Shown here: one piece after another, positions 1 to 64,000 of the stretch | Layout: each line of letters starts with the position of its first letter | How positions within the stretch are numbered: the stretch's first letter is position 1 | Sequence record: OP557969.1 | Direction: 5' to 3' (one strand) | Origin: Escherichia phage ph0011 | Length of the DNA: 64,000 bases | The notes under the pieces: generated by a model | The model's input: the letters and a program-made list of their open reading frames with translations, nothing else | What the model was told of the DNA's origin: nothing | The model's database searches: none | Translations under genes and position numbers: made by a program

Positions 1-51
1 AAAGTACACATACAGAGAAGTACTAAAACTTATCTCTATATAAGGTAATAT

Positions 52-240
52 ATGAACAATTTTGAGTACTACTTCAATAAACTAAATTCCATAGAACAAA
101 ATATGCACAAAACATATATTAAGTACTATCAATCATCTGCATCTGGAATTAAAAATATATCAATAAAGATTATCACTAACCGTGTACTGACACCTGAACG
201 TGATATGTATATTGATGTACTGAAACTCATCTCTGTGTAA
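52..240 (+). CDS. small hypothetical protein, divergent FamA-like
   Basis: 62-aa ORF; N-terminus MNNFEYY resembles the downstream KEYYT mini-protein array. Confidence 0.4.
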   Translation: MNNFEYYFNKLNSIEQNMHKTYIKYYQSSASGIKNISIKIITNRVLTPERDMYIDVLKLISV

Positions 241-250
241 GGAATAAACT

Positions 251-430
251 ATGAACAATTTCTATATAGAACACATAAACATTAAAGACCGTTTCATGTA
301 CGACACCTTCGTGAAGTACTACAACCTCGCAACTAACAGTACTAAAAATATTAATCTCAATAGCTGCATACACCAAGCACTAACAAAAGATAATCCCTTC
401 AGGGAAATCCTCGCTCTCGCATCTGTATAA
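251..430 (+). CDS. small hypothetical protein (about 59 aa), FamA-like N-terminus
   Basis: ATG shortly after upstream stop; N-terminus MNNFYIEH; below ORF-track length cutoff; coordinates hand-read. Confidence 0.35.
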   Translation: MNNFYIEHINIKDRFMYDTFVKYYNLATNSTKNINLNSCIHQALTKDNPFREILALASV

Positions 431-441
431 AGGAATCTAAT

Positions 442-1104
442 ATGAAACTTAATCAACACAGCAAACAATACCTTAAGCACTTTAAATACCTCAACAGTAT
501 TCAAGCAGAATCAGTTACATCATCTTATACGTATCACCCGAATATACTAAAGAAACGAAATAAAAAGAAAAAATCCAGAAATGTTCTCGTATCTAAGAAC
601 CTCAAATCGTACTTGAAGAAAAATAATATAGCTCTTGCTTTTATTAGTATCTATAATACTGATTTAAAAGTATTGAGTACTAATACCAGCACAAAAGCAC
701 TAAAGAATGCATCTATCTATATACACATTGATAATATCCCGTGCACTATAATTCTATCTTTCGGGAATGTATACTTCTTCGGGAATTGTAATAGCACCCA
801 TGATATCAGTACTGCACAATTCCAAATCGGAGATATGTACTGCATGGGTTCAGAAAAAATACACGATAACATGCACTTCTTCCAAAAGCAACGTACTAAC
901 GAAACTGATACAGTACTGCAATTCCTCAAAGAACTAGAACACAAAGAATTATCCGACGAAGAAGAATTCATGTACAGTACTGTAATCGATAATCCAGGAC
1001 TCTATAAAAACGCGTACAAACTAACAAAACATGTCCAGGAACTTATCAGTACTGATAAGAAATTTCATCACCTCATTACGTATATAACCTCTACAATGTC
1101 CTAA
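442..1104 (+). CDS. hypothetical protein (220 aa)
   Basis: Long ORF; RBS-like AAGGAA upstream; no recognisable domain. Confidence 0.5.
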   Translation: MKLNQHSKQYLKHFKYLNSIQAESVTSSYTYHPNILKKRNKKKKSRNVLVSKNLKSYLKKNNIALAFISIYNTDLKVLSTNTSTKALKNASIYIHIDNIPCTIILSFGNVYFFGNCNSTHDISTAQFQIGDMYCMGSEKIHDNMHFFQKQRTNETDTVLQFLKELEHKELSDEEEFMYSTVIDNPGLYKNAYKLTKHVQELISTDKKFHHLITYITSTMS

Positions 1105-1125
1105 CTCTAATATATAGATACTAAT

Positions 1126-1317
1126 ATGAAAAATCAATACAAAGAACTATACACAAAATATTTCCCCCAGTACCTGATCGAACACCTGGAACATACCAGA
1201 AACTTAAACACTAAAATTAATAAAGCAAGATTCATTATGTGCACTAAATCAGTAATAGATACTACCAACTATAATAGCGTACTATATCACATCCTGTACC
1301 TAACATTCGTGTACTAA
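1126..1317 (+). CDS. FamA mini-protein
   Basis: N-term KELYTKYFP, central MCTK, C-term LTFVY; tandem array. Confidence 0.55.
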   Translation: MKNQYKELYTKYFPQYLIEHLEHTRNLNTKINKARFIMCTKSVIDTTNYNSVLYHILYLTFVY

Positions 1318-1327
1318 AGAGAACAAT

Positions 1328-1510
1328 ATGCATAAAGAATACTACACAAATAAACTCCCTATGCATCTACAACACCTTATACCAATAAAACCTATTGGCA
1401 TAAAAGATCATGAAAAAATAATGTTCCAACAATGTACTAAGTACACCCTAATAGACGATGACAATCCATATATGCTGTACTATATAATAATGCTAACATT
1501 CAGGTACTAA
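1328..1510 (+). CDS. FamA mini-protein
   Basis: N-term MHKEYYT, C-term LTFRY. Confidence 0.55.
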   Translation: MHKEYYTNKLPMHLQHLIPIKPIGIKDHEKIMFQQCTKYTLIDDDNPYMLYYIIMLTFRY

Positions 1511-1511
1511 T

Positions 1512-1700
1512 ATGAATAACCACAAAGAATACTACACACAATTCCTCCCCAGCATTTTTGAACACTACGCCAGATATAAAGTCCCTCTGGATAACGAGTT
1601 GGCAGTACTCGGATTCAATAACTGCATAGAACGAAGTATAGAAAATAGTAGTACATATGACCAATTGTTTAACACTATCCTACTTATATTCAGGTACTAA
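1512..1700 (+). CDS. FamA mini-protein
   Basis: N-term HKEYYTQF, C-term LIFRY; 1-nt spacer to upstream stop. Confidence 0.55.
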   Translation: MNNHKEYYTQFLPSIFEHYARYKVPLDNELAVLGFNNCIERSIENSSTYDQLFNTILLIFRY

Positions 1701-1701
1701 T

Positions 1702-1890
1702 ATGCATAAAGAATACTACACAAAAGATTTTCCAATGTACCTCAAAACTAATCTATTAGATAAACCCCGCAACATCAATGCTCAAAACGATAAAGTGTAC
1801 TTTACTATGTGCACTAAAGCATGTATACTAGATTTTGATAGCTATCATCGAGTACTGTATCATACCCTGTACCTAGCTTTCGTGTACTAA
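1702..1890 (+). CDS. FamA mini-protein
   Basis: Start moved to internal MHKEYYT (track ORF 1657 reads through upstream gene); C-term LAFVY. Confidence 0.55.
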   Translation: MHKEYYTKDFPMYLKTNLLDKPRNINAQNDKVYFTMCTKACILDFDSYHRVLYHTLYLAFVY

Positions 1891-1900
1891 AGAGGCCAAT

Positions 1901-2107
1901 ATGAACGAACAGAAAGAATTTTACACCAAACACCTCAGTACATCAGAACAAATGTTTCTAAGGAGTGTATCACCTTTACGTTTAGATACACCACACGCCA
2001 GAGATTGCTTTAATAATTGTATACGTATTACTCTAGAAGCTTTAGAAAACAATAACAAAAATATTCAGTACTCAGGCGTAATGGGACTAATATTCTTCTA
2101 TGAATAA
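1901..2107 (+). CDS. FamA mini-protein
   Basis: N-term KEFYTKHLS..EQMF, C-term IFFYE. Confidence 0.55.
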   Translation: MNEQKEFYTKHLSTSEQMFLRSVSPLRLDTPHARDCFNNCIRITLEALENNNKNIQYSGVMGLIFFYE

Positions 2108-2288
2108 CAAAGAATTCTACTTAAACCATCTGGAACTAAACTCCCAAATGCTTATACCACTAAAACCAATAGATATCAAGGATAAGAAAAATACCAAACA
2201 ATTCCACTACCACACACTATGTGCTATCAACCCAGATTATAATACATATAAATTGTTCTACATCATCACCCTAATACTCAGGTACTAA
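2100..2288 (+). CDS. FamA mini-protein
   Basis: N-term NKEFYLNHL, C-term LILRY; overlaps upstream stop. Confidence 0.5.
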   Translation: MNNKEFYLNHLELNSQMLIPLKPIDIKDKKNTKQFHYHTLCAINPDYNTYKLFYIITLILRY

Positions 2289-2289
2289 T

Positions 2290-2475
2290 ATGCACAAAGA
2301 ATACTACACACAATTCGTTAAAGAAAACTACAAACACGCCGTACACATAAAACCATTAAATTCTAATGACCCAAATACCATATTCTTGTTTAAGGACGCA
2401 ACACGTACAGTACTCAATACTAAAGATGAACAGGTGCAGTACGTATTCTTACTATTACTTATATACAGACACTAA
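2290..2475 (+). CDS. FamA mini-protein
   Basis: N-term MHKEYYTQF, C-term LIYRH. Confidence 0.55.
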   Translation: MHKEYYTQFVKENYKHAVHIKPLNSNDPNTIFLFKDATRTVLNTKDEQVQYVFLLLLIYRH

Positions 2476-2480
2476 CTAAT

Positions 2481-2690
2481 ATGAATACAGAACATAAAGA
2501 ATTCTATTCCAAACACCTCAGCCCCTCAGAACAAATGTTTATAAGATCTACACCACCATTAAGTACTGATACATATTTCGGCAGAGTATGCTACAATAAA
2601 TGTGTACAAATGACTTTAAACGCAAACGACAATAATAACAGTACTAACATGTACTCAGGTATAATAGGTATACTATTTCTATATGATTAA
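2481..2690 (+). CDS. FamA mini-protein
   Basis: N-term EHKEFYSKHLSPSEQMF, close paralog of 1901..2107. Confidence 0.55.
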   Translation: MNTEHKEFYSKHLSPSEQMFIRSTPPLSTDTYFGRVCYNKCVQMTLNANDNNNSTNMYSGIIGILFLYD

Positions 2691-2865
2691 AGAACATAAA
2701 GACTTCTACATAAGAAAACTAACATTCGTCCCCGTAAAAATATACAAAGAATGCGACCCAAGATTATACCTGTGGCACTTCAATGAGTGCATAAAAGATT
2801 CTATATACCCTAAGAACTACAAAGAACAATTGTGCTCAGTACTAACACTAGTACTATCATATTAA
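2683..2865 (+). CDS. FamA mini-protein
   Basis: N-term KEHKDFY, C-term LVLSY; overlaps upstream stop. Confidence 0.5.
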   Translation: MIKEHKDFYIRKLTFVPVKIYKECDPRLYLWHFNECIKDSIYPKNYKEQLCSVLTLVLSY

Positions 2866-2878
2866 TAGAGATAATACT

Positions 2879-3082
2879 ATGAATAAAGAACATAAAAACT
2901 TCTATATAAGTAAACTAAAAGAAAATGAACAAGCATGGATTAGAACTATAATAATACTTCCATTTAATAGATACGCACTGAATAGATGTACACAGATTGC
3001 TATAGACCCTTATCCCATTGAAGAGGATGTACAGTACAATCAATACTACTATATCTTAATGCTTATATATAGACCTATATAG
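2879..3082 (+). CDS. FamA mini-protein
   Basis: N-term KEHKNFYISKL, C-term LIYRPI; RBS GAGA upstream. Confidence 0.55.
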   Translation: MNKEHKNFYISKLKENEQAWIRTIIILPFNRYALNRCTQIAIDPYPIEEDVQYNQYYYILMLIYRPI

Positions 3083-3098
3083 GAAATTACACAGGCGA

Positions 3099-3148
3099 AT
3101 TGTTAAAATTCAGCCTGCCATACGTCTGTATTGTTAAAATTCAGCCTG
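3099..3148. repeat. direct repeat ATTGTTAAAATTCAGCCTG x2
   Basis: Two 19-bp copies about 12 bp apart at start of non-coding hub. Confidence 0.6.
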
Positions 3149-3228
3149 GACAAATTCGATCACCAGGATTCTCTCCAGGCTAAACCACGTAACTCTACAG
3201 AGAAGCTATTAGCTTCTCTTTGTCATAT

Positions 3229-3460
3229 GTAGTCATAAGTAATCATATATAAACATTTAAGTAATCATTTATAATCACAGTAGTGAACAGTAGTGAGTAC
3301 TAGAGTACAGGAATGTGCACGTTTAATCAAGAACGTAGCAGTACTGATATGCCACTAAGTAGGCAGAGGAAGTCTGCCGTACTTTGTAGTTTCCAAGCTC
3401 CTTTTCCATTTTGCAAATTACATCAACTGTAATCAAAAGTAATCACATAATGATTAGTAC
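3229..3460. repeat. cluster of short direct repeats (GTAATCA about 5 copies, ACAGTAGTGA x2) and a GGCAGA/TCTGCC hairpin
   Basis: Seen by eye in non-coding sequence. Confidence 0.45.
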
Positions 3461-3489
3461 TGAATTATTACTTTCACCTTAATTTCAAT

Positions 3490-3560
3490 TACCCCTTTAC
3501 CCTTCGGGGTAAATGTATTTTTATCCATTTACCTTTGGGGTAAAATCCCATTACCCCTTG
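3490..3560 (+). other. cluster of consecutive short hairpins (TTACCC-TTCG-GGGTAA and variants)
   Basis: Three tandem GGGGTAA-containing inverted repeats, first with UUCG-type loop. Confidence 0.4.
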
Positions 3561-3744
3561 AGGCTCCAGCAAAAAGTTGGAAAGTACTCCATCGTAAATC
3601 TGGATCGTAAAAATTTTGGAGTACCTATGAAATAAAAGTTGGATCTTCGAAAGTTGAAATTTACGTTGGGACGTTTATGATTTGTGGGATATAATGAGTT
3701 TTGTAGCGATACAGTTTATACGATTTTAGAACTGCATAATGAAA

Positions 3745-3775
3745 GAAAGCTATTGACATTATGATTCAGTACTGT
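3745..3775 (+). promoter_or_regulatory. sigma70-type promoter with no ORF downstream
   Basis: TTGACA, about 16-bp spacer, TATAAT with TG upstream of -10. Confidence 0.5.
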
Positions 3776-4179
3776 ATAATGTTCTACATAGGGTGATGAC
3801 TTGCCGCAAACATTTCATTGACTCTACCTCCTGTCGTGAGACAGTACAGAAAAGATAGTTCCTCCTGTGGTGGTACATCTTTTTGAACCTCATGTAAAAA
3901 AACGTAATAACAGTACTGATATTAACAGAATGGTGTCAGTACTGACTTTAATCTAATACATTATGCCACCAGCACAAGCTGGTGGATTCCCTCTAACAGT
4001 ATTCAGTACTACATGATAGTCTTCATCCTCCTAGGGTAACATAGTGAGGGCTATTGTGGGAGTACTGAATACTCCTTTCAAAAGATAGAATAATGGTATA
4101 GTACCGACGGATTTTGGGCGTAGTTACCCTGGGTGGATTTTGGACGTAGATATGTCTAGCCCTCCAGAAGTCTGGAAGT

Positions 4180-4300
4180 AAAGATGGCTATCTATCTAGA
4201 CGGCTAAACGGCTAGATTTCTAGATGGCTGTATGGCTAGACGTTTGGATGGCTAAACGGCTAGATGGTTACACGTCTGGAAGTATAGACGGCTAAATCAA
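4180..4300. repeat. iteron-like array of GGCTA(GA) repeats
   Basis: At least 8 GGCTA copies at about 8-12 bp spacing, flanked by two GTCTGGAAGTA copies. Confidence 0.6.
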
Positions 4301-4634
4301 AATTTTTATTTTGTTTTTCCAATAGTTCCCCTACCGCGTGAGGATATTTTTCCCCGCAGTATCTGGAGTTAGATTTTTCTGAATCTGGAATCATTATCTA
4401 ATAAACTGGGGGCAATGTCAACCGCCTGGATGAATATTTTTAAAAAAATAATCTAGTACTGAATTTTGGGCGTAACTATGCACCCGGTGGGCTTGAGTCT
4501 TTCTCGACTTGATGGAACTATTATACAGTACTGAAAAAATAAAGCAATACCCTGGAAGCAAAAAAATTTTAATTAATTTGCTTGCTATTCTGGGCCGTAC
4601 TATGGTACTATTAATTCAGTACTGAGAAAGTGCT

Positions 4635-4722
4635 TTTACCTGCTAGGGTGCGGGAGTGTATCCTTTTTAAATTTTATGAATTTTGGGCAGATCTCCGCAC
4701 CCTGTGGGTTAGTGCCTTGTGT
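4635..4722. repeat. inverted pair of GGGTGCG-core element (AGGGTGCGGGAG ... CTCCGCACCCT)
   Basis: Arms about 45 bp apart; same core recurs at about 6530, 13520, 17240, 20520 and 23260. Confidence 0.5.
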
Positions 4723-4992
4723 CCGGCTTATGTAGTAATTATACGCTTTTTCAGTACTGAGTCAATACCTAAAAACAAAATAATTGAAAATAATTTAACG
4801 CGTTTAAACGGCCCGTAAAGCCCTGGAATGATTAGAATGGTGCAAATGTATAGCTTAGGTGTATTAATGCGTTAGAATGCGTCTGAGGCCGTTTTACGGG
4901 GTATAGGGATGATTTAGTGGATTGATTCAGTACTGAATAATAGTACTCCTATATAGAAAGAAAACTATTTTAAAAGTATTTGTAGAAAGTAC

Positions 4993-5051
4993 TTGCACCG
5001 TACTGATAAAAGCGTATAATGTTTTACATCGAGAGCGGGAACACTTCCCGC
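4993..5051 (+). promoter_or_regulatory. early promoter plus 5' leader hairpin cassette
   Basis: AGTACTTGCAC -35, TATAAT -10, GTTTTACAT, then GCGGGAA-cac-TTCCCGC hairpin, then RBS. Confidence 0.6.
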
Positions 5052-5075
5052 TACACATTAAGAGAGATTAAAACG

Positions 5076-5438
5076 ATGGCGACTCAAATCAATAAAATTA
5101 TTGCTAACCTGGTTAACTTCCGTGAAGAGATGAAAGGTCTTCCGGCTGAAACGGTAAAAATTCACATTTCAGCTTATCGGGAACTTATTGCAATGTTACC
5201 GCTTAAGCGTGAACAATACGCCGCTACCGTGATGCTTGATGCGATGATCAATAAGATGATCGCCAGTGATTTAACGATGGTTTATCAGTACATGGGCGAA
5301 AATTTCGCGGTGTCTGGTAAGCCAGTACCAGGGATGGCAACTACTGAGGAATTGCACGGTTTAAATTTAAAACAAGATGCATGGGATAATATGCCTCGTT
5401 TCCTGGTATGGGCTGACAGTGGCAAAATTTACAAATAA
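5076..5438 (+). CDS. hypothetical protein (120 aa)
   Basis: Start at MATQINK after hairpin and RBS AAGAGAG; track N-extension covers promoter. Confidence 0.65.
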   Translation: MATQINKIIANLVNFREEMKGLPAETVKIHISAYRELIAMLPLKREQYAATVMLDAMINKMIASDLTMVYQYMGENFAVSGKPVPGMATTEELHGLNLKQDAWDNMPRFLVWADSGKIYK

Positions 5439-5530
5439 GTTTAATAAAGTACTTGCATACTAAGTTAAAACAAGTATAATACTTTCTATCAGGTGGGGAA
5501 TAGTTCCCCACTATATAAGAGGATTAAAAA

Positions 5531-5770
5531 ATGGCTAAATCAAAAATGTTCTTAGGTCACAAAAACAAAACTCATTGGAATGTAAGCCTTTGGATTAATA
5601 ACGATGAATCATTATACCGGTTGGCCCTGGACTTTATTGCCGCCAATACTAATCGCAATGATGCGGCCCGTCATATGATGTTATTTTTAGAACAGACTGG
5701 ACAAGATAAAACACCGGACGGATTCAAATATAGCACTACTGCGATCCGTGCGGCGATGGTTGGAATGTAA
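5531..5770 (+). CDS. hypothetical protein, paralog of 7569..7808
   Basis: Shared GHKNKTHWNVSLWINN and TPDGFKYSTTAIRAAMVGM; own cassette. Confidence 0.7.
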   Translation: MAKSKMFLGHKNKTHWNVSLWINNDESLYRLALDFIAANTNRNDAARHMMLFLEQTGQDKTPDGFKYSTTAIRAAMVGM

Positions 5771-5860
5771 TAGAATAGAATTTATTTAAAGTACTATCAT
5801 TTTTTGCGATAGTACTTTATAATAGTGTTTTATTCATACACCAACGATAAGGGCAATAGC

Positions 5861-6127
5861 ATGAATATTAAGTATTTTGCGACGCGTGAACAAGCTCGGA
5901 AGGCGGCGAAAGTGGAAGGTGCAACGTTTAAAGATATGGGCATACAATCGGAACGTGGTAAACGTTGGGCCATTGTAAAGCGTAGTACAGCCAGATCATT
6001 ACAGTACTGGTTAGCGGCTTTAAAAAGTCCTGCTAGTGTATCGCGTCGAGTGGTAGAAATAAAGCTCGACCGTAAGGGGAATCGTGTTACCGTGTACCGT
6101 ACTAAAAAGATAGCAGTACTTGAATAA
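5861..6127 (+). CDS. hypothetical protein, paralog of 18547..18942
   Basis: Shared FYATRE..FKDMG..DRKGNRVTVY; start at MNIKY after RBS. Confidence 0.6.
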   Translation: MNIKYFATREQARKAAKVEGATFKDMGIQSERGKRWAIVKRSTARSLQYWLAALKSPASVSRRVVEIKLDRKGNRVTVYRTKKIAVLE

Positions 6128-6130
6128 AAA

Positions 6131-6195
6131 GTACTTGCAAACTATGCTTAAAAGCGTATAATACTTTATATCAGGGCGGGGGAATAGTTCCCGCC
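6131..6195 (+). promoter_or_regulatory. early promoter plus 5' leader hairpin cassette
   Basis: AGTACTTGCAA, TATAAT, GCGGGGGAA-tag-TTCCCGCC hairpin. Confidence 0.6.
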
Positions 6196-6214
6196 TATAA
6201 CCGGGAGTAATAAA

Positions 6215-6445
6215 ATGACTAATATGTATATGACTGAAGTTAAAACCGTAAAAGATACTACCACGAATAAAACTACTTACTTACAGCGGATCTGTGGTGT
6301 CTGGCAACGTATCAGCAAATCAAAGTACTTTAAATTAACATCATATGCCAATCGTTCGGATTCATTCAGTACTGAAATAAAAGGTAATAAAGTACACCAA
6401 TACGGCACTTATTATTATTATAGCCTGGACGCGATTGCAGTATAA
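6215..6445 (+). CDS. hypothetical protein (76 aa)
   Basis: ATG directly after hairpin and AGGAGT RBS. Confidence 0.6.
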   Translation: MTNMYMTEVKTVKDTTTNKTTYLQRICGVWQRISKSKYFKLTSYANRSDSFSTEIKGNKVHQYGTYYYYSLDAIAV

Positions 6446-6730
6446 GTAGTTTACAAATCTTTACAATTGCCGGTATTGACTTAAAATGTCAGTACTGGCA
6501 TAATGTATTCATTGGCAGATAAGCCGTGGCCCATAGGGTGCGGAAGTGTATCTATAGAAAAATTAGTTTAGTACAGTTACAATTGTGCACCCTGTGGGTT
6601 AGCTGTTGTCATGGGGTATATTATGCCAGTACTTGATAATGCTGTCAATACTTTTTTACTATTCAGTACTGAAAACTATTTGATAAAAAGTACTTGCAAA
6701 CTATGTTTAAAGGCGTATAATGTTTTACAT

Positions 6731-6803
6731 CAGGACGGGGAACGAAATAAGTAACTTCCCGTTAAGTAGCCCAGGAGTAAGGCATACGAAAAACTCCCCT
6801 GAT
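6731..6803 (+). other. structured about 75-nt leader element (copy 1), candidate small RNA or regulatory leader
   Basis: Starts at promoter +1 (CAGGACGGGGAACG...ACTCCCCTGAT), followed by a second promoter; near-identical copy at 17354-17424. Confidence 0.45.
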
Positions 6804-6871
6804 AAAATAGTTTGACAATTGTTTTTAAAAGCGTATAATACTTACATCAACTACTGAATGAGGGTTACAAA

Positions 6872-7483
6872 ATGAAAACTATCACTACTACTACTTATGT
6901 TATGGATTTTTCTGAATTGAACGCAGAACAAAAAACGTCAGCTATCGAACTGGTTCGGGAACGTGAAAAAAACTTAAACGACGATTATTTTTCTGAAAGT
7001 GAAATTGAATACTATAAAGAAACAGTACTACCGGAATATGGCATTAATGACGCAGAAATACAATTCAGTGGTTTTTGGTCGCAAGGTGACGGTGCATCAA
7101 TTAGTACTGACCACGTTGACGCAGTGAAGTTTTTACGTAAGGTAAGAGCATTAACTAAGTATCGCTCAATCCGTCACCTGCTGAATGAAGATGATTTGGC
7201 GATGAGTGTAAAGCGTTCTCACTCCCGCTACTCACATGAGAACACTGTAAGCGGGTACATTGAATCGGCTTACACTGATTTAACCGCAAAACAAGAAACG
7301 TTAGTTAATGAGCTTGAGGAACTGCTCACTGATACTATTCGTGAATTGTCACGCAAGTTATACCGTGATTTAGAGAATGCATATGAGGATCAATTCACTA
7401 CTGAAAACATCGTATCACTGATTGAGGGTAACGAATATCAATTCAATGTTATTGATGGCGTAGTAGAATCAATTGCATATTAA
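6872..7483 (+). CDS. hypothetical protein (203 aa)
   Basis: ORF with RBS GAGGG; tandem promoters upstream; no confident family call. Confidence 0.65.
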   Translation: MKTITTTTYVMDFSELNAEQKTSAIELVREREKNLNDDYFSESEIEYYKETVLPEYGINDAEIQFSGFWSQGDGASISTDHVDAVKFLRKVRALTKYRSIRHLLNEDDLAMSVKRSHSRYSHENTVSGYIESAYTDLTAKQETLVNELEELLTDTIRELSRKLYRDLENAYEDQFTTENIVSLIEGNEYQFNVIDGVVESIAY

Positions 7484-7485
7484 AA

Positions 7486-7550
7486 AGTACTTGCAAACTA
7501 AGTTTAAAAGCGTATAATACTTTATATCGAGGCGGGGAATGGTTCCCCGC
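7486..7550 (+). promoter_or_regulatory. early promoter plus 5' leader hairpin cassette
   Basis: AGTACTTGCAA, TATAAT, GCGGGGAA-tgg-TTCCCCGC hairpin. Confidence 0.6.
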
Positions 7551-7568
7551 TCAAACGAGGATTTAAAA

Positions 7569-7808
7569 ATGGCTAGTACTAAAACTTACAACGGTCACAA
7601 AAACAAAACTCATTGGAATGTTTCCTTATGGATTAATAACGGTGAGTCATTGTATCGGCTTGCTCAAAGTTGCATCGCACAATGTAAAACTAAAGATATT
7701 GCGGCCCAATGTATGTACCGCAGATTAAAAGCCAACGGTACTACTACAACGCCGGACGGATTCAAGTATAGCACTACGGCGATCCGTGCTGCAATGGTTG
7801 GAATGTAA
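7569..7808 (+). CDS. hypothetical protein, paralog of 5531..5770
   Basis: Start at MASTKTYNGHKNKTHW after hairpin and RBS. Confidence 0.7.
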   Translation: MASTKTYNGHKNKTHWNVSLWINNGESLYRLAQSCIAQCKTKDIAAQCMYRRLKANGTTTTPDGFKYSTTAIRAAMVGM

Positions 7809-7864
7809 CATTCAGTACTGAATCAATGGCGGGTGTGGTTCCCGCCTTTACTGAGGATTATCTA

Positions 7865-8146
7865 ATGAGTAAAGTAATTAACTATACAGTACTAAGCAAG
7901 TCATTATCTATTAGCCAGTGCACCGATGGTTTTTGGCTGTACGATGAAACGCGTGGTATGAATTTAGCTATGCAGGAGAAAACTCCTGATGCGGCATATC
8001 TTAAAGCACTGGAATACTACCAGAAGCGTTTAACGGAAGTAGAAAACAATTATCAGAATCTCAAAGAGAAAGTAGATAATTTCGTTGGTCAATTCGTTGA
8101 CGATGACGAAGGGCACTACTGCGACCGTTGCGGATCTTACAGTTAA
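7865..8146 (+). CDS. hypothetical protein (93 aa), C-terminal CxxC
   Basis: Start at MSKVINY after GGCGGG..CCCGCC hairpin and RBS GAGGAT. Confidence 0.55.
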   Translation: MSKVINYTVLSKSLSISQCTDGFWLYDETRGMNLAMQEKTPDAAYLKALEYYQKRLTEVENNYQNLKEKVDNFVGQFVDDDEGHYCDRCGSYS

Positions 8147-8163
8147 GTACTAAGGATTATATA

Positions 8164-8367
8164 ATGAGTGATTTAATTGAACGTATCAAAGAGCTTGAAG
8201 AAAAAGAATTACAGCTAATCGGCTTACAGAATAAAATCTATCATGATTTGGGGAGTTTTATCAATGCTTGGGATAGTGGCGATCCTGATGCGTTACCTGC
8301 TAACCGCCAGGCAATGATCAATGATGTGCGTGGTGTCTTTGAGTATGTTTTAAAGCAATTAAATTAA
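8164..8367 (+). CDS. hypothetical protein (67 aa)
   Basis: Start at MSDLIER after RBS TAAGGA. Confidence 0.55.
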   Translation: MSDLIERIKELEEKELQLIGLQNKIYHDLGSFINAWDSGDPDALPANRQAMINDVRGVFEYVLKQLN

Positions 8368-8370
8368 AAA

Positions 8371-8436
8371 AGTACTTGCAATTAGTTTTTAGTACTGTAT
8401 AATGTTTTACATAGAGGGGAGAAAATGGTTCTCCCT
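8371..8436 (+). promoter_or_regulatory. early promoter plus 5' leader hairpin cassette
   Basis: AGTACTTGCAA, AGTACTGTATAAT, GGGGAGAAA-atg-GTTCTCCC hairpin. Confidence 0.6.
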
Positions 8437-8454
8437 AGTAAAGAGGAAAATAAA

Positions 8455-8676
8455 ATGGCTAATATTACTACTCTTTCCCAACTTGAAGCACTGGTTAAAT
8501 CTATGCGGGAACATGCCGACAAAATCGGCGTAAAAGATCCAGCCGTTTGCTTTTGTGACGAATTGAATGATGATACATTGGTAATAGCAGAAGTCCAGGA
8601 CGTTTCTAACTATTCATCGCGTTACACTGGCGGCGTAGCAAATAAAGGTGACTTCTGTTTATACCTTACCAAATAA
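8455..8676 (+). CDS. hypothetical protein (73 aa)
   Basis: Start at MANITTL after hairpin and RBS AAGAGGAAA. Confidence 0.65.
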   Translation: MANITTLSQLEALVKSMREHADKIGVKDPAVCFCDELNDDTLVIAEVQDVSNYSSRYTGGVANKGDFCLYLTK

Positions 8677-8840
8677 CAACGCGGGGAGATAATAACTCCC
8701 CGTTACTTTTTCAGTACTGAATCATTTAATAGACGGATCTATGCACCCGGTGGGTTAGTGACTGTTTCGTCTTGATGTAGTAATTATGCCAGTACTGGAT
8801 GCGGTTGTCAAGAACTATTTTTCAAATACTTTTTACTAAA

Positions 8841-8906
8841 GTACTTGCTAATAGTTTTTAAACGCGTATAATGTTTTACATAGCAAGGGGAAACGGTTTC
8901 CCCTGG
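8841..8906 (+). promoter_or_regulatory. early promoter plus 5' leader hairpin cassette
   Basis: AGTACTTGCTA, TATAAT, GGGGAAAC-g-GTTTCCCC hairpin. Confidence 0.6.
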
Positions 8907-8924
8907 TAACTAAGGAATAAGAAA

Positions 8925-9161
8925 ATGATCGAACAAATCAAATCAACGTCTGCGAATGTAACGGGAACGGTATCACACTTTACTAGTGATGAATCGCGGG
9001 GCGTACCCTATTGTGCTGTACATGTAAACACTGAGGGTAACTACTGGTTTACGGTTTACGGATCATATTCATTTGGACGGCCAGGGCATCAAAAAATTCT
9101 GGATAAAGTACAGCCAACGGGTAAAAATATCACTGCTGAAATGTTTTATAAAAAATCATAA
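8925..9161 (+). CDS. hypothetical protein (78 aa)
   Basis: ATG after hairpin and RBS TAAGGA. Confidence 0.65.
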   Translation: MIEQIKSTSANVTGTVSHFTSDESRGVPYCAVHVNTEGNYWFTVYGSYSFGRPGHQKILDKVQPTGKNITAEMFYKKS

Positions 9162-9162
9162 A

Positions 9163-9228
9163 GTACTTGATAATAGTTTTTAGTATTGTATAATATTTTA
9201 CATCGCAAGGGGGAGCGGTTCCCCCTGG
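9163..9228 (+). promoter_or_regulatory. early promoter plus 5' leader hairpin cassette
   Basis: AGTACTTGATA, TGTATAAT, GGGGGAGC-GGTTCCCCC hairpin. Confidence 0.55.
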
Positions 9229-9245
9229 TAACTAAGGATAATAAA

Positions 9246-9545
9246 ATGAAAATTGCAATCATCGCCCTGGCTTTATCTGTTTCCTCTTTCGCTGTTAATG
9301 CGTCATTAGATGTAAGTAGTGAAAAATTCATTCAGTGCACTGTTGCAATGACCGATGAAAGAACTGGCGAGATTGTATTAAAGGATTTAGAGATCCAGCC
9401 GGAAGCATTTAAAAACGGCCCGTTCCATGAAGAAGACGAAAACGGTAGTACAACAATTTATTATGATGCTAGTACTAAACGCGGTTCGGTCACGGTTATG
9501 GATACTGAGAAAGTAACTCATACAGGCGTTATTAATTGCCGTTGA
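9246..9545 (+). CDS. small secreted or periplasmic protein (99 aa) with Sec-type signal peptide
   Basis: N-terminus MKIAIIALALSVSSFAVNA with AxA-like cleavage site; two Cys in mature part. Confidence 0.6.
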   Translation: MKIAIIALALSVSSFAVNASLDVSSEKFIQCTVAMTDERTGEIVLKDLEIQPEAFKNGPFHEEDENGSTTIYYDASTKRGSVTVMDTEKVTHTGVINCR

Positions 9546-9566
9546 TTGATACTACGGGGTAACATC

Positions 9567-9797
9567 ATGACTAAGCGAATAGTTTTACTTAACGCTGGAA
9601 GTACTACACAACTCCTTAACGCCGTGCATTATGATATTGAAACGAGCGTCAATCTTATCAGTACTGTAGTATTGTTGGACACTGGAAAGGTCGCAAATGA
9701 TAAAGCGATTGCAGGTATACTAACGGATCTTAAACCAGGTTGCAGTACTCCAATAACTTTAAATGATAAAGTGTTTAATATTTTACTAACTGATTAA
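9567..9797 (+). CDS. hypothetical protein (76 aa)
   Basis: ATG 22 nt after upstream stop; weak RBS; intrinsic terminator follows. Confidence 0.45.
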   Translation: MTKRIVLLNAGSTTQLLNAVHYDIETSVNLISTVVLLDTGKVANDKAIAGILTDLKPGCSTPITLNDKVFNILLTD

Positions 9798-9803
9798 GTA
9801 CAT

Positions 9804-9830
9804 AGCCCACCAGGTGGGCTTTTTTGTTTT
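9804..9830 (+). terminator. rho-independent terminator
   Basis: AGCCCACC/GGTGGGCT stem then TTTTTTGTTTTT. Confidence 0.75.
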
Positions 9831-9872
9831 TGTAGTATTGTAGTACTGAGATACTTTGAAAATAGTTTTAAA

Positions 9873-9915
9873 AAAGTAGTTGACATTACCGCAAAAAGGC
9901 GTAGAATGTATTACA
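9873..9915 (+). promoter_or_regulatory. sigma70-type promoter followed by long structured leader
   Basis: TTGACA, 17-bp spacer, TAGAAT; about 100-nt leader related to the 6731 element. Confidence 0.5.
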
Positions 9916-10030
9916 TCAAGACGGGGAGCACTAAGTAGACCGCCAGTAAGTCGAACGAAAAACTGGACACGTCGAGAAAACTTTGATACACTAATAAACG
10001 TAAACTAAACTTTAATTGAGGATTTATAAA

Positions 10031-10513
10031 ATGGCGAATGTAAAATCATTTCTGAAAGCACTGATTTCCAACGATACTGCTATTGCGGCTGAACTGCTGG
10101 CGGATCTGGATAACGATACCATGAAAGCAGTACGCAACAATTTTAACATTGCGTACAGTGAAGCTAAAGAACTGCAAGCCAAAAAGGTAGCAGAACTGGA
10201 AGAACAGAAAAAAGCCCGTGAAGAAGAACTACAAGCAACGATTGAAAGTATTCAGGCGGCAGTTGCTGGGTTGGATCTGGATGTAGTTGTAGAAATGGCA
10301 CATAAAGCCCTGGCAGTTAAGTACGGGGAAGATAAGCCAGTAGCTAAACCTAAAAAATGGATTCAGGAACGCGTAACGGTTGTTCTTGATAATGGCGAAG
10401 AACATTTAATTCCCGTGCGTGGTAACTGCATTGCGGTAGTTCTGGATGCTATCAAAGAAAGCGGATTGACTCGCGAGGAATGGATCGAAGCTCACCGCAA
10501 AATTGAAGCATAA
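10031..10513 (+). CDS. hypothetical protein (160 aa), coiled-coil-rich N-terminal half
   Basis: Start at MANVKSF after RBS GAGGAT; charged heptad-like segment EEQKKAREEELQ. Confidence 0.65.
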   Translation: MANVKSFLKALISNDTAIAAELLADLDNDTMKAVRNNFNIAYSEAKELQAKKVAELEEQKKAREEELQATIESIQAAVAGLDLDVVVEMAHKALAVKYGEDKPVAKPKKWIQERVTVVLDNGEEHLIPVRGNCIAVVLDAIKESGLTREEWIEAHRKIEA

Positions 10514-10534
10514 CAATTAAAGTACTGAATCACT

Positions 10535-10568
10535 AGCCCACTTCTTATAGTGGGCTTTTTTGTGTTTA
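10535..10568 (+). terminator. rho-independent terminator
   Basis: AGCCCAC/GTGGGCT stem then TTTTTTGTGTTT. Confidence 0.7.
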
Positions 10569-10788
10569 TCGTTTACCAGTCCACTAGCACCGCCTAGAGT
10601 CGATTCTAACGCATTAAACTGATTATCTGATGAATAGCCCTAGCTGGTGGCGTTAATGCCGTTAGAACGCGATTGAGGACGTTTAAAGTATTTTGCAAAA
10701 AGTAATAAAAAGTACTTGCACGATTAAGAGATTAGAGTATAATTAATTACATCAAGACAAGACACCTTAACTAACTGAGGATATAAAG

Positions 10789-10941
10789 ATGAATACTTAT
10801 GAACTGGATTGTTTCACTTTACAAGTAATGTCAGTATGCAGTAAAAAAGATTGGTCATCAAAGGAATTTAAAGCAGTTATTGCGTGTGCAAAACACGGCA
10901 AGACTATCAATGAAACGGCATCAATCATTGATAAACTTTAA
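10789..10941 (+). CDS. micro-protein (about 50 aa), Cys-containing
   Basis: Promoter (TTGCAC..TATAAT), RBS GAGGAT, ATG; below ORF-track cutoff; hand-read. Confidence 0.4.
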   Translation: MNTYELDCFTLQVMSVCSKKDWSSKEFKAVIACAKHGKTINETASIIDKL

Positions 10942-11012
10942 AAAATAGTTTGACAATAGTTTTAAGTACTGCGATAATACATACATCAACTACTGAATAG
11001 GAATAAAAAACA

Positions 11013-11240
11013 ATGGCTATCGTAATCACTCGCGTAACTGGTACTACTGGCACTGCTTCAACTGTTGCTGTAATTACTAATAAGAAAGGTGCAGAATTAC
11101 ATTTTGCAATGGATAAATGGGCCGTTAATGAGTTTGGTCAGTGGGCAAGTGTAGAATACATTGAAACCTATCAAGTGCCATCGATTAGCTTAACTGATTT
11201 AGGTGTAGAACGTATCCTTTGCCTGGATGAATTAAATTAA
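11013..11240 (+). CDS. hypothetical protein (75 aa), Thr/Gly-rich N-terminus
   Basis: Promoter TTGACA..CGATAAT upstream; RBS AATAGG. Confidence 0.55.
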   Translation: MAIVITRVTGTTGTASTVAVITNKKGAELHFAMDKWAVNEFGQWASVEYIETYQVPSISLTDLGVERILCLDELN

Positions 11241-11326
11241 AAAAGTACTTGCAAAGTAAATCAAATAAAGTATAATACATTACATCAAGGGGAGAAAATG
11301 GTTCTCCCCACTAAGAGGAAACTAAT

Positions 11327-11470
11327 ATGAAAACTTGTCAATGTGGTAAAAAATCTATTACGGGTTTGAAACGGGGCGTTGCACTTTGCCAGTATCATTA
11401 TAATGCTCAAGTATGGGGTAAAGAATGGGCCGACCAGGTGGAAGCAGCAAAGAAAGCAAAAAGTAAGTAA
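11327..11470 (+). CDS. micro-protein (about 47 aa), possible zinc-ribbon (CxCG ... CQYH)
   Basis: Complete cassette: promoter, GGGGAGAA/TTCTCCCC hairpin, RBS AAGAGGAAA, ATG; hand-read. Confidence 0.45.
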   Translation: MKTCQCGKKSITGLKRGVALCQYHYNAQVWGKEWADQVEAAKKAKSK

Positions 11471-11482
11471 AAATATTATCAC

Positions 11483-11520
11483 AGTACTATTGACATAGAT
11501 TGATAGTACTGGCATAATAG
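11483..11520 (+). promoter_or_regulatory. class-2 early promoter (AGTACTATTGACA ... AGTACTGGCATAAT)
   Basis: TTGACA, 17-bp spacer, CATAAT, AGTACT flanking both elements; same module at about 14366 and 22582. Confidence 0.55.
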
Positions 11521-11551
11521 ATTTTATCAAGACAACTAAGAGGAAATTAAA

Positions 11552-11896
11552 ATGGCTAACATCAATACTATAGCAGCACAAAATATCAACCTGTCTTCTG
11601 TTGAAGTTGTACACATTGCCGCCCGGCGTTGGTTCCAGGCGTCTTATGGTAATACTTATTTCTCTTTAACGGTAGATGTTGAAATCAATGGCGAATTTAT
11701 TGAAGTAGTAAACGTGCCGTTCCAATATGGCTACGGGGATCATTTTGACACTGTAGCAATGGAAGAATTTAGCAAGGTTATTAATATGGAAGGTAAAGAG
11801 TTTTTACGCGGTTCTTATCTTTCCCGTTTTTGCCGTGATAATAATATTACTGTTTATAGTTCTGTTAGTGATGTTAAACGCAAAAAAGATCTTTAA
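11552..11896 (+). CDS. hypothetical protein, paralog of 18128..18451
   Basis: Shared GNTY, YGYG and C-terminal DVKRKKD; RBS AAGAGGAAA. Confidence 0.7.
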   Translation: MANINTIAAQNINLSSVEVVHIAARRWFQASYGNTYFSLTVDVEINGEFIEVVNVPFQYGYGDHFDTVAMEEFSKVINMEGKEFLRGSYLSRFCRDNNITVYSSVSDVKRKKDL

Positions 11897-11976
11897 TTAG
11901 CTTTACTTTATGCAGATACTTTGATATAGTGTCTGCATAGGGGAAAGAAATTAAATCAACTTAAGAGGATAGTAAA

Positions 11977-12246
11977 ATGAAAAATATCAGTACTTTAATC
12001 GATGCAGGTACACATGTTCGTCGGTCTATGGTTGCAACCAGTTCTACAAAACAAGTAGCGAGCGGTTATCTTGTATTTGTGCACGATGGTAAACTCCTGG
12101 AACGTTCAATCAATTTTGATGTTAAAAACAATTGCCGTTTTATTATCTTTCGCCGTGAACAATATAAGATCGACATTCCAGCGAAGCCCATTAGCGGGGC
12201 GTACAACGTGCAATCATTGTTTGAGCGTCAACCATACACCTATTAA
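11977..12246 (+). CDS. hypothetical protein (89 aa)
   Basis: RBS AAGAGGA upstream. Confidence 0.6.
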   Translation: MKNISTLIDAGTHVRRSMVATSSTKQVASGYLVFVHDGKLLERSINFDVKNNCRFIIFRREQYKIDIPAKPISGAYNVQSLFERQPYTY

Positions 12247-12297
12247 TCAAAACAACGTTAGCGGTCGATTTAGGCCGCTTATACTGGGGATTATATA

Positions 12298-12570
12298 ATG
12301 AATACTAATCAAGTACTGAACGAGATTGAAAGCATCATTAAACCGATGAAGCGTACTGATGCAATGTTAACACCGGAAGAATGCCGCTTATATGAGCGTT
12401 ACAGCGTCGAACAAGTACAGGAAATGGCTATGGCTATCCCTGCCGTTCAACAGCCTGAGAACGCAGTACAGGACGTTACAGGGGATTATAACATCAATCC
12501 AGTACTAGGGAAGATTACACCAATTACCGAAGAACAAAAAGACTACTTAAGCCAGTACTTAAAAGGTTAA
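12298..12570 (+). CDS. hypothetical protein (90 aa)
   Basis: RBS GGGGA upstream; acidic. Confidence 0.6.
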   Translation: MNTNQVLNEIESIIKPMKRTDAMLTPEECRLYERYSVEQVQEMAMAIPAVQQPENAVQDVTGDYNINPVLGKITPITEEQKDYLSQYLKG

Positions 12571-12575
12571 TTAAT

Positions 12576-12785
12576 ATGCTTACTGTACAGGATAAGATCG
12601 ACATCTTAAAGGTTAATATGTATGTGATTGATGCCGTACCTGGTAAAGTATTTGCATACGATGACACCACTGTAAGCAATTTCTACTATAGCCAGGAAGT
12701 GGGGGATCTTTCTGTACAGTCGGTTATTGAAAACGTAGTTAATGCAGCGTATGAGCATTTACTTTCAAATAGTACTTGCAATTAG
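12576..12785 (+). CDS. hypothetical protein (69 aa)
   Basis: ATG 6 nt after upstream stop. Confidence 0.5.
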   Translation: MLTVQDKIDILKVNMYVIDAVPGKVFAYDDTTVSNFYYSQEVGDLSVQSVIENVVNAAYEHLLSNSTCN

Positions 12786-12833
12786 TTTTTAAACGCGTAT
12801 AATGTTTTACATGAAGGGGAGAAATAGTACTCC
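12771..12833 (+). promoter_or_regulatory. early promoter plus 5' leader hairpin cassette
   Basis: AGTACTTGCAA, TATAAT, GGGGAGAAA-tag-TACTCCC hairpin. Confidence 0.55.
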
Positions 12834-12853
12834 CACTAATTAAGGAATAGTAA

Positions 12854-13000
12854 ATGAAAGCATCAAAAAAGAGTACTAACAAGAAAGCACGTTCAACTTT
12901 AGATGGGGTATTCCCTTTGCGTTTTGTGGATGAAGTAGTTTCCTACCCGCTGGGCCTTACTCCTGAGATGGTAGAAAGTTTGCGTAAATCTAAAAAATAG
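12854..13000 (+). CDS. micro-protein (about 48 aa), basic
   Basis: Cassette (promoter, hairpin, RBS TAAGGA) then ATG; hand-read. Confidence 0.4.
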   Translation: MKASKKSTNKKARSTLDGVFPLRFVDEVVSYPLGLTPEMVESLRKSKK

Positions 13001-13081
13001 TACTTGCAATTAGTTTTTAGTACTGTATAATGTTTTACATGAAGGGGAGAAATGATTCTCCCCAAGAACAGGAGAAACAAA

Positions 13082-13234
13082 ATGAAACAATACAACGCTC
13101 GGTTTGATGTTACTATCGGCAACGGCAAAGGTCAATTCTCTTTCAGTACTCGTAAGAGTTATACAGAAAACTTCTTGCGTAATTGTGCACTGACCGCCGC
13201 ACAAATTAAACATTATTTTCAGGCTAAAAAATGA
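13082..13234 (+). CDS. micro-protein (50 aa)
   Basis: Start at MKQYN after hairpin and RBS AGGAGA. Confidence 0.55.
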   Translation: MKQYNARFDVTIGNGKGQFSFSTRKSYTENFLRNCALTAAQIKHYFQAKK

Positions 13235-13320
13235 AATCATTAGCTTATTATAGTTCGGCCCTGGTCGGTGCATTGATCGCGGCATTGTTAGTAGCTTATC
13301 TATTCTTTATGGTGATTTAA
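13231..13320 (+). CDS. tiny hydrophobic peptide (about 29 aa), predicted single transmembrane helix
   Basis: ATGA overlap with upstream stop; MKSLAYYSSALVGALIAALLVAYLFFMVI; hand-read. Confidence 0.35.
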   Translation: MKSLAYYSSALVGALIAALLVAYLFFMVI

Positions 13321-13458
13321 ATGAATCCTAACGGTATAATTTACAGTACTCCTAAAACGAAAGCAGATAAAGCCAAAGCACGTAAAGCGAAAGTAAAGGA
13401 GTACATCAAGCAAGGCATGACACGAAAGGCGGCAGTACTGAAAGCTAAAAATAAATGA
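13321..13458 (+). CDS. lysine-rich micro-protein (about 45 aa)
   Basis: ATG directly after previous stop; highly basic; hand-read. Confidence 0.35.
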   Translation: MNPNGIIYSTPKTKADKAKARKAKVKEYIKQGMTRKAAVLKAKNK

Positions 13459-13459
13459 A

Positions 13460-13565
13460 AAAAGTGGTTGACTTCGGTCAGCCATTTTGCTATTATATAT
13501 TCATTGAGAGATAGCTCACTAGCCCACGGGGTGCGGGAGTGTATCTATTATATAAGCATTGAGTA
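13460..13565 (+). repeat. GGGTGCG-core intergenic element with its own TTGACT..TATTATATA promoter
   Basis: Related copies at about 17190, 20460 and 23200. Confidence 0.5.
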
Positions 13566-13606
13566 CTGAAAACTATTTTAAAAGTATTTGTAGAAAGTAC
13601 TTGCAA

Positions 13607-13660
13607 ACTATCTCAATAGGCGTATAATGTTTTACATCAAGGGGGAAACGGTTTCCCCTA
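13607..13660 (+). promoter_or_regulatory. early promoter plus 5' leader hairpin cassette
   Basis: AGTACTTGCAA, TATAAT, GGGGGAAAC-g-GTTTCCCC hairpin. Confidence 0.6.
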
Positions 13661-13678
13661 GTAATAAGGAATAAAATC

Positions 13679-14020
13679 ATGACTATTGCAATTGTACAAT
13701 CTAACTTTGAAAACGAAATCATCGCCCAAGCACTGCGTTTAAATGATGGTCGGGCCGAAATTAATTACGGTTTCAATTCAGGCGGTTGTGAAAAATATCA
13801 GTACTTTATAACTGCTGATGGCGGTGTCCTGGGTATTAATACAGTTATTGTAAACATTCAGAAAATTAATTTCAATGATCCAGACGATAGCCAGTTTTAC
13901 ATTATAGGCGTAGACGTGAACTATGAGGATGACTCACTAACTGATGATTACACTGGCGAGAAGTTAGAAAGTGCATACGGTGAAGATGATTATCAGTCAG
14001 TACCGGAAGATTTTGAATAA
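13679..14020 (+). CDS. hypothetical acidic protein (113 aa)
   Basis: RBS TAAGGA after hairpin; Asp/Glu-rich C-terminus. Confidence 0.65.
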   Translation: MTIAIVQSNFENEIIAQALRLNDGRAEINYGFNSGGCEKYQYFITADGGVLGINTVIVNIQKINFNDPDDSQFYIIGVDVNYEDDSLTDDYTGEKLESAYGEDDYQSVPEDFE

Positions 14021-14143
14021 TATTAAAAAATAGTTTGACAATAGATTATAGTACTGTATAATATTTTACATGAAGGGCAACGGGAAGTTTTTAAAACTTC
14101 CCTATAGGGAGAATAGTTCTCCCACTAACAGAGAGAAAACAAA

Positions 14144-14356
14144 ATGGCTAATATCTGCACTGTACTGAAAAATGCAAAACAAGTTTTATTTTCTGATCAC
14201 GATCATTTAAACAAGGATATTACTGGCGTTCGGAATATCAAAGATGTAAAAAGTGTTATGGGCATCTATTGCAATATGAAACGTGTTGGAACGTTCGGTA
14301 ATAAATTTCTATACCAAGCGGGGGATTACAATTTTACACTGACTATCATTAACTAA
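14144..14356 (+). CDS. hypothetical protein (70 aa)
   Basis: Promoter, double hairpin, RBS AGAGAGA. Confidence 0.6.
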   Translation: MANICTVLKNAKQVLFSDHDHLNKDITGVRNIKDVKSVMGIYCNMKRVGTFGNKFLYQAGDYNFTLTIIN

Positions 14357-14438
14357 AAATATTATCACAGTACTATTGACATAGATTGATAGTACTGGCA
14401 TAATAGATTTTATCAATTACACTACTAAGGAATTAAAA

Positions 14439-14618
14439 ATGGCTATCATCGCAAAAACTGAAATCATCGGCCTGGATTCTATCATCATGACGTTTGAAGA
14501 TCAAAAAGGTATGTATGTAGTTTCCTATGGTGATTATGTTCGGGAGTATGAAACGGTAGACGAAGCCTTTGAAAGTTACATTCGCCAGGTGAATAAAGCA
14601 TACGACGATTACCGCTAA
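14439..14618 (+). CDS. micro-protein (about 59 aa)
   Basis: Class-2 promoter, RBS TAAGGA, ATG; hand-read. Confidence 0.45.
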   Translation: MAIIAKTEIIGLDSIIMTFEDQKGMYVVSYGDYVREYETVDEAFESYIRQVNKAYDDYR

Positions 14619-14731
14619 AATATATTACCAGTACTATTAAAGATATTGACAACGTTTGATAGTACTGGCATAATAAGTTTTATAAACAGTAGTCAAATAG
14701 TAGTTAACTTAACAAAAGAGAGAGAAACAAA

Positions 14732-14875
14732 ATGATCGCACTGGATTCATTCATCGATGCAGTTCTGGCAAAAACTGGCGAGGATCTGACCGCAGAACAA
14801 TACGCGATGATCGAGCAATGCCAGCAAGACGGTAAATCGGTGAAAGATACTGTTAAGATTATCCGCAAGATGTAA
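14732..14875 (+). CDS. micro-protein (about 47 aa)
   Basis: Class-2 promoter, RBS AGAGAGAGA, ATG; hairpin follows; hand-read. Confidence 0.4.
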   Translation: MIALDSFIDAVLAKTGEDLTAEQYAMIEQCQQDGKSVKDTVKIIRKM

Positions 14876-14981
14876 GATTATAAGCCCATTAGTTAACGCT
14901 GGTGGGCTTTAATCATTTACCCTATACAATGCCAGTACTAAACCGTTTATCTCGTTAGAATGCATTACAGGACGTTTGACA

Positions 14982-15179
14982 ATGATTAGCATGAAATCAG
15001 TACAAAAACAAATAGAAACATTATCAAAAATTAAACGTAAACAGTACTCATTAGAATATAATATCAATGGTAACTATCATCTAATGAAAGAGAATAATTT
15101 TATCGTCATTGATGAATCATTGCAAATTATTAGTATAGTACTGAAAGCATTAATTAATGATAGAAAAAGGTTAAAATAA
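14982..15179 (+). CDS. hypothetical protein (about 65 aa)
   Basis: Track ORF begins at a TTG; first ATG chosen; no clear RBS. Confidence 0.35.
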   Translation: MISMKSVQKQIETLSKIKRKQYSLEYNINGNYHLMKENNFIVIDESLQIISIVLKALINDRKRLK

Positions 15180-15436
15180 TGGCAGTAGGATTCGCGAAAG
15201 ATGGAGCCGAGCAAGATGAGATTAACGCAGTTATTCAAGCCGCCGTTAACCACGCTAGAAAGCAAATTAACGCACAAATAGAATCACTGATACATTGCCT
15301 CGACTGCGGCGATAAAATCCCTGAGAATCGCCGACAGGCTGTTAAGGGTTGTAAGTACTGCATAACTTGCCAGGAGGATCATGATAGTACTTTTAAACGT
15401 CCCCCGCGTAATTGTTGGCATAGATCTATGAGATAA
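15179..15436 (+). CDS. TraR/DksA-family C4 zinc-finger protein
   Basis: C-x2-C-GDKIPENRR ... C-x2-C spacing typical of TraR-like proteins; start overlaps upstream stop. Confidence 0.7.
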   Translation: MAVGFAKDGAEQDEINAVIQAAVNHARKQINAQIESLIHCLDCGDKIPENRRQAVKGCKYCITCQEDHDSTFKRPPRNCWHRSMR

Positions 15437-15500
15437 AAAGTAATTGACAGTACTGAAAGATAGTGTATAATGTTTTATATCTTAACTGAGGATAGAAATC

Positions 15501-15857
15501 ATGGGAATACAACATATCACGCGGACCACTGACAATGGCGAGATCACTGGTTATCAAGTACAGGGCAAAGTAGCACAATTGCAGTACTGGTTTGTTAAAC
15601 GTGGAATCATTGCACCGGATCTTGATTATGACCGTGTAGCGTTTATTGATTCTCTTTATGTTGATCCTGATAGTCGGGGCAATGGTGAAGGTAACGAATT
15701 AATGAATGCCTTTATTGATGCCGCCGATGATTCAGATTGTATCATCTTAGAATGCGATACGGGAGAAGATAACGCCTTTAATCTTAAAGAATGGTACGAA
15801 GGTTTCGGATTCGAGGTATTGATAGATAGTGAATATCCTATCATGATTTTATCATAG
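15501..15857 (+). CDS. probable small GNAT-family acetyltransferase
   Basis: FIDSLYVDPDSRGNGEGNELMNAF resembles GNAT motif A; 118 aa. Confidence 0.4.
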   Translation: MGIQHITRTTDNGEITGYQVQGKVAQLQYWFVKRGIIAPDLDYDRVAFIDSLYVDPDSRGNGEGNELMNAFIDAADDSDCIILECDTGEDNAFNLKEWYEGFGFEVLIDSEYPIMILS

Positions 15858-15936
15858 TACTTGCATTTAGTTTTCAGTACTGTTATAGTACTTGCATCAA
15901 GGGGAAACATCTTCCCCTACTAAGAGGAAATAAAAA

Positions 15937-16125
15937 ATGGAAAACTTATCAAGTATTTTAGTACAAGATGATTTCGGTAATCCTGGAAGTGCTATCATTG
16001 TTCGGGGCAATAAAGCAACGTTTGTTATTGCTGGTGGACCCGTACAGCGTAGCATTAAAAATAATGCTGTTACCATTAATAATGTACGCTATCGCTTAGA
16101 TAAAGAATTAATTCATAAACTGTAA
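15937..16125 (+). CDS. hypothetical protein (62 aa)
   Basis: Promoter, GGGGAAAC..TTCCCC hairpin, RBS AAGAGGAAA. Confidence 0.6.
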   Translation: MENLSSILVQDDFGNPGSAIIVRGNKATFVIAGGPVQRSIKNNAVTINNVRYRLDKELIHKL

Positions 16126-16152
16126 TATTAATTTAATAGAGGATAACAATAA

Positions 16153-16476
16153 ATGTACATTCATACTACTGTCACAAAGGAAGTCCGTTGCCAGTTCGAA
16201 AGTATTCCGGGCGTATGTTTCATCACTGGTACGTTTTCCCCTGGTGATCGTGATAATCCAGTACTGTTACAGTTACGCCATCCATTATGGGATAAAGCAT
16301 TTGATCTGCCGTTGAATGAATTCGCAACCACTGCTGATAAGTACATTAAAAATATTCGCGAGAATGATTGCCTATTCATTAATGCTTTTAGTGATGCCGC
16401 GTTAAGTGAGATCCATGCTGTATTGGTTGCAATCATGGAATCAATGGAGAAAACTATATTCAAACAAGGTGAATAA
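16153..16476 (+). CDS. hypothetical protein (107 aa)
   Basis: RBS AGAGGA upstream. Confidence 0.6.
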   Translation: MYIHTTVTKEVRCQFESIPGVCFITGTFSPGDRDNPVLLQLRHPLWDKAFDLPLNEFATTADKYIKNIRENDCLFINAFSDAALSEIHAVLVAIMESMEKTIFKQGE

Positions 16477-16481
16477 AAACT

Positions 16482-16542
16482 ATTGACAATGCAATCCAGT
16501 ACTGTATAATAGTTTACATGAAGGGGAGAAATGATTCTCCCC
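16482..16542 (+). promoter_or_regulatory. early promoter plus 5' leader hairpin cassette
   Basis: TTGACA, AGTACTGTATAAT, GGGGAGAA-atga-TTCTCCCC perfect palindrome. Confidence 0.65.
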
Positions 16543-16559
16543 ACTAAGAGGAAAGAAAA

Positions 16560-16772
16560 ATGCAAGGTCAACTAATCGTTCGTAAATGGTCTGATACTAA
16601 CGAAAAACCGTGGGATGTACAATACATCGCCCCAAATGGTGAATCCAGATATCAACCAGGTGTAACGCATAGTACTGAGCAATTCGCCGCCGCTCATCGC
16701 GAACGTCTGTTACAATCAATGCAGCACGGTTCCGGTGAAAAATTCATTCAGGATCATTGGCTGAAAGATTAA
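16560..16772 (+). CDS. hypothetical protein (70 aa)
   Basis: ATG after hairpin and RBS AAGAGGAAA. Confidence 0.65.
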   Translation: MQGQLIVRKWSDTNEKPWDVQYIAPNGESRYQPGVTHSTEQFAAAHRERLLQSMQHGSGEKFIQDHWLKD

Positions 16773-16858
16773 AAAGTACTTGCACAGTACTGAATAAAGT
16801 GTATAATGTTTTATATCGGAAGGGGAATAGTTCCCCTCCTAACAAAGAGGAAAGTATA

Positions 16859-17032
16859 ATGGTCCAGGTAGAATTAACAGTACTGAAAGATCTGTTTTAT
16901 CGGATTGGTACTACTGGCGAATATCCGAAGGGTGATAATGCAAAACTTTACGTATCACTCGACTTATGGCAACGCGAACAATTAGCAACGGCCTGGCGTA
17001 AAGGCAAAGCAGATAGCGAGGTGAAAGCATGA
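16859..17032 (+). CDS. micro-protein (57 aa)
   Basis: Start at MVQVEL after hairpin and RBS AAGAGGAAA. Confidence 0.55.
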   Translation: MVQVELTVLKDLFYRIGTTGEYPKGDNAKLYVSLDLWQREQLATAWRKGKADSEVKA

Positions 17033-17178
17033 AAGAATTCTTATTTGAAGTAGTGTTTCAAGGTGTCGGTAATAACCAACTGATTCGATCAAGTGGTTAT
17101 AATGTTAACCAGGCATGGAATAACATTAAACAAATGTACCCTAACGCTATCACATATCGCAACCCGAAAGAAGTTTAA
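17029..17178 (+). CDS. micro-protein (about 49 aa)
   Basis: ATGA overlap with upstream stop; hand-read. Confidence 0.35.
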   Translation: MKEFLFEVVFQGVGNNQLIRSSGYNVNQAWNNIKQMYPNAITYRNPKEV

Positions 17179-17189
17179 AAATATTTGAA

Positions 17190-17290
17190 AAAGGGATTGA
17201 CTCCGGTCAGTCCCTTTGCTATTATATACGCATAGAAACAAATCAGCCCACAGGGTGCATAAATGTATCTATTGTTTGCTGGTGGCTAGT
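17190..17290 (+). repeat. GGGTGCG-core intergenic element with own promoter
   Basis: GGGATTGACTCCGGTCAGTCCCTTTGCTATTATATA then AGCCCACAGGGTGCAT; near-identical 5' part at 20460 and 23200. Confidence 0.5.
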
Positions 17291-17353
17291 ACTGAAAACT
17301 ATTTTTAAAAAAGTACTTGCATTGTACTTAGAATCAAGTATAATGTTTTACAT

Positions 17354-17424
17354 CAGGACGGGGAACGAAATAAGTAACCCCGTTAAGTAGTCCAGGAGTA
17401 AGACATACGAAAAACTCCCCTGAT
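17354..17424 (+). other. structured about 75-nt leader element (copy 2)
   Basis: Near-identical to 6731-6803; between tandem promoters upstream of 17494. Confidence 0.45.
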
Positions 17425-17493
17425 AAAATAGTTTGACAATAGAAAGTAAACGAGTATAATACTTACATCAACCACTGATAAGGAAACATTAAA

Positions 17494-17769
17494 ATGCGGA
17501 CTTTACTTACAGCTAACGAAATCGAGCAAGTACTGACTACTAATCTGGAACAATGGAAACGTGAAGCAGATATCCAGGCGGTTCAATGCCTTAACGATAA
17601 GTTAACGCCAGATGACTTAAGCACGATTGTTGATCCACAATTTTATGAAGATATTCACGACACGTCTTTAAGCGTCGAGGATGTACTTGATAAGCACTAC
17701 ATTGATACTGATTTACATGTTTACGGTCGTAAAAACTTTATCACTATTCACGACATTTACAATACTTAA
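17494..17769 (+). CDS. hypothetical acidic protein (91 aa)
   Basis: RBS TAAGGAAA upstream. Confidence 0.65.
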   Translation: MRTLLTANEIEQVLTTNLEQWKREADIQAVQCLNDKLTPDDLSTIVDPQFYEDIHDTSLSVEDVLDKHYIDTDLHVYGRKNFITIHDIYNT

Positions 17770-17772
17770 GTA

Positions 17773-17836
17773 TTGACAAAGTATCTTAGTACTGTATAAT
17801 AGTTTACATCAAGTGAGGGGAAACGGTTCCCCTCCT
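17773..17836 (+). promoter_or_regulatory. early promoter plus 5' leader hairpin cassette (duplicate A)
   Basis: TTGACA, AGTACTGTATAAT, GAGGGGAA..TTCCCCTC hairpin; about 85-bp near-identical copy at 18044-18127. Confidence 0.65.
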
Positions 17837-17857
17837 AACAAAGAGAGAGAAATTAAA

Positions 17858-18040
17858 ATGGCTAAGTGCACTATCTGTAAGAAAGAAATCGTATTAGTTC
17901 CAAGTGCCCGTGAACGTGCCGCTCGGTTCGGTGGCAAAGCGTCAGACTATACAAAAATGTTTACTGCCCATGCAGCTTGTCAAGTAGCAAAACGTTCACA
18001 AGAAAGCGTAGAATTAATGCGTAAACTTTCCAAAAAATAA
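17858..18040 (+). CDS. micro-protein (60 aa), Cys/Lys-rich
   Basis: Start at MAKCTICKKE after hairpin and RBS AGAGAGAGA; start set from track frame. Confidence 0.6.
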   Translation: MAKCTICKKEIVLVPSARERAARFGGKASDYTKMFTAHAACQVAKRSQESVELMRKLSKK

Positions 18041-18043
18041 GTA

Positions 18044-18104
18044 TTGACAAAGTATCTTAGTACTGTATAATAGTTTACATCAAGCGAGGGGAATGGTTCC
18101 CCTC
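18044..18104 (+). promoter_or_regulatory. early promoter plus 5' leader hairpin cassette (duplicate B)
   Basis: Near-identical to 17773-17836. Confidence 0.65.
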
Positions 18105-18127
18105 CTAACAAAGAGAGAGAAATAAAA

Positions 18128-18451
18128 ATGGCTATGATCCTTACCCAGAAAGTAGAACTGAAAATTGTAACCTCCTTTGACATTAAAGTTAATCGGTGGA
18201 CTGATAGCCACGGCAATACTTACCACTCCTGCTACGTGTCCGCATTGATTGGTGATCGCTGGGAAGACCTGGGACACGAAACCTTTACATACGGTTACGG
18301 CACACAAGGCGAGTACACGGGTTTAGAAATCATTAAGGAAACTGTAATAGGTTTCAACCCGAAAGAGAAAGTACTACACAGAATTGAGAAAGAGATCAAC
18401 AAAGAAATTACAGTTCGCTACTACGATGTAAAACGTAAGAAAGACATGTAA
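18128..18451 (+). CDS. hypothetical protein, paralog of 11552..11896
   Basis: Shared GNTY, YGYG, DVKRKKD. Confidence 0.7.
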   Translation: MAMILTQKVELKIVTSFDIKVNRWTDSHGNTYHSCYVSALIGDRWEDLGHETFTYGYGTQGEYTGLEIIKETVIGFNPKEKVLHRIEKEINKEITVRYYDVKRKKDM

Positions 18452-18546
18452 TAGAATCCATTTAAAGTACTATTTGACATTGCCCAGATAGTACTTTATA
18501 ATAGACTCTAACTTGTAGTACTAACTTAACTAATAGGATGTATACC

Positions 18547-18942
18547 ATGATTACTAAATTCTACGCTACCCGTGAAGCTGCCCGTATTGTTGCACGCGAG
18601 GAAGGAGCAGCATTTAAAGACATGGGCAAAGATGCACCGAAAGGTCAACGCTGGGCCGTACAGTTCAAAGAAATCTCTGATATTGTGAATTCACCTGAGC
18701 CAGTACTGACAGCAGCAGAACTAAAACGAGCGGATATGCTGGCGGCAATACTTGACGCACAAGATGAGTTTATCGCTGATTCTGATATCAAAGTACAGGT
18801 AAACCACACCGCATGGACTCACGCGGATCACCTGGCAAACCTTAAGCGTCCAAGTGAACTGATTCGCAACCAGAAAGAGATCCGACATGATCGTAAGGGT
18901 AATCGTGTAACAGTATACAGTAAACGCCGCCAGGTTATCTAA
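18547..18942 (+). CDS. hypothetical protein, paralog of 5861..6127
   Basis: Start at MITKFYATRE (RBS AGGA 8 nt upstream). Confidence 0.6.
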   Translation: MITKFYATREAARIVAREEGAAFKDMGKDAPKGQRWAVQFKEISDIVNSPEPVLTAAELKRADMLAAILDAQDEFIADSDIKVQVNHTAWTHADHLANLKRPSELIRNQKEIRHDRKGNRVTVYSKRRQVI

Positions 18943-18964
18943 TAACTTGCAGTACTAACAACAC

Positions 18965-18990
18965 GGCGGGATCAGTTCCCGCCTTTTTTA
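18965..18990 (+). terminator. rho-independent terminator
   Basis: GGCGGGA/TCCCGCC stem then TTTTTTA; same stem type as leader hairpins but with a U-run. Confidence 0.7.
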
Positions 18991-19003
18991 TAGGACAAAC
19001 AAA

Positions 19004-19258
19004 ATGATTAAGGTTCAACTATATAAAGATAACATCTTACGGGTACACTATAAAGCACCGAAGAGAATCATCACAAAGGCCGTACAGCTTGCTAATGAGT
19101 TTATTAATGGTAACCTATTACCGAGGAAGTTAAGCAACGGGAAACTGCGTGTAATCGATGTGGACACTAACAACAGGATAGTAATCGAGAACACAGGAAA
19201 GATAAACCTTTATGAGCATCAACAATACAATAAGAAAATAAAACTAATATCACGTTGA
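19004..19258 (+). CDS. hypothetical basic protein (84 aa)
   Basis: RBS AGGACAAACAAA. Confidence 0.55.
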   Translation: MIKVQLYKDNILRVHYKAPKRIITKAVQLANEFINGNLLPRKLSNGKLRVIDVDTNNRIVIENTGKINLYEHQQYNKKIKLISR

Positions 19259-19311
19259 CAGTACTCAATTGTTTTAGTATTATGTACACATACCAACACG
19301 GGAGAAACAAA

Positions 19312-19530
19312 ATGAAATTATCTAAAATCGAAAAGAAAACTATTGATGAAGCAGTTAAGCACGGTTATACCTTTCGTAATGATTCACATTTTACCAATTT
19401 TCAACAAGGGTATCGTACTATTAAAAAACTAATTGACAAAGGTTTATTAGTTGAAGTCAATAACGGTAACGGTATCGAGTATCAACCAACACAGGACGCA
19501 TTTTATTTTAAGAAATATAATATTATCTAA
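19312..19530 (+). CDS. hypothetical protein (72 aa)
   Basis: Start at MKLSKIEKK after RBS GGGAGAAACAAA. Confidence 0.55.
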   Translation: MKLSKIEKKTIDEAVKHGYTFRNDSHFTNFQQGYRTIKKLIDKGLLVEVNNGNGIEYQPTQDAFYFKKYNII

Positions 19531-19588
19531 TTGACAGTACTCAAATGTTTTAGTACTATATGTACATACCAACACGGGGGGAAACAAA

Positions 19589-19831
19589 ATGATTACTTTA
19601 GAAAAACGTATCAAAGAAACTACATCGCTGGTGGAACTGTTAACAGTACTCAAATGTAAAACAACACCATTCAGCACGCCGGACTTTATTAATATGGTTG
19701 ATGTTAATGGTCGCTATCGTATCACGGTCGAACAAGGAGCGGCGAAAGTATTCAGTACTAAAAACACGAAGGAAGTGATCCACGCCGTTAATGTTAAAAA
19801 AGTAGTTGCCATTGATAGTAAAGTACTGTAA
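19589..19831 (+). CDS. hypothetical protein (80 aa)
   Basis: RBS GGGGGGAAACAAA; upstream module repeats that of 19312. Confidence 0.55.
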   Translation: MITLEKRIKETTSLVELLTVLKCKTTPFSTPDFINMVDVNGRYRITVEQGAAKVFSTKNTKEVIHAVNVKKVVAIDSKVL

Positions 19832-19862
19832 TATAGTTTCATTAACTCAAGGAGAACATGCA

Positions 19863-20447
19863 ATGCGTAATTATACTAAATTCATCCGTACACTGTCAGA
19901 AATGGAAACCAACAAAGAGATCCTTTCAGCTTGTCGGTTAGCTGGCCTGGAGATCATCGGTGCTGGTTCTTCCCGTATAGTTTTCGCTTTAAATGATCGG
20001 TTAGTGATTAAGGTCGCGAATTGTGATGCGGGTGTAGAACAAAATGAAACTGAATGTAAGGTATGGAATTTTTTAGACTATGACCGCCCTCAATTGAAAC
20101 AGTACTTTGCAAAGGTGCATATGCATTTATGCGATCCTGATAATATGTTTATCGTTATGGATCGGTTGAGTACTGCAAGCAAAGGCAGTGTGAAGCACGT
20201 AAACGCGTGCAATGAATTAAAGTACAATATTAAACGTAATGCAATCGAACGCCAGCACCGCTTTGCTGATGCACTACAACACGTTGATGATACATTATCA
20301 ACACTAACGATAAGAGATATCAGAAAACAGAATATCGGCCAGGATCGTAATGGACTTATTAAAGTACTTGATTACGGTTTAACCAGCAATATCTGGAATC
20401 AGTACTATAAAAAGCGTGATGTGGCAGCAAGTAAGGTAACACGATAA
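19863..20447 (+). CDS. minimal protein-kinase-like protein (about 195 aa)
   Basis: Gly-rich loop IIGAGSSRIVF, Lys motif LVIKVA, catalytic-loop-like IRDIRKQN, DFG-like LDYG in canonical order and spacing; RBS AAGGAG. Confidence 0.6.
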   Translation: MRNYTKFIRTLSEMETNKEILSACRLAGLEIIGAGSSRIVFALNDRLVIKVANCDAGVEQNETECKVWNFLDYDRPQLKQYFAKVHMHLCDPDNMFIVMDRLSTASKGSVKHVNACNELKYNIKRNAIERQHRFADALQHVDDTLSTLTIRDIRKQNIGQDRNGLIKVLDYGLTSNIWNQYYKKRDVAASKVTR

Positions 20448-20459
20448 AAAAGATTAAAA

Positions 20460-20560
20460 AAGGGATTGACTCCGGTCAGTCCCTTTGCTATTATATATCC
20501 ATTGAGAGATAACTCACTGACCCATAGGGTGCGGAAGTGTATCTATTATATAAGTATTCA
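20460..20560 (+). repeat. GGGTGCG-core intergenic element with own promoter
   Basis: GGGATTGACTCCGGTCAGTCCCTTTGCTATTATATA ... CCCATAGGGTGCGGAAGTGTATCTAT. Confidence 0.5.
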
Positions 20561-20667
20561 GTACTGAAAACTATTTTTAAAAAAGTACTTGCATTGTACT
20601 TAGAATCAAGTATAATGTTTTATATCGAGAGGGGGAATGGTTCTCCCTGGCAATAAGGAATAAAATC

Positions 20668-20889
20668 ATGACTACAATGACTTGCATTTACGCTTCTAAT
20701 CTTCTGAATGATGCGGCCTTTAATGTTGATTCAGAATATCAATGTTATCGGGATGAAAATAAAAAAGTTTTTGTAGTTGATAATAATGGTTTCCATATTG
20801 AATTACAATCCGGCTTCACTGGTGTTGATGGTAAATCAGTATGGGGCGTACAGGATGATAAAGGCACATATCATTTTAAACGTAATTAA
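20668..20889 (+). CDS. hypothetical protein (73 aa)
   Basis: Promoter, GGGGGAATGGTTCTCCC hairpin, RBS TAAGGA. Confidence 0.65.
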   Translation: MTTMTCIYASNLLNDAAFNVDSEYQCYRDENKKVFVVDNNGFHIELQSGFTGVDGKSVWGVQDDKGTYHFKRN

Positions 20890-20892
20890 GTA

Positions 20893-20951
20893 TTGACAAA
20901 GTATATCAGTACTGTATAATAGTTTACATCAAGGGGAGAATAGTTCTCCCC
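20893..20951 (+). promoter_or_regulatory. early promoter plus 5' leader hairpin cassette (duplicate C)
   Basis: TTGACA, AGTACTGTATAAT, GGGGAGAA-tag-TTCTCCCC; near-identical copy at 21385-21442. Confidence 0.65.
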
Positions 20952-20972
20952 GATACTAAAAGGAATAAAATC

Positions 20973-21377
20973 ATGACTACTACTAATCAAGCTCGGTCCA
21001 TCGCCAACGATAAAAATCATGCTGCAATGGTCGCTGGTTACATTGAAGCTATGCAATTCAGTACTGTACACAATGAGAACGGCGATTACCTGGAAGATTA
21101 TGAATTATCAGAGCAAGCCCATCAAGCGGCGGTGATTGCATGTTCTCGCTTCATTGAGAAACACGGTAATGATCTGGAAGTAGTTCGCGGTATGTTTATT
21201 GATTACGGTTATGAGCAAGCTGGTCATGATCTCTTTCTTACTCGCGAAGGTCACGGCACTGGTTTTTGGGATCGTGGTTTAGGTCACTATGGCGATGTAT
21301 TCACGAAGTACTGCGAAGAAATCAACGTTTGCGATCCCTATGTAGGCGATGATAATCTAATCTATATGGGCGAATAA
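20973..21377 (+). CDS. hypothetical protein (134 aa)
   Basis: RBS AAAGGA after hairpin. Confidence 0.65.
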   Translation: MTTTNQARSIANDKNHAAMVAGYIEAMQFSTVHNENGDYLEDYELSEQAHQAAVIACSRFIEKHGNDLEVVRGMFIDYGYEQAGHDLFLTREGHGTGFWDRGLGHYGDVFTKYCEEINVCDPYVGDDNLIYMGE

Positions 21378-21384
21378 AAGTATT

Positions 21385-21442
21385 TGACAAAGTATATCAG
21401 TACTGTATAATAGTTTACATCAAGGGGAGAATAGTTCTCCCC
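21385..21442 (+). promoter_or_regulatory. early promoter plus 5' leader hairpin cassette (duplicate D)
   Basis: Near-identical to 20893-20951. Confidence 0.65.
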
Positions 21443-21461
21443 ACTAAAAGGAAACAAAATT

Positions 21462-21734
21462 ATGTCTAGCTACTCCGCAACTATGATCATCAAAGATATG
21501 AATAACAATCCTACCGCCGCTGGTGGATCGTTCGGTAACATTAACCTAGATGGTCGGTTATCCATGCAATCAGCCATCGATGCAGCGAAAGAAGTTTTTA
21601 AGAATGAATGTACTGTTAGTAAGCTGGATTATATGGGTTTCGCTATCGAGAAAACTACTCGTTTTGTGAACTACAAAAATCCACTGATGATTGATACTAA
21701 CCTGAAAGCTAACGAAGTGGGGTACTTATTATGA
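21462..21734 (+). CDS. hypothetical protein (90 aa)
   Basis: RBS AAAGGAAAC after hairpin. Confidence 0.65.
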   Translation: MSSYSATMIIKDMNNNPTAAGGSFGNINLDGRLSMQSAIDAAKEVFKNECTVSKLDYMGFAIEKTTRFVNYKNPLMIDTNLKANEVGYLL

Positions 21735-21922
21735 CAGTAGAAGAAGTTAAAAAAGTACTGGCAGTACTACGATATCATAATCATTGCAAGGTGAAGAATG
21801 ATCCTGATTATCTTGATTCATCCCTGGAGGAAGACACCTTGAACGCTATAAGCCATATGCAGACATTAGCAAAGCGTATGACTGAAAAGAATATGCCGGA
21901 CTATATCGGAAATAAAATTTAA
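21731..21922 (+). CDS. hypothetical protein (63 aa)
   Basis: ATGA overlap with upstream gene. Confidence 0.5.
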   Translation: MTVEEVKKVLAVLRYHNHCKVKNDPDYLDSSLEEDTLNAISHMQTLAKRMTEKNMPDYIGNKI

Positions 21923-22009
21923 AAAGTACTTGCATTGTAGTTAGATTAACGTATAATGTTTTATATCGAGAGGGGGAAATGGTTTCCCCTCAAGTCCAGG
22001 AGATACACC

Positions 22010-22273
22010 ATGAACACTATCGAAATCACTATCAATGCACACGTATACGACAACGTAGTACTGCAAACTACTATGACCGCCAATGATACCAGTACTTTGC
22101 GGAATACTGTTATTAGTGCCGTATGTGCCGCTATCGGTGATGTCGCCCTGGAAAATGCAAAACACGTAAACGATGGTTTCACTATGTGCAAACGTGATAA
22201 CGCAAAACATATCATCGTGGAAGGTTACGGCGGTGTAGAATTTAATGTTTATATGAAAAAAGTACTTGCATAA
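22010..22273 (+). CDS. hypothetical protein (87 aa)
   Basis: Start at MNTIEIT after GGGGGAAA..TTTCCCC hairpin and RBS CAGGAG. Confidence 0.6.
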   Translation: MNTIEITINAHVYDNVVLQTTMTANDTSTLRNTVISAVCAAIGDVALENAKHVNDGFTMCKRDNAKHIIVEGYGGVEFNVYMKKVLA

Positions 22274-22340
22274 TAACTAAAACAAAGTATAATGTTTTGC
22301 ATAGGGGGAGATATCCTCCCCCACTAAAAGGAGTAATAAA

Positions 22341-22565
22341 ATGGCTAACTTTGATGAACTGATGCGGGAAGTAGCTAACCTGGCAGAAGAGAAGAAATCA
22401 TTCGATTCTATCTATAACACCGCTCACCGTGATTCAGTACTGGCATGTAACCAGGATCAAAAAGATGAACTAATCGCCACCTATCATGAAGCATGGAAGT
22501 ACTACCGACAATGGGAGAAAGAAGAAAGTGAGTCTACCATTGACGGCCTCAATAATCTAATCTAA
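22341..22565 (+). CDS. hypothetical acidic protein (74 aa)
   Basis: Promoter, GGGGGAG..CTCCCCC hairpin, RBS AAAGGAG. Confidence 0.65.
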   Translation: MANFDELMREVANLAEEKKSFDSIYNTAHRDSVLACNQDQKDELIATYHEAWKYYRQWEKEESESTIDGLNNLI

Positions 22566-22581
22566 AAGTTTTATTTCAGTA

Positions 22582-22615
22582 CTATTGACATAGCTTGATA
22601 GTACTGATGTAATAA
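22582..22615 (+). promoter_or_regulatory. class-2 early promoter
   Basis: AGTACTATTGACA ... AGTACTGATGTAAT. Confidence 0.5.
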
Positions 22616-22641
22616 CTTTACTAACTACAAGGGGAAACATA

Positions 22642-22899
22642 ATGGATCAGTTCACACAATATCGGGTAAATCCACAAGCTATGGCCTACGTAGAAGACCA
22701 TAAAACGTTACCAGTACTGCAACCAGTTAAAGGCCATATCTATCGTGCAATGTCGTGGTGTACGGCCCAGGATGGCTATAAAACCGTAGCCGTGGGTATG
22801 TATTGCGGTGATGGTGAATGGTTTGATCCAAATAATCCGGTAGCCATTGACAGTACTGAAAAAATGAAATGGGCCGACTACATCGAAGATATTTCATAA
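22642..22899 (+). CDS. hypothetical protein (85 aa)
   Basis: RBS AAGGGGAAA. Confidence 0.6.
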   Translation: MDQFTQYRVNPQAMAYVEDHKTLPVLQPVKGHIYRAMSWCTAQDGYKTVAVGMYCGDGEWFDPNNPVAIDSTEKMKWADYIEDIS

Positions 22900-22989
22900 A
22901 AACTATTTGACAGTACTAACCAGTAATGTATAATGTTTTACATAGAGCGGGGGAATAGTTCTCCCGCCAATAGTTTGGAGTAAAACATT

Positions 22990-23190
22990 ATGTCTATCGC
23001 TATCGCCATGGTTGAAGTACTGAAAGAAGCTAAAGCCAACCAGATCGACGTAAAGATCCAGGAACTACAAAACGGCTTAATCGGCTGTACTTGTACCGCT
23101 GGTGGAGCGGCAGACTATCGAGAACACGAATCACTCGAATCACTGGTTCGGTATCTTACCATGATCGTTGATGATTGGAGAATCATCTAA
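22990..23190 (+). CDS. hypothetical protein (66 aa)
   Basis: Promoter, GCGGGGGAA..TTCTCCCGC hairpin, RBS GGAG. Confidence 0.6.
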   Translation: MSIAIAMVEVLKEAKANQIDVKIQELQNGLIGCTCTAGGAADYREHESLESLVRYLTMIVDDWRII

Positions 23191-23199
23191 CAAAAAAGA

Positions 23200-23330
23200 A
23201 TAAAAAAAGGGATTGACTCCGGTCAGTCCCTTTGCTATTATATACGCATAGACAAAAACTAGCCCACAGGGTGCATAGGTGTATCCAAAATATATAGTTA
23301 ATAACGGTGAGTAACTATCTGCTGGTGGAA
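23200..23330 (+). repeat. GGGTGCG-core intergenic element with own promoter (longest copy)
   Basis: Same 5' part as 17190 copy with an insertion in the central region. Confidence 0.5.
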
Positions 23331-23435
23331 CTAAAACTATTAATAAAAAAGTATTGACAAAGTATATCAGTACTGCAATAATGTATCTCATAGGGCGGCA
23401 ATGGTGCGACGGCCCACAAAGTTAGGAGATTCAAA

Positions 23436-23768
23436 ATGACTACTTCAATCGCTATCGTTAAAGCTTTCATCCGTACTAATGTTTCCTCTGTATTCATCGA
23501 CGGCCTCGACCGTAACGTAGAATACTCAATCATTATCGCACAAACGGCAAACGGTTCTCGGTACATCCTGAATGATAGTGAAGCAAATCACTACTACTTC
23601 ACTAAAGCCACTGGCTTTAAACGCATCGATGCTGATGTAGTATACGCTAAGATGAATAAGCTGGTAGATAAGATTAACGCTAAAGGTACTATAGATTTAC
23701 AGTACTGGACCGAAACCGATCCAGAATATGGATCTCACCGCTACCTGAATCCAGGTATTAAAATGTAA
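23436..23768 (+). CDS. hypothetical protein (110 aa)
   Basis: Promoter, GGGCGG..CGGCCC hairpin, RBS TAGGAG. Confidence 0.65.
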   Translation: MTTSIAIVKAFIRTNVSSVFIDGLDRNVEYSIIIAQTANGSRYILNDSEANHYYFTKATGFKRIDADVVYAKMNKLVDKINAKGTIDLQYWTETDPEYGSHRYLNPGIKM

Positions 23769-23832
23769 AAAGTACTTGCATAGTACTTAGATTCATGTAT
23801 AATGTTTTACATAGAGAGGGGGAAATGGTTCT
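23766..23832 (+). promoter_or_regulatory. early promoter plus 5' leader hairpin cassette
   Basis: AGTACTTGCAT, TATAAT, GAGGGGGAAA-tgg-TTCTCCCTC hairpin. Confidence 0.6.
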
Positions 23833-23857
23833 CCCTCCTAAATTAAGGAGTTTTATC

Positions 23858-24259
23858 ATGACCTTCTCAATCACTTCCTTCGCTGACGTTTTAGTACTGG
23901 CTCGGACTTTTGGTAAAGATGCACTGGAGTACGCTGTAAGTAATGGCACTATCCAACCGGAACAGTGCCGCATCATTGGAAACTGCAAACGTTGGGCGGT
24001 TTCCAATACTATTGCACTGGAAAACTTCCACGATGGCAACAATGAATATTCTGTTGATGTAGTATTCGAAGCCGTTGATCTCGGCGGTATCTATAATACT
24101 AACCTGAATGATGTGCGTATCGTTCGCACTGGGTTCGGTGCTTATGATGTATCTATTCGTGAAGCTATGAACACCGGATACATTAGCAAGGACTTACTTG
24201 CTCACATCATGCAGCTGTGTACGGAACGTAACGAAGCACGCACTATCTTAGGGTTGTAA
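23858..24259 (+). CDS. hypothetical protein (133 aa)
   Basis: Start at MTFSITSF after hairpin and RBS AAGGAG. Confidence 0.65.
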   Translation: MTFSITSFADVLVLARTFGKDALEYAVSNGTIQPEQCRIIGNCKRWAVSNTIALENFHDGNNEYSVDVVFEAVDLGGIYNTNLNDVRIVRTGFGAYDVSIREAMNTGYISKDLLAHIMQLCTERNEARTILGL

Positions 24260-24327
24260 GCGTTACACATCATCAAACATCATAGGCCGCTCTCTAGCGG
24301 CCTTAACTATATCAGGAGTACATACAC

Positions 24328-24537
24328 ATGATCTATACAGTATACAACGTTCTAGGCACTATTGCAGGCGTACATGATAACGTCGATGGTGCTATGCGTA
24401 CAGTACTGCAACAGGTTCCACTAAAGCCTAAGACCATTAAGCAGATGACAGCACGACTAACCAGGGCGACGGCTGGCGTGGAAGTATGGCAGGACTATGG
24501 GGATACACAGATAATCGTAAGCGTAACGAAGGATTAA
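24328..24537 (+). CDS. hypothetical protein (69 aa)
   Basis: RBS CAGGAG; last gene before the FamB array. Confidence 0.6.
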   Translation: MIYTVYNVLGTIAGVHDNVDGAMRTVLQQVPLKPKTIKQMTARLTRATAGVEVWQDYGDTQIIVSVTKD

Positions 24538-24699
24538 TGCGTAAAAGGATTTAGTACTGATTCAGAAAAAAGTCAAGGCGTTTTTAAAATTATGCGTTAA
24601 AAAAATGCATAGGTAATCCCTTGACTTTTTTGAAATAAAAGGGATTGGACTATGGCAAAATGCGTAGGGGGCTAAAGGGCGGGTAACCTTAGCGACTTC

Positions 24700-24750
24700 G
24701 ATAAAGGGGTATTACGAATAAAATGTTATTGACTTTTTATATAAATCGTA
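24700..24750 (+). promoter_or_regulatory. sigma70-type promoter heading the FamB array
   Basis: TTGACT, about 17-bp spacer, TATAAAAT; no further promoter seen for several kb. Confidence 0.5.
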
Positions 24751-24756
24751 TAAAAT

Positions 24757-24984
24757 ATGATTGATAATAATTTTAAGGGAGTCCCTGTGCGTATTTTAAC
24801 TCAAGCAGAACACCACGAAAGACTTATTAACAATATGGCTATGATAATGTATAAGTCACATAAACGTGGTATTGCCTATAAGCATGAATTAGTACTGGAA
24901 CTATTCATTGGGACTAACTATCAGGAAAGGTATGTCAACGATTGGATTTGGTATTTAATTGAAGATATAACGAGTAAACTATGA
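24757..24984 (+). CDS. FamB small protein
   Basis: Motif FIGTNYQERYV; first array member. Confidence 0.55.
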   Translation: MIDNNFKGVPVRILTQAEHHERLINNMAMIMYKSHKRGIAYKHELVLELFIGTNYQERYVNDWIWYLIEDITSKL

Positions 24985-25175
24985 TAATTTTAACTAAAGA
25001 AGAATATCAATCACTGTTACGTAAAAACTACGTAAAGATTTACAATACAGACACACACGTAGAACGAATGGAGTTATACCTTTTGATTACATTGGGAACT
25101 AACTATCAGGAAAGATGGGTGATTCAATATATGGATACATTGAAAAATAAAATATTGTCCACGAGGAAACAATGA
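24981..25175 (+). CDS. FamB small protein
   Basis: LGTNYQERWV; ATGA overlap. Confidence 0.55.
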   Translation: MIILTKEEYQSLLRKNYVKIYNTDTHVERMELYLLITLGTNYQERWVIQYMDTLKNKILSTRKQ

Positions 25176-25381
25176 AAACTATAACACGAACCAAATCATT
25201 AGGTCTTATCTTGAAATACATGGACTTAATGGTGGATATCAGCAAAGACCTTCCTAAAACTGCAATTGAAGTTGCAAGAGCAGAGTACCGTCTATTAGCA
25301 GTACTGAATACTAACTACCAGGATGAATATGTTGACGATTGGATTCTATCATTAAAAAAAGATATAAAGAGTAAACTATGA
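25172..25381 (+). CDS. FamB small protein
   Basis: LNTNYQDEYV; ATGA overlap. Confidence 0.55.
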   Translation: MKTITRTKSLGLILKYMDLMVDISKDLPKTAIEVARAEYRLLAVLNTNYQDEYVDDWILSLKKDIKSKL

Positions 25382-25590
25382 TTTTTTTAACGCCAGAAGA
25401 ATATAAGAAACGTTTCAATTCTGTCCAGATTGACATTTTACTTATATACAATTCAAATGCAGACCTTGGCTTATCAAGGGTATTAGAAAAAGATTTACTT
25501 ATGGGTGCATTTTTGGATACAGACTTTCAGGTGTATTATGTAGGGGAATACTTAATTGCACTTCAGAATTACATTAAGAGTAAACTATGA
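25378..25590 (+). CDS. FamB small protein
   Basis: LDTDFQVYYV; C-term YIKSKL; ATGA overlap. Confidence 0.55.
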   Translation: MIFLTPEEYKKRFNSVQIDILLIYNSNADLGLSRVLEKDLLMGAFLDTDFQVYYVGEYLIALQNYIKSKL

Positions 25591-25799
25591 ATAGCATTAA
25601 CTCAAATCAATATACCGAACGCGTCGCTGCAAGGCAACTTGAAATCCTCATATTATATGAAGAGGCTGATGATTTGAACTTAGCATCAGTATTGGAAAAT
25701 GAAATACTATTGGGTGCATTCCTTGGTACTGACTATCAGGAGCATTTCTTGAATGAGTATATAGTTGCCCTCCAGAAATACATTAAGAGCAAACTATGA
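25587..25799 (+). CDS. FamB small protein
   Basis: LGTDYQEHFL; close paralog of 25378; ATGA overlap. Confidence 0.55.
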   Translation: MNSINSNQYTERVAARQLEILILYEEADDLNLASVLENEILLGAFLGTDYQEHFLNEYIVALQKYIKSKL

Positions 25800-26014
25800 A
25801 ACATTTAAGTAATTACGAGAAGAATAAAATTATCGTTGCTGCAATAAACAAATATTTTACACTTCCTCACACAGAAGGTTTATGTGTAAGGGAACACAGG
25901 ATAAACACCACCGATATACGCATGATGGCTGTACTGGGGACTAACTTTCAGGAAGAGTATGTTGTTGCACACATAGTTGCCCTCACTGATTTAATAAGGG
26001 ACAAATGCAAATGA
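25796..26014 (+). CDS. FamB small protein
   Basis: LGTNFQEEYV; ATGA overlap. Confidence 0.55.
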   Translation: MKHLSNYEKNKIIVAAINKYFTLPHTEGLCVREHRINTTDIRMMAVLGTNFQEEYVVAHIVALTDLIRDKCK

Positions 26015-26229
26015 AAGACATAAACACTCAAGAATATCTTAAACGATTAGAACAAGGGAAGAACTTTAGACTTCAAGTTTACGATGATGAATCACTAACA
26101 TCCAATGAAAAGTATGTTTTACTAACAGACTCATCATTAATACCATTTGTGGGAACGAACTATCAGGAGGTTATGGTAGACAACCACATCACGGCCTTAA
26201 AATGTTATGTCAGGGATTTAGGTAAATGA
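26011..26229 (+). CDS. FamB small protein
   Basis: VGTNYQEVMV; start set at ATGA overlap. Confidence 0.5.
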   Translation: MKDINTQEYLKRLEQGKNFRLQVYDDESLTSNEKYVLLTDSSLIPFVGTNYQEVMVDNHITALKCYVRDLGK

Positions 26230-26483
26230 AACACTTAACACTGGATGAATATGAAACTATAGTTCGTAAACTAACCCCTATAGCAAGGATAGTCTACGAT
26301 GACCCCAGCCTTACATGGAACCAAATGCGAGCTAAAGTTAATGAGCTATGGTTGTTGTACTTTATGGGGACTCAATATCAAGAGAAATATTGTACCGAGT
26401 ATATTGAACAACTAATGAATGTTATACAGGATAAACTAGATGATTATTGGCTCACAAAGCATGAAGATTTTATCAGGGGTTGA
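26226..26483 (+). CDS. FamB small protein
   Basis: MGTQYQEKYC; ATGA overlap. Confidence 0.55.
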   Translation: MKHLTLDEYETIVRKLTPIARIVYDDPSLTWNQMRAKVNELWLLYFMGTQYQEKYCTEYIEQLMNVIQDKLDDYWLTKHEDFIRG

Positions 26484-26727
26484 GTATCAGACTGCCCTCT
26501 TCTCTCTTCTAAACACCCTCCGCACGAACAATAAACTTTATAATTCCAGTACTGCTGATATTGTCAACGCTGATGTATATCTTAATAAATTTATAGGGAC
26601 TAACTATCAAGAACTGTTTGTTTTACGATATATCTCTACATTAAGAAACGAAATATCAGATAAAACCCGTCAAGCCAGAAGAGAATGGAAGAATGCGACA
26701 AAGACTAAATCACAAAATGTATTGTAA
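26461..26727 (+). CDS. FamB small protein
   Basis: IGTNYQELFV; start at internal MKILSGVEY. Confidence 0.5.
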   Translation: MKILSGVEYQTALFSLLNTLRTNNKLYNSSTADIVNADVYLNKFIGTNYQELFVLRYISTLRNEISDKTRQARREWKNATKTKSQNVL

Positions 26728-26944
26728 ACTATTACAGGAACTGGCACAGAAACACTATGATACAATATCTTCCATATTACCCTATGATATCATGCGTTTA
26801 ATTCATAGTGAGGCAGAGATGTTAGTACTGATGACCGGTACTGATAAAATAGCAATCACCAGATCGATAGAGCAATATATTGATGCACACTGTCAATGTA
26901 TTAGAACTGAGATATGGAGGCGAGTAAATGAAAGTACTGAATGA
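26693..26944 (+). CDS. FamB-like small protein (divergent)
   Basis: MTGTDKIAIT in motif position; start uncertain. Confidence 0.4.
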   Translation: MRQRLNHKMYCKLLQELAQKHYDTISSILPYDIMRLIHSEAEMLVLMTGTDKIAITRSIEQYIDAHCQCIRTEIWRRVNESTE

Positions 26945-27143
26945 GTTTCAGTATCATTGGAGGTTACAAGCAATAAGAGGGAAAGTTGTTAGTATTTCTT
27001 TAGACAAGTCTATTGCACAAGAGGACAAATGTGTTATAATAGCTGAAATGAAGTTGGGTGCTTTCGTAGGGACAAACTATCAAAACATCTACACAGACGT
27101 ATTATTAAGTGCCTTACGCAACAAGGTGTTATCCAGAGAATGA
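26928..27143 (+). CDS. FamB small protein
   Basis: VGTNYQNIYT. Confidence 0.55.
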   Translation: MKVLNEFQYHWRLQAIRGKVVSISLDKSIAQEDKCVIIAEMKLGAFVGTNYQNIYTDVLLSALRNKVLSRE

Positions 27144-27358
27144 GAAAATTAATAGGTTACGAATATGTTAAGCTTCTGAAAACCTGTAGTAGTAGCAGGG
27201 TAAAGATTCAATCTGATAAGAGCATCCCTGCCAACCTAAAACATGTAATGATAGCTGAACTCTATGCAGGGGCACTCATAGGGACAAACTATCAACAAAT
27301 GTATATAGACATGTGGGTTGATGCATTAGTCAAGGAGATCCGAAGTAAATGCAAATGA
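27140..27358 (+). CDS. FamB small protein
   Basis: IGTNYQQMYI; ATGA overlap. Confidence 0.55.
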   Translation: MRKLIGYEYVKLLKTCSSSRVKIQSDKSIPANLKHVMIAELYAGALIGTNYQQMYIDMWVDALVKEIRSKCK

Positions 27359-27567
27359 TTAATTTAAGTAAAGATGAATATTATGTTCGTCTTGCAAAAA
27401 CTTATCCAGCACGTAACGCCGTTTATAATAGTAACATTATTGAACGCTCAAAGAAGTTGATCGTAGTAAATGAGATTAAGATGCTTTCAGTCTTAGGAAC
27501 AAACTATCAAGAGAAAGCTGTACTGTTGTTAATTGATGCCCTCAAGAGAGAGATACAAAGTAAATGA
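27355..27567 (+). CDS. FamB small protein
   Basis: LGTNYQEKAV; start at ATGA overlap. Confidence 0.5.
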   Translation: MINLSKDEYYVRLAKTYPARNAVYNSNIIERSKKLIVVNEIKMLSVLGTNYQEKAVLLLIDALKREIQSK

Positions 27568-27800
27568 TTCATTTATCTTACCATGAATATCAAAAACGTT
27601 TAAATGCATCAAGGAATATAAGGATTCAAATCTTCAATAATAAAAGATTGAAATCTGAAGCCAAAAAAATCAAAATGATAGAAGCAGAGTTATGCAACTT
27701 CCTGGGGACGAACTATCAGGATGATAAGGTAACAAACTATCTTAGAGAACTAATGATTAGTATCAAGAGTAAATGCAATGCTTTGGAGAATAAAAAATGA
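27564..27800 (+). CDS. FamB small protein
   Basis: LGTNYQDDKV; ATGA overlap. Confidence 0.55.
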   Translation: MIHLSYHEYQKRLNASRNIRIQIFNNKRLKSEAKKIKMIEAELCNFLGTNYQDDKVTNYLRELMISIKSKCNALENKK

Positions 27801-28054
27801 TCAATTTAAGTAAAGATGAATATACCGAGCGTATGACAAAAATTACGCACAAACGTAATACAATCTATCACAACCAAGAAATTCAACACAGTAAGAAAAT
27901 GATCATGATGCGTGAGTTAAAGATGGGTGTATTCTTGGGAACAAACTATCAAGAGCCAGAAGTAAATCGCTTAATTGCTGAGTTACTAATGGAAATCAAA
28001 GGTAAGCTGTACTTTTATCAAATGACCCAACCACTGAGGTGTACTGAACGATGA
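27797..28054 (+). CDS. FamB small protein
   Basis: LGTNYQEPEV; ATGA overlap. Confidence 0.55.
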   Translation: MINLSKDEYTERMTKITHKRNTIYHNQEIQHSKKMIMMRELKMGVFLGTNYQEPEVNRLIAELLMEIKGKLYFYQMTQPLRCTER

Positions 28055-28311
28055 GTACTATGAGTACTATGAATAAAATTAATAACATCAGATTATCAGA
28101 AAGATTTGATAGAATTGGTGAAGCCAGTAGAAGATACAATAGGGAATATGGTCATTTAAGCTTTTCTTTGGAAAAGAGATATGAACTTGAAGCAGAGTTT
28201 AAAATGCAGAGTCTCTTAGGTACACAGTACCAAGATCATTATGTAGAAAATTGGATTTCACTTCTAATCCAATCAATTTATGTAAGGAGTATTAAATGCA
28301 AAATGGAATGA
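28051..28311 (+). CDS. FamB small protein
   Basis: LGTQYQDHYV; ATGA overlap. Confidence 0.55.
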   Translation: MSTMSTMNKINNIRLSERFDRIGEASRRYNREYGHLSFSLEKRYELEAEFKMQSLLGTQYQDHYVENWISLLIQSIYVRSIKCKME

Positions 28312-28526
28312 TATACTTAACCAACGAAGAATTTCAAGAAAAAATGATTAAATCAGGTAAGATTACTCTTGAACATATACCAAATCAATCAGTATATGAA
28401 GTAGCAGCGAATGTATTGTTTCAGAAGCTACCTTACTTTCTGGGAACAGATAAACAAGAATTTTTGGTACAAAATATGATTGAGCATCTTCTAATGAGTA
28501 TTAGGGAAAAAGTAAATGCAACATGA
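28296..28526 (+). CDS. FamB small protein (LGTDKQ variant)
   Basis: FLGTDKQEFLV. Confidence 0.5.
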   Translation: MQNGMIYLTNEEFQEKMIKSGKITLEHIPNQSVYEVAANVLFQKLPYFLGTDKQEFLVQNMIEHLLMSIREKVNAT

Positions 28527-28776
28527 AATTATATACTTAACACATGATGAGTTAAAAGAAAGACTAGATAAATCCAAAAGACTTACAAATCAACTTCCTC
28601 ACAACCCAAACCAAACCCCAGCGGAAAGGAGTGCAGAAGTTTTATTCCAGTCTTTGTCATACCTTCTTGGAACTGATAGGCAGGAGTATCACGTTGAACG
28701 TATAATTAAATATCTTAAAATTACTATTCAGGAAAAGATATATGAACATCAATATAAAAATCTTGACGGTCAATGA
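28516..28776 (+). CDS. FamB small protein (LGTDRQ variant)
   Basis: LLGTDRQEYHV; close paralog of 28296. Confidence 0.5.
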   Translation: MQHEIIYLTHDELKERLDKSKRLTNQLPHNPNQTPAERSAEVLFQSLSYLLGTDRQEYHVERIIKYLKITIQEKIYEHQYKNLDGQ

Positions 28777-28993
28777 ATATCATAATATTATAATGAAGAC
28801 TAATAGTGCAATTTCTAAAAAATCAAATCCAAAATACATACTGGAGCACACATTTGAAGAACGTCAATTAGCTTTAGTTGAAGCAAAACTTCTTGCACTC
28901 CTAGGAACAAACTATCAAGAAGAGTACGTTAGAAAACTAATATACCTTTTAACTAAACACATCAGGAAAAGAAATGCAGTACTTGACCGATGA
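28742..28993 (+). CDS. FamB small protein
   Basis: LGTNYQEEYV. Confidence 0.5.
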   Translation: MNINIKILTVNEYHNIIMKTNSAISKKSNPKYILEHTFEERQLALVEAKLLALLGTNYQEEYVRKLIYLLTKHIRKRNAVLDR

Positions 28994-29183
28994 CGAATAC
29001 GGTGTTATCATCCTTGATGTTATCAATAAAGAATACCACAGGAAACAACGTTACGCTTGTTATGAAGATAAGCAGCTTTCTATAGCTGAACAACAATTAG
29101 TTCATTTATTAGGAACAAACTATCAAGAACAATGCACTGAACGTTACCTGTATCTTCTGTCGAGGAAAGCACAAAGATTATGA
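28974..29183 (+). CDS. FamB small protein
   Basis: LGTNYQEQCT. Confidence 0.5.
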   Translation: MQYLTDDEYGVIILDVINKEYHRKQRYACYEDKQLSIAEQQLVHLLGTNYQEQCTERYLYLLSRKAQRL

Positions 29184-29395
29184 AAATTTTAAGCCACAGT
29201 GAACAAACAGAATTGTTAATCTTTAATACAAGTAAATTCTTAAACATAACATTGTCTGATATAGATGAGGATGAAAAAGAGTTACTTAGAGCAGATTTAA
29301 GAGTTCTTTTATATATTGGAACTAACTTCCAAGAGCAATTCGTCGAGGACTACATCGATGAACTAAAGTCTGCTATCCAACGGAAATACAAATGA
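29180..29395 (+). CDS. FamB small protein
   Basis: IGTNFQEQFV; ATGA overlap. Confidence 0.55.
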   Translation: MKILSHSEQTELLIFNTSKFLNITLSDIDEDEKELLRADLRVLLYIGTNFQEQFVEDYIDELKSAIQRKYK

Positions 29396-29628
29396 AAATT
29401 CTTTCAAGTTCTGAATACCACGAACTATTAAGTAGTTTAATTCTAAAGTTGTTTATAACAAAAAGCACAAAATTACCGGATGAAGAAGTACGTGTTCTAG
29501 TAAGTGAAGTATATGTTAAAGCTACTCTAGGAACTAATTATCAAGAATGTAATATTAATGATTATATCAATGATCTAAAAAGGTATATACAAAACAAATG
29601 CGAATCATTACCGAAGAAGAATACCTAA
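29392..29628 (+). CDS. FamB small protein
   Basis: LGTNYQECNI; ATGA overlap. Confidence 0.55.
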   Translation: MKILSSSEYHELLSSLILKLFITKSTKLPDEEVRVLVSEVYVKATLGTNYQECNINDYINDLKRYIQNKCESLPKKNT

Positions 29629-29834
29629 CAATCATAAATGGACTATTTTTGAAGTTATTTGCCATTAACACATCAAAAATACCAGATACTGATAAAATTA
29701 TTAAGTTAAATGAAATCTACGTTCAAGCTACTCTAGGAACTAACTATCAAGATGCCAATATGTATAATTACATTAATACACTCAAAAGGGTAATAAAATT
29801 AAAATGTACAAACAGCCAATACACAAACCTCTAG
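29598..29834 (+). CDS. FamB small protein
   Basis: LGTNYQDANM; close paralog of 29392. Confidence 0.5.
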   Translation: MRIITEEEYLTIINGLFLKLFAINTSKIPDTDKIIKLNEIYVQATLGTNYQDANMYNYINTLKRVIKLKCTNSQYTNL

Positions 29835-30034
29835 GAACAGCAGAATACATTGAACTAATGGCAGCAAACTTCTCATCCTTTCAGAAACTGATGCAAGAAT
29901 CAAATAATGATTTAGAATATCATATCAAAAGTTCAGATTTAAGATTGCTACTCACTCTAGGAACAGACAGTCAGTACCAATTCGTACAGGAACATATTAG
30001 AGCACTTTTAAATGGCATCAGGGATAAACTATGA
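29804..30034 (+). CDS. FamB small protein
   Basis: LGTDSQYQFV. Confidence 0.5.
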   Translation: MYKQPIHKPLGTAEYIELMAANFSSFQKLMQESNNDLEYHIKSSDLRLLLTLGTDSQYQFVQEHIRALLNGIRDKL

Positions 30035-30246
30035 AGGTAATATCAAACCAAGAGTACTTGGCACTATTCAGAAAAAATAGTCAAGAATTTCTGAATATTG
30101 ATATGAGGACTGATATAAGTGAACTTCAGAAAAATCTTTTGCGTTCAGAGATGATAGTACTGACACTCTTAGGAACACAGCATCAAGAGAGAACTGTTGA
30201 TTCATATATTGAGATTCTTAAGAAGCTTATACAGGAAAAACTATGA
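30031..30246 (+). CDS. FamB small protein
   Basis: LGTQHQERTV; ATGA overlap. Confidence 0.55.
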   Translation: MKVISNQEYLALFRKNSQEFLNIDMRTDISELQKNLLRSEMIVLTLLGTQHQERTVDSYIEILKKLIQEKL

Positions 30247-30464
30247 GAATCATAACACAAACAGACATATTTAAGTTAGCAAGGGAACATACATCTGAAA
30301 TTGATGCTATAGTATCAAAAAGTTACAATGACCCTTATACACAAGATGTACACTACAATGAATTATGGGTGTATATACTTTTAGGTACAAATTATCAAGA
30401 GTACGCATTACAGAAGTATTTGTTAGCTTTACGTGATGCTACTGCTAATGGAGTGATTGTTTAA
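30243..30464 (+). CDS. FamB small protein
   Basis: LGTNYQEYAL; ATGA overlap. Confidence 0.55.
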   Translation: MRIITQTDIFKLAREHTSEIDAIVSKSYNDPYTQDVHYNELWVYILLGTNYQEYALQKYLLALRDATANGVIV

Positions 30465-30465
30465 T

Positions 30466-30708
30466 ATGAAAGTACTATCTGAATTACAAATGGGACAGAG
30501 ATTTAATAAGTACTATCATTTACTGAAACCTATACAGAGGATTAAATGTTCTTATGATGAGAAACAGGTTTTAATTTATGAGCACAAGTTCTTTGTATCA
30601 TTAGGTACGAATCATCAAGAGTACTATTTGAAGTTGTACTTGATTACATTAATAGATTTAATTCACTATAAAACCAAACAAGCTAATAAAGAGAAATATG
30701 AAAACTAA
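30466..30708 (+). CDS. FamB small protein
   Basis: LGTNHQEYYL; start at MKVLSELQ after upstream stop. Confidence 0.5.
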   Translation: MKVLSELQMGQRFNKYYHLLKPIQRIKCSYDEKQVLIYEHKFFVSLGTNHQEYYLKLYLITLIDLIHYKTKQANKEKYEN

Positions 30709-31042
30709 TATACAACTCAAGGTGTATAAATCCTATGAACATATATATATCAAAAGTAGTCTATGTAGAGATGTAATGGACTACAAGGGTAAGCCATTCA
30801 CAATTACGTATGATTCTTATATTAATGATTTATATATATCATTTGTTAATTACGAAAATAAAATATACAAGCACGTTGATATTAAAGATTTAAGTACTTT
30901 ATCTGAAGAGGAATACTTTCAAGAATCATTAGTATGGGATTTAGAATTTCCTATGCCATTAGTACATAAAATGATAGTACTAATGAAAGAAGCTAAACAG
31001 AAGCCTAATGGTGATTATGAAGAACACATCGTTGAGTATTAA
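30698..31042 (+). CDS. FamC protein (short form)
   Basis: Motif SEEEYFQESLVWD; embedded at end of FamB array. Confidence 0.55.
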   Translation: MKTNIQLKVYKSYEHIYIKSSLCRDVMDYKGKPFTITYDSYINDLYISFVNYENKIYKHVDIKDLSTLSEEEYFQESLVWDLEFPMPLVHKMIVLMKEAKQKPNGDYEEHIVEY

Positions 31043-31258
31043 ATGAAAAGATTATCATACAAAGATTACACCAATCTTATCAGGACTTTACAACCAGAAA
31101 TTAGAAGAATTAATTCTCTTCCTATATCTAATGAAGAATGTTCAGTACTGAAAGATGAGTTAATCTTAAAACACACAGTAGGAACAAACTATCAAGCTGA
31201 TAGTGTTCGATATTTAATTTGGGGGTTGATGTGTCAAATAAAGTCCAAGTGCTATTGA
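31043..31258 (+). CDS. FamB small protein
   Basis: VGTNYQADSV; starts immediately after FamC ORF stop. Confidence 0.55.
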   Translation: MKRLSYKDYTNLIRTLQPEIRRINSLPISNEECSVLKDELILKHTVGTNYQADSVRYLIWGLMCQIKSKCY

Positions 31259-31322
31259 CAGTACTTGACGGAGCTTTTCATTACTGATATAGTACACTAA
31301 CGTTAATCATAGGGTAGAAATT

Positions 31323-31568
31323 ATGTTAAAATTTTTAAATTTCCTTATCGTCTTGTGTATTGTTCTTGGGATTGCACCGTTTGTACTGGTGTATATGGAT
31401 TCAGATGAAATGCAAAAGATGAATTGCACAAGGACAGGACAGAGTAGAGAAGAGACGATTCTTATGCCTGTTACGGTTATTGTTAACAACATGCCCATTA
31501 CAAACATGGTCCCTACCCTAACGACAACGTACCAGTACTCTTGTACAGACGGGGAGAGGTGGAGATAA
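31323..31568 (+). CDS. small membrane protein (81 aa)
   Basis: N-terminal hydrophobic helix LNFLIVLCIVLGIAPFVLVYM; RBS TAGGGTAGAAATT. Confidence 0.5.
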   Translation: MLKFLNFLIVLCIVLGIAPFVLVYMDSDEMQKMNCTRTGQSREETILMPVTVIVNNMPITNMVPTLTTTYQYSCTDGERWR

Positions 31569-31891
31569 TGCGTAAGTTCAATTGTATTGTACGTAAGAAT
31601 TCATGTTATATTGTAGTAGCTGATTTTAATACAGGTTCTGGGTTGAAGATATTTGAGTACAGAAAATGTAATAATTCTTTTCATTGGAAATTAGGTGCAA
31701 GAAAAACAAAAACAATTTCAGTACCGAATTTATGTTCTATCTCTGAAGAAGAAGAGTTTCAGTACATGTTAGTACATGATGTTTCTTTAGGATTTACATT
31801 TGGAGATATGAAGGAAGTACAAAAGCAGATGATTGCACATTGTCATCTTCCAAAGAATTTTGTTCAACACGTATGTGAATTCCACATATAA
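31568..31891 (+). CDS. FamC-like protein
   Basis: SEEEEFQYMLVHD; start at MRKFN after RBS GAGGTGGAG. Confidence 0.5.
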   Translation: MRKFNCIVRKNSCYIVVADFNTGSGLKIFEYRKCNNSFHWKLGARKTKTISVPNLCSISEEEEFQYMLVHDVSLGFTFGDMKEVQKQMIAHCHLPKNFVQHVCEFHI

Positions 31892-31900
31892 GAGAATAAT

Positions 31901-32212
31901 ATGAAATTTAATATAGCAAAAACATCGAGTATATGTATTTTTGGTTATGCAGAAGAGTTAGGTGATATTGACATTCTTTTGTACAAAAAGGATGGTGTTA
32001 TGCATTTCAAGTACCAAGATGAAGAGGCAGACAATTATCCTTTACCTAATTTAGTACAAATACAGGAAGAGGAATTATTCCAGTACAGTTTAGTATACGA
32101 CATTGATATTTGCACGATGCCAGTATTAATTAATATACAAAAAGTGATGCTCGATATGTATGATAAGCTAATACAAGGTATGTCAGGGAGGATCATTGAA
32201 ATCGATATATAA
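31901..32212 (+). CDS. FamC protein
   Basis: QEEELFQYSLVYD. Confidence 0.55.
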   Translation: MKFNIAKTSSICIFGYAEELGDIDILLYKKDGVMHFKYQDEEADNYPLPNLVQIQEEELFQYSLVYDIDICTMPVLINIQKVMLDMYDKLIQGMSGRIIEIDI

Positions 32213-32408
32213 GAATTTACCTAATGCATATATGTTGAAGTACAAAGAGTTTATTAAAGATGTATATGTAGATCCTTTCAATATAAAATTATCAGAGTTC
32301 GATGTATTATTTTATCTAGGGACAATAGTACAGGACCAATACGTTAATAATCTAATAAGGTGTTTGAAAAAGGAGATACAATGCAGACCCAAATGTACAA
32401 AAAAATAA
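32196..32408 (+). CDS. FamB-like small protein (variant)
   Basis: FYLGTIVQDQYV. Confidence 0.45.
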   Translation: MKSIYKNLPNAYMLKYKEFIKDVYVDPFNIKLSEFDVLFYLGTIVQDQYVNNLIRCLKKEIQCRPKCTKK

Positions 32409-32644
32409 ACCGTTATTTGTATGCATCAAAGTACAGGGATTTTTGTTTACAAGGAGGTGAGGACGATTTCGGTCTGAGGTTATCGGAATTTAATATGTTA
32501 TTTTATCTTGGTACATCCGTACAAGAAGAAATGGTTCAGAAATTTCTCAATAACCTTGTACAAAAAATTAATATTCAAATTATGATGCATAAATTACAGA
32601 ATGAGATAAATGAATATGAATCTAGAAATAGTTCAGGATCTTAA
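32381..32644 (+). CDS. FamB-like small protein (variant)
   Basis: FYLGTSVQEEMV; start at MQTQMYKK after RBS AAGGAG. Confidence 0.45.
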   Translation: MQTQMYKKINRYLYASKYRDFCLQGGEDDFGLRLSEFNMLFYLGTSVQEEMVQKFLNNLVQKINIQIMMHKLQNEINEYESRNSSGS

Positions 32645-33005
32645 AAAAGTAATATTTCTTTTGAATACAAGAAGCTCTTTATATAAGGAGTTCAAAGATA
32701 AGGATAGTTCTTTTAAACCAGTATGTATAGAATTCAATGATTTAATTACAGATGCATTGTTTGAATTTTCCGAGAAATATCAAGATACAGTGTTTGGTGT
32801 TAGGAATGCTATTCATCCAATTACAGGCACAAGGAAGATAACGTTATCTCATTTTACATTTGACAATAAAGATTTATTCAGTTATAATCCCAGTACATCT
32901 TTATATTTTATTCCAAAAGGAGACAAGAATAGTCCGATTCATTACGGATGGATTATATCTTATGTAGTGCAAGGAAAGGAGTATCCTATCAAATGGCACG
33001 ATTAG
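32610..33005 (+). CDS. hypothetical protein (131 aa)
   Basis: ORF overlapping upstream stop; no family motif. Confidence 0.45.
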   Translation: MNMNLEIVQDLKKVIFLLNTRSSLYKEFKDKDSSFKPVCIEFNDLITDALFEFSEKYQDTVFGVRNAIHPITGTRKITLSHFTFDNKDLFSYNPSTSLYFIPKGDKNSPIHYGWIISYVVQGKEYPIKWHD

Positions 33006-33145
33006 GACAGGAAGATTATAGTTTAAATATATTATTAAGAAATATTAATGCGGATTATTGTGTATGGGTTAAGAATCGAGACATGATGTATTATGATTTT
33101 TATTTAGATTATGCCATCAAACGCTTTTTAAGAGAAGAATATTAA
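32993..33145 (+). CDS. micro-protein (50 aa)
   Basis: Start at MARLGQEDY with RBS AAGGAG about 10 nt upstream. Confidence 0.35.
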   Translation: MARLGQEDYSLNILLRNINADYCVWVKNRDMMYYDFYLDYAIKRFLREEY

Positions 33146-33321
33146 TGAAAGTGGTTAATACAAAAGCAATAAATGATTTAAATGATTCTTTATTAGTAAG
33201 TATTAAGTTGTATTATAATATTCATTTAAAGGGTGGTATTAACGATTTTAGTTATTACTTAAGTGCAATATCACAAGAGCATTTAAATTATCAAGATCAT
33301 TTATTACATCCAAATCATTAA
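33145..33321 (+). CDS. micro-protein (about 58 aa)
   Basis: ATG overlapping upstream stop; hand-read, frame not verified. Confidence 0.25.
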   Translation: MKVVNTKAINDLNDSLLVSIKLYYNIHLKGGINDFSYYLSAISQEHLNYQDHLLHPNH

Positions 33322-33329
33322 GGCAAATT

Positions 33330-33890
33330 ATGAATGAGATAGAGTTATTATCACACAAGATTAGTACAATAGCTACAGTACTGAACAACAAAAATAAAGT
33401 ACATAGTTCCTTTTTAAGAATTAATAAAGTTGGTAGTAGTTTATATTTGGAAGTAAAAGCGGGTTTTGCAGGACAGTACAATGATAAAATCAAAGAAGAA
33501 GTTAAGGGAAATGAAGATGCTTTCATTGAGGTTTGTGCAACAGTTGGTTCAAATCCAATTTCAGTATCACCGTTAATGCGAAATGAAAATTCAGAATTTG
33601 ATTCCAGTTTCGAAGGTTATTTGTGGTACAATTATGGTGATAATTATTTTATATATCAGAATTCCAAAACGAATTATAGTGAAGAAGGTATAAAATTCAT
33701 TGATCCTTACAATGAAGCAGAAGTATTTCAGAAATCCCTAATATACAATACAAATCAAATGAAGTATCTTATGTTGTTTAGTACAATGCATTTGAATCCA
33801 TTGAAAGATAATTTAAAATTTTTCATTCGTTTAGAATTAGTTGATATTACTTATGATCTTTTAATCCAAGGAAGTAGTTATGAAGTATAA
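33330..33890 (+). CDS. FamC protein
   Basis: NEAEVFQKSLIYN. Confidence 0.55.
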   Translation: MNEIELLSHKISTIATVLNNKNKVHSSFLRINKVGSSLYLEVKAGFAGQYNDKIKEEVKGNEDAFIEVCATVGSNPISVSPLMRNENSEFDSSFEGYLWYNYGDNYFIYQNSKTNYSEEGIKFIDPYNEAEVFQKSLIYNTNQMKYLMLFSTMHLNPLKDNLKFFIRLELVDITYDLLIQGSSYEV

Positions 33891-34194
33891 AATGATGTAT
33901 ACACCATCATTAGTATATGTAGAATTAGAATCAAATGATAATGGGTGGAATTTCATTAAACATATCGATACCAATACATGGTACATGGCTCACTTGGATA
34001 ATAATGTGGTATCAGACCATTTTATGGATTTCAATATCTTAGATGAAGATGAATTTTTCCAAATGCAATTGGTGCTTGACACAAATGGTTTTGATATGGT
34101 ATTATTAAAGAATATACAGAAAGCTGTTGATGAATTAATAGCTGAACATAATTTGAGCGAAATAAGGATTAGTTATGACCTCGAAGTACTGTGA
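33880..34194 (+). CDS. FamC protein (short)
   Basis: DEDEFFQMQLVLD. Confidence 0.5.
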   Translation: MKYKMMYTPSLVYVELESNDNGWNFIKHIDTNTWYMAHLDNNVVSDHFMDFNILDEDEFFQMQLVLDTNGFDMVLLKNIQKAVDELIAEHNLSEIRISYDLEVL

Positions 34195-34525
34195 GTTTGA
34201 AATTAATAAGTTAAGAGAATGGTTTTATAATATTGAAATTGAGGCCATTCCTTATCATACATATGAACAAAGTGATTTACAATGTATTGATATTAGGGAG
34301 TTGTACAAATATTATCAAAGTGCGTTAGAGATGCATAAATTATTTTTGAGTACGGATTTCTTTATGCAGTATAATTTTGAGGAATATAATAATTATAACT
34401 TAGTACAGAAATACGTAGTAGCAAAGTACATGTACATTCAAGGTATTAAAGGTTGTATTGAATTCAATACTGTTCTTGCTTTAGTTGAGGTAATTTTATG
34501 TACAGCATGTGCATATCTAATTTAG
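34175..34525 (+). CDS. hypothetical protein (116 aa)
   Basis: ORF in array context; no FQ motif recognised. Confidence 0.45.
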   Translation: MTSKYCEFEINKLREWFYNIEIEAIPYHTYEQSDLQCIDIRELYKYYQSALEMHKLFLSTDFFMQYNFEEYNNYNLVQKYVVAKYMYIQGIKGCIEFNTVLALVEVILCTACAYLI

Positions 34526-35016
34526 AGTTTAGTTTAGATGCAGCCTTTAAATTTGCACATAAGATAGAAACAATATATAGTTTTTTTAGTGAAGTTTATG
34601 AAGTTTGTGCTAAACGATATATCGATACAATAGACATTAGCAATAAGTTCGATGTATGGCACAAAACAATCCAAAGCAAAAAGCAGTGTGCAGCAGTTTT
34701 TAGTGTTTTATCATTTAATCCCAGCAATTGTTACCCAGAGAAGCATGAACGTTATCCCAATGACGACATGTGGTTTGTGTACAAAGAAGATGCTGATATG
34801 TCGTCATTTGAAGTTCCTGATAATTTTGATATCAGTGATTTAACAGAAGAGTGGTGGTTCCAGCAGAATTTAGTACATGATGATATTGATTTATTTTTCT
34901 ATATCGTGTTCAAAATACTTTATCACAACAATATAGTTAAAGATAGTGTATCGTTTTCATGTCTATATATTGATGAGTTGTTCGAAGATATCAAAAATCT
35001 CAAGCCTGTATCGTAA
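34498..35016 (+). CDS. FamC protein
   Basis: TEEWWFQQNLVHDD. Confidence 0.55.
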   Translation: MYSMCISNLEFSLDAAFKFAHKIETIYSFFSEVYEVCAKRYIDTIDISNKFDVWHKTIQSKKQCAAVFSVLSFNPSNCYPEKHERYPNDDMWFVYKEDADMSSFEVPDNFDISDLTEEWWFQQNLVHDDIDLFFYIVFKILYHNNIVKDSVSFSCLYIDELFEDIKNLKPVS

Positions 35017-35070
35017 GATATGGGCTTTTTTGTTTGACTCAAGTACAAATGAATGGTACAATGTGAAATC
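35005..35070 (+). promoter_or_regulatory. internal terminator-like hairpin with U-run followed by sigma70-type promoter
   Basis: GGGCTTTTTTGTTTGACTC then TTGACT, 17-bp spacer, TACAAT. Confidence 0.45.
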
Positions 35071-35087
35071 ATTTTAAGGAGAACCCT

Positions 35088-35636
35088 ATGGAAAATTTTC
35101 AAATACCACAAGATTACGATACAGCGAAAGAGATGGTACACAAGGTTCATTACATTTTTAATGAATTAATTATTGCAAATTCATCCTGTATGCAAATTGA
35201 GTTAAAGGGTATTAATAGTGAAGAAGTTTTTTTGGCTTCTCCAAGTTCAATTATTCCGTTGTATGGTATGGACCGTTTATGGTTCATGAGAGATGCACCA
35301 ATTGACAGGTACAAAATACAAAAAAAATCAGAGAATGATTTTCTTTATGATTATTTTAATATTTCATTACAAGCACACGATATAAGTACAATGAGTGCAG
35401 AGGAATATTTTCAGCACAGTACAGTGTATAGTCCAGAAGAAATCTTTGTTGTTATGCTTGTTGCAAAATTGAGTACTGTTGATTTTGGGACGTACCCAAA
35501 TAAATCATTCAAGATTATTATTCCTGCATTTGTTGATCTTTATGATTTCATTGTGCACAAGAAAGAAAGTACAGTGTACGATATGCAGCGTTCAAATATC
35601 AGTTTAATTGCAGTAAGTGCAGGGGAATTAAAATGA
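35088..35636 (+). CDS. FamC protein
   Basis: SAEEYFQHSTVYSPEE; RBS AAGGAG. Confidence 0.6.
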   Translation: MENFQIPQDYDTAKEMVHKVHYIFNELIIANSSCMQIELKGINSEEVFLASPSSIIPLYGMDRLWFMRDAPIDRYKIQKKSENDFLYDYFNISLQAHDISTMSAEEYFQHSTVYSPEEIFVVMLVAKLSTVDFGTYPNKSFKIIIPAFVDLYDFIVHKKESTVYDMQRSNISLIAVSAGELK

Positions 35637-36241
35637 ACATAGACCAATTAATGAAGTACAGTAAAAGTACAGTTCCAGTACTAAGTAAAGTGTTAGATGC
35701 CTTCACTGCTAAGTACCCTGAAGGTTCAGAGTTAAATATTCCTTTTACTACACCAGGGATTGATGATACTTACATGGTACACATTGGTAGTTCAGGTATT
35801 GTTTTGAAGCAAAAGTACAGTGATAGTGAATATTATGGTTTGAAACTGGATAAAATTTCAGGAGAGAAGACACCTTTTGAGTTTTGGATTCCGAATAGTA
35901 TTGAATCATGGAATACACATATTAATAAGAGAGACGAAGGTAATATTTCTCTTGTAAATTATAAGGAAAAAAGATTTGACGTATTTTATTATTACAGTAC
36001 AGATACGTTTCCAGAAGAGATTTATTTAAATTCAGAGATGTATGAAGATATTGAATCATTTTTCTTTCAGTTATCATTGGTACATGATATCATGCCATTG
36101 CAAGCGTTCAGGGATGAAATAAATTTAGCGAAAGAGATTTCGGATATGTTACCTGAATTTAGTGTTCTTTATGGTAGTAGAGCTTTACCTGAAAATGTGT
36201 ATATAGAATTTATTTCTTGTGTTCAAGGATTGAATATATAA
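35633..36241 (+). CDS. FamC protein
   Basis: DIESFFFQLSLVHD; ATGA overlap. Confidence 0.55.
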   Translation: MNIDQLMKYSKSTVPVLSKVLDAFTAKYPEGSELNIPFTTPGIDDTYMVHIGSSGIVLKQKYSDSEYYGLKLDKISGEKTPFEFWIPNSIESWNTHINKRDEGNISLVNYKEKRFDVFYYYSTDTFPEEIYLNSEMYEDIESFFFQLSLVHDIMPLQAFRDEINLAKEISDMLPEFSVLYGSRALPENVYIEFISCVQGLNI

Positions 36242-36242
36242 T

Positions 36243-36437
36243 ATGAACGAAGATGATATCAAAAAAAGGCATACGAAGTTTGAACTGCTCCCTGACGAAA
36301 TCCACATTGATATAGTTAATTTTAACATCAAAGCGTCCTTGCATCCTATATCACAAGATGATTTTGACAACAGAGTGCTTAACATAGTGGTGATTTTGTG
36401 CTATAATCATTTCAGTGAATATTTTAACAAAAGATGA
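36243..36437 (+). CDS. small hypothetical protein (64 aa)
   Basis: ORF immediately after upstream stop. Confidence 0.4.
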   Translation: MNEDDIKKRHTKFELLPDEIHIDIVNFNIKASLHPISQDDFDNRVLNIVVILCYNHFSEYFNKR

Positions 36438-36444
36438 GGTACAT

Positions 36445-36966
36445 ATGTATCAGCACACGTACAATACATCATATGAGTATGGGTACAGCATTTTGAAGAT
36501 TATCAAAGCGTTAGAGGGTGGATTGCTTAGTCATAAGTACACCAGAGTAGGTGACAATTGGTTCAGAAATGATGATGATGAGTTCAGAAGTCATAAAATC
36601 GTTTACAGTAATAATTACAGTGCTAATTATCTTCAGGATGTGGTTATGTGCTTTGAATACGTGTTACAGTTCAGGGGTTCCATCAGACCAGAGTTAAGAG
36701 AACACATGTACATTCGATACCTACCAATGCTTGAGGATGAGAAATCAATATTCAATTCAGTACACCACAGAGTACGAGATAGAACATTCAGGAATATTTT
36801 GGAAGATGAAGCTGCCTATTTTCAGCGATCATTGATTGATGCTCCTGATGTGTTACAGATGCAGAATTTGTATAATGTATTAGATGCGAACATCGATACT
36901 GATATCTTTTTTTCCTTAAGTGATTATGAAACATGTTTGGAAGATTTAAAGGAAATAGGATTATGA
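36445..36966 (+). CDS. FamC protein
   Basis: DEAAYFQRSLIDAPD; start at MYQHTYN after RBS GAGGT. Confidence 0.5.
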   Translation: MYQHTYNTSYEYGYSILKIIKALEGGLLSHKYTRVGDNWFRNDDDEFRSHKIVYSNNYSANYLQDVVMCFEYVLQFRGSIRPELREHMYIRYLPMLEDEKSIFNSVHHRVRDRTFRNILEDEAAYFQRSLIDAPDVLQMQNLYNVLDANIDTDIFFSLSDYETCLEDLKEIGL

Positions 36967-37307
36967 GTGGATTTACAGTATATATAGTAAACGTCAGTAC
37001 AGATGGTAGTTTAATTGAATTTGATGTAGTTGATGACGATGATAATGCATATGGTATTAAGGTGCAAGACAATGTTGTGCAGTTCAGTACAAGAACAAAT
37101 TACGAAAATCCAGTTCCTGTTCCTAATTTCATAGAAGACGAAGCTGTACGATTCCAATACGAAACTGCCTTTGACAATATAGCGATGCATATTATTATGC
37201 AACACAGTTTAGTTCAATTAGTTCCTTTATTTAGACAAAATGTATATGTACATGAATTGTCGATTAATAACGTTCAAAGTTCCGTTTTGTTCGGCACAAA
37301 TATGTAA
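36963..37307 (+). CDS. FamC-like protein
   Basis: DEAVRFQYETAFD; ATGA overlap. Confidence 0.5.
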   Translation: MSGFTVYIVNVSTDGSLIEFDVVDDDDNAYGIKVQDNVVQFSTRTNYENPVPVPNFIEDEAVRFQYETAFDNIAMHIIMQHSLVQLVPLFRQNVYVHELSINNVQSSVLFGTNM

Positions 37308-37316
37308 GGAAGGATA

Positions 37317-37859
37317 ATGAGTTTATTAGATACCATAGAAAAAGACAGAAGTGCCATTAAGAGATTAAAAAATCTGGTTCTGTGTATTGTGAACAACGTT
37401 GAAAAGTTTGAAGTCCAAGGAAGAATTGGTGATATTTCACATACAGGAATAAAATCCCTGAAGTCAGATTTATTAATTCATAAGGAAGATAAATTATTAT
37501 TTGTATTGAGTTCAGATTTATTGGTTGCAAGTAATGGTTTCAATTCGGTATCAACACAAGATGGTAGTACTGGATTATATCTATCACAGGGTGTACAGAC
37601 GAATGAACATAAGTGTTTTAGTTCAAGAGTACAGAATCCCTTTAAGTTTAATACAGAACAAGCTACAGAGCTTTTTGAGGCTTCAGAAGAGATGTTATTT
37701 CAGTACAAAATGGTCTATACAGATTTTGAAATACGATGCCTATACGCTGTTAAGCATTATGTACAAGAGTTCGAAGATTTAAATTATCTTTTAGTTCGAA
37801 CGAATACGAAGAACATTGACATATTAGAAGATTACATTTCAACAGTTGTTAGTGTGTAA
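37317..37859 (+). CDS. FamC protein
   Basis: SEEMLFQYKMVYTD; RBS TAAGGAAGGA. Confidence 0.6.
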   Translation: MSLLDTIEKDRSAIKRLKNLVLCIVNNVEKFEVQGRIGDISHTGIKSLKSDLLIHKEDKLLFVLSSDLLVASNGFNSVSTQDGSTGLYLSQGVQTNEHKCFSSRVQNPFKFNTEQATELFEASEEMLFQYKMVYTDFEIRCLYAVKHYVQEFEDLNYLLVRTNTKNIDILEDYISTVVSV

Positions 37860-37863
37860 TGGG

Positions 37864-38034
37864 ATGTTGCTTATGAAGGAGTTATTTGATGAACAGTTCA
37901 ATGTATTAATGGATAATATTCTTTTTTATAGCCTTGGTAGTAAACGAGGAAATCGTGCTTACAATATAGATTACATATTAACTGTGTTGAGTTCACAGTA
38001 CACATATGCTGTGCAGAGGACATATTATGAATAG
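37864..38034 (+). CDS. micro-protein (about 56 aa)
   Basis: Start uncertain between several in-frame Met codons. Confidence 0.3.
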   Translation: MLLMKELFDEQFNVLMDNILFYSLGSKRGNRAYNIDYILTVLSSQYTYAVQRTYYE

Positions 38035-38212
38035 TTATAGTGGTGTTGCTAAGGAGAAGTTAAATTGTAGTTTAGATTTTGGCTTAAATGATTTTCTTAC
38101 GTGCACAATGTTCAGGAATGATGATTATGAACAATCCGTAATTTCGTTGTATAGATATTTTGAAATAATTTACACAAGATACCTTAGAAGGTTAGAGGGA
38201 TTGGAATTATGA
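38027..38212 (+). CDS. micro-protein (61 aa)
   Basis: ATGA overlap with upstream stop. Confidence 0.35.
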   Translation: MNSYSGVAKEKLNCSLDFGLNDFLTCTMFRNDDYEQSVISLYRYFEIIYTRYLRRLEGLEL

Positions 38213-38427
38213 TTTATGAACAAAAAGTACCAAGTGGTTATAGTGTTGATGGTTTTGAATTCATGATGGATTTGGTTTTAAAGAATACATTAGTAGTACA
38301 CCGTGCATTACCGGACCATGTAGATAGTGCGGTTCAACGAATAATGAATGTATACGAGATGACGAGTCGAAAGCTTTGTGCAATGAAAAGGATTGAAGAA
38401 ATCAAGCGTTCTAGGATGAATAATTAG
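38209..38427 (+). CDS. small hypothetical protein (72 aa)
   Basis: ATGA overlap; RBS GAGGGA. Confidence 0.45.
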   Translation: MIYEQKVPSGYSVDGFEFMMDLVLKNTLVVHRALPDHVDSAVQRIMNVYEMTSRKLCAMKRIEEIKRSRMNN

Positions 38428-38567
38428 AGACGTTTCGTATGATGTATTCAAACGTACAATAAAACAATACTATATAACTTTTTATAATTGATATTTTTTA
38501 AAAAATACACAATCACAACGTGCTCCTTTTATTGGAATTTACCTTATTAATTATAGTTGAGGGGAAG

Positions 38568-38945
38568 ATGGAAATGAAATATAAAGATTTTCATATAGGG
38601 ACATGGATGTACACTGGTGAGTTTATTACGTGCTGTAATTTATACAAGCGTGATTTAAACTACTCAAGGGAGAAGGTTATAAAGTTCGCAGATTCACAAT
38701 TTTATTTTATGGAGTTAAGTACTGGAATTCGTGTTAAATCAACCGTTATGCTGGATTATACAGTTCTGGATGAGGCACAATTATTTCAGGAGTCATTAGT
38801 ATTTGATAAGAAGTACAACTGTACATTAGAAGAGATAGTTGAAATCCAGCGTAGGATCAAATTTATTCACAAGGATTGTATCGATAAATGGTGTAAAACT
38901 GGTGAAACTAATTTTAGTAATTATTTCAATCTAGGGGAAGAGTGA
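38568..38945 (+). CDS. FamC protein (DKKY subgroup)
   Basis: DEAQLFQESLVFDKKYNCTLEE; start at MEMKYKDF after RBS GAGGGGAAG. Confidence 0.55.
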   Translation: MEMKYKDFHIGTWMYTGEFITCCNLYKRDLNYSREKVIKFADSQFYFMELSTGIRVKSTVMLDYTVLDEAQLFQESLVFDKKYNCTLEEIVEIQRRIKFIHKDCIDKWCKTGETNFSNYFNLGEE

Positions 38946-39301
38946 TGGAATTTGATTTTGTAATATCAGTACATTCTTTCAAGAATAGTTTTCAGTACTT
39001 TTGTAATTTAAACAAAGGTGATTTAATGCACAGTGCAAATGAGTATATTCATTACACTGCTGGTAAATTTACATTTATTGATTACGATTCATTACAGTAT
39101 CCACATCAGGATATGCCGGACTTTACATTAATGGATGAGGCCGAACTATTCCAAGCTGCATTAGTATTCGATAAGAAGTACTTGTGTACACTAGAAGAAG
39201 TAATTGCCATACAAAATGAAATAAAAGAGTATGCTGCTTTGAATAAATCCAATGTAAGTATTAATCAAGAATACAAATTCAATATAGGAATTACAGAATG
39301 A
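38942..39301 (+). CDS. FamC protein (DKKY subgroup)
   Basis: DEAELFQAALVFDKKYLCTLEE; ATGA overlap. Confidence 0.6.
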   Translation: MMEFDFVISVHSFKNSFQYFCNLNKGDLMHSANEYIHYTAGKFTFIDYDSLQYPHQDMPDFTLMDEAELFQAALVFDKKYLCTLEEVIAIQNEIKEYAALNKSNVSINQEYKFNIGITE

Positions 39302-39663
39302 CATTTGATTATTCGATATACGTTTGCAAGTCCAGAACGGGGTGGGATTTGTGCTGTAATCTTGTCAAGGGTGACTCGGAACATGAGTTGAGTTTATATA
39401 TTCAGTACTCGGATTTGTGTTTTAATTTTATTGATGTATTGTATGATGACTTCGACTATAACTCTGAAAGTATTACAGATTATACAGTACTGGATGATGC
39501 TGAACTATTTCAAGCTTCTTTGGTGTTTGACAAGAATAAGTACTCATGTACAATAGAAGATATGATTTTTATACAAAATGAAATGAAGAGATATGTCAAA
39601 GAAAACACCTTTGATACATCTACACCAACAACAAGTAATTATTATTTCAATACAGGTGAGTAA
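39298..39663 (+). CDS. FamC protein (DKKY subgroup)
   Basis: DDAELFQASLVFDKNKYSCTIED; ATGA overlap. Confidence 0.6.
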   Translation: MTFDYSIYVCKSRTGWDLCCNLVKGDSEHELSLYIQYSDLCFNFIDVLYDDFDYNSESITDYTVLDDAELFQASLVFDKNKYSCTIEDMIFIQNEMKRYVKENTFDTSTPTTSNYYFNTGE

Positions 39664-39664
39664 T

Positions 39665-40006
39665 ATGGAATATGATTTTTCTATTTATATGCCTATAATT
39701 AGTTCACAAGATGTGTATTGTAATCTTAATAAAGGTGATTACGAACACAAAATGGATCAGTACATTAAATTTAATGGTGCGTACTTTAGCTTCATTGATT
39801 ATCAGGCCAAAGGATCAGTTGTAGAAAATATGAAAGACTATACAACAGTACATGGTGAGGCTGAAATATTTCAAGAGTCATTAATATTCGACAAGAAGTA
39901 CTTGTGTACTCTAGAGGAAGTAATTGAACTCCAACAGAAGATGAAAGAATATAGAAGAATCTACACAGAGACTGGTTCCAAAGATAGGTATCGTTTTAAG
40001 CTATGA
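39665..40006 (+). CDS. FamC protein (DKKY subgroup)
   Basis: GEAEIFQESLIFDKKYLCTLEE; start at MEYDFSIY after upstream stop. Confidence 0.55.
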   Translation: MEYDFSIYMPIISSQDVYCNLNKGDYEHKMDQYIKFNGAYFSFIDYQAKGSVVENMKDYTTVHGEAEIFQESLIFDKKYLCTLEEVIELQQKMKEYRRIYTETGSKDRYRFKL

Positions 40007-40188
40007 ATAAAAAAGAACAAATGGAATCATTCATGAATACAATACTTCGACGATTCGTAATTGATATTAGACATAACAACATTACCAGGAATGACATGTG
40101 CTTCGGTACATATAATATTAGTGAATTGTATATAGCTAATATTCACATGGTGTACCGAGATTATATCCAGACACTACACGGGAGTTGA
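40003..40188 (+). CDS. micro-protein (61 aa)
   Basis: ATGA overlap. Confidence 0.4.
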   Translation: MNKKEQMESFMNTILRRFVIDIRHNNITRNDMCFGTYNISELYIANIHMVYRDYIQTLHGS

Positions 40189-40189
40189 T

Positions 40190-40660
40190 ATGAGTTTTGA
40201 AAGAGCATTAGAAATTGCTAAGTTAATTGATGTATGTAAAAAAGAAATAGTGCTCAACAGACTCAATGGGTATCTATTCAAGGAAGGTAAATCTTATTGC
40301 CGAATGATATACGATGACAGTAGTGAATATATTCACATGTATGAAGAAAATCTTGATGAATCTGAAACAACACTCACTGGGTGTGATGTTAATCTGGAAG
40401 ATAATTACATGTACTTCTGTCGTGATGCTGATATTTTAATACAAGAAACATCATATCAAACTGGGAATCCAGAGGTATATCTTCCATATTCAGTACTGGA
40501 TAATGACTGGGGAAGTGAAGAGTTCTACTTCCAGCAGAATACTATCTACGATGAAGATGTACTTGACAAGCTTGTCATTCTGTGGTACTTTAAGAACACT
40601 GATACTCCTAACTTCTATATAGATTTGGATCTACTAAGAGTTATTAATGAGGATATATGA
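40190..40660 (+). CDS. FamC protein (WYFK subgroup)
   Basis: SEEFYFQQNTIYDEDVLDKLVILWYFK; N-term MSFERALEIAK. Confidence 0.6.
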   Translation: MSFERALEIAKLIDVCKKEIVLNRLNGYLFKEGKSYCRMIYDDSSEYIHMYEENLDESETTLTGCDVNLEDNYMYFCRDADILIQETSYQTGNPEVYLPYSVLDNDWGSEEFYFQQNTIYDEDVLDKLVILWYFKNTDTPNFYIDLDLLRVINEDI

Positions 40661-41097
40661 GTTTAGTAAGTGCACTTGAACTGGCACACAAAATACACAA
40701 CTTCCATGATAAAATAAAAAGTGGGTTTTATGGTGATAACGTAAGTGAATTTGGTAATGAGTATTATCTATCAAGTTCAAATACATACGCTGATGATATT
40801 TTACTTATGGGTCATGATAAAGACAATACTATACAGTACTCTTCATGTAGTCAATATGCTAGTTTTATGGTATATATTCCAGGAACTAAGATTACTTTTG
40901 ACACATCAAATACACCTGTTGACTTCGGGGTACTTGATGGTCCATGGGGTACTGAAGAGTATTACTTCCAACAGAGTCTTATTTTTAGCCAAGAGATGCT
41001 TGATACCTTGGTTGTGTTGTGGTACTTTAAAGAATTGAATTTTGAACCATTCTTTCTTGACTGGGGAGCATGTGAGTATTTAAGTTCAGGAGAATAA
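40657..41097 (+). CDS. FamC protein (WYFK subgroup)
   Basis: TEEYYFQQSLIFSQEMLDTLVVLWYFK; ATGA overlap. Confidence 0.6.
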   Translation: MSLVSALELAHKIHNFHDKIKSGFYGDNVSEFGNEYYLSSSNTYADDILLMGHDKDNTIQYSSCSQYASFMVYIPGTKITFDTSNTPVDFGVLDGPWGTEEYYFQQSLIFSQEMLDTLVVLWYFKELNFEPFFLDWGACEYLSSGE

Positions 41098-41099
41098 TA

Positions 41100-41567
41100 A
41101 TGTCATTGCGAAGTGCATTGAAAGAAGCAAAGAAGATCCATAATTACATGATTATGGTACAAGAAGGTTCCGTGCCTGGTGTATATAAAACATCTGATAC
41201 TGAATTTTTCGTAAAAGATCGAGATGATTATGATGAGTCAGAGATATGTGCAGAAACGTTAGTACTGCACATTGATACGGATGATACTGATGACTGTGAA
41301 TATCAGATGCACAATCAATACCTTAGTTATTATAGGGATGAAGATATTATAATTTACACTCCTGATTACGATGATGATAACATAATCATTCCGTATTCAG
41401 TTCTGGAAGGTCCATGGGATAGTGAAGAATATTATTTCCAGCAAAGTACTGTGTATAATGAAGATGTTTTAGATGTTATTGTAATTATGTGGTACTTTAA
41501 AAGTATTGATTCTGACAGTTTCTATTTCGATTATGAATACGTAGAGAATACTGTAGGGGGAAGATAA
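41100..41567 (+). CDS. FamC protein (WYFK subgroup)
   Basis: SEEYYFQQSTVYNEDVLDVIVIMWYFK. Confidence 0.6.
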   Translation: MSLRSALKEAKKIHNYMIMVQEGSVPGVYKTSDTEFFVKDRDDYDESEICAETLVLHIDTDDTDDCEYQMHNQYLSYYRDEDIIIYTPDYDDDNIIIPYSVLEGPWDSEEYYFQQSTVYNEDVLDVIVIMWYFKSIDSDSFYFDYEYVENTVGGR

Positions 41568-42010
41568 TGTCATTACAAAGTGCTCTTGAAAAAGCAAAAG
41601 AACTTCATGCATATATTGAAGATATTAAGGCTGGGAAGTTCGAAGAAATATACAAAGCCGAGAATGGTAACTACTACAAGGATAGTGATTTTGCTACAAC
41701 TACAGTTATTCTTGGGTTGAATTCCAAAAGTCCAGTAGACTTTTCTCAATACAATCCAGATGCAGAATTTATTAGTTATGCTTATGGTGGCGAAATCCGT
41801 TTTTATAATCGCAGCAGACCTTTAAAATTGAACTTTGAAGTACTGAAAGGTCCGTGGGATAGTGAAGAGTACTACTTCCAGAATAGAACTTTGTATGATG
41901 ATGAAGTTCTAGATACTTTAGTTATTATGTGGTACTTTAAAAGTATTGATAGTACAAGATTTTATTTGGATTATGAATATGTACGTGAAGTTTATAAGGG
42001 TAAACGATGA
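41567..42010 (+). CDS. FamC protein (WYFK subgroup)
   Basis: SEEYYFQNRTLYDDEVLDTLVIMWYFK. Confidence 0.6.
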   Translation: MSLQSALEKAKELHAYIEDIKAGKFEEIYKAENGNYYKDSDFATTTVILGLNSKSPVDFSQYNPDAEFISYAYGGEIRFYNRSRPLKLNFEVLKGPWDSEEYYFQNRTLYDDEVLDTLVIMWYFKSIDSTRFYLDYEYVREVYKGKR

Positions 42011-42321
42011 AATTCTTATACAATATTCAGTACATTCCGGGTACAATTAGTTTAATGTATTTCTTCGACCATGATAATTTCCAACATCTTGCAGTTAGGA
42101 GATGTAATGAATCTTTAATGATCGAATATCTTCACGATTGTGATTATCTTCCTGACTTACTTGAATGTGATTACAGAGATGAGCATGAATCATTTCTGTT
42201 TCAGGAATCACTTGTATGGGACAAGAGAATAAATTTTTATGTTTTACTTGAGATACAAAAACAAGTAAAGTACTACTGGGATTACTTAATCACCCAAGAC
42301 TATATAGAGATTGAAATATAA
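42007..42321 (+). CDS. FamC protein (short)
   Basis: HESFLFQESLVWDKR; ATGA overlap. Confidence 0.55.
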   Translation: MKFLYNIQYIPGTISLMYFFDHDNFQHLAVRRCNESLMIEYLHDCDYLPDLLECDYRDEHESFLFQESLVWDKRINFYVLLEIQKQVKYYWDYLITQDYIEIEI

Positions 42322-42764
42322 TGTACGAAAGTGATCTTAAGCACGCTGAAGAATTAGTTAATATAGTAAAGTTCTTTCAAAATAATGTAAAGTACTTAGA
42401 CTATAAAGGGGCTTATATTAGTACTATAAGTGTTGGTACAGATATTCTAGGATTAGGCAATGAATATAAGTACGAGTCCCATGATTATGACTTGGAATTC
42501 AAGTACTTCGTATGGGATTCTGGAACTTTCTATTCTATAGATGAAGATGGCAAATATTTTGAATTCACAGAAGAAGAAGTTCTATTCTTAAATTCAGAAG
42601 ATGCTTACTTTCAATATAGTACTATATACCCAAACGCGGCGTTAAGAGCTTTAGTAGTTTTTAATGCATTTCTGAAAGAGAACTTTAACAATTCTATATT
42701 CATTGATTTAGATTATGTATATGAACTAAATCAGGTGATATATATGGAGTCCAGAAAAGAATGA
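42321..42764 (+). CDS. FamC protein
   Basis: SEDAYFQYSTIYPN. Confidence 0.55.
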   Translation: MYESDLKHAEELVNIVKFFQNNVKYLDYKGAYISTISVGTDILGLGNEYKYESHDYDLEFKYFVWDSGTFYSIDEDGKYFEFTEEEVLFLNSEDAYFQYSTIYPNAALRALVVFNAFLKENFNNSIFIDLDYVYELNQVIYMESRKE

Positions 42765-43216
42765 GTTATGAAAGTGCACTAAAAAAGGCTAATGATATTC
42801 TACGCGTTGTTCAGTTCTTAAAGGACTATCCTGTTTATGTAGATGATGAACGCAGAGAAGTTTCTAATGGCACGAAGATTACAATTGATTCTTTATTTGA
42901 CACTAGCAGCAACAACTGTAGTACTATTGAATTAGCATACGATTATATTTCATTGAACAGAAAATATGATGAAGTTACGATAGAGCGTCATGAGGATGAA
43001 GAATCTTTTAAAATTTCTGATATTTTATCCCTGAGTACTGAAGAAGGGTACTTCCAGGGAAGTACTCTTTATAATGAAGAAACACTTGACAATCTATGTA
43101 CATTTAGTGTACTATATCAGAAGTCAGTACTGGATATATTTTATCTAGACACTGAAAAACTTGATAGGTTAGTTGATTTCGTTACTATAGAAGAGGCATC
43201 CTTTGAGAAAAATTAA
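42761..43216 (+). CDS. FamC protein
   Basis: TEEGYFQGSTLYNEE; ATGA overlap. Confidence 0.55.
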   Translation: MSYESALKKANDILRVVQFLKDYPVYVDDERREVSNGTKITIDSLFDTSSNNCSTIELAYDYISLNRKYDEVTIERHEDEESFKISDILSLSTEEGYFQGSTLYNEETLDNLCTFSVLYQKSVLDIFYLDTEKLDRLVDFVTIEEASFEKN

Positions 43217-43739
43217 CATTAATGATTATGATGCATTACAAGATTTATCAAAAAAGATTCGCACTATCGTACCAGTACTGAAGAAATGCAGTACTGGATT
43301 AATCGATCCTAGTACAGTTATTAGTGAGAAGTACAATTTTCATAAACTGTTACAAGGGAATGGTGCATTCCAGAAGTGTGAGATACGTGAGACACACGTA
43401 ATTGATACATCATTGTTTTCTATTGGTGCACCTGTGTCGAATAATACTATTTTCCTAGACAACGCTGGAAATATTCAACAATTAACATTTAAGAAAAGGA
43501 AAAAGAACAATAACATTGGTGTGTATGCGATGAAGTGGGGTCAACCTGATTTGAAGCGTGAAATTCACATCCCTAAGTACAATTACAATGCATTTGACGA
43601 ACAGTGTTTTCAACTATCGTGTACTGACCCTGACTATGCTATCATTCAGTTCTATATGGAATTGCAGATTGCATTTAACAGTAATTTGTATATTAACTTA
43701 TTGGCGATGAACATCGATGAAGTATTCAAAAACATTTAA
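43203..43739 (+). CDS. FamC-like protein (divergent)
   Basis: FDEQCFQLSCTDPD. Confidence 0.45.
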   Translation: MRKININDYDALQDLSKKIRTIVPVLKKCSTGLIDPSTVISEKYNFHKLLQGNGAFQKCEIRETHVIDTSLFSIGAPVSNNTIFLDNAGNIQQLTFKKRKKNNNIGVYAMKWGQPDLKREIHIPKYNYNAFDEQCFQLSCTDPDYAIIQFYMELQIAFNSNLYINLLAMNIDEVFKNI

Positions 43740-43935
43740 TCGAATTGAATACATGAGAACTGTGAGTGCAGTGTGGGACATATGGTTCACTACTAAACCA
43801 AAAATGGATTACCATGACTTTAAGCTATTGTTCTTCGTTGGCTCTAACAAACAGGATGTTGCAATGAAGGGTTATATTCAGCACTTACAGGAACTAATCC
43901 AGAAGAGAATATATGAAAATAATAGACCAAGATGA
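43717..43935 (+). CDS. FamB-like small protein (variant)
   Basis: FFVGSNKQDVAMKGYI; start uncertain. Confidence 0.4.
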   Translation: MKYSKTFNRIEYMRTVSAVWDIWFTTKPKMDYHDFKLLFFVGSNKQDVAMKGYIQHLQELIQKRIYENNRPR

Positions 43936-44104
43936 TATTGCTAAACTATTCAATATATATTCTTCTAAAATGATGCAAATCGACTCATATAGTACTGAAT
44001 TCAAAGAATTAAAAGTACTGATGTATTTGGGTACACAACATCAGGAACAAGTTGTTAAAGAATATATTGATTCATTACAGAAGGATATACGTTATGTACA
44101 ATGA
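43913..44104 (+). CDS. FamB small protein
   Basis: LGTQHQEQVV. Confidence 0.5.
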   Translation: MKIIDQDDIAKLFNIYSSKMMQIDSYSTEFKELKVLMYLGTQHQEQVVKEYIDSLQKDIRYVQ

Positions 44105-44648
44105 GCTTGACTTAGCATTTGAACGTGTAAAAATCTTCATTGAAACTTATCTTATGCACAAAACTATATTGAAAACAAAAGGAATATGGTTCACTGATAA
44201 ATTTCTTACTATGGCTAAGAGAGATGGAATGGAACATCTTTACTGTACAGATAGTGCCAGAATTTCAGTACTGAATTATGATGAAAGTGTATCATCTGGT
44301 ACTAGTTTAATTTCGACATATAATGATAATATTACTAGTATTATGTATACTAAAAATTGTTCAAATGTTTCTGTATATAAAAACTGTGATAGTTCATTAT
44401 CGTACAATATCGATCAGTACTTTTATCCTAATACAGAAGAAAACATCTTTCAAAATAGTCTTATATTGGATGATACATCTAATAAATGTATATATCTTTA
44501 TAATAAATTAAAAGAGTACATTGATAACAGTTCAATTAGAACTAATACATTCAGTGTTTCTGTTTTAAATTATAATAAGGAAGATGTGTTTTATTATACA
44601 GAAATTGAAAGAATACATACAATGTATAAGGAACTACTATGTTATTAA
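44094..44648 (+). CDS. FamC-like protein
   Basis: TEENIFQNSLILDD; start at MYNELDLAF. Confidence 0.45.
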   Translation: MYNELDLAFERVKIFIETYLMHKTILKTKGIWFTDKFLTMAKRDGMEHLYCTDSARISVLNYDESVSSGTSLISTYNDNITSIMYTKNCSNVSVYKNCDSSLSYNIDQYFYPNTEENIFQNSLILDDTSNKCIYLYNKLKEYIDNSSIRTNTFSVSVLNYNKEDVFYYTEIERIHTMYKELLCY

Positions 44649-45241
44649 ATGCAAATAAATGTTGTAGTGCTGATGTTCATGTATATTTTAAGAAATTAGT
44701 CAATGATATCATCTATATGCAAGAAATCATTTATCACAAAAGAATGGACTTAGAAAAAGCATTAGCTCAGTTCTCTTTTAATCTAGATGGTGATATATCT
44801 TTAGATGGTGATGGGTTACGTATAACATTAGACAGCAATTCCAATAGAGTTTTCTTTTGGATAGATAATAAATTATGTTCCTCAATTTGTCGCACTTTTT
44901 ATAACCCTATTTCGGACTTGTATCAATTGGTTTATTCGAAAGGTGCGGTTGAAGCATCATATGGTGATAGTTTTGCACTAGGGAAGTCCATTCCATATAT
45001 GCAAACATTTGATATTGAATTAGTCAGTACTGATGAAGATGTAATGTTCACAAATGATCTAACGATGCAGCGTGAATCTGCAATGAGATATATAACAAAT
45101 TCAATGCATACCTTCTTTAAAATAGCAGAATTTGATAATGTATATATATCAAATGTAAATATTTTCACTGACTTGTGTCAGTTTTTGAGAAATATTTTTG
45201 ATTTTGATGAAAGATATTCTAAGTTTTATACTGAGGTTTAA
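44639..45241 (+). CDS. hypothetical protein (200 aa)
   Basis: ORF in array context; no clear FQ motif. Confidence 0.45.
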   Translation: MLLNANKCCSADVHVYFKKLVNDIIYMQEIIYHKRMDLEKALAQFSFNLDGDISLDGDGLRITLDSNSNRVFFWIDNKLCSSICRTFYNPISDLYQLVYSKGAVEASYGDSFALGKSIPYMQTFDIELVSTDEDVMFTNDLTMQRESAMRYITNSMHTFFKIAEFDNVYISNVNIFTDLCQFLRNIFDFDERYSKFYTEV

Positions 45242-45246
45242 ATCAA

Positions 45247-45606
45247 ATGAATACCATTAGTATTACGTACTACACAACTAAAAAATACGTTTGTTGTTTA
45301 CTTTCTTTGAAGACTAATGATGATATGTTCAATAATGTGGCATATACATTAGAATTGTCAGAAGATGGTTTTCAATGTCATGAAGCATACTCAAATACAC
45401 GTGAAGATACAATTGATACTACGCTCATGCAAGAGGATGAATTATTTCAAGAAAGTTTAGTATGGGATAAAAAGTACTATTGTGATTTTGATTTTCTATG
45501 TTTAATCCAGAAAGAAATGAAAAGGATCTTCGACAATTATCCAGTGAAGAGATTAAGTTCTGGACCAGAGCAGTACAGGAGGATGATATTCCGATATGAA
45601 GACTAG
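45247..45606 (+). CDS. FamC protein (DKKY subgroup)
   Basis: QEDELFQESLVWDKKYYCDFD. Confidence 0.55.
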   Translation: MNTISITYYTTKKYVCCLLSLKTNDDMFNNVAYTLELSEDGFQCHEAYSNTREDTIDTTLMQEDELFQESLVWDKKYYCDFDFLCLIQKEMKRIFDNYPVKRLSSGPEQYRRMIFRYED

Positions 45607-45931
45607 ATTAGTAAAAGTAATGTATGCTACACATATTAAACTACTTCTTGTGAAATTTGATTATAATAAAAAACACAATGAGTTTTATACTTTAATTCGT
45701 AATGAAGAATCATTTTCATTGAGATGTAATAATATACCAATGAAAATAAACGATTACACCACATTAGATGAGGGAGAACTATTCCAAGAATCATTAGTTA
45801 TTGATAGTAATATAAAAATAGATATAGAAATTATTAAGCAGTACCAGACGTTATTAAACAAAATTATGAATTGTTATCCCTGTAGAATAGAAGGTAATAT
45901 GCAATTTAAATCGAAAATGTACGAGTTGTGA
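45596..45931 (+). CDS. FamC protein
   Basis: DEGELFQESLVIDSN. Confidence 0.55.
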   Translation: MKTRLVKVMYATHIKLLLVKFDYNKKHNEFYTLIRNEESFSLRCNNIPMKINDYTTLDEGELFQESLVIDSNIKIDIEIIKQYQTLLNKIMNCYPCRIEGNMQFKSKMYEL

Positions 45932-45938
45932 GGTTTTT

Positions 45939-46475
45939 ATGTTAGATAAAATAATCAATACTGGAACACCATACAACCATCTTAAGTTGGATACATTTGA
46001 GTCAGCATTAAGTACTGCCCAAGATATAATTGATATTATTAAGTACATTAAAGAAAATAAGATAAAATGTTTAAAAAAGATAAATCATTCAATGTACAAA
46101 GATGACGACATTCATGTATCAGTTCTAAAGCCAAAAGATAAAGTAAATGGGAGAGATTTTTATAATAATAGTGGACAGTATGAATGCGAATATGACCCAG
46201 AATTTCGTGGCGGGTTCATGTGCTACAGTAAAAATGACACATCACATATTGAGATACGTACAATAAACGGTGGTATAACTAGATTGGAGTTCATTGATAT
46301 AGTTTTAAATCAGGAAAATTACTTCCAACAAACATTAATTTATCCTTCTTATTATGTAGGAGTACTATTCATGTACAAGTACTTCTATGTGCACTTAAAT
46401 GAAGATTTCTATATAGACTTAGAAGATTACCAATTAGTATGGGAAGAAATGATAGAACTTCGCAATAACACTTGA
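45939..46475 (+). CDS. FamC protein
   Basis: NQENYFQQTLIYPS; RBS GAGG. Confidence 0.55.
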   Translation: MLDKIINTGTPYNHLKLDTFESALSTAQDIIDIIKYIKENKIKCLKKINHSMYKDDDIHVSVLKPKDKVNGRDFYNNSGQYECEYDPEFRGGFMCYSKNDTSHIEIRTINGGITRLEFIDIVLNQENYFQQTLIYPSYYVGVLFMYKYFYVHLNEDFYIDLEDYQLVWEEMIELRNNT

Positions 46476-46477
46476 CC

Positions 46478-46530
46478 CCCACCAAATCTTTGTGATATAA
46501 TCTCTTTAAATTAATTGTAAAGGGTTATAT
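46478..46530 (+). promoter_or_regulatory. internal sigma70-type promoter
   Basis: TTGACC, about 18-bp spacer, TATAAT with TG upstream of -10. Confidence 0.5.
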
Positions 46531-46534
46531 CGCA

Positions 46535-47008
46535 ATGTCACCAGACCTCAATTTCGATAATGCACAAAAAATCGCACAATATATCATTAAACTTCATAAG
46601 TTTCTCATAACAGTTAAAGAGGATATAATTCTACCCAAAGGTAAACTTTATGTGGGCAAAAATTATTTGTCATATCGTGGAAATTTATTGTATACTACAG
46701 ATGAAAATTTCTGTGGTATTCGTGTAATTGACGATGTACCAACAGGAAACTTTATCTCATATTGTTTCCGTACATCTAGTCGTTTTAAGTACTATCATCC
46801 TAGATATGATGATGAACATGACACATTTGATGTTAGGACAGAAGAAGATTTTTTCCAGAACAGTACTTTACACGATGAGAGAATTGTGTTGAGTTCTACA
46901 ATTTTTACAGTTCTTAAAGATGAACTCAACGACGCAAATGATAGATTCTATATGGATTTAAACTTCGTAGATGAAATTATGGAGTACATGGAGACGAATG
47001 GTTTATGA
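46535..47008 (+). CDS. FamC protein
   Basis: TEEDFFQNSTLHDER; RBS AAAGGG. Confidence 0.55.
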   Translation: MSPDLNFDNAQKIAQYIIKLHKFLITVKEDIILPKGKLYVGKNYLSYRGNLLYTTDENFCGIRVIDDVPTGNFISYCFRTSSRFKYYHPRYDDEHDTFDVRTEEDFFQNSTLHDERIVLSSTIFTVLKDELNDANDRFYMDLNFVDEIMEYMETNGL

Positions 47009-47475
47009 TTACAACAACATATGATTACGATGGTGTTTTGGAATTTGCATCTAACATTCATCGCATTGCTAAGGAGTTCAGAAGTCCCGAACCGTTTGGT
47101 GGAATGTTCCATTATGACATGTTCAGTTCACCCAAAGGAAAACTTGCCTATAAAAATAATAAGGGTAATCAAGTATATGCTGAAATCTTTGACGATAATG
47201 ACTTTCACTACAAAGCCGAATACATTTCATATTGTCCTGGGTCTGATTTGAAGATTTATATTGATAGGGATAAAGAAAATGTATTTGTTCCATATACTGA
47301 TTTAGTCTTCATGTCAGAGGAAATGTACTTTCAGGAATCATTGATTCATGATATAAAAGTTCTTAATGCTATATTATTATATGGTACACTACTTAATTAT
47401 TACAAATACAATCAAAGATTCTTTTTAGATTTAGAAGTATACTATATATGCGTGGATTATTTGAATGCAAAATAA
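47005..47475 (+). CDS. FamC protein
   Basis: SEEMYFQESLIHDIK; ATGA overlap. Confidence 0.55.
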   Translation: MITTTYDYDGVLEFASNIHRIAKEFRSPEPFGGMFHYDMFSSPKGKLAYKNNKGNQVYAEIFDDNDFHYKAEYISYCPGSDLKIYIDRDKENVFVPYTDLVFMSEEMYFQESLIHDIKVLNAILLYGTLLNYYKYNQRFFLDLEVYYICVDYLNAK

Positions 47476-47827
47476 GAAAACAATTCAGTACATCACTGAT
47501 GGCAATGAATACTTTGCTTCAAGATATGAATTCAGTGAGGGTCATTTCGTAACTTATATACCTGAATATAATCAGTTTTATCTCCAGATTTACCAAAAAG
47601 ATTCCAATATAAATGAATTATATACCGAAATAAAAATCCCAGATTATAGTACTTTATCAGAAGAGGAATTGTTTCAGGAGAGCACGATCAGTACTGAAGA
47701 TGTATACGAACTAATTGAATATCAGAAGGTACTTAAATATTTCCATAAATCACATGATATAGAAATGGATATGGTTAAACCGTGGCGTTATAATACATAT
47801 GAGGTAAATTATGTTAGAAATGATTAA
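47465..47827 (+). CDS. FamC protein
   Basis: SEEELFQESTISTED. Confidence 0.55.
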   Translation: MQNKKTIQYITDGNEYFASRYEFSEGHFVTYIPEYNQFYLQIYQKDSNINELYTEIKIPDYSTLSEEELFQESTISTEDVYELIEYQKVLKYFHKSHDIEMDMVKPWRYNTYEVNYVRND

Positions 47828-48224
47828 AATCATACAACGCTGTCTTGTTGACAAATATGGTATATATGGATATAGTTTAAGTGCTCCTATTGACAAAAAC
47901 AAAACAACCTATGTAAGCTATAATGCAGTGCGTGGGTTTGATATATTCATTAGTACTAATCATCAAATTAAACAAGCTAAAGATGTGTCTATGATGGCCC
48001 CTGACGAGTTGTTTCAGTACAGCTTAGTTCTTCCTACATGTATCGATATACATCGTCTAGGAGCTATACAGAAGGTTTTACGTGAACATAAAATACTACC
48101 TAATAAAATTACACACATCCCAGAAACAATCTTCAAAACCATAGAAGTAGAAACCCCTGATTATATGTTAAGTGATGATGAGTTCTACGAGAAGCACTTC
48201 CCTGGTAAAGTTTGGAGAGACTAA
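47811..48224 (+). CDS. FamC protein
   Basis: APDELFQYSLVLPT. Confidence 0.5.
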   Translation: MLEMIKIIQRCLVDKYGIYGYSLSAPIDKNKTTYVSYNAVRGFDIFISTNHQIKQAKDVSMMAPDELFQYSLVLPTCIDIHRLGAIQKVLREHKILPNKITHIPETIFKTIEVETPDYMLSDDEFYEKHFPGKVWRD

Positions 48225-48691
48225 TGAACCGAAAGTACAGAGAAACTATGAAGTTCACTAAGGAGTGTTTAGAGGTAGTTGATTTCATTTTCGATAACAA
48301 AGACTCTCTGGGTCATCACTTCGTAATTACAAAGAAAGAAGATAAGAGATACAAGTGTCAAAGACTAGGATACAGTATTGAGTTCTCCTTAATGAGTGAT
48401 GGAATGATTAACTCCTTATATGAATGTGGGAAGACTGATTACATTTCATTTAGATCATGGAGTGATAATATAATGTTCTTGAGTCCTAATGGAAGTAAAT
48501 ATCCATTTCTTAATGATTTATCAGAAGAAAGTTACTTTCAAAATAGTTTAATTTACACAGAAAAAGAACTCAAGATGCTATTCATTATGTCGTACTTTAA
48601 AAAGTACTGCAAATTTAAATTATTATCTTTTGAGATTTCATCAATGAAAGTATTCATTAAAAATGTAAAAGAATTAAAGAGGGTTTTTTGA
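48212..48691 (+). CDS. FamC protein (YFKK-type)
   Basis: SEESYFQNSLIYTEKELKMLFIMSYFKK. Confidence 0.55.
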   Translation: MERLMNRKYRETMKFTKECLEVVDFIFDNKDSLGHHFVITKKEDKRYKCQRLGYSIEFSLMSDGMINSLYECGKTDYISFRSWSDNIMFLSPNGSKYPFLNDLSEESYFQNSLIYTEKELKMLFIMSYFKKYCKFKLLSFEISSMKVFIKNVKELKRVF

Positions 48692-49233
48692 TGTACATAG
48701 AAAATGATAATGTAAAATGCATTTCTGACATTTGTATAAAATTAATGAAAATTTTCATTAACCCAAAATACAAGACTCGTTTATTACGTCATAACATTGA
48801 TGAACATTGTGTAATTACTATTTTAGGTAGTATGCTTGATGTAAAGTACGATGGAAAAATTCTTTTTGGTATAAGAGAAGAAAAGATTGAAGATTCCTTC
48901 TTTACTCCTAAAGATAAATTTGAACCTTCTGATTATAAAGTAATTATTCGTGATGATACACTATACATTAGTAGTGATTATTCCAACTTTTTGGACCAAA
49001 TATATACTGAAAATGTTGACTACTATCATGAATTATTAGATTTACCAAAAACTGACATAGATATGGAGAGAATTAAATTTTCATTATCATATAATGAGTT
49101 CTTAGGTATACAAACATATTATTCACTCAAAGGAAAGATTCCACCTTCTATGTATATAAGGATTGAGATTGGTAATGTATTCAATGAAAAAGTTCTATCA
49201 ATTGCTGATAAAATATTGAGGGTTGAATTATGA
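48688..49233 (+). CDS. hypothetical protein (181 aa)
   Basis: ATGA overlap; no clear FQ motif. Confidence 0.45.
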   Translation: MMYIENDNVKCISDICIKLMKIFINPKYKTRLLRHNIDEHCVITILGSMLDVKYDGKILFGIREEKIEDSFFTPKDKFEPSDYKVIIRDDTLYISSDYSNFLDQIYTENVDYYHELLDLPKTDIDMERIKFSLSYNEFLGIQTYYSLKGKIPPSMYIRIEIGNVFNEKVLSIADKILRVEL

Positions 49234-49802
49234 ATATTATGAATTTTACAAATTACCAATTTCATAGGCTTGAATTTCGTCATTGTGTTGCATTTGCAAA
49301 AACATTGATGTGTATCATTGACACTCTTTCAAACAAATCATTTCTAAAGGATAATGATTTATTTCTGAAAAAAAATCGTGTGGCATCATCCGATGTCGGT
49401 GTCGAACTATATGTTGAGATCAGTGTTGATACGGAAGATAGTTCAAGAGTGGGGTGTATTGGCACTATTGGTACACATTGTTTTACATGGAATCCAAATA
49501 CAAGTCAAGTTCGTATTGATAGAAACAATTCACGTTGGGTTAATCTTAGTACTGAACCCGATTTAGAATCAGTAATGTTTCAGTTGAGTTTAATACACGA
49601 ACCTAATGAACTTCTTTATATTATTGTATTCAGTTATCTTTCACAAAATTACGATAAACCAACAGGGTTTTTCATAGAATCGGATATAGATGAAATTATG
49701 GAAGAGATTCCTAGTTTAAAGCATATTTTAGTACAGAAAGATTTCTATGAAGACTTCAGAGATTTATATGACATGCACTTAGGGTTATTTAAGAATGGAT
49801 AA
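49230..49802 (+). CDS. FamC protein
   Basis: DLESVMFQLSLIHEPNELLYIIVFSYL; ATGA overlap. Confidence 0.55.
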   Translation: MNIMNFTNYQFHRLEFRHCVAFAKTLMCIIDTLSNKSFLKDNDLFLKKNRVASSDVGVELYVEISVDTEDSSRVGCIGTIGTHCFTWNPNTSQVRIDRNNSRWVNLSTEPDLESVMFQLSLIHEPNELLYIIVFSYLSQNYDKPTGFFIESDIDEIMEEIPSLKHILVQKDFYEDFRDLYDMHLGLFKNG

Positions 49803-50313
49803 AGATGGTATTCTAATTAGACTAATTAAGAGTTTGATGAAGTTCACAAATAATGATGTCGATACATACAAAGTTGGGGATATTGAATTCAAATCATTTG
49901 GTATGTACGGTGAAGCCAAAACATATTATGCATCAATAAAATTACAAGAATCACACGAAATGTTAATATCGTTATCATACGAAGATGTTGACCCAAGATG
50001 GAGTTCCAGTATCTCGTTATCGAGAATGGTAATTCGTAATAATCACCGATACATTTCGTCAAGGAATACTCCTAACTTGTTTGATATTGTTTTGAATGAA
50101 AATACCAACCCTATATCTAAACATGATATCGTACCTTTAACTGATGAAGTTCGTTTTCAGTTGAGCACCATTTGTGACGAAGATGTAATATCATGTATGA
50201 AAATTTACGAGAAGGTTGGGAGTGATATTCCCATGAACTATTACCTAACCATCGATGGAACGTACATCCGAGATGATGTTCTTGTGTACATTGACAGTGT
50301 TTTACCAAAATAA
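49795..50313 (+). CDS. FamC protein
   Basis: TDEVRFQLSTICDED. Confidence 0.5.
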   Translation: MDKDGILIRLIKSLMKFTNNDVDTYKVGDIEFKSFGMYGEAKTYYASIKLQESHEMLISLSYEDVDPRWSSSISLSRMVIRNNHRYISSRNTPNLFDIVLNENTNPISKHDIVPLTDEVRFQLSTICDEDVISCMKIYEKVGSDIPMNYYLTIDGTYIRDDVLVYIDSVLPK

Positions 50314-50340
50314 AGACCCGTATGGGTCTTTTTGTGTTTT
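50314..50340 (+). terminator. rho-independent terminator
   Basis: AGACCC-gtat-GGGTCT then TTTTTGTGTTTT. Confidence 0.7.
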
Positions 50341-50345
50341 AGGCT

Positions 50346-50380
50346 TTACATAAGCATTCAGGTGTGTTATACTTGATTTT
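50346..50380 (+). promoter_or_regulatory. sigma70-type promoter
   Basis: TTTACA, 17-bp spacer, TATACT. Confidence 0.45.
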
Positions 50381-50400
50381 AAATAAAATTGGAGGAATAT

Positions 50401-50964
50401 ATGAGTACTGAATTAATTAAAGAAGTCACATTACTTCTGAAACATTGTTTTAAGTACATTCCTGATACTGGTTCACGCCAGTACATTAAAGTTAATGAGA
50501 AATATAACATTAATGTCTTAAAGAATGAAACCGTTAACAGTTATGCAAACATTGAGTTAGATGTTGAGGACAAATACACAGCATTACACATCATTTCGTC
50601 AGGCGATAGAAAACAAGATTATCGTTCTACATTTTATGATGAGAGTGTTACTGTTGGTTATAACTTTCATAAAAATAAAATTGCGTACAAGAATACATAC
50701 ACACATGAAGTAATTGAAGAGTACAATTATAAAATTAAAAAAGACGAGTACGATGTACTTTTATTCAATGCGAACCTCATACATAATGCTTGCACAGTTC
50801 GCAATCTTATGTTAGCATATGAAATTCCAAAGGTGATAGAAAGAAATGAATTGATAATCTTCAAAACTATTTTAAAATTCAGTACAGAAGAATTAGAAGA
50901 ACTAGTACTGGCTCTTAAGATGTTCATCAATGAATATGTGCCTGTTAAATTAGAGGACTTATAA
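50401..50964 (+). CDS. hypothetical protein (187 aa), possibly divergent FamC
   Basis: Start at MSTELIK after RBS GGAGG (track ORF begins at a TTG). Confidence 0.55.
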   Translation: MSTELIKEVTLLLKHCFKYIPDTGSRQYIKVNEKYNINVLKNETVNSYANIELDVEDKYTALHIISSGDRKQDYRSTFYDESVTVGYNFHKNKIAYKNTYTHEVIEEYNYKIKKDEYDVLLFNANLIHNACTVRNLMLAYEIPKVIERNELIIFKTILKFSTEELEELVLALKMFINEYVPVKLEDL

Positions 50965-51548
50965 TGCAAGCTGAACACATTCAAATTATGAATTTGATGC
51001 ATGACATTGCGGAACTATCTGATAAGTACGATATTACTGTTCATGAGTCTATTGGAAATTATCGACTTAAAGTTGAAAACAAATCACCACATCGTTTTGG
51101 TTCTGTGACACTGGAGTCTTATAAAGATTACGGTTATGGAACGGCAAAAAAGGGTTTCTGGGATACTATGGCAATGTATATACGTACATCAAGACGTAGA
51201 GAACAAATCGGTTCAATTACGCCAAATATGATATTTGTCAATGCTGTACACAGTGATATTAATCGAATTGTTGAATCTAATTTTGGTGACGTTGAGAACG
51301 ATACATATTTGGAAATTCCACCAGAACTAGACCAATGTGAAGACATTCGTGAAGCATACATTTTCCAGAGATCATTACTTAACAACTTCAATGAGTTTCA
51401 GTACTTGATGCTTTGTTATGAAGCTGCAAAAGCTATTAAGACTGGTGAATTGGTAATGTATAATAATTTCATTAACTGCAAATCCGATACACTTAAAGAG
51501 TTACACACTGCCATCAAAAACATCAAGGATACATATGAACGCTTATAG
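50964..51548 (+). CDS. FamC protein
   Basis: REAYIFQRSLLNNFNEFQYLMLCYE. Confidence 0.55.
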   Translation: MQAEHIQIMNLMHDIAELSDKYDITVHESIGNYRLKVENKSPHRFGSVTLESYKDYGYGTAKKGFWDTMAMYIRTSRRREQIGSITPNMIFVNAVHSDINRIVESNFGDVENDTYLEIPPELDQCEDIREAYIFQRSLLNNFNEFQYLMLCYEAAKAIKTGELVMYNNFINCKSDTLKELHTAIKNIKDTYERL

Positions 51549-52113
51549 TTATATGACAGAACGTCATCAGATATTATATGATATCAGTACTAAAATGTTA
51601 TCAATCGTTAATAGTGGAAAAGAAATTGAAAAACAATACCTCATCCGTGATGTAGCAATTTCATCTAAATGTTGGTCCAATGAATATTACAACCACGGTA
51701 TTCTTACGATTTCTGGTGCTAGAAATATTTGTATTGTAAAAAATAAAAACAAAAGTAATGAAGAGTGTGAGATTAGAACCGATATACAAATTAAGGATGA
51801 TGGAAGTTTTTCACACTACCCATTTCATATTAGTACTATTGGTGTTTTATATAATATTAAAGTACTATTCGGTGATGAAGAGTATAAGTTAAAATATATC
51901 GACCCAGAATCGAGTACAGTCCAAGAAGACCTGTTTCAGATGAGCACAATTATGCCCGAAGAAGTTCTTAGTACTGTTGTTTTTTGTAGTTTAATTTATC
52001 ACGAATACAAAAAGAACCAATTCGATTTCCACATGATAGGAACGTACATCTTCAATAATTTGAATGTAGATCGTTTAAAAGCATTAAATTCAGCAATGGA
52101 TAAGGTGCTATAA
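51535..52113 (+). CDS. FamC protein
   Basis: VQEDLFQMSTIMPEE. Confidence 0.5.
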   Translation: MNAYSYMTERHQILYDISTKMLSIVNSGKEIEKQYLIRDVAISSKCWSNEYYNHGILTISGARNICIVKNKNKSNEECEIRTDIQIKDDGSFSHYPFHISTIGVLYNIKVLFGDEEYKLKYIDPESSTVQEDLFQMSTIMPEEVLSTVVFCSLIYHEYKKNQFDFHMIGTYIFNNLNVDRLKALNSAMDKVL

Positions 52114-52541
52114 TGACAAGAGATGATTGTTTGTACATATGGGATGTAGTTGAAAATACACTTTCAAATCCAGAAAAATATAAAACACAAAAAAGACAGC
52201 GACATAAAACATGGATAGATTTGTTCGTTGAGGACATACACGCAGTGACTATTTGGGATTCACCGAGGGCATCAGCATCTACTCTATTGGACAATGAATG
52301 TATTGATTGCATTAATTCCACTTTTCATCTACACGGTTCTACAATTTTCGGTACATTTCTGGATATTGAAAATAAAGATGATATTGATTCACTTGCGTTA
52401 CAATATCAAGTACTGTATAATACTAAATTAATTTATGATTTAGTTCTAGCTTCTTATGTGTATAAATTAATGAAGAAATATAATTATATTTCTGTTTCAG
52501 TTTATACTAAGGATATTCTTTCATTAAGAGACAAAACATGA
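52113..52541 (+). CDS. hypothetical protein (142 aa)
   Basis: ATG overlapping upstream stop; no FQ motif. Confidence 0.45.
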   Translation: MTRDDCLYIWDVVENTLSNPEKYKTQKRQRHKTWIDLFVEDIHAVTIWDSPRASASTLLDNECIDCINSTFHLHGSTIFGTFLDIENKDDIDSLALQYQVLYNTKLIYDLVLASYVYKLMKKYNYISVSVYTKDILSLRDKT

Positions 52542-53047
52542 ATTTATTAAATGCACGCGAATTGGTTGAGATGTATGAGATATTGTCTACATATAAAAAT
52601 TCACCTGACGATGTAATTATCAACAAAAAGTTCCATGTCAGTGTTGATCATATGACAAATATAGATATGATTTCTTTGGTTGAAAGTAATAAGTCAGGTC
52701 TTGAACGTGATATCATGCGTTTGATTTATATTCCCAAACCATCATATCCTAATGATAGTTCAATTAGTAATGAGACTTTTATATATAATCCTTATACTGA
52801 TTGTACTTTAGTTTCGGTATCGAATCAGAAACAAGATACTTTTCAATTCATCTATACCAGTACTGATAACCTTGAAGAAATCGAATTCCAAAATAATACA
52901 TTAAGTCCATGTGGAAGTATTATTGCATTCATGTCATATCTGTGGTCAATCAAATCAGATACCATAGTATATAGTTCAAATTATACACAGGATTGTATTG
53001 TTGAATCATTTAAAGTTCTAAAGGAATACTATGAAAATAACAAATGA
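52538..53047 (+). CDS. FamC-like protein
   Basis: LEEIEFQNNTLSP; ATGA overlap. Confidence 0.5.
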   Translation: MNLLNARELVEMYEILSTYKNSPDDVIINKKFHVSVDHMTNIDMISLVESNKSGLERDIMRLIYIPKPSYPNDSSISNETFIYNPYTDCTLVSVSNQKQDTFQFIYTSTDNLEEIEFQNNTLSPCGSIIAFMSYLWSIKSDTIVYSSNYTQDCIVESFKVLKEYYENNK

Positions 53048-53612
53048 TTTTATTAAAAGTTTAGTACACCCTATGCTTAGTGTTATGAAAAAATCACAGT
53101 CTCTACCTGAAGATAACGATTACAAGTATAATCGTTTTGATTCAGATGTGTTTTGTATTGAAATGGAAATTAATAACAATCGTGATTTTTATTTAAAATT
53201 CAAAGAATCTTCAAGTTCGTACTACAATTTTGACATGAATTTCAAAATGGACACAAATATTGAAGAAAACGCAATTTCAAATCATATTAGTAGAAATGGT
53301 TTTATGTATAGATCTAATATGCATAATAATAAAAAAAGTGTTAGATCTAAATGGAACCAGCAATTCACTAAAATTTGTGAAATTGATAGCAGTACTTTTG
53401 GTGAAGAACAATATTTTCAATTAAGCACAATTCATGAACTACCACCATATGATTTTGTTAAAACATGGTTTGATATTCATAATATAATTGATGAAACAAT
53501 TGAACTTCCATTTAGTTTATCAATATCATATACTGCAACTAAAACGTTTATTTTTACTGAAGATATGATTATGAAAAAAATATGGGCAATGCTCCCTCTT
53601 ATGAGTGATTAA
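53031..53612 (+). CDS. FamC protein
   Basis: GEEQYFQLSTIHEL. Confidence 0.5.
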   Translation: MKITNDFIKSLVHPMLSVMKKSQSLPEDNDYKYNRFDSDVFCIEMEINNNRDFYLKFKESSSSYYNFDMNFKMDTNIEENAISNHISRNGFMYRSNMHNNKKSVRSKWNQQFTKICEIDSSTFGEEQYFQLSTIHELPPYDFVKTWFDIHNIIDETIELPFSLSISYTATKTFIFTEDMIMKKIWAMLPLMSD

Positions 53613-53624
53613 CGGAGAAACTAC

Positions 53625-54176
53625 ATGAATCAAAGTCATGATCTTTTTAAATTATGTGCATCCAAAGATGTTGAAGGATGGACAGATAAAGTCAATACAA
53701 TCATCAATAGATTCCGAGTCTTTAGTGCTCGTGCACGAAGTGATGGTTCTATGAATTTCAAATATTCAATGACAATTGATGGTGTTGTAATTCATGTAGA
53801 TGAAGAAAAACTATCTATTAATCTACATGATTCATGTGTATTTGCTATTCATCAAAAGATGGGTTCAGGATGGGGTTGCAACAACATGAACTCAAAAGCA
53901 TTCTTTTGGGTTGGTCATTACAATACAGTTCTTGATCCTTCCATCAAATCCAATCTATTAGTTAATAATATCGTTTATGATTTATCGTATCCAGAAGAGT
54001 CACATTTTCAATTGAGTACATTACATAATTTAGTCAAATATGAAGATTGTGTCAAAGCATTAGAATTATGTCATTCAATTGATCTTAAAGATAAGTTGAT
54101 ACAAATTTACCCGTTGTTCTTCCATGAAGAAGTACAATGCACACTTGAACATATTTTATATGGGTACGATAAATGA
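53625..54176 (+). CDS. FamC protein
   Basis: PEESHFQLSTLHNL; RBS ACGGAGAAA. Confidence 0.55.
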   Translation: MNQSHDLFKLCASKDVEGWTDKVNTIINRFRVFSARARSDGSMNFKYSMTIDGVVIHVDEEKLSINLHDSCVFAIHQKMGSGWGCNNMNSKAFFWVGHYNTVLDPSIKSNLLVNNIVYDLSYPEESHFQLSTLHNLVKYEDCVKALELCHSIDLKDKLIQIYPLFFHEEVQCTLEHILYGYDK

Positions 54177-54775
54177 GAAAAAGTTACCAAGAAGCTATTG
54201 ACCTAATTCGAGAAGTTATTAAGGTTGCACCAGGTGCAATAGCATTCAAGAAGTCTCTATATAAGAAATATGGTCCCATGTCAAGTATGTGCTGTCAAAA
54301 GAAACGTAGTAAATTCACTACGCAGTACTGGCATGACTCTATTATCTTGAGTAATGAACATCAGCGTATTTTAACAATCGAATCAGTAGATAATCAATAT
54401 GGGGAAGGATTGATTTGTATTCCTGACTATGATGAAATTAATTTCAATTGTGGGGATTATGAGACAACATTATTATTACACGAGGGTTATCCTGAAGGTG
54501 ATGTAATGGCAGAGTATAATCCAAAAACAAAAATACTGAAACGTGGTATACAGTTCAAAATCGATAACAAAGATGATGTGGAAGCTGCACTAATGCAACT
54601 GAGTACAAGCGAACCTATCTCTATTGATGTAGAAGAGTTATGGGGAATCATTTCAGTACTTAATGAGTGTTATAAAATTAAATCATTGCATAAGTACTCT
54701 ATAATTTTACATACTAATTGTGCAATGATAAAATGTAAGAACATACAAGAGATGGTGGTTCCAGATGAACTTTAA
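54173..54775 (+). CDS. FamC-like protein (divergent)
   Basis: EAALMQLSTSEP; ATGA overlap. Confidence 0.45.
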   Translation: MRKSYQEAIDLIREVIKVAPGAIAFKKSLYKKYGPMSSMCCQKKRSKFTTQYWHDSIILSNEHQRILTIESVDNQYGEGLICIPDYDEINFNCGDYETTLLLHEGYPEGDVMAEYNPKTKILKRGIQFKIDNKDDVEAALMQLSTSEPISIDVEELWGIISVLNECYKIKSLHKYSIILHTNCAMIKCKNIQEMVVPDEL

Positions 54776-55349
54776 AGAAATAGAAAGTAAAATTAAGTAC
54801 TTCAAAGATATCAAAAAACTTTGGGAAAAGTATAAAATTGTTTATCAATTCCAAGATGATGATACTGTTCAAACCATTGATATTAGTATTCGTGTGAAGT
54901 TCAAGAATGGTAGTTATGGTGAAGTTAAATTGAATTCTATGGGTGTATATCTTAGAGACTATGATGGTTCCACTCTTGCACAATTTGACTTCACACCTGA
55001 CCCTGATGATATGTTACTGAGTGAAATCAATGCGTATGACCTTGAGATGTTTGGTGGGAAACCTTTATTATTCCGCTTATCAGATGAATGGGATGAGGTT
55101 TACTACACATACAAAGATGGAGTGATTCGAGACGTGAATGATGAGGTTGTAAATGATATGGAAGAACGTCTATTCCAAGAATCATGTGTGTCATCTGAGT
55201 CATATACATACCAATACCTACTTGACATGTTCGATTTGTATAGTAAAATAGATTCAGAAATGGGTACATTGGGTATTCATTATCTCACAATAAATGACTA
55301 TGCTCAACTCGAAACCGCAGTGAAAGCATTATCTAAAGTTCTGAAATAG
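54765..55349 (+). CDS. FamC protein
   Basis: MEERLFQESCVSSES. Confidence 0.5.
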   Translation: MNFKEIESKIKYFKDIKKLWEKYKIVYQFQDDDTVQTIDISIRVKFKNGSYGEVKLNSMGVYLRDYDGSTLAQFDFTPDPDDMLLSEINAYDLEMFGGKPLLFRLSDEWDEVYYTYKDGVIRDVNDEVVNDMEERLFQESCVSSESYTYQYLLDMFDLYSKIDSEMGTLGIHYLTINDYAQLETAVKALSKVLK

Positions 55350-55358
55350 GAATGAATT

Positions 55359-55772
55359 ATGAAACTGTATCATGCGAGTACTGTAAAAATTGATAACTTT
55401 TATATCCCGTATGGTGGCCTTCATATGGGAGGTAAACACAGTGCACTTGAAGCTGCATTACGCAAGCTAAGAAGCCCACTGAACGTTGTTGCCGCTGATA
55501 CAGTATACTTGCATACTTTAGAAGTTGATGTTGACAACGTGCTTCTATGGGAGGATTTGGGTAGTGATGATGAGTGGCGTTCACTAATTGAACATTGTAA
55601 TTCTAAAGGTTACGATGCTGTTCAATACACAAATGAATACGAGCCGGATAATGTTCCTAGTTATATGATTTGGGATACGTCTAAGGTTCGCATTGTCGAA
55701 GTTGATGCTATGCATATGGATGATGCAGAAATGATCATCGAAGATTTCCTTGATGAATATGAAGGTGTATAA
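55359..55772 (+). CDS. hypothetical protein (137 aa), not FamB/FamC
   Basis: RBS TAGGAATGAATT; distinct composition (LYHAS, GLHMGGKH); no confident family. Confidence 0.55.
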   Translation: MKLYHASTVKIDNFYIPYGGLHMGGKHSALEAALRKLRSPLNVVAADTVYLHTLEVDVDNVLLWEDLGSDDEWRSLIEHCNSKGYDAVQYTNEYEPDNVPSYMIWDTSKVRIVEVDAMHMDDAEMIIEDFLDEYEGV

Positions 55773-56290
55773 TGATTGAACCTATGACAGTACTAGCACG
55801 TACTAAATTATTATTGAAGATTGGTGAGATATTAACTGATATTTTGTACAGTGAGATTGATATACATGAATTATGCATTATACAACCATGGGAATTAACC
55901 AAATTCTCTGCGTTCTATCGTTTATCATATAAAGGGGAAACAGTTCTGGACTGGAACCCCAAAGCCAGATTTATGGAGTATGCAGCTTTATATGGAACAT
56001 GTGGTGGAATAACAAATGATTTTAAAGAAATTAAAACTCAAACAGCGTCACATGAATTTAATGATTTATTATATCCAGAATTTAAGTTAACAGAAGAATC
56101 ATTATTCCAGCACTCATTAATTTTAAAAGATCTTAATGATTTAGAGTACTACAAAGAATTAGTAGATATTTTTATGAATACACGACTTTCAAAAGATATT
56201 GTGATATTCTGGTATACAGAGCATGTTACGGAGGAATTGCTTACTGAATTTCTTCTAAATATGACAGCTATAAAGGAGAAGTTATGTTAG
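55772..56290 (+). CDS. FamC protein
   Basis: TEESLFQHSLILKD. Confidence 0.55.
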   Translation: MIEPMTVLARTKLLLKIGEILTDILYSEIDIHELCIIQPWELTKFSAFYRLSYKGETVLDWNPKARFMEYAALYGTCGGITNDFKEIKTQTASHEFNDLLYPEFKLTEESLFQHSLILKDLNDLEYYKELVDIFMNTRLSKDIVIFWYTEHVTEELLTEFLLNMTAIKEKLC

Positions 56291-56757
56291 ATATTTTAGG
56301 AAACATCGATACTGCAAATTATTTTATCCAAGACGCACTGTTTAATACACTACAAAAAGGTTTAGAAGTTCGTCACAATGTATACCAAGGTGATGGTTAT
56401 TTCGTTGATATTATTGAGGCACGAAAGAATACGTTTAATCTTAACGTTACGACGCTTGGAAGACAGAACATTGCACGAATTTTAGTAAGTAAAGATGAAA
56501 TTGTATTAAGATACAGTGCTAAGTTTATGCTGACTTACAAGAAAAAAACTGACATGTTCAGTACTAATTTATTTGATGAGCCATTTGACCTTGAAGATAT
56601 TGAAGCTACTTTCTTCACTCAAAGTACTATGGTAAAATACACTGATGTTCAATTTTCAGCAGACGTTATGTCTGAAACATTACAAATGATCAAGGTATTA
56701 TTTTATGCTTTTGAGCAATTTAGAGAAGAAAGAAATAAGGTTAACAACCACAGATGA
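56284..56757 (+). CDS. FamC-like protein
   Basis: IEATFFTQSTMVKY. Confidence 0.45.
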   Translation: MLDILGNIDTANYFIQDALFNTLQKGLEVRHNVYQGDGYFVDIIEARKNTFNLNVTTLGRQNIARILVSKDEIVLRYSAKFMLTYKKKTDMFSTNLFDEPFDLEDIEATFFTQSTMVKYTDVQFSADVMSETLQMIKVLFYAFEQFREERNKVNNHR

Positions 56758-57118
56758 ACTAATAGAGGCGATTACTAAGGATTCAAAATACCATAAAGGG
56801 ATTCGTCTATACTTTATAGATACTGGCTCAATGGAAGGTACATACATTTATGGCTCACAATCTTTGTCTTATGTTGTAATACCAAATAAAAATGTAAAAA
56901 TCTTTTTAGGTTCAAGTAAAAAAGCGTTCTTGACAGTTAATGACAACAGTGTTATTATGAATTCCTTGGGTCATGACAAGGTAGAAATTGATCTAAACAC
57001 ATTAGAAGAAATGGATTTTTTTCAGTACGAGTGTTTAGGCGTTGACTTACATGGTATCAGTAGTGATATGATAAAATCATTAATTAAATATTTCAAGGGT
57101 GTTTATAAATGTATCTAA
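56705..57118 (+). CDS. FamC-like protein
   Basis: LEEMDFFQYECLG; start uncertain (53-nt overlap with upstream ORF). Confidence 0.4.
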   Translation: MLLSNLEKKEIRLTTTDELIEAITKDSKYHKGIRLYFIDTGSMEGTYIYGSQSLSYVVIPNKNVKIFLGSSKKAFLTVNDNSVIMNSLGHDKVEIDLNTLEEMDFFQYECLGVDLHGISSDMIKSLIKYFKGVYKCI

Positions 57119-57606
57119 CAAAATCGATGAAAAATTCATTTGATAAGATCAAGAGTGTTCTTGGTGGTGAGCATATTACTAGTGTGACTCAAACGGCTGA
57201 CCAAATTCAATGCAGTTCAAATGATTATACTGTAATTCTAGGTTTACATAGTCTACGTTTGACAATAGTAAATAATATTGACAACACTGCAATTGTAATA
57301 ACACCATGCCATATCAAAAATGAAAATGGTGTATATCTTCATCATATGGGAACAGTATTTCATATTTTTAATACAAATGAAAATATTGTTAAAGAATACA
57401 ATACACTTAATATTGATTCAGGTGAATTATTTCAAATGAGCACGTTGTACTCATGTAATTTTACAGATACTTCACGTATTTTACCATTCTTCTTAGAAAT
57501 TATTAAGAAAATGGAAAATTTAAAACGTGAATACAATAAAGAAATGGTTCCTGAAGCTATATTAAATATTACTAATGCTATAGAGAAGTATAATTCAGTG
57601 ACTTAA
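57109..57606 (+). CDS. FamC protein
   Basis: DSGELFQMSTLYSC. Confidence 0.5.
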   Translation: MYLTKSMKNSFDKIKSVLGGEHITSVTQTADQIQCSSNDYTVILGLHSLRLTIVNNIDNTAIVITPCHIKNENGVYLHHMGTVFHIFNTNENIVKEYNTLNIDSGELFQMSTLYSCNFTDTSRILPFFLEIIKKMENLKREYNKEMVPEAILNITNAIEKYNSVT

Positions 57607-57648
57607 TAAAAACGCACATGGAGTGCATGAGAAGATCAAGGATAGATC

Positions 57649-58122
57649 ATGGAGATTAAAACCGTTGAAAATGGGGAAATTGATGACATTTTAGAGTTGG
57701 ATGCCTTCAAAGTTCATGATATAATGTTCAATGTGAAAGACATTATTCAATGTCTGTTTTTGTGCAGCAAGACTATGCATGACTTTTTTCACAACCCAAA
57801 TACAAATGTTTTTATACTAACAATCAGTACTGAAAGCTCGTTCATCATGGGTATGCCTATGAGTACGAATGAACAGTATATTGATTGTGTTATTCGCAAT
57901 AACGATAGTATTACACCTCAATCTGAAGTACGTAAAAAGAAAAACACTTACACAATCAAAGATGATAAAATTATGATGTGCTGTAGTAAGGGGTTTATAT
58001 TAGATAATTTTATTGTCAAAGATAGTTATCATGACTTTAAAGTTTCCGAAAACCAATCTAATGTAGTTCTTTATGCAAGTGACATAGAAAGTCTAACAGT
58101 AAAAGATCCCAGTTTGGAGTAA
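57649..58122 (+). CDS. hypothetical protein (157 aa)
   Basis: RBS AAGGATAGATC; no clear FQ motif. Confidence 0.5.
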   Translation: MEIKTVENGEIDDILELDAFKVHDIMFNVKDIIQCLFLCSKTMHDFFHNPNTNVFILTISTESSFIMGMPMSTNEQYIDCVIRNNDSITPQSEVRKKKNTYTIKDDKIMMCCSKGFILDNFIVKDSYHDFKVSENQSNVVLYASDIESLTVKDPSLE

Positions 58123-58124
58123 TT

Positions 58125-58256
58125 ATGTCGAAGAAAGTTAATAATTTCGTACAGAAACACATGAATGAGTTTAATAAACCTCAAACACATGTGGATCGTA
58201 AAAAAGAAATGAAAAATGGTAAAGTAAAACATAAGTCGAGATTTATTCTCGACTAA
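58125..58256 (+). CDS. basic micro-protein (about 43 aa)
   Basis: RBS GGAGTAATT; C-terminus runs into terminator hairpin; hand-read. Confidence 0.3.
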   Translation: MSKKVNNFVQKHMNEFNKPQTHVDRKKEMKNGKVKHKSRFILD

Positions 58257-58262
58257 TTTTTT
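58235..58262 (+). terminator. rho-independent terminator
   Basis: GTCGAGA-tttat-TCTCGAC then TAATTTTTT. Confidence 0.55.
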
Positions 58263-58285
58263 GTCCAAATTTATGGAGATTGTAT

Positions 58286-59134
58286 ATGTTAGATAGTACA
58301 GAATTTCGCAACTTCAAAAAGTATTCAGTACTTGAACATATCAACGAATTTCTGAATTCTCCAACACCATTTGGTATCAGTACATCAGATTCATACGATG
58401 GATATAGAATCTTCACATGTAATGACTTTCAAATTTCTGTCAAAAAAGGTACTTCAAAAGAAGTTGCAATTCGTGATGTAGTACTGTATAGCGATTCTTC
58501 CATTTCTTACTGTCATGATGTGAACAATTTTGAATCTCTTTCAACACCTAATTGTTCATACTACAAATCCCATGACACGATGATGTATAAAGAACAACAT
58601 ATCAATGGCGTTTCGTTCTATAAAACTAGCAGTGATAAATCATATACATCTAGAGATGATTTTGGAAAATACACATGTACTATGTACACGGATAATGAAA
58701 AAACAAATTACACTCATTCATTCGAGTCCAAATTCAAAGAAAGTGAAGTTTCAAATATCACTATACAAGAACAGGTATCAGAAGGCATTGTTTATCGTAG
58801 CACTGCATTCTTTCGCATGAAAGATATTGAATCTGGTAGGCCAATGATGTATAATATTGATATATACATGCAAGGTGAAATATCTGAAGTAGTGATTAGT
58901 GTTGGATATCGTACTAGCTTCACATTTACGATAAACTCACCAGATGCATCATTGGTACACCTCTTTGACAAATTGTATACATTCCAAGTTGAGTTTTGTC
59001 TCAATTCAAACGAATATCAAATATTCGATATATTAAAAAGTAATATCATTAATAAATTAGAATATTACTATAAGTTGGGTGGGAAGATGAGTATAGTTAA
59101 TACAATGATACATAATATAAAAGAAACATTATAA
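58286..59134 (+). CDS. hypothetical protein (about 283 aa)
   Basis: Start at first ATG after RBS GGAGATTGTAT (track ORF begins at a TTG). Confidence 0.6.
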   Translation: MLDSTEFRNFKKYSVLEHINEFLNSPTPFGISTSDSYDGYRIFTCNDFQISVKKGTSKEVAIRDVVLYSDSSISYCHDVNNFESLSTPNCSYYKSHDTMMYKEQHINGVSFYKTSSDKSYTSRDDFGKYTCTMYTDNEKTNYTHSFESKFKESEVSNITIQEQVSEGIVYRSTAFFRMKDIESGRPMMYNIDIYMQGEISEVVISVGYRTSFTFTINSPDASLVHLFDKLYTFQVEFCLNSNEYQIFDILKSNIINKLEYYYKLGGKMSIVNTMIHNIKETL

Positions 59135-59150
59135 ATCTGGAGGATTTGGT

Positions 59151-59444
59151 ATGGATACTAAATTCAAAATTATTTTTAAAACGAAGCCGTATATACCATA
59201 TACTGCCGAACGTTTTATACCACCTGGTGCAGAGGAAATTATTCACCAAGATGGTACAAAGTTATATCTAGTTCCATGTTCATATGAACGTGCAGTAGAA
59301 ATGCTACTCATGAATTCTAAACTATGCACAAATAAGTATATTAGTTACCTATATAATGAACATATCTTAGAGTTCAATGATGAAAATATGTTTATTCTTG
59401 CAATTGAAGATTTTAATAAATGGTTTGAATTTATTAAAGTCTAA
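59151..59444 (+). CDS. hypothetical protein (97 aa)
   Basis: RBS CTGGAGGATTTGGT. Confidence 0.6.
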   Translation: MDTKFKIIFKTKPYIPYTAERFIPPGAEEIIHQDGTKLYLVPCSYERAVEMLLMNSKLCTNKYISYLYNEHILEFNDENMFILAIEDFNKWFEFIKV

Positions 59445-59455
59445 TGAAAAAAATA

Positions 59456-59500
59456 ATGTGGACAAATTAAATCCCTGTGATATAATGTTCGCATCTTTTT
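59456..59500 (+). promoter_or_regulatory. sigma70-type promoter
   Basis: TGGACA, about 16-bp spacer, TATAAT with TG upstream of -10. Confidence 0.5.
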
Positions 59501-59516
59501 GATAACGGAGATATAG

Positions 59517-59903
59517 ATGAATACAAGTTCAATCCTAAAAGCAATTGGTGGTGTTTTACTCATTGAGGTGAAAGGTGAACCAAAACTATGCTGTTTAGAA
59601 GATATGAAGAACACAAAACACTTCAGTACTGGTCAGATTTTCAATGCAATTCGCGTTCTGAATGACAAATCCATTGCTGATTATGGTAAAGTTTGGCCTG
59701 TATATCAAAATTCTGATGGTGAGATCAGTTCTGATTGGAAAACAATTGAAGAAGTTCGACAAAATTGTGATTGTGATTGGGACTTTATCGTTGAAGTATG
59801 TGACCAACTACAAGAAGATGTACCAGAAATCGTAGAACGAAAGGAAGTTCTGGCAAATCTAGAAAAATTCCGTAATGGAACACTCCAATACGACACAATC
59901 TAA
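59517..59903 (+). CDS. hypothetical protein (128 aa)
   Basis: RBS AACGGAGAT. Confidence 0.6.
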   Translation: MNTSSILKAIGGVLLIEVKGEPKLCCLEDMKNTKHFSTGQIFNAIRVLNDKSIADYGKVWPVYQNSDGEISSDWKTIEEVRQNCDCDWDFIVEVCDQLQEDVPEIVERKEVLANLEKFRNGTLQYDTI

Positions 59904-59952
59904 TCTGCTTATTTAAAAATAGCTAGTTAACATTATATAAAAGGAATTTAAA

Positions 59953-60258
59953 ATGGAAGACAATGGAATGAAATTTGATATGTTTGAGGGTGTGCCTGAG
60001 TTTGATTTTAACAAACTTGAAGAAGGTGAAGCCACTGAACTTGTCAGTGTTACGCTTAAAGCTGATACTAAAAAGAAATATTCACCATCAGTTCGTGCAC
60101 GCTCAAAAGAAGAATATGAAACATTTATTGAGAGTATTCATTATGAAACATTCTATCACAAAGATGGAACTCCATATGAAGTACGTGTAACAGTTCTGAA
60201 GCCTGAAGTAAACCCAATGGAAAATCTACGTCCTGTTTACTGCTGGGCAAGCCACTAA
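59953..60258 (+). CDS. hypothetical protein (101 aa)
   Basis: RBS AAAGGAATTT; terminator follows. Confidence 0.6.
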   Translation: MEDNGMKFDMFEGVPEFDFNKLEEGEATELVSVTLKADTKKKYSPSVRARSKEEYETFIESIHYETFYHKDGTPYEVRVTVLKPEVNPMENLRPVYCWASH

Positions 60259-60267
60259 TAAACCATA

Positions 60268-60298
60268 GGACGGGATATAATATCTCGTCCTTTTTTTT
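60268..60298 (+). terminator. rho-independent terminator
   Basis: GGACGGGA ... TCTCGTCC stem then TTTTTTTT. Confidence 0.65.
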
Positions 60299-60310
60299 GT
60301 CTGGAGATAT

Positions 60311-61159
60311 ATGAAACTTTATCTAATCGTTGACTACAGTAAGGGTTATTATGACTACGCAGAAGAATCTGAAGGGTATTGCTCGTCTACTAATGTCAAT
60401 GTACGCACCAGTAGTACACATGAGCATGAATCTATTACAAATCTAAAAGATTTTATTGCATATCGAGCATTTGAAAAGAATTTCTGTCGTAGTAGATATT
60501 CGAAGTTTGAGTACCCGTTAATTGATGTTCCTGATGAATTGATGTTCCAGTTAATGCTCACTGGAGTACAAGATTATGATTACATTGCGTACAATCACAT
60601 TACTAAGAAAATTTATATCGGTACGTCAACGCATGACATTTCTATGTATGCATCATGCCCCGATGATCGAATGAATGATAGAAAATCATACTATAGTGGT
60701 TCAGTTGGTTCAAATGTTCCATCAAATAAAAATTTATTCTTTGAGTACGAGTTTGATAATCATCGAGGGAAAACAGACCGAGAAGATTATTGTACTGAAA
60801 TTAATAGTTCAAATGGATATGAAGAAGTGAAAGAAGCAATAATGCCATATATCCTAGACAAGTACTACAAAGATTTTCAGTACTGTAGTAATTTTCTAAT
60901 CCGAAATTCTATCAAAATCGGTCGTCAAAGCACTGCATTCTCTAAGTACTACAATGATTCCCCTGTTGCTGAAAATGAATACTGTAATGTTCTCTCAATC
61001 CCACGTGAAGATATGGTATTCATGTTCACATCTTTCATTGAAGATGATGAGTTGTATGTAAAAAACAAGCACAGGTTCATGCTAAGTAATATTGAGGTTA
61101 TGAGAAGCTTAAGTGCAGATATATTAACGAATTTCACTGAAAAAACAGAATACAACTGA
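60311..61159 (+). CDS. hypothetical protein (282 aa), possible distant FamC relative
   Basis: RBS CTGGAGATAT; contains DVPDELMFQLMLTG resembling the FamC motif. Confidence 0.6.
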   Translation: MKLYLIVDYSKGYYDYAEESEGYCSSTNVNVRTSSTHEHESITNLKDFIAYRAFEKNFCRSRYSKFEYPLIDVPDELMFQLMLTGVQDYDYIAYNHITKKIYIGTSTHDISMYASCPDDRMNDRKSYYSGSVGSNVPSNKNLFFEYEFDNHRGKTDREDYCTEINSSNGYEEVKEAIMPYILDKYYKDFQYCSNFLIRNSIKIGRQSTAFSKYYNDSPVAENEYCNVLSIPREDMVFMFTSFIEDDELYVKNKHRFMLSNIEVMRSLSADILTNFTEKTEYN

Positions 61160-61189
61160 GACATACCATAAGTTTATGATATAATATAA

Positions 61190-61218
61190 GGTGACAGCAG
61201 AATATGTTGTCACCTTTT
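61190..61218 (+). terminator. rho-independent terminator
   Basis: GGTGACAG ... TGTCACC stem then TTTTTT. Confidence 0.7.
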
Positions 61219-61762
61219 TTAATCCTGAAAGGTTCCTTTAAAGGAAACGTTTAAAACCTAATCCACTCGAAAATGTAGAGGGTAGATGAGTAGTCCTTTC
61301 AGTACGAACAGCAGATGAAACCCGTTAGATGATGGCATAGTTTGAACCACTCACGGCAATGCGGCTGTATAAAGAACTCCAATAGGATAAAGAGAGTTCC
61401 TCGATAGACATATAAGGATCGCACCTTACCAATTATCTAAGGGAGATTTCATGAGAAATATGCGGTCGGAATTATACAATATAGTTGCGTCCAAATTTTG
61501 TGAAATCAAATACAAGTACTGGTCATATGGTATTTGTATTATGTGTTGGGATGTTTAAGACCAACGACCGTTGCTACAAGAACCGCGATAGAGAGAAACC
61601 GAGCAACCCGCTTTCGTCTCGTATGAGAATTCGTGATATGAACTATGTGAAGACCACCAGCGTCAAATTTTTTTGTTCTTTCCCCTGCGGGGGGATGAAA
61701 TATGCTCAAACAAACCTCGTCAATATTAATTAAAAGAATTATTATTACTTGTAGAATTTGAC

Positions 61763-62386
61763 ATGCGTAGCATGGATAATTCTACTGGTGTTGATGTAAT
61801 CAACATCACGTATATATTCATTGAAGTTTCCACAGGAATAATGATGGCATTTATTAAAAAACAAAAAACATTTACCTATAAGACTTTGGATTTTATTGAT
61901 TGCGAAAATCAAACACAGAATGAAGATAACTTTACTGGATTTGTTGTTATTAAAGAAAAAGGATGTATTTCGTATATCAAGGAATTACAAAATGGAATTG
62001 AAGTAACGTCGGTTAAATTACTTCCTACACAAAAGCCAACAATATCCAAAGCACAATATGGTAATTATTTTGAGGAAAGATATAGTAATAATTTAATAAG
62101 TGTTAAGGCTCATATTATAAAAGGAGAACTAGAAGGAGAATATAGAAAATTCAATCCACAAGGAAAATGTGTTTGGGTTAAATACTTCAATTCAGGAAAT
62201 GATGTAACATCTGAAATAATTGAGTTTTTAGGTTTAACATGTACCCCTGAAACTCTTCATGACTACAAATTTAATGCTGAAGAAGAGTTTAATCTGATGA
62301 TGCGTTATGGAACACATTTTAAATTTTTATATGAATATAACATTGACAGTGGTGTTTTTGATAGGATAGTACAAAACTGTCTTTAA
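61763..62386 (+). CDS. hypothetical protein (207 aa)
   Basis: Long ORF after promoter-like TTGACA; no clear RBS; no confident family. Confidence 0.45.
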   Translation: MRSMDNSTGVDVINITYIFIEVSTGIMMAFIKKQKTFTYKTLDFIDCENQTQNEDNFTGFVVIKEKGCISYIKELQNGIEVTSVKLLPTQKPTISKAQYGNYFEERYSNNLISVKAHIIKGELEGEYRKFNPQGKCVWVKYFNSGNDVTSEIIEFLGLTCTPETLHDYKFNAEEEFNLMMRYGTHFKFLYEYNIDSGVFDRIVQNCL

Positions 62387-62402
62387 CAAAAGGATTTATA
62401 AC

Positions 62403-62927
62403 ATGTCGAAGAAGGATACTTCGAAGAAAAAGCAATCAGTACATTTCAGTACTGGAAAAGATAACTGGACAACTCCAAAGGATTTCTTTGAAGAGTTGGA
62501 TGAGTTATGGGGATTCACACTTGATGCTGCTTGTGTTGATGAGACGGCATTATGTGAAAATTATTTTACACCAAATGACGATTCTCTATCACAGGATTGG
62601 GGAAAGAATATAGTTTGGTTAAACCCGCCATATAGTGATTTGAAAACATGGTTATCTAAAGCAGTAGATGCGTATAATAAAGGAGCAACAGTCGTAATTC
62701 TAGTTCCATCACGAACTGATACAATAGCCTTCCATGAATATGCTGCAAAAGTTTGTGATTGTATTTGTTTCATTAAAGGAAGATTACGATTTGGTATCCC
62801 AGAAGAACCAGAGAAGAAGACAGATTCAGCACCATTTCCTTCATGTCTTATAGTTCTTGATAATTACTTAACTACTGCTAAAATAAATTATCTTAAATCT
62901 ATTGGGTTGGTAATGAAGAAACTATGA
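62403..62927 (+). CDS. phage Dam-type DNA N6-adenine methyltransferase
   Basis: N-terminal W-x-TP...F..L......FTLDAA and catalytic NPPY motif, as in phage Dam-family MTases; RBS AAAGGA. Confidence 0.75.
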   Translation: MSKKDTSKKKQSVHFSTGKDNWTTPKDFFEELDELWGFTLDAACVDETALCENYFTPNDDSLSQDWGKNIVWLNPPYSDLKTWLSKAVDAYNKGATVVILVPSRTDTIAFHEYAAKVCDCICFIKGRLRFGIPEEPEKKTDSAPFPSCLIVLDNYLTTAKINYLKSIGLVMKKL

Positions 62928-63457
62928 AAGAAACATGTATTTTATCATTTATGAGATGTAACCCTGTACATAATGGACATGGTTTAGTTTTTGAAAAGGC
63001 CAAAACATTACAAGAACAGTACAATGCTGATTTGAAAATATATCTAAGTACCAGTACTGACAATATAAAAAACCAACTCCCACCTGAACTAAAAATGTAT
63101 TATACAGAGGGATTTTATCCTTCAGTACAAGAGAACATCTACACCGAAGACAATCTATTTGATATAATGAGAGAACTGGATGGAAAATACTTAGATGTAT
63201 TTTTCATATGTGGTTCAGACCGTATTGAATCTTTTCAGAAAACTCTTGACAGTTACAATGGGAAATTATATAATTTTTGTAATATAAAAGCAATTCAAGC
63301 AGGTATTGATCGCCAATCAAGTCAATATAGTTCAACACAAATGCGTAACTTCGCAAAAAATGAAGATTTTGATAATTTTCGAGAATTTTTACCAGGTAAT
63401 GATGAGGACTTAAAAATTCAATTATTTGAAGATGTTATCAAATACATGAGGAAATAA
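62924..63457 (+). CDS. HxGH-motif nucleotidyltransferase (NMNAT/NadD- or PPAT-like)
   Basis: N-terminal CNPVHNGH (H-x-G-H) and later SSTQMR (ISSTxxR-like); ATGA overlap with MTase. Confidence 0.6.
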   Translation: MKETCILSFMRCNPVHNGHGLVFEKAKTLQEQYNADLKIYLSTSTDNIKNQLPPELKMYYTEGFYPSVQENIYTEDNLFDIMRELDGKYLDVFFICGSDRIESFQKTLDSYNGKLYNFCNIKAIQAGIDRQSSQYSSTQMRNFAKNEDFDNFREFLPGNDEDLKIQLFEDVIKYMRK

Positions 63458-63459
63458 CT

Positions 63460-63753
63460 ATGACAGTACTGTTCAAAACTAATCCAGTTCTTTGGGAACA
63501 AAATGAGCAAGCAGGATTCCGTTCTATCCATGTTGAATACAAGGGTAACACGGTAGTTGCAATTATTGCTAATAAAACTTTAGGAAAATGGACTGCACAA
63601 GTTGTTCCTATGGGATATTCTTATACATCTGATGAGGTAGAATTTTTGGCTGATCTTTATCGTCAAATGCCTTTTATCATTAATGTTCTAGAACAAAGTG
63701 ATACATTAACACATGAAGATGTAATCAACTTTCTTGGAAACTTACATGTGTGA
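63460..63753 (+). CDS. hypothetical protein (97 aa)
   Basis: ORF 2 nt after upstream stop. Confidence 0.5.
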   Translation: MTVLFKTNPVLWEQNEQAGFRSIHVEYKGNTVVAIIANKTLGKWTAQVVPMGYSYTSDEVEFLADLYRQMPFIINVLEQSDTLTHEDVINFLGNLHV

Positions 63754-64000
63754 TGTGATTAATCTTACTGGATATTTTTTACAAGAATCAATGATTAAAT
63801 TTAGTGAACACTTTCCAGTACTGGATGGTATAGAAATGTGGCATGTTAAGCCACTTTTCAACTCTTTCAGTAAAGAGCACAAAATGTTATTGACAGAAGC
63901 GAGTAAATCTAATAACATATGTGAAATCAAGATTGGTGTGAATGTCTATAAAGGGTTGGTAATCTTTTTTGACAATAACAGCAATTATTTTTATATTGTT
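63746..64000 (+). CDS. hypothetical protein, 3'-truncated by window end
   Basis: ATG overlapping upstream stop; open frame to window end (MCDVINLTGYF...). Confidence 0.4.
   Translation, partial: MCDVINLTGYFLQESMIKFSEHFPVLDGIEMWHVKPLFNSFSKEHKMLLTEASKSNNICEIKIGVNVYKGLVIFFDNNSNYFYIV

Follow-up and report, generated by a model that had tools for sequence, protein, structure and literature searches.

Does a reading frame of fewer than 200 codons in Escherichia phage ph0011 encode a working protein kinase and, if it does, what would that kinase act upon? The frame lies on the forward strand of the 64,000-nucleotide stretch analysed here (record OP557969.1; the window), and a sequence-only reading had described its product as a 195-residue kinase-like protein from the early region. 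The reading frame and its ribosome-binding site exist (Table 1), but the protein is 194 residues long, the 585 nucleotides of the frame including the stop codon. All four kinase motifs that had been quoted are present, in canonical order and with near-canonical spacing. Besides the motifs listed in Table 1, a motif scan of the 194-residue protein places LVIKVA at residues 47-52, and the distances are 17 residues from G33 to K50, 14 from K50 to E64, 5 from D152 to N157 and 13 from N157 to D170. The last two values are the same in PKA. An ordered regular expression for the four motifs matched one of the 71 window ORFs (stop to stop, at least 120 aa), namely the kinase-like ORF, and one of 200,000 shuffles of the 194-residue protein.

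Table 1. Positions in the window of the kinase-like gene, its motifs and the features around it.
Feature	Position	Strand	Evidence
CDS, minimal kinase-like protein of the PHROG 4301 family	19863..20447 (stop included)	+	ORF and translation; PHROG 4301 E 1.8e-41; AF2 pLDDT 93.2; dN/dS 0.16 vs 121Q
Ribosome-binding site AAGGAG, 8 nt 5' of the ATG	19849..19854	+	Read from sequence
Codons of glycine-rich loop IIGAGSSRIVF, residues 31-41; G35, S36 and R38 family-invariant (GxGSSRxV signature)	19953..19985	+	Alignments, motif scan
Codon of K50, the beta3 (VAIK-type) lysine, invariant	20010..20012	+	Three alignments
Codons of Q60-N61-x-x-E64; E64 the putative alphaC glutamate; QNxxE a family signature	20040..20054	+	Alignments; AF2 helix at residues 55-73
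Codons of catalytic-loop segment IRDIRKQN, residues 150-157	20310..20333	+	Alignments; aligned to HRDIKPSN of MKK4
Codons of LDYG, residues 169-172, DFG-equivalent metal-binding loop; D170 and G172 invariant	20367..20378	+	Alignments; aligned to DFG of MKK4 and other kinases
Stretch collinear with the 20,993-bp direct terminal repeat (DTR) of fEgEco12	3358..24693	.	Megablast, fEgEco12 1-22000 vs window
Nearest upstream sigma-70-like promoter, TTGACA-17-TACTAT, 10/12	19531..19559	+	Consensus match only
Upstream 80-aa ORF, ending 31 nt before the kinase start	19589..19831	+	ORF list; no family match
12-bp terminator-like hairpin directly after the stop	20459..20486	+	RNA fold -19.8 kcal/mol, z-score -4.0

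Sequence comparisons lead from this protein to kinases. Its top Pfam match is Pkinase (PF00069), with an E value of 0.004 and a score of 17 bits that is below the gathering cutoff of 31.7; no Pfam or NCBIfam model scored above threshold, NCBIfam giving zero matches, and PADLOC models gave only weak generic-kinase matches to PD-T4-6 (E 7e-4). Among 50 family members, six match Pfam Pkinase individually at E<=0.01, the best at 5.7e-6. A phmmer search of PDB sequences returned protein kinases only, with MKK4 in register over alphaE, the catalytic loop and DFG. When a profile of the 50 family sequences was compared with the PDB, 589 sequences were matched at E<=1, and the best 60 of these are all protein kinases, headed by MKK4 (PDB 3ALN) at 2.2e-5. 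K50, E64, D152 and D170 line up with the matching residues of solved kinases.

The predicted structure agrees with the profiles. AF2 run on a 107-sequence alignment produced a model with a pLDDT of 93.2 and a pTM of 0.90, in favour of which a run on a shallow 14-sequence alignment (pLDDT 56) was set aside. The modelled chain begins with two N-terminal helices, passes through three strands that carry the Gly-loop and K50, a long alphaC and beta4/5, and then forms alphaD, alphaE, the catalytic loop, two short strands, DYG and one short helix (residues 175-182). The model contains a bilobal protein-kinase-like fold, with a five-stranded N-lobe plus alphaC, a hinge, alphaD/alphaE, and the catalytic and metal-binding loops. 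A Foldseek comparison with kinase folds, which the sequence-only reading had proposed as a check, found such folds: the model had 752 PDB matches at E<=10, and the best 50 belong to the protein-kinase-like fold class or are SAICAR synthase. APH(2'') and the tRNA kinase ArkI are among the structural matches. In the BFVD, phage kinases of the type of T7 gp0.7 (T7K) match the model at E values of 3e-6 to 5e-5 and TM of about 0.5-0.56, slightly better than any solved kinase. The model is clear as to fold class and moderate in its likeness to any one solved structure. At the level of fold, the profiles and the model place the protein in the protein-kinase-like superfamily, as had been supposed.

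Conservation within the family falls on the catalytic machinery. Outside a close group, most of the 107 aligned sequences are only 21-28% identical to the query. The positions that are invariant over all 107 are L29, G35, S36, R38, K50, G57, Q60, E64, D152, G159, D170 and G172, which comprise the Gly-loop, the beta3 Lys, the alphaC Glu, the catalytic Asp and the metal-binding Asp together with the family-specific GSSR and QNxxE. In the latter, Q60 and E64 are invariant and N61 nearly so; Y171 of the DYG is found in at least 90% of the sequences. Because this catalytic residue set is invariant, we infer that the protein is an active phosphotransferase. The gene is also under purifying selection as judged by codon comparison, with a dN/dS of 0.16 against the orthologue of phage 121Q.

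The proposed resemblance of IRDIRKQN to HRDxKxxN holds for D152 but not for its surroundings. The His is absent, R151 is replaced by I, Q, A, G or N in close homologues, K155 is likewise variable, and N157 is nearly invariant only among close Rak2-like relatives, its position often being H or S in the wider family. Since R151 and K155 are unconserved and the Asn is so often His or Ser, the likeness is only partly meaningful and partly coincidental. The family consensus for the catalytic loop is instead xGDL. Such a loop is more like that of the atypical Rio, Bud32 and APH-type kinases than that of HRD kinases, and many of these atypical kinases have non-protein substrates.

The protein ends 24 residues after DYG, and so is without an activation segment, an APE motif and helices alphaF-alphaI. 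The alignment has the same end point across the family, with a nearly invariant Tyr about 12 residues past DYG in the 107-sequence alignment. Some relatives are single polypeptides with two to four complete domains that repeat every 200-240 residues, each domain keeping the motifs, and others form tandem gene arrays; in the tandem-domain proteins the next domain begins about 15-40 residues past DYG. Because the end point is shared, the Tyr is nearly invariant and the tandem-domain relatives place their boundaries there, the end after DYG is the natural domain boundary and the gene is not truncated. The multi-domain relatives (P0021, P0023, P0027 and P0037; loci L022, L036, L038 and L045) reach about 1,100 aa, and loci L061 and L071 are listed with the relatives that have tandem domains or paralogous gene arrays. 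Measured against canonical eukaryotic-type kinases, the protein scores below the Pfam threshold and is without a conserved His, Arg and Lys of HRDxKxxN, the APE motif and subdomains IX-XI. It had been called unusually small. It is indeed minimal, ending where it does, but its size has precedents in OspG, ArkI and a T7K-like protein of 224 aa. OspG has 196 aa, OspG and HopBF1 are both about 200 residues in size, and the ArkI chains among the structure matches have 173-216 residues.

Over residues 3-188 the protein matches PHROG 4301 ("unknown function") with an E value of 1.8e-41. All 50 of 50 diverse relatives match PHROG 4301 alone, and the family is without a Pfam family of its own. We considered a 5-hmdU DNA kinase and rejected it: the relatives fall in PHROG 4301 only, and the gene lies outside any DNA-modification cluster. 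A direct homologue search found 13 relatives, and a profile made from these, run against 1.84 billion cluster representatives, matched 2,068 proteins at E<=1e-3 (counted as 50%-identity clusters, most proteins having 180-260 aa) and 244 at E<=1e-10. Among sequenced phages, BLAST-detectable homologues are confined to Rak2-like jumbo phages, whose hosts are Escherichia, Salmonella, Klebsiella, Yersinia, Erwinia, Pectobacterium and Xanthomonas. In IMG/VR, relatives are encoded by 204 stretches, from which 80 loci on contigs of 4-360 kb were kept. When 185,579 species genomes were scanned with narrow patterns, those of the Rak2-like subgroup matched nothing, and an aquatic subgroup was matched by a single MAG contig of 12 kb. 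By these searches the family is phage-restricted, its absence from cells being judged on those narrow patterns. In one subclade, on viral and metagenome contigs (loci L004/L052, L024, L029, L044, L067, L068, L079 and L088), a gene at most four places downstream of the kinase gene encodes a fusion of a P-loop polynucleotide kinase and a 2H phosphoesterase (tRNA_lig_CPD); four of these loci have an Rnl1-type RNA ligase behind it as well, which completes an RNA-repair cassette. In phage CMSTMSU (MH494197.1, 116446-117023) tblastn finds the orthologue in two pieces, at 79% identity and with no annotated feature; the split may reflect a frameshift, a pseudogene or a sequencing error.

The prediction of a kinase at this locus is not new, being already present in GenBank, in UniProt and in one paper. 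The orthologues of SE_PL and fENko-Kae01 are labelled "putative protein kinase", that of Turkey5 "serine/threonine-protein kinase" and that of fEgEco12 "serine/threonine-protein kinase PRP4"; UniProt calls a PBECO4 fragment "Protein kinase domain-containing protein", and most records read "hypothetical". In the Sharanji paper WNN14351.1, the orthologue, is called "another protein kinase, which function is unknown", and the T7 kinase homologue named there is a separate gene, WNN14432.1 (PMC11895373). A search of the literature for experimental, transcriptomic or proteomic studies of the gene found none. The ph0011 gene belongs to a phage-restricted family, large and uncharacterised, of minimal protein-kinase-like kinases.

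Where the gene lies bears on when it would be expressed. The 2.5 kb around it is 94-98.5% identical to E. coli jumbo phages of the genus Asteriusvirus with genomes of 350-385 kb, which include JNE01, fEgEco12, G17, Sharanji and 121Q. The termini of fEgEco12 were confirmed by restriction mapping in the study that gives the size of its DTR (PMC13070987); position 1 of that genome corresponds to window position 3358 and the end of its DTR to about 24,690. Because the two ends of the fEgEco12 repeat map to these points, the kinase gene is, by alignment, inside a DTR of about 21 kb, some 16.5 kb from the left physical end. The orthologues of vB_Ec-M-J and of fENko-Kae01, a Klebsiella phage at a much greater distance, also fall within annotated DTR features, and records that hold both repeats have two copies of the gene. 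A virion LC-MS/MS note is attached to two genes near the fENko-Kae01 orthologue but not to the orthologue itself. Window positions 1-3357 are contiguous sequence to the left of the equivalent of the physical left end of fEgEco12, so that the assembly in the source record was probably either permuted or made with the DTR collapsed.

Between 15 and 25 kb the forward strand has nine perfect sigma-70 promoters (12/12; TTGACA-16/17-TATAAT), each of which precedes a leader hairpin, a ribosome-binding site and a small ORF. The kinase gene is without a perfect promoter of its own; the nearest candidate upstream (Table 1) is inside a 68-nt repeat, the second copy of which is at 19245. The 80-aa ORF and the kinase gene also occur as a pair in fEgEco12, Sharanji, vB_Ec-M-J and 121Q, and the two are probably co-transcribed. 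The hairpin that follows the stop codon is part of a 93-nt repeat with three copies (17177-17269, 20446-20538 and 23193-23285). In the hairpin of this repeat, AAAGGGATTGACTCCGGTCAGTCCCTTT, a -35-like TTGACT lies in the stem with TATTAT 17 nt later and a conserved GGGTGC segment behind, and the repeat may be a combined terminator and promoter. From 14000 to 25000 we find a modular early-gene cassette of promoter, GGGGAGAATAGTTCTCCCC-type leader hairpin, ribosome-binding site and small ORF, with two repeated promoter classes, perfect sigma-70 TTGACA-16-TATAAT versus a class with the -35 TTGCAT. Where the DTR-equivalent region ends, at about 24.7 kb, an array begins of about 30 paralogous genes of about 70 aa, head to tail with overlapping stops and starts (24757-32644, and 43913-44104). 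Three more paralogue families emerged from an all-versus-all blastp (E<=1e-4): nine genes of about 62 aa in tandem (1126-3082), nine of about 150 aa (40190-48691) and eight of about 115 aa (scattered, 30698-47827). PA5oct, a related jumbo phage dependent on host RNA polymerase, shows strong early transcription of most of its DTR genes (PMC7318152). This precedent and the density of consensus sigma-70 promoters in the DTR bear out the placement of the gene in an early-type region, and early expression of the kinase gene can reasonably be inferred.

The reading that we favour, with a probability of about one half, is that the gene encodes an active, ATP-dependent minimal kinase that is expressed early from the DTR and phosphorylates host or phage proteins, for takeover or to disarm defences. 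The product would be a phosphotransferase with a minimal protein-kinase-like fold, in which a two-helix N-terminal extension and a complete N-lobe would be followed by alphaD and alphaE, by the catalytic and DYG loops and by a short C-terminal helix. Its gene, second in a short operon that would end at the hairpin, would be transcribed early by host RNA polymerase from the DTR of an Asteriusvirus-type jumbo phage. The most likely job for the enzyme would be Ser/Thr phosphorylation of host (or phage) proteins soon after DNA entry, a role analogous to that of T7 gp0.7 and evolutionarily distinct from it. By this analogy, an early, host-transcribed setting plausibly fits a part in takeover or anti-defence. 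A protein substrate is the less certain element, because the peptide-binding half of the C-lobe is missing, the xGDL loop resembles that of atypical kinases and one subclade has RNA-repair neighbours. T7K-style hyper-promiscuity left no sign in the early-region proteins, because these are without Ser/Thr/Tyr depletion, our proxy for a promiscuous kinase; the content of these residues in the early-region ORFs is 17.8%.

Precedents for such a role and for protein substrates are T7K and JSS1_004, phage kinases made early that act on host proteins and on defence systems by phosphorylating them (PMC13645617), and the sequence-only reading had drawn the comparison with gp0.7. As a functional analogy it stands, but a relationship beyond the superfamily level was rejected, with hhalign probabilities of 0.2% against T7K and 2% against an 8-sequence T7K alignment and with a separate gp0.7 homologue in the lineage. 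That homologue, Sharanji gp144, is a T7K-like protein of 224 aa with an ITDPLS motif (BLASTP 4e-8), encoded by a separate gene of the same phage group. It lies outside the window (OR545507.1, 66182-66856; L092 28183-28857, minus strand) and ends about 18 residues past its metal-binding Asp. Profile comparison ruled out that the PHROG 4301 kinase is a paralogue of gp144. It is very unlikely that the ph0011 protein is a diverged member of the T7K family with the same hyper-promiscuous anti-defence activity, even though both would be early phage genes, both are without the HRD His and end shortly past the metal-binding Asp, and T7K-like BFVD models are among its better structural matches. The hhalign values speak against membership, as do a tblastn of T7K against the window that gave no match, the presence of gp144, the early proteins without Ser/Thr/Tyr depletion, and the motifs themselves: GSSR, QNxxE and DYG stand against GNGHFS and DPV, and T7K relatives have an invariant TDP (the DPV-type motif) where the ph0011 family has DYG. 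Since T7K-type and PHROG 4301 kinases both end shortly past the metal-binding Asp, the truncated architecture recurs in phage kinases. That an unrelated small protein resembles a kinase in its motifs by chance is hardly credible. Every match to a curated model is sub-threshold and the fold scores are moderate, but the motif combination appeared in one of the 200,000 shuffles, the invariant positions of the family are exactly the kinase catalytic positions, and hundreds of independent kinase structures match, the listed non-kinase matches all being SAICAR synthase.

More weight is due to an active kinase of the same fold with a non-protein substrate, either RNA or tRNA, as for ArkI, or a small molecule, as for aminoglycoside, choline and MTR kinases; we regard this as a serious possibility, though not a probable one. 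ArkI is an archaeal minimal kinase that phosphorylates the 2'-OH of tRNA U47; it is ePK-like without subdomains VIII and X, and it shares an operon with a tRNA nucleotidyltransferase. Within one subclade of the phage family, a Pnk(AAA_33)+CPDase gene is found one to four genes downstream (10 of 47 dereplicated viral loci), accompanied at four of these ten loci by an Rnl1-type RNA ligase, and another member is near CCA-adding-enzyme-like, HD and NUDIX genes. The absence of the peptide-binding part of the C-lobe would also suit a non-protein substrate, as perhaps would the uniformly basic character (pI 9.2-9.8) of the Rak2-like subgroup, which includes the ph0011 protein. However, the RNA-repair link is restricted to a single subclade with 33-69% identity among its kinases, so that it may be inherited synteny, and these kinases are acidic (pI 4.9-5.6), unlike the positive tRNA-binding patch of ArkI. 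Searches of the window for a Pnk/CPDase or Rnl1 homologue and for tRNA genes found none. In ArkI, moreover, HGQ and DFE replace the catalytic Asp and DFG, whereas PHROG 4301 keeps both Asp, and the listed profile matches (the best 60 of 589) are protein kinases, not APH or ArkI. We consider it unlikely that the protein is a nucleotide-binding pseudokinase, or a kinase inactive alone, that binds a host factor or needs a host partner to complete its C-lobe. AlphaF, the anchor of the classical catalytic core, is absent, the catalytic-loop Asn is unconserved in the wider family, and there are cited examples of minimal kinases that are switched on by a binding partner (OspG, by E2~ubiquitin) or need an activating phosphorylation (SteC). 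Against this, a very divergent family keeps the Lys, the Glu and both Asp without exception, as would be unusual among pseudokinases, and the polypeptides of two to four domains keep the motifs in every domain.

A broader proposal, which we put forward as doubtful, concerns the family as a whole. PHROG 4301 may be an autonomous kinase module peculiar to phages, about 200 residues long, that functions without the alphaF-alphaI core found in all classical kinases and has a new mode of substrate recognition, a non-protein substrate or a need for a host partner. The module would come as a single domain, in tandem gene arrays and as two to four fused domains. In the subclade with the Pnk/CPDase and Rnl1 link, for example, a non-protein substrate might be intermediates of RNA repair. 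If this is true, the family would be a new class of phage counter-defence or takeover enzymes beside T7K. Phage kinases have recently emerged as broad anti-defence weapons (T7K, JSS1_004), and PHROG 4301, unrelated to these in sequence, is a second phage kinase family with a far wider spread in metagenomes (2,068 clusters). Asteriusvirus-type phages carry both kinase types, which makes them a natural system for asking why a phage needs two, and the domain is a natural experiment on how little of the kinase C-lobe function requires. The family is less a surprise than a good and timely target for experiments.

Eukaryotic-type kinases (PF00069; best single match MKK4, PDB 3ALN) share with the ph0011 protein, in register, the Gly-loop, the beta3 Lys, the alphaC Glu, the catalytic Asp(-x4-Asn), the DFG-type Asp and the N-lobe, alphaD and alphaE, but the ph0011 family is without a conserved HRD His or Arg and the protein is without the activation segment, APE and alphaF-alphaI. 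OspG/NleH, SteC and HopBF1 resemble it in having cores of about 200 residues, a depleted C-lobe and a parasite that manipulates its host. They differ in being secreted into eukaryotic cells and are absent from the best listed structural and sequence matches, and SteC retains alphaF and alphaG. Rio, Bud32 and APH-type kinases likewise have a protein-kinase-like fold with a reduced C-lobe and no activation loop, and most PHROG 4301 members share their GD-type catalytic loop. Those kinases have a conserved His before the Gly-Asp, which is missing from the PHROG 4301 family, and they retain more C-terminal helices; none is among the listed family-profile matches (best 60 of 589 PDB sequences). ArkI differs by its HGQ and DFE motifs, by keeping subdomains IX and XI and by its YKR RNA-binding motif. 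The ph0011 protein has neither the HGQ loop nor the DFE loop nor the C-terminal YKR on a long alpha7 helix that mark ArkI (AQ578), and no sequence match of ArkI (AQ578/COG2112) to the ph0011 family was seen.

The role proposed for T7K serves as the template for the one put forward here. T7K has DPV where the ph0011 protein has DYG, has GNGHFS and is without GSSR or QNxxE, and it carries a C-terminal DNA-binding/shut-off domain that the ph0011 protein is without. Like T7K, the ph0011 protein would come from an early phage gene transcribed by host RNA polymerase, and both have a small protein-kinase-like domain that opens with a helical extension at the N-terminus, has a D-x4-N catalytic loop lacking the HRD His and stops soon past the metal-binding Asp.

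Follow-up and report, generated by a model that had tools for sequence, protein, structure and literature searches.

The window (the whole stretch of 64,000 nucleotides of Escherichia phage ph0011 that was analyzed) shows an abrupt change in base composition and gene architecture at about 24.6 kb, and the question that this locus raises is what this change corresponds to. The first-pass annotation had proposed that it separates either different expression classes or blocks of different evolutionary origins. The present analysis identifies it as the inner end of a direct terminal repeat (DTR) of ~21 kb, a feature that has already been annotated and published for the genus Asteriusvirus; the DTR boundary itself is an expected feature in this genus. 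A 5-kb query over the flagged site matched 43 phage records with 85-98% identity, all of them assigned to the PBECO4/121Q/G17/phAPEC6/fEgEco12 group of the genus Asteriusvirus (jumbo coliphages or Salmonella phages), the genomes of these relatives having sizes of 347-386 kb. Judging from these matches, the window is part of an Asteriusvirus jumbo coliphage genome (PBECO4/121Q/fEgEco12 group).

The compositional step was confirmed and has strong statistical support. The GC content is 0.381 in positions 3358-24689 compared to 0.316 in positions 24760-64000 and 0.322 in positions 1-3082, and the 1-kb profile ranges from 0.35 to 0.42 at 3-25 kb, from 0.31 to 0.33 in the first 3 kb and from 0.27 to 0.35 past 25 kb (with a single 1-kb segment reaching 0.37). 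A binomial two-change-point fit, unsupervised and made without prior information, placed the breaks at ~3,790 and 24,709 (support interval of the second break: 24,501-27,358), with a log-likelihood gain of 134 over the absence of any break. Across the gap between the genes ending at 24537 and starting at 24757, the GC content per gene falls from 0.41-0.47 to 0.30-0.37 and the codon adaptation index (CAI) per gene from 0.44-0.55 to 0.20-0.27. The same GC step is found in the relative vB_Ec-M-J (0.386 vs 0.324). The boundary that had been placed at about 24.6 kb and the higher GC content of the block upstream of it were thus both recovered. Codon usage also differs significantly between the genes of the DTR and those located downstream (chi2 = 1107, 60 df). 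As had been noticed, CTG and CGT are favored in the DTR (0.25 vs 0.07 and 0.42 vs 0.25, respectively), as is CGC (0.22 vs 0.07), and ATA and AGA are favored downstream (0.30 vs 0.11 and 0.37 vs 0.09). By contrast, the downstream genes had been described as rich in AAA, which is not the case, this codon accounting for 0.68 of the Lys codons downstream vs 0.73 in the DTR.

The gene architecture changes as well: (i) consecutive genes are a median 76 nt apart in the DTR, compared to 7.5 nt in 1-3082 and -4 nt downstream, (ii) overlaps concern 7/55 gene junctions in the DTR compared to 74/101 downstream, (iii) of the perfect 12/12 TTGACA-N16-17-TATAAT promoters on the + strand, 12 lie in the DTR, two downstream and none upstream, and (iv) a recognizable promoter precedes 33 of the 56 DTR genes, only one of the 102 downstream genes and none of the 12 upstream ones. 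The first-pass description of one promoter per gene before the boundary, and of long coupled operons with hardly any promoter after it, therefore holds. It had also likened positions 1-3082 to the downstream block, which proved to be correct for the AT richness and the tight packing of the genes but not for other characters. This block, made of tightly packed paralogs of 60-77 aa including a 9-member family (phrog_11711), has a negative GC skew (-0.21 to -0.29), a GC3 of 0.361 that equals that of the DTR, and codon preferences that differ from those of the downstream block (CTA and CTC are favored, and ATA reaches 0.54).

The comparison with related genomes gives a structural explanation of both breaks. 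The blocks that it delimits are the following:

1 to 3357, + strand: right-hand end of the unique region, which would precede the terminal repeat in the packaged genome; AT-rich, its homologues precede the right repeat copy of the relatives
3358 to 24689, + strand: DTR of 21,332 bp, delimited from the termini of three independent linear records, from GenBank annotation and, for fEgEco12, from PhageTerm and restriction data
24689 to 24690, no strand: inner, right-hand limit of the left DTR copy, equivalent to the right physical terminus of the virion DNA; ...GGGCGGGTAACCT / TAGCGACTTCG..., from base-level alignment to relatives
24757 to 32644, + strand: about 30 paralogous genes of 63-95 aa (phrog_4148), mostly with 4-nt overlaps (ATGA)
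33330 to 58122, + strand: further AT-rich arrays of translationally coupled paralogs of 100-200 aa, belonging to families without assigned function

The linear records of vB_Ec-M-J, fEgEco12 and E9.1 begin at AGTAGGCAGAGG, which aligns base for base with position 3358 of the window, and end at GGGTAACCT, which corresponds to position 24689, the flanks being conserved; the start base common to fEgEco12 and E9.1, AGTAGGCAGAGGAAGTCTGCC, is window position 3358. The repeat is present at both genome ends in fEgEco12 (Finland) and E9.1 (Philippines), which are independent deposits. In each of these relatives, exactly 152 nt separate the stop of the last repeat gene from the genome end. Furthermore, the GenBank record of vB_Ec-M-J carries a 'Direct Terminal Repeats' annotation at 1..21525, whose end falls after the homologue of window ORF 24328-24537 and before that of 24757-24984, and the base-level alignment with this phage reads ...GGGCGGGTAACCT up to the edge at 24689, then TAGCGAC. 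The genome ends of three relatives thus map to 3358 and 24689, which places the inner edge of the DTR within the flagged interval. Positions 1-3357 are homologous to the sequence found in vB_Ec-M-J, fEgEco12 and E9.1 just ahead of the right repeat copy, and the sequence from 24690 onward matches the region located past the left repeat copy in the relatives. The homology of positions 1-3357 indicates that the assembly has collapsed the two repeat copies and permuted the genome. From these alignments, the DTR appears to be present once in the assembly, in the order right unique end (1-3357), repeat, left unique region (24690 onward). The break seen at 3.1-3.4 kb would be the other edge of the DTR and hence a physical genome end. 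The DTR of the phage carrying the window is itself inferred by homology, with 92-98% identity. For the 3358-24689 block, the first-pass annotation had thus seen the boundary in GC content and architecture but had missed its structural identity as a terminal repeat.

DTRs of 20,993 bp in fEgEco12 (PhageTerm, confirmed with restriction digests) and of 20,668 bp in Sharanji (PhageTerm) were reported in the papers describing these phages. These two repeats and that of vB_Ec-M-J (21,525 bp) have edge sequences, gene order and a 152-nt tail identical to those of the window; the window repeat, collapsed to a single copy of 21,332 bp, differs in length from those of its Asteriusvirus relatives because of indels. 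The fEgEco12 and Sharanji papers are silent on the repeat's promoters, composition and codon usage. For annotation purposes, this comparison fixes the physical ends of the genome at 3358 and 24689 and accounts for the two compositional breaks of the window without horizontal transfer.

The junction itself, within 24540-24760, is bordered or occupied by three features:

24328 to 24537, + strand: last DTR gene (69 aa), the genomes of relatives ending 152 nt after its stop
24566 to 24631, + strand: nested hairpin located between an A-run and a T-run, its outer stem (AAAAAAGTCAAGG / CCTTGACTTTTTT) having 13 bp
24729 to 24756, + strand: sigma-70-like promoter TTGACT-16-TAAAAT, 40 nt beyond the repeat edge and conserved in relatives

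The stop of the last DTR gene (24537) is followed by an AGTACT site at 24553 and then by the hairpin. The 163-nt stretch 24538-24700 that includes this hairpin has an MFE of -44.8 kcal/mol (z = -3.75), and none of 200 shuffled sequences folds as well. Both the hairpin and the terminus are nearly invariant among relatives. In its structure, the hairpin looks like a terminator that would close the transcription of the DTR ~58 nt ahead of the repeat edge; it is separated from this edge by a G-rich stretch ending at 24689. Beyond the edge, the promoter found at 24729-24756 is a predicted head of the first operon of the unique region. It is followed by an AAGGGAG RBS, then by a GTG at 24788, where the relatives have an ATG; this GTG is probably the true start of the first gene of the arrays.

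The repeat has a distinctive gene content, whose main components are:

3358 to 5018, + strand: untranslated left leader, with many TCAGTACTGA palindromes and an 8-bp-period tandem array at 4184-4295
5019 to 24537, + strand: ~55 small, mostly singleton genes, most of them in a promoter-hairpin-RBS-ORF cassette
15179 to 15436, + strand: DksA/TraR-type C4 zinc-finger protein (Pfam PF01258, E = 1.1e-11, over the curated cut-off)
15501 to 15857, + strand: GNAT acetyltransferase (Pfam PF00583, E = 4.1e-9, over the curated cut-off)
19806 to 20447, + strand: weak, sub-threshold protein-kinase-like match (Pfam PF00069, E = 0.0049, 16.7 bits for a cut-off of 31.7)

The first 1.66 kb of the DTR, with a GC content of ~0.37, contains no convincing ORF, and the first annotated CDS of the relatives lies 1.69-1.76 kb from the terminus. 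A perfect sigma-70 promoter is found in this leader at 3753-3780 with no ORF behind it, and an Rfam search of the DTR including the 1.66-kb untranslated leader gave no match at E <= 0.1. In the remainder of the repeat, the cassettes succeed one another with the same order, i.e., promoter, ACATCAA start region, 5' hairpin (GGGGAGAA..TTCTCCCC), RBS and ORF. The promoters are of two kinds, TTGACA-N9-AGTACT-g-TATAAT or AGTACTTGCA-N16-TATAAT, and all 19 copies of the latter are located within the DTR. Altogether, 12 consensus promoters are perfect and 21 are near-perfect (at least 11/12). The 5' leaders of the DTR genes have a median length of 50 nt and a median MFE of -11.6 kcal/mol. Only 6/56 DTR genes have a paralog in the window.

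Pfam and PHROGs scans covered 12 of the ~56 DTR proteins, the small ones being left out. Among the scanned proteins, they gave no functional annotation beyond the DksA/TraR-type protein, the GNAT acetyltransferase and the weak kinase-like match, whose homologue in fEgEco12 is annotated as a Ser/Thr kinase; the ten largest remaining DTR proteins matched only PHROGs families of unknown function, as did nearly all of the PHROGs queries on either side of the boundary. From its domain, the DksA/TraR-type protein is a candidate modulator of the host RNA polymerase. Together with the GNAT acetyltransferase, it would fit host-takeover functions. The ~55 small DTR proteins are good candidates for host-takeover or anti-defense functions, these roles being predicted only.

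The adaptation of the DTR genes to the codon usage of the host was evaluated by using 29 ribosomal-protein and elongation-factor genes of E. coli as the CAI reference. The CAI is 0.41 in the DTR compared to 0.28 downstream (p = 8e-16) and 0.26 upstream (p = 5e-6). Since the CAI is low in the upstream block at a GC3 equal to that of the DTR, this gap is not merely an effect of GC content, and a pure GC account of it was rejected. No tRNA gene was found in the 64-kb window, and the phage tRNAs were therefore taken from the relative Sharanji, which encodes Thr(TGT), Arg(TCT), Gly(TCC), Ser(TGA), Ser(ACT), Asn(GTT) and a CAT tRNA (six of these seven anticodons were confirmed with ARAGORN, Thr(TGT) coming from the annotation of the record). 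The cognate codons are depleted in the DTR compared to the downstream genes: AGA (0.089 vs 0.375, p = 3e-17), ACA (0.168 vs 0.491, p = 1e-24), GGA (0.129 vs 0.298) and ATA (0.112 vs 0.298), the latter counting as a codon read by a phage tRNA on condition that the CAT tRNA is Ile-type, as is probable. Taken together, ACA, AGA, GGA and ATA represent 10-14% of their synonymous families throughout the DTR and 32-51% outside, with a step at both repeat edges. Such host-like codons fit genes that need to be translated before phage tRNAs exist. It should be emphasized that these four codons all end in A and are thus partly confounded with AT content, although the upstream block argues otherwise. Furthermore, translational selection alone cannot account for the whole difference, since the amino acid composition shifts as well (GC at codon positions 1+2 of 0.413 in the DTR vs 0.336 downstream; Ala content of 7.3% vs 3.1%).

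The DTR thus displays, within defined repeat edges, a composition step, promoter-per-gene cassettes, host-like codons and an avoidance of phage-tRNA codons. We consider it highly probable that the interval 24540-24760 is the junction between the DTR and the unique region, that the DTR is an immediate-early 'host-takeover' module transcribed by the host RNA polymerase and that the arrays are under a separate promoter. After injection, the sigma-70 RNA polymerase of the host would fire the ~40 or more strong promoters of the DTR, each of them leading to the expression of one small gene from an mRNA whose 5' end would be a stabilizing hairpin. In this proposal, the DTR genes would use codons preferred by E. 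coli and avoid AGA, GGA, ACA and ATA because they must be translated by the naive tRNA pool of the host; these codons would turn cheap only after the phage tRNAs Arg-UCU, Gly-UCC, Thr-UGU and CAU (probably of the Ile type) have been made. The terminator-like hairpin would end the module 58 nt ahead of the repeat edge, and a separate promoter located 40 nt past this edge would drive the long, translationally coupled operons of fast-diversifying AT-rich paralogs. The part of this proposal that concerns early transcription by the host enzyme is likely, judging from the promoter sequences and from a phage of a different genus. The proposal describes at the sequence level the early module presumed for phages of the genus Asteriusvirus, a group under development for phage therapy.

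Our literature search found no Asteriusvirus transcriptome, but other phages with long terminal repeats provide precedents. PA5oct (PMC7318152) has a DTR of 39,080 bp with 105 genes, most highly transcribed 5 min post infection according to RNA-seq, and its infection is rifampicin-sensitive and dependent on the host RNA polymerase. CBB carries RpoD-like promoters at genes suspected to be early, in part on a predicted repeat of 22,456 bp (51 ORFs). Like the window, these two phages combine a long DTR, many small genes of unknown function and TTGAC/TATAAT-type promoters, and their tRNA sets overlap with the one considered here (Arg-TCT, Gly-TCC, Thr-TGT, Ser-TGA, Asn-GTT and CAT). However, they belong to other genera and infect other hosts, their likeness to the window is one of organization, promoters and tRNA sets, and the PA5oct repeat, nearly twice as long, includes some structural genes, unlike that of the window. 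In SPO1 (PMC10531801), the terminal redundancy (13,185 bp) is filled with a host-takeover module of ~24 small, mostly novel genes, by which host functions are redirected. The window shares with it a cluster of small genes in the terminal redundancy, the functions of the products being only predicted in the window, but SPO1 infects a Gram-positive host, belongs to the unrelated family Herelleviridae, has hmU DNA and shows no homology with the window. The PA5oct precedent, added to the sigma-70 promoters, the host-like codons and the avoidance of phage-tRNA codons, makes the different expression classes suggested by the first-pass annotation well supported, by inference.

The step could also result mainly from the arrays, i.e., from fast-duplicating accessory genes that, under relaxed selection, undergo AT drift driven by the mutational bias of the phage, next to a DTR that keeps the composition of the genome, the coincidence with the repeat edge reflecting the insertion site of the arrays. 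The GC content of the structural core of a relative (0.34-0.39) is similar to that of the DTR (0.38), the arrays being at 0.27-0.35 and the published genome means at 34-36% (fEgEco12 and Sharanji papers). Therefore, the AT-rich paralog arrays, and not the DTR, are the compositional outliers, and a part of the step corresponds to their AT drift. Furthermore, conservation is weaker in the arrays, with 89% identity to vB_Ec-M-J vs 94% for the DTR; paralogs are found for 51/102 array genes compared to 6/56 DTR genes, and the shift in amino acid composition goes in the same direction. However, such drift leaves unexplained the promoter-per-gene design, the high CAI of the DTR compared to the upstream block at equal GC3 and the steps in phage-tRNA codons at both repeat edges. 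As the main cause of the boundary, it is possible but rather doubtful; it complements an early module located in the DTR more than it competes with it. Another explanation for an elevated GC content within a repeat would be recombination, the two copies being homogenized at every cycle with GC-biased repair of heteroduplexes. The elevated GC content indeed stops within ~20 bp of the repeat edge and the repeat is better conserved than its flanks, but the GC content of the DTR does not exceed that of the structural core, its GC3 is the same as that of the upstream block (0.361) and a choice of codons preferred by E. coli is not expected from a general GC bias. Among the explanations considered, this one seems to us the least credible.

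The different evolutionary origins that had been suggested would imply horizontal transfer from another genome, either of the GC-richer cassettes or of the AT-rich arrays. The large differences in GC content, codons and amino acids between the blocks, and the absence of any paralog family spanning the boundary, go in this direction. However, both blocks are found in the same order in essentially all of the 30-40 related genomes, with 85-98% identity, the composition of the DTR is that of the phage core, and the AGTACT word is enriched in both blocks (6.3 per kb in the whole DTR and 2.4 per kb downstream, compared to 0.13 per kb in the 38 kb of E. coli DNA that were sampled). This shared enrichment indicates that both are long-resident phage DNA. 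A recent horizontal origin of either block was rejected on the basis of this synteny, conservation and common enrichment, and this part of the first-pass annotation is not supported; separate origins of the blocks are, more generally, very unlikely.

A comparison with T5 (bioRxiv 10.1101/866236), whose pre-early genes lie in the left terminal repeat and enter according to a first-step transfer model, suggests still another role for the boundary: the DTR would enter first and injection would pause near its inner edge, for example at the 24566-24631 hairpin, until DTR proteins act. Both phages have a long DTR (~6% of the genome in the window phage, ~8% in T5), first-expressed genes under many strong sigma-70 promoters recognized by the host RNA polymerase (this expression being predicted in the window) and a complex, repeat-rich untranslated region, and the window has a strong structure near the edge. 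However, the DnaA boxes that form the conserved core of the T5 injection-stop region are at chance level here (10 TTWTNCACA sites vs 12.3 expected); the DTR includes only two of them, at 10885 and 13787, outside of its untranslated regions. A T5-like injection-stop signal was rejected on these grounds. Moreover, no annotated family suggesting A1 or A2 was detected among the 12 of ~56 DTR proteins scanned with Pfam and PHROGs, the large untranslated region is located at the outer and not at the inner end of the repeat, and two-step transfer is unreported for this clade of contractile-tailed jumbo phages. Since the window DTR has no DnaA-box array and no A1/A2 homologue detectable among these 12 proteins, its membership in the T5 mechanism is not supported, and a pause of this type has a very small probability, slightly below that of separate origins.

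The AGTACT palindrome deserves separate consideration. The window contains 248 copies vs 19.3 +/- 4.2 expected, and the structural genes of a relative contain 106 vs 18 expected. Core stretches of 30 kb include 73 copies in RaK2 and 64 in GAP32 compared to five in 38 kb of E. coli, and CAGTACTG is found 16 times in RaK2 vs 0.3 expected. The over-representation is 6- to 19-fold across the phage clade, with ~2 copies per kb in the core genes of Asteriusvirus, RaK2 and GAP32. In coding DNA, the word occurs in all three codon phases, which points to a signal at the DNA level. Its density is the highest in the intergenic spacers of the DTR (11 per kb). There, the promoters carry one or two copies, abutting the -35 box and directly 5' of the -10 box, at fixed offsets from the latter (-7/-8 and -27). 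The copy located beside the -10 box was considered as an extended -10 motif and rejected, its TG being one base too near TATAAT.

A literature search for AGTACT with PBECO4, 121Q, RaK2 or GAP32 found nothing. Its enrichment in the clade and in the DTR promoters may be a new by-product of this analysis. We tentatively suggest that the repeat edge might mark a division of labor hitherto undescribed in this clade, the DTR suiting the naive tRNAs of the host and the rest of the genome the phage tRNAs, with AGTACT marking the DTR promoters. This codon/tRNA partition and this word are modest additions to a known DTR feature and provide cheap hypotheses that are open to testing. In the DTR promoters, AGTACT could act as an operator, bound by a phage factor that would mark early transcription or switch it off. 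As a clade-wide signature, it may be recognized by a phage protein that tells phage DNA from host DNA.

The block upstream of the direct terminal repeat (DTR) and the region from 25 to 64 kb are different compositional classes. The GC skew of 1-3082 is strongly negative (-0.21 to -0.29) and becomes positive downstream, although all genes of this block lie on the + strand, as they do downstream. It also has distinct codon preferences (CTA/CTC for Leu, and ATA for a 0.54 fraction of Ile codons), and these two properties therefore set it apart from 25-64 kb. Between this block and the repeat, in sequence that relatives conserve poorly, lies a short duplication, about 210-260 nt short of the left end of the DTR:

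3099-3117 and 3130-3148, two copies of the perfect 19-nt direct repeat ATTGTTAAAATTCAGCCTG, 31 nt apart

The initial 1.66 kb of the DTR (3358-5018) is devoid of any convincing ORF. Two features were found in this untranslated leader:

3753-3780, perfect consensus promoter, gene-less downstream
4184-4295, tandem array of about 14 units with an 8-bp period, variants ACGGCTAG / ATGGCTAA

Since no gene follows this perfect promoter, the leader may be the source of a non-coding RNA. An Rfam search of 3358-5018 returned no match. In the related jumbo phage PA5oct, abundant early non-coding RNAs were reported at 8263-8498 and 21951-22401 (PMC7318152), and these would also lie inside the 39-kb DTR of that phage, provided that its genome numbering begins at the repeat start. 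The array looks like iterons.

Two kinds of hairpins recur within the DTR:

16527-16545, 20936-20954 and 21427-21445, examples of the leader hairpin GGGGAGAA-(3-4 nt)-TTCTCCCC
17190-17217, 20459-20486 and 23206-23233, three identical copies of the 28-nt perfect hairpin AAAGGGATTGACTCCGGTCAGTCCCTTT

The former is conserved in the 5′ leaders of many of these genes (5.4-23.4 kb), where it follows the transcription start region (ACATCAA) and precedes the ribosome-binding site. Because no T-run comes after it, it is probably not a terminator but a 5′ mRNA stabiliser or a regulatory element. The latter has a putative promoter embedded in its 12-bp stem, since its left arm carries a TTGACT -35 box, after which TATTAT comes.

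The palindrome AGTACT is 6- to 19-fold over-represented; it was noted in the window and also in loci L008, L011 and L012. The whole window contains 248 copies (19 expected), with the peak density in the DTR (3358-24689), and the structural genes of one relative contain 106 (18 expected). Enrichment was also found in the related phages RaK2 and GAP32; the palindrome is scarce in E. coli (five copies in 38 kb). A literature search on AGTACT tied to PBECO4, 121Q, RaK2 and GAP32 found no report. All three codon phases are represented, and a longer form, TCAGTACTGA, is frequent. In the DTR promoters, AGTACT occupies fixed offsets, immediately 5′ of the -10 box and adjoining the -35 box.

Just past the repeat, the mechanically called ORF 24757-24984 begins at an ATG (24757) that lies within a promoter -10 region. 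Its true start is probably the GTG at 24788, which is preceded by an AAGGGAG ribosome-binding site and corresponds in position to an ATG in relatives.

What the first reader, a model, noticed from the sequence alone, without database searches (positions are those of the whole stretch)
30698..58122. Hyper-expanded tandem array of about 45 FQ-x-S paralogs (FamC)
Over about 27 kb nearly every gene is a 100-200 aa paralog sharing a C-terminal-third motif: acidic-acidic-x-[YFL]-F-Q-x-S-[LT]-[IVL], usually followed by D/E and a hydrophobic helix (for example EEYYFQQSLIF..LVVLWYFK, EAELFQAALVFDKKYLCTLEE, ESVMFQLSLIHE). The genes are tightly packed with ATGA start/stop overlaps and only a few internal terminator/promoter pairs (about 35020, 46480, 50320), so they are probably co-transcribed. 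Members are mostly divergent, so the array is old, but local subgroups (40190-42010 WYFK type; 38568-40006 and 45247 DKKY type) show ongoing duplication. I could not assign the family to any domain I know. A single family filling this much of a phage genome suggests strong diversifying selection, as for anti-defence, host-takeover or decoy proteins.
Basis: seen in the sequence. Interest (0 to 1): 0.85.

Follow-up and report, generated by a model that had tools for sequence, protein, structure and literature searches.

The report
Forty-paralog early gene array, jumbo coliphage
A giant E. coli virus gives about 27 kb next to its genome end to some forty old, separately conserved copies of one small protein whose predicted shape matches no solved structure and whose job is unknown; they are most likely made early to take over or disarm the host.

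Summary
The window is the left end of an Asteriusvirus (PBECO4/121Q-like, Rak2-like) jumbo coliphage.

- **Family size:** between 30698 and 57606, 39 same-strand genes (103-202 aa) form one family. Its signature is [ST]-E-E-x-[LY]-F-Q-x-S-[LT]-[VI]-[YHF]-D. F-Q is invariant in 150 aligned relatives. One more gene (53625-54176) is probable, so the count is about 40, not 45. These 39 are 74% of the ORFs of 100 aa or more.
- **Chance:** the motif occurs in 33 of 66 ORFs against 0.1 in shuffles. It occurs in none of 100 ORFs outside and essentially never on the other strand.
- **Position:** the array starts just after the ~21-kb terminal-repeat equivalent. It is read from five sigma70-like promoters in its few gaps, and its orthologues are absent from the virion proteome.
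- **Evolution:** the array recurs, collinear, in other Rak2-like genera.
- **Not supported:** "ongoing duplication" (closest paralogues are about 48% identical, each with its own orthologue) and "strong diversifying selection" (omega about 0.26, none above 1).

Best reading: an old set of specialised early host-interaction proteins. Function is untested.

The parts
30698..31042 (+). FQxS family member (114 aa), first of the array
   Evidence: Leave-one-out HMM E=4e-13; motif SEEEYFQESLVW
31541..31891 (+). FQxS member (116 aa), variant motif EEEFQYMLV
   Evidence: Not a seed. Pulled in by the HMM; leave-one-out E=1.8e-6
31901..32212 (+). FQxS member (103 aa, short type)
   Evidence: Leave-one-out E=1.9e-10
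33330..33890 (+). FQxS member (186 aa)
   Evidence: Leave-one-out E=2.8e-10; phrog_19795
33880..34194 (+). FQxS member (104 aa), motif FFQMQLV
   Evidence: Not a seed; leave-one-out E=4.5e-8
34498..35016 (+). FQxS member (172 aa), motif WFQQNLV
   Evidence: Not a seed; leave-one-out E=2.1e-10
35088..35636 (+). FQxS member (182 aa)
   Evidence: Leave-one-out E=2e-13
35633..36241 (+). FQxS member (202 aa)
   Evidence: Leave-one-out E=3.6e-8
36415..36966 (+). FQxS member (183 aa)
   Evidence: Leave-one-out E=1.2e-5
37317..37859 (+). FQxS member (180 aa), motif LFQYKMV
   Evidence: Not a seed; leave-one-out E=3.5e-6
38520..38945 (+). FQxS member, 'DKKY' subgroup (longest ORF 141 aa; the true start is probably downstream)
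   Evidence: Leave-one-out E=1.3e-12
38942..39301 (+). FQxS member, 'DKKY' subgroup (119 aa)
   Evidence: Leave-one-out E=9.1e-17
39298..39663 (+). FQxS member, 'DKKY' subgroup (121 aa)
   Evidence: Leave-one-out E=1.6e-16
39593..40006 (+). FQxS member, 'DKKY' subgroup (longest ORF 137 aa)
   Evidence: Leave-one-out E=5.8e-19; phrog_15629
40190..40660 (+). FQxS member, 'WYFK' subgroup (156 aa)
   Evidence: Not a seed; leave-one-out E=1.5e-13
40657..41097 (+). FQxS member, 'WYFK' subgroup (146 aa)
   Evidence: Leave-one-out E=2e-17
41100..41567 (+). FQxS member, 'WYFK' subgroup (155 aa); the protein modelled with high confidence
   Evidence: Leave-one-out E=3e-21; AlphaFold2 pLDDT 90.4, pTM 0.86
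41567..42010 (+). FQxS member, 'WYFK' subgroup (147 aa)
   Evidence: Not a seed; leave-one-out E=3.3e-19
42007..42321 (+). FQxS member (104 aa, short type)
   Evidence: Leave-one-out E=2.1e-7
42321..42764 (+). FQxS member (147 aa)
   Evidence: Leave-one-out E=6.2e-9
42761..43216 (+). FQxS member (151 aa)
   Evidence: Leave-one-out E=4.2e-12
43203..43739 (+). Probable FQxS member (178 aa), degenerate motif FDEQCFQLSCTD
   Evidence: Carries F-Q in the right register, but it is the only member with no leave-one-out match
44052..44648 (+). FQxS member (198 aa)
   Evidence: Leave-one-out E=7.1e-9
45247..45606 (+). FQxS member (119 aa, 'DKKY'-like)
   Evidence: Leave-one-out E=1.2e-12
45596..45931 (+). 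FQxS member (111 aa)
   Evidence: Leave-one-out E=2.3e-11
45939..46475 (+). FQxS member (178 aa), motif YFQQTLI
   Evidence: Not a seed; leave-one-out E=8.7e-14
46535..47008 (+). FQxS member (157 aa)
   Evidence: Leave-one-out E=2.9e-11
47005..47475 (+).
   Evidence: Leave-one-out E=5.5e-18; AlphaFold2 pLDDT 70
47465..47827 (+). FQxS member (120 aa)
   Evidence: Leave-one-out E=9.7e-11
47811..48224 (+). FQxS member (137 aa)
   Evidence: Leave-one-out E=4.9e-6
48212..48691 (+). FQxS member (159 aa)
   Evidence: Leave-one-out E=8e-13
49230..49802 (+). FQxS member (190 aa)
   Evidence: Leave-one-out E=2.6e-7
49795..50313 (+). FQxS member (172 aa)
   Evidence: Leave-one-out E=1.5e-10
50964..51548 (+). 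FQxS member (194 aa), weak
   Evidence: Leave-one-out E=9.3e-4
51535..52113 (+). FQxS member (192 aa), weak
   Evidence: Leave-one-out E=1.5e-3; motif QEDLFQMSTI
53031..53612 (+). FQxS member (193 aa)
   Evidence: Leave-one-out E=3.3e-6
53625..54176 (+). Probable additional member (183 aa), motif PEESHFQLSTLH
   Evidence: Family HMM E=1.1e-3; profile-profile probability 86%, E=5.5e-6
54765..55349 (+). FQxS member (194 aa)
   Evidence: Leave-one-out E=5.5e-7
55772..56290 (+). FQxS member (172 aa)
   Evidence: Leave-one-out E=3.8e-6
57109..57606 (+). FQxS member (165 aa), last of the array
   Evidence: Leave-one-out E=6.8e-5
24729..24756 (+). Sigma70-like promoter (TTGACT-16-TAAAAT) at the head of the arrays, just after the terminal-repeat equivalent
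   Evidence: The repeat boundary maps to about 24690 by alignment to fEgEco12
31265..31293 (+). Sigma70-like promoter in an intergenic gap (TTGACG-17-TATAGT, TG)
35002..35062 (+). Intrinsic terminator (35002-35027) followed by a sigma70-like promoter (35034-35062)
46472..46501 (+). Sigma70-like promoter in a gap (TTGACC-18-TATAAT, TG)
50312..50373 (+). Terminator that scores on both strands (50312-50331) followed by a sigma70-like promoter (50345-50373)
58234..58254 (+). Terminator closing the last transcription unit of the array

Best explanation
The array is an old, stable set of about 40 paralogous genes for small, acidic, soluble, non-virion proteins. All share one compact alpha/beta domain whose model matches nothing in the PDB.

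Shown here:
- The paralogy, the fold prediction and the absence of any PDB neighbour for it.
- The position immediately downstream of the ~21-kb terminal-repeat equivalent.
- The few long transcription units.
- 1:1 orthology under purifying selection.
- Conservation of the arrangement in several Rak2-like phage genera.

Inferred:
- The units are read by host sigma70 RNA polymerase early in infection, after the promoter-dense terminal-repeat genes.
- Each paralogue acts in the cytoplasm on a different host factor (takeover or counter-defence), so none is redundant and all are kept.
- The conserved segment [ST]EE-x-[LY]-FQ-x-S-[LT]-[VI]-[YH]-D is a short helix, a five-residue linker and the start of a long helix. 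Together with the C-terminal F-[YF]-x-D strand it is mainly the structural keystone of the fold.
- The N-terminal helix and the beta region vary in length (59-144 residues before the F) and probably carry target specificity.
For: Family and motif:
- The family is real.
- F-Q is invariant in 150 sequences whose mean column identity is 8%.

Structure:
- The model has pLDDT 90.4 and pTM 0.86: helix 3-22, seven strands 28-97, helices 99-103, 109-115 (holds F113 and Q114) and 121-135, strand 141-144, helix 146-152.

Protein properties:
- Median pI is 4.9, and no 19-residue window exceeds the hydrophobicity cut-off used as a simple transmembrane check.

Position and signals:
- Window base 3358 aligns to base 1 of the linear fEgEco12 genome. 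That phage's 20,993-bp terminal repeat (PMC13070987) maps to about 24690 in the window.
- Muenster and fENko-Kae01 carry annotated repeats of 20,030 and 19,736 bp, and their arrays start right after them.
- The repeat equivalent has 12 perfect sigma70 promoters (101 promoter-like sites against 69.5 +/- 8 expected).
- The array has no overall promoter excess, but 5 promoters matching at least 10 of 12 positions sit in its few gaps, against 0.41 expected (P about 7e-5).
- In the related PA5oct, terminal-repeat genes are early and the phage relies on host RNA polymerase (PMC7318152).

Not virion proteins:
- None of gp404c-gp463c is among the 62 virion proteins of phAPEC6.

Kept individually:
- Omega has a median of 0.26-0.28 and is never above 1.
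- Gene order is fully collinear within the genus (38 of 38 steps against Turkey3; 36 of 36 and 34 of 34 against PBECO4 and phAPEC6).
- The motif helix (omega 0.11) and the C-terminal strand (0.15) are the most constrained parts. Insert columns (0.37) are the least.

Neighbours typical of takeover regions:
- A gene homologous to an annotated ADP-ribosyltransferase lies inside the array.
- A kinase-like gene and a GNAT gene lie in the repeat equivalent.
Against: - No expression data exist for this phage group, so promoters and terminators are only consensus matches.
- No member has a known partner, phenotype or homologue of known function.
- Purifying selection and strict synteny are not the classic signature of arms-race genes, and omega never exceeds 1.
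- Acidic pI and small size are unspecific.
- The proteomic absence is negative evidence from one study of one relative.
- In fENko-Kae01 one gene at the end of the array (ENKO_077) is flagged as detected by LC-MS/MS. That data set also lists ligase and kinases.
- An invariant polar Q, with conserved E-E and S, could be a functional site rather than a structural one. I could not inspect the model coordinates.
Confidence: 0.45

Rival explanations
1. Common-handle adaptor family. The invariant E-E...F-Q-x-S segment is a shared docking or catalytic surface that every paralogue uses on one common partner, such as a host protease, RNA polymerase or a phage machine. The variable N-terminal part recruits different targets, in the manner of F-box or PRANC families.
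For: - F-Q is invariant in 150 sequences that are otherwise only 8% identical per column.
- The motif helix has the lowest omega (0.11) of any element.
- The N-terminal part varies from 59 to 144 residues while the C-terminal module stays at 40-75.
Against: - The conserved positions also look like ordinary helix caps ([ST]-E-E at the helix start, D before the next helix) and core hydrophobics (L/Y, F, L/T, V/I, Y), as expected of a folding keystone.
- No partner is known, and surface exposure could not be checked.
Confidence: 0.15
2. Phage-internal role. The paralogues serve the phage's own replication, transcription timing or assembly, for example as chaperones or regulators, rather than acting on the host.
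For: - Strict retention, collinearity and purifying selection resemble core-like genes.
- The array is present in every Rak2-like lineage examined.
Against: - Copy number differs between lineages (about 21 to 46), and 3-5 genes differ between close relatives. Only 11 of 39 have recognisable orthologues in Klebsiella phage Muenster.
- Amino-acid divergence is greater than in flanking genes (76% against 92% identity to PBECO4).
- The location is among takeover-type genes, not replication or structural modules.
Confidence: 0.2
3. Virion-packaged or ejected internal proteins delivered with the DNA.
For: - phAPEC6 has an inner body and many unassigned virion proteins.
- ENKO_077 is flagged as found by LC-MS/MS.
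Against: - None of the about 60 array genes (gp404c-gp463c) is among the 62 proteins detected in phAPEC6 virions.
- The genes lie in the early-type region, on sigma70-like promoters.
Confidence: 0.03
4. Artefact or ballast. The motif is a by-product of AT-rich composition, or the ORFs are decaying duplicates without function.
For: - GC content is only 28-34% across the array.
- Fourteen larger ORFs in the interval cannot be tied to the family.
Against: - The motif is found in 33 ORFs against 0.10 in shuffles and is essentially absent from the other strand.
- Leave-one-out profiles recover 37 of 39.
- Omega is about 0.26, with intact orthologues in every genome compared.
- The AlphaFold model is confident.
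Confidence: 0.02

Closest known systems
PHROGs 9317, 12674, 13866, 15629 and at least 22 further PHROGs (all 'unknown function')
   Same: These are the same proteins. Every member hits one or more of these groups, some with cross-hits between groups.
   Different: The library splits the family into at least 26 groups and gives no function or unifying signature. Here they are joined by profile searches, an invariant F-Q and one predicted fold.
Lineage-specific expansions in other jumbo phages, e.g. the ~35-copy zinc-ribbon family of Bacillus phage G (Iyer et al. [quoted passage not shown]
   Same: Dozens of paralogues of one small domain in a jumbo phage. In the arrays cited by PMC13282480 the copies are clustered, and that review reads them as genome growth by duplication.
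   Different: The fold is different and there is no homology. The copies here are highly divergent rather than 'highly similar', are individually orthologous across genera, and sit at a fixed place next to the terminal repeat.
Terminal host-takeover gene clusters of virulent phages (SPO1 gp37-60 in the terminal redundancy; T5 pre-early genes; terminal-repeat genes of Twort-like phages). Recalled from my own knowledge, not tested here.
   Same: Many small genes of unknown function at the genome end, same orientation, host-type early promoters. In the related PA5oct the terminal-repeat genes are early.
   Different: Those clusters lie inside the repeat, have about one strong promoter per gene and are not one paralogous family. 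That description fits window 3358-24690, not the FQxS array, which lies outside the repeat and has 5 promoters for 66 ORFs.
Multigene families near the genome ends of large eukaryotic DNA viruses (ASFV MGF360/505, poxvirus terminal families). Analogy from my own knowledge.
   Same: Tandem arrays of very divergent paralogues close to a genome terminus, with modest copy-number differences between isolates.
   Different: There is no sequence or fold relation and the host domain differs. Their role in host range and immune evasion is demonstrated, whereas here it is only inferred.

Membership tests
FQxS family as defined here | Significant match to a family profile built without the sequence itself | tested here: met
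   37 of 39 at E<1e-3; one at 1.5e-3; 43203-43739 fails. The best E-value among 780 shuffles was 0.0096.
FQxS family as defined here | Invariant F-Q within [ST]EE-x-[LY]-F-Q-x-S-[LT]-[VI]-[YHF]-D, 40-75 residues from the C-terminus | tested here: met
   F and Q are invariant in A1 (39 sequences) and A2 (150 sequences).
FQxS family as defined here | Same-strand tandem array next to the long terminal repeat in Rak2-like phages | tested here: met
   - Window and the first three relatives: window 39, Turkey3 46, PBECO4 40, fEgEco12 at least 39.
- phAPEC6: 41.
- Turkey5: 36; Muenster: 28 by HMM, about 32 motif-bearing ORFs.
- fENko-Kae01: about 21.
- Metagenome contigs: 11 of 16 and 24 of 25 ORFs.
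Any curated protein family (Pfam-A, NCBIfam, PADLOC) | Match above the curated or a meaningful threshold | tested here: not met
   All 39 were scanned. There were only single chance hits at E>0.002. A profile search against PDB sequences gave a best E-value of 0.16.
Virion or internal proteins | Detection in purified virions | tested here: not met
   phAPEC6 orthologues gp404c-gp463c are absent from the table of 62 virion proteins (PMC7247149). This evidence comes from the literature on a relative, not from this phage.
Arms-race (diversifying) gene family | dN/dS above 1 between orthologues | tested here: not met
   Gene-wide median is 0.26 against PBECO4 and 0.28 against Turkey3, with maxima of 0.97 and 0.63. 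By structural element the range is 0.11-0.37, and the highest 10-residue window is 0.57. Site models were not run.
Arms-race (diversifying) gene family | Recent duplicates or rapid copy turnover | tested here: not met
   The closest paralogues are about 48% identical over 81 residues. Only 3-5 family genes differ between genomes of the genus, and order is fully collinear.
Terminal-repeat host-takeover module (SPO1 or T5 type) | Located inside the terminal redundancy with about one strong host promoter per gene | tested here: not met
   The array begins about 60 bp outside the repeat equivalent and has 5 gap promoters for 66 ORFs. The description fits 3358-24690 instead.
Terminal-repeat host-takeover module (SPO1 or T5 type) | Early transcription and host shut-off activity | not testable with these tools
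   No transcriptome or functional data for Asteriusvirus turned up in the literature searches.
ADP-ribosyltransferase (for the embedded gene 55359-55772 only) | ART fold and catalytic motif | tested here: inconclusive
   The gene is 57% identical to Muenster gp123, which its record annotates by HHpred (4GV2, 99.8%). Pfam and PDB sequence searches here find nothing. It falls in phrog_11632, unknown function.

The most novel reading that the evidence does not exclude
The FQxS proteins are a phage-specific effector superfamily built like an adaptor set. An invariant helix-linker-helix 'handle' (E-E..F-Q.S) docks every paralogue to one common machine, and about 40 different N-terminal faces each capture a different host protein or defence system. 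That would make the array a pre-loaded, host-range-widening counter-defence arsenal, comparable to the multigene families of giant eukaryotic viruses.
Probability: 0.15. Interest if true: 0.85.

Novelty: new member of a known kind. Interest (0 to 1): 0.55.

Why it matters
- **Scale:** Rak2-like jumbo phages spend about 7% of a ~350-kb genome on this family. That is about 18 kb of coding sequence in 39 genes. With the neighbouring short family, it is about 70 genes.
- **Unrecognised:** the family is invisible in the libraries searched. Pfam, NCBIfam and PADLOC have no entry, PHROGs has at least 26 unconnected groups, and every GenBank record examined calls the genes 'hypothetical'. The only mention found is the RaK2 paper's remark that nearly 10% of that phage's gene products are paralogues of each other.
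- **What this work adds:** a single signature and profile that join the groups, a confident model without PDB neighbours, and a fixed genomic address. That address is directly after the terminal repeat, behind host-type promoters.
- **Why test it:** these features make the array an obvious, tractable place to look for new host-takeover or anti-defence activities.
- **What the evolution says:** long-term retention of each copy under purifying selection argues for forty distinct jobs rather than redundancy.
- **Practical use:** these phages are being developed for therapy, so knowing what a tenth of their genes do matters.

Tried and rejected
- **Link to the upstream short ORFs.** An all-against-all phmmer put the 60-95-aa ORFs (24757-30708) in one cluster with the FQxS genes. 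The link was a single E=8e-4 hit. Profile-profile comparison gives 0.5% probability, so they are two families.
- **Rescuing the 14 unassigned larger ORFs.** I compared their orthologue alignments with the family profile. Only 53625-54176 passes (86%). 52113-52541 reaches 33%, but a control outside the array reaches 23.5%. They stay unassigned, although several carry motif-like remnants at the right relative position.
- **Distant representatives.** P0067 and P0125 have no match in GenBank phages. They come from metagenome contigs that are themselves arrays.
- **P0056.** This 773-aa protein with 13 matching stretches is a translated 53-residue tandem repeat, a false positive.
- **Potyviral NIa (TEV) site.** The resemblance to E-x-x-Y-x-Q-[GS] holds in only 1 of 39 members and 5 of 131 representatives. 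The segment is helical in the model. Rejected.
- **Literature.** Searches for a transcriptome or a description of this family found nothing specific.
- **AFDB fold search.** The library was not available.
- **RNA genes.** tRNA and Rfam scans of the window were empty.

Full report
**What the window is.** A megablast of 40000-48000 finds 33 phage records at 80-90% identity, all E. coli or Salmonella jumbo phages of the PBECO4/121Q group (genus Asteriusvirus, 'Rak2-like'). The best is TH47 at 89.9%. Window base 3358 aligns to base 1 of the linear genome of fEgEco12. That phage's ends and its 20,993-bp direct terminal repeat were determined experimentally (PMC13070987). By this alignment the repeat equivalent is window 3358 to about 24690. 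The window is therefore the left 60 kb of the genome, preceded by 3.3 kb that belong before the right-hand repeat in a circularly written record.

- A loose form of the motif occurs 29 times in the three + frames, all inside 30698-58122, and once in the - frames. The strict form occurs 13 times against 0.
- Among 66 non-nested + strand ORFs in the interval, 33 carry [DE]x1-3FQx[SA][LTC]. The mean in 1000 residue shuffles is 0.10, and 0 of 100 ORFs outside carry it.
- An HMM seeded with 32 motif-bearing ORFs recruited 7 further ORFs at E<1e-13, and all 7 have F-Q in register.
- Leave-one-out profiles recover 37 of 39 at E<1e-3. One scores 1.5e-3 and 43203-43739 fails. The best E-value among 780 shuffled sequences is 0.0096.
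- Of 92 junctions between neighbouring ORFs from 24.7 to 58.2 kb, 75 overlap and 27 are ATGA-type.

**Corrections to the observation.**
- There are 39 firm members and one probable one (53625-54176; profile-profile probability 86%), so about 40 rather than 45.
- They are 39 of the 53 ORFs of 100 aa or more.
- The rest are five genes of a different short family, eight further small ORFs (58-81 aa) and 14 larger ORFs that I could not tie to the family. A control from outside the array scored as well as most of those 14.
- The last member ends at 57606.

**The protein.**
- Members are 103-202 aa with a median pI of 4.9. None has a 19-residue window above the hydrophobicity cut-off I used as a simple transmembrane check.
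- The signature is [ST]-E-E-x-[LY]-F-Q-x-S-[LT]-[VI]-[YHF]-D. It lies 40-75 residues from the C-terminus and 59-144 from the N-terminus.
- In an alignment of the 39 members with 111 database relatives, F and Q are the only invariant columns. Mean column identity is 8%.
- With that alignment, AlphaFold2 gives a confident single-domain model of the 41100-41567 protein (pLDDT 90.4, pTM 0.86). It has an N-terminal helix (3-22), seven strands (28-97), helices 99-103, 109-115 (S-E-E-Y-Y-F-Q-Q) and 121-135, a strand at 141-144 in the region of the second conserved patch (F-[YF]-x-D), and a last helix.
- Foldseek against predicted viral structures returns only uncharacterised proteins. The named ones are from Rak2-like phages: 121Q, RaK2, SP27 and Serratia BF, and more weakly GAP32 and Yersinia fHe-Yen9-03.
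- Pfam, NCBIfam, PADLOC and a profile search of PDB sequences are all empty.
- PHROGs holds the members in at least 26 separate groups of unknown function.
- A profile search of 1.84 billion representative proteins finds only 131 clusters. All are small proteins except one false positive, a translated tandem repeat.

**Evolution.**
- The array is old and stable, not actively duplicating. Only 53 of 741 paralogue pairs are detectable by BLASTP. The closest pairs, within the 40190-42010 and 38520-40006 subgroups, are 47-48% identical over about 80 residues.
- Every member has a reciprocal-best orthologue in Turkey3 (39 of 39, 38 of 38 collinear steps). The figures are 37 of 39 in PBECO4 and 35 of 39 in phAPEC6. 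They fall to 25 of 39 in the more distant Turkey5 lineage and 11 of 39 in Klebsiella phage Muenster.
- Three to five family genes differ between genomes of the genus. The least alignable stretch against fEgEco12 is at window ~33.7-34.2 kb.
- Pairwise dN/dS has a median of 0.26 (PBECO4) and 0.28 (Turkey3) and is never above 1. The proteins do diverge faster than flanking genes (76% against 92% identity).
- Pooling all paralogues by structural element, the motif helix (0.11), the C-terminal strand (0.15) and the long helix (0.22) are the most constrained. Lineage-specific insert columns (0.37) and residues 91-100 (0.57) are the least. Nothing approaches 1.
- HMM counts in the equivalent region are Turkey3 46, phAPEC6 41, PBECO4 40, Turkey5 36, Muenster 28 (about 32 ORFs there carry the motif) and fENko-Kae01 about 21.
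- Two metagenome contigs carrying distant members are themselves arrays: 11 of 16 ORFs and 24 of 25 ORFs.

**Context and expression signals.**
- The repeat equivalent (3358-24690) carries small genes separated by gaps. It has 12 perfect TTGACA-16/17-TATAAT promoters and many near-perfect ones (101 sites against 69.5 +/- 8 expected).
- The 33 kb of arrays that follow have no overall excess of promoter-like sites. But five + strand sites matching at least 10 of 12 positions fall in the 460 nt of intergenic gaps, where 0.41 are expected (P about 7e-5).
- With terminators at 35002, 50312 and 58234, this gives three terminator-bounded units with two extra internal promoters.
- In Muenster and fENko-Kae01 the annotated terminal repeats (1-20,030 and 1-19,736) end just before the array.
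- In the related PA5oct, terminal-repeat genes are early and the phage depends on host RNA polymerase (PMC7318152). In CBB, the region carrying the RpoD-like promoters (CBB_390-546, possibly extending into the terminal repeat) was proposed as early (PMC5259590).
- None of the phAPEC6 orthologues (gp404c-gp463c) is among that phage's 62 virion proteins (PMC7247149).
- Genes typical of takeover regions lie alongside. A homologue (57% identity) of a Muenster gene annotated as ADP-ribosyltransferase is at 55359-55772. A kinase-like gene and a GNAT gene are in the repeat equivalent, and Dam methylase and a nucleotidyltransferase lie just downstream.

**What it most likely is.**
- Shown: one divergent family with a fold that has no PDB neighbour, about 40 copies, fixed next to the terminal repeat, a few long operons behind host-type promoter matches, not in virions, each copy kept under purifying selection, conserved across several genera.
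- Inferred: early transcription by host RNA polymerase. Inferred: cytoplasmic action of each paralogue on a different host factor (takeover or counter-defence). Inferred: the conserved C-terminal module is the keystone of the fold, and the variable N-terminal helix and sheet carry specificity. I put this at 0.45.
- The pattern of the motif fits a structural role: [ST]-E-E at the start of the short helix, D just before the long helix, and hydrophobic residues in between. An invariant Q with conserved E-E and S leaves room for a shared binding or catalytic site (the adaptor model, 0.15).
- A phage-internal role is the main conservative rival (0.2). Virion proteins (0.03) and artefact or ballast (0.02) are essentially excluded.

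**Comparison with what is known.**
- Paralogue arrays in jumbo phages are known in general. Phage G has a zinc-ribbon expansion of about 35 copies, called unprecedented in PMC7824862. [quoted passage not shown] - This particular family has not been described, named or unified in any source I could search. Its copies are highly divergent rather than similar.
- It is not a member of any curated family.
- It resembles terminal host-takeover modules and the multigene families of large eukaryotic viruses in layout only.
- I class it as a new member of a known kind.

**Limits.**
- No transcriptome or functional data exist for these phages, and promoters and terminators are consensus matches.
- Selection was measured pairwise and pooled, not with site models.
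- Gene starts are longest-ORF calls. Some, for example 38520, 39593 and 44052, are probably too long.
- The claim that the fold has no known neighbour rests on a predicted model and on the PDB and BFVD only.

Noticed in passing
window 24757-30708, plus 31043-31258, 32196-32408, 32360-32644, 43717-43935, 43913-44104: A second hyper-expanded family. There are 27 tandem ORFs of 63-95 aa with an 'LGTNYQE'-type motif (phrog_4148, unknown function, median pI 8.2), plus five copies scattered inside the FQxS array. It is unrelated to FQxS by profile-profile comparison. It is present in Asteriusvirus, Turkey5 and Muenster but not detected in fENko-Kae01.
   Followed up: partly
window 1126-3082: A third tandem family: ten ORFs of 60-77 aa (phrog_11711, unknown function). 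It lies in the stretch that precedes the physical genome end.
   Followed up: partly
window 3358-24690: Equivalent of the ~21-kb direct terminal repeat. Base 3358 aligns to base 1 of linear fEgEco12. No + strand ORF of 50 aa or more was called between 3083 and 4629, and GC skew changes sign near 4 kb. The region holds 12 perfect sigma70 consensus promoters, with roughly one promoter-like site per small gene. A recurrent TTGCAA-16-TATAAT variant occurs at least 9 times.
   Followed up: partly
window 13461-13498, 17190-17227, 20459-20496: A repeated composite cassette: a 12-bp-stem hairpin (AAAGGGATTGACTCCGGTCAGTCCCTTT) followed by GCTATTATAT. The TTGACT inside the hairpin arm and the TATTAT 17 nt later also score as a promoter. 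It looks like a fused terminator and promoter unit, seen three times.
   Followed up: no
window 55359-55772: A 137-aa gene embedded in the array. It is 57% identical to Klebsiella phage Muenster gp123, which its GenBank record annotates as a putative ADP-ribosyltransferase (HHpred 4GV2, 99.8%). It is far better conserved between genera than its FQxS neighbours (omega 0.11). Pfam and PDB sequence searches here found nothing.
   Followed up: partly
window 15501-15857, 19806-20447, 62403-62927, 62924-63457: Recognisable enzymes flank the arrays. A GNAT acetyltransferase (Pfam E=4e-9) and a weak protein-kinase-like ORF, annotated as a kinase in relatives, lie in the repeat equivalent. A Dam-type N6-adenine methyltransferase (E=7e-33) and a weak match to a cytidylyltransferase-like nucleotidyltransferase (Pfam E=0.011, below the cut-off; annotated as such in relatives) lie downstream.
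   Followed up: partly
L008 (Logan SRR26954460 contig, 53 kb) and L007 (ERR2298563): Metagenome contigs with no match in GenBank phages carry even denser FQxS arrays: 24 of 25 consecutive ORFs of about 200 aa in L008. The family therefore extends to uncultured phages, always as arrays.
   Followed up: partly
L009 (fENko-Kae01) 28378-32398: In this Klebsiella aerogenes phage, four additional family hits form a second small cluster about 8 kb downstream of the main array, beyond the methyltransferase and nucleotidyltransferase genes.
   Followed up: no
window 50312-50331 and 58234-58254: Both hairpins score as terminators on both strands, although almost all genes here are on the + strand.
   Followed up: no
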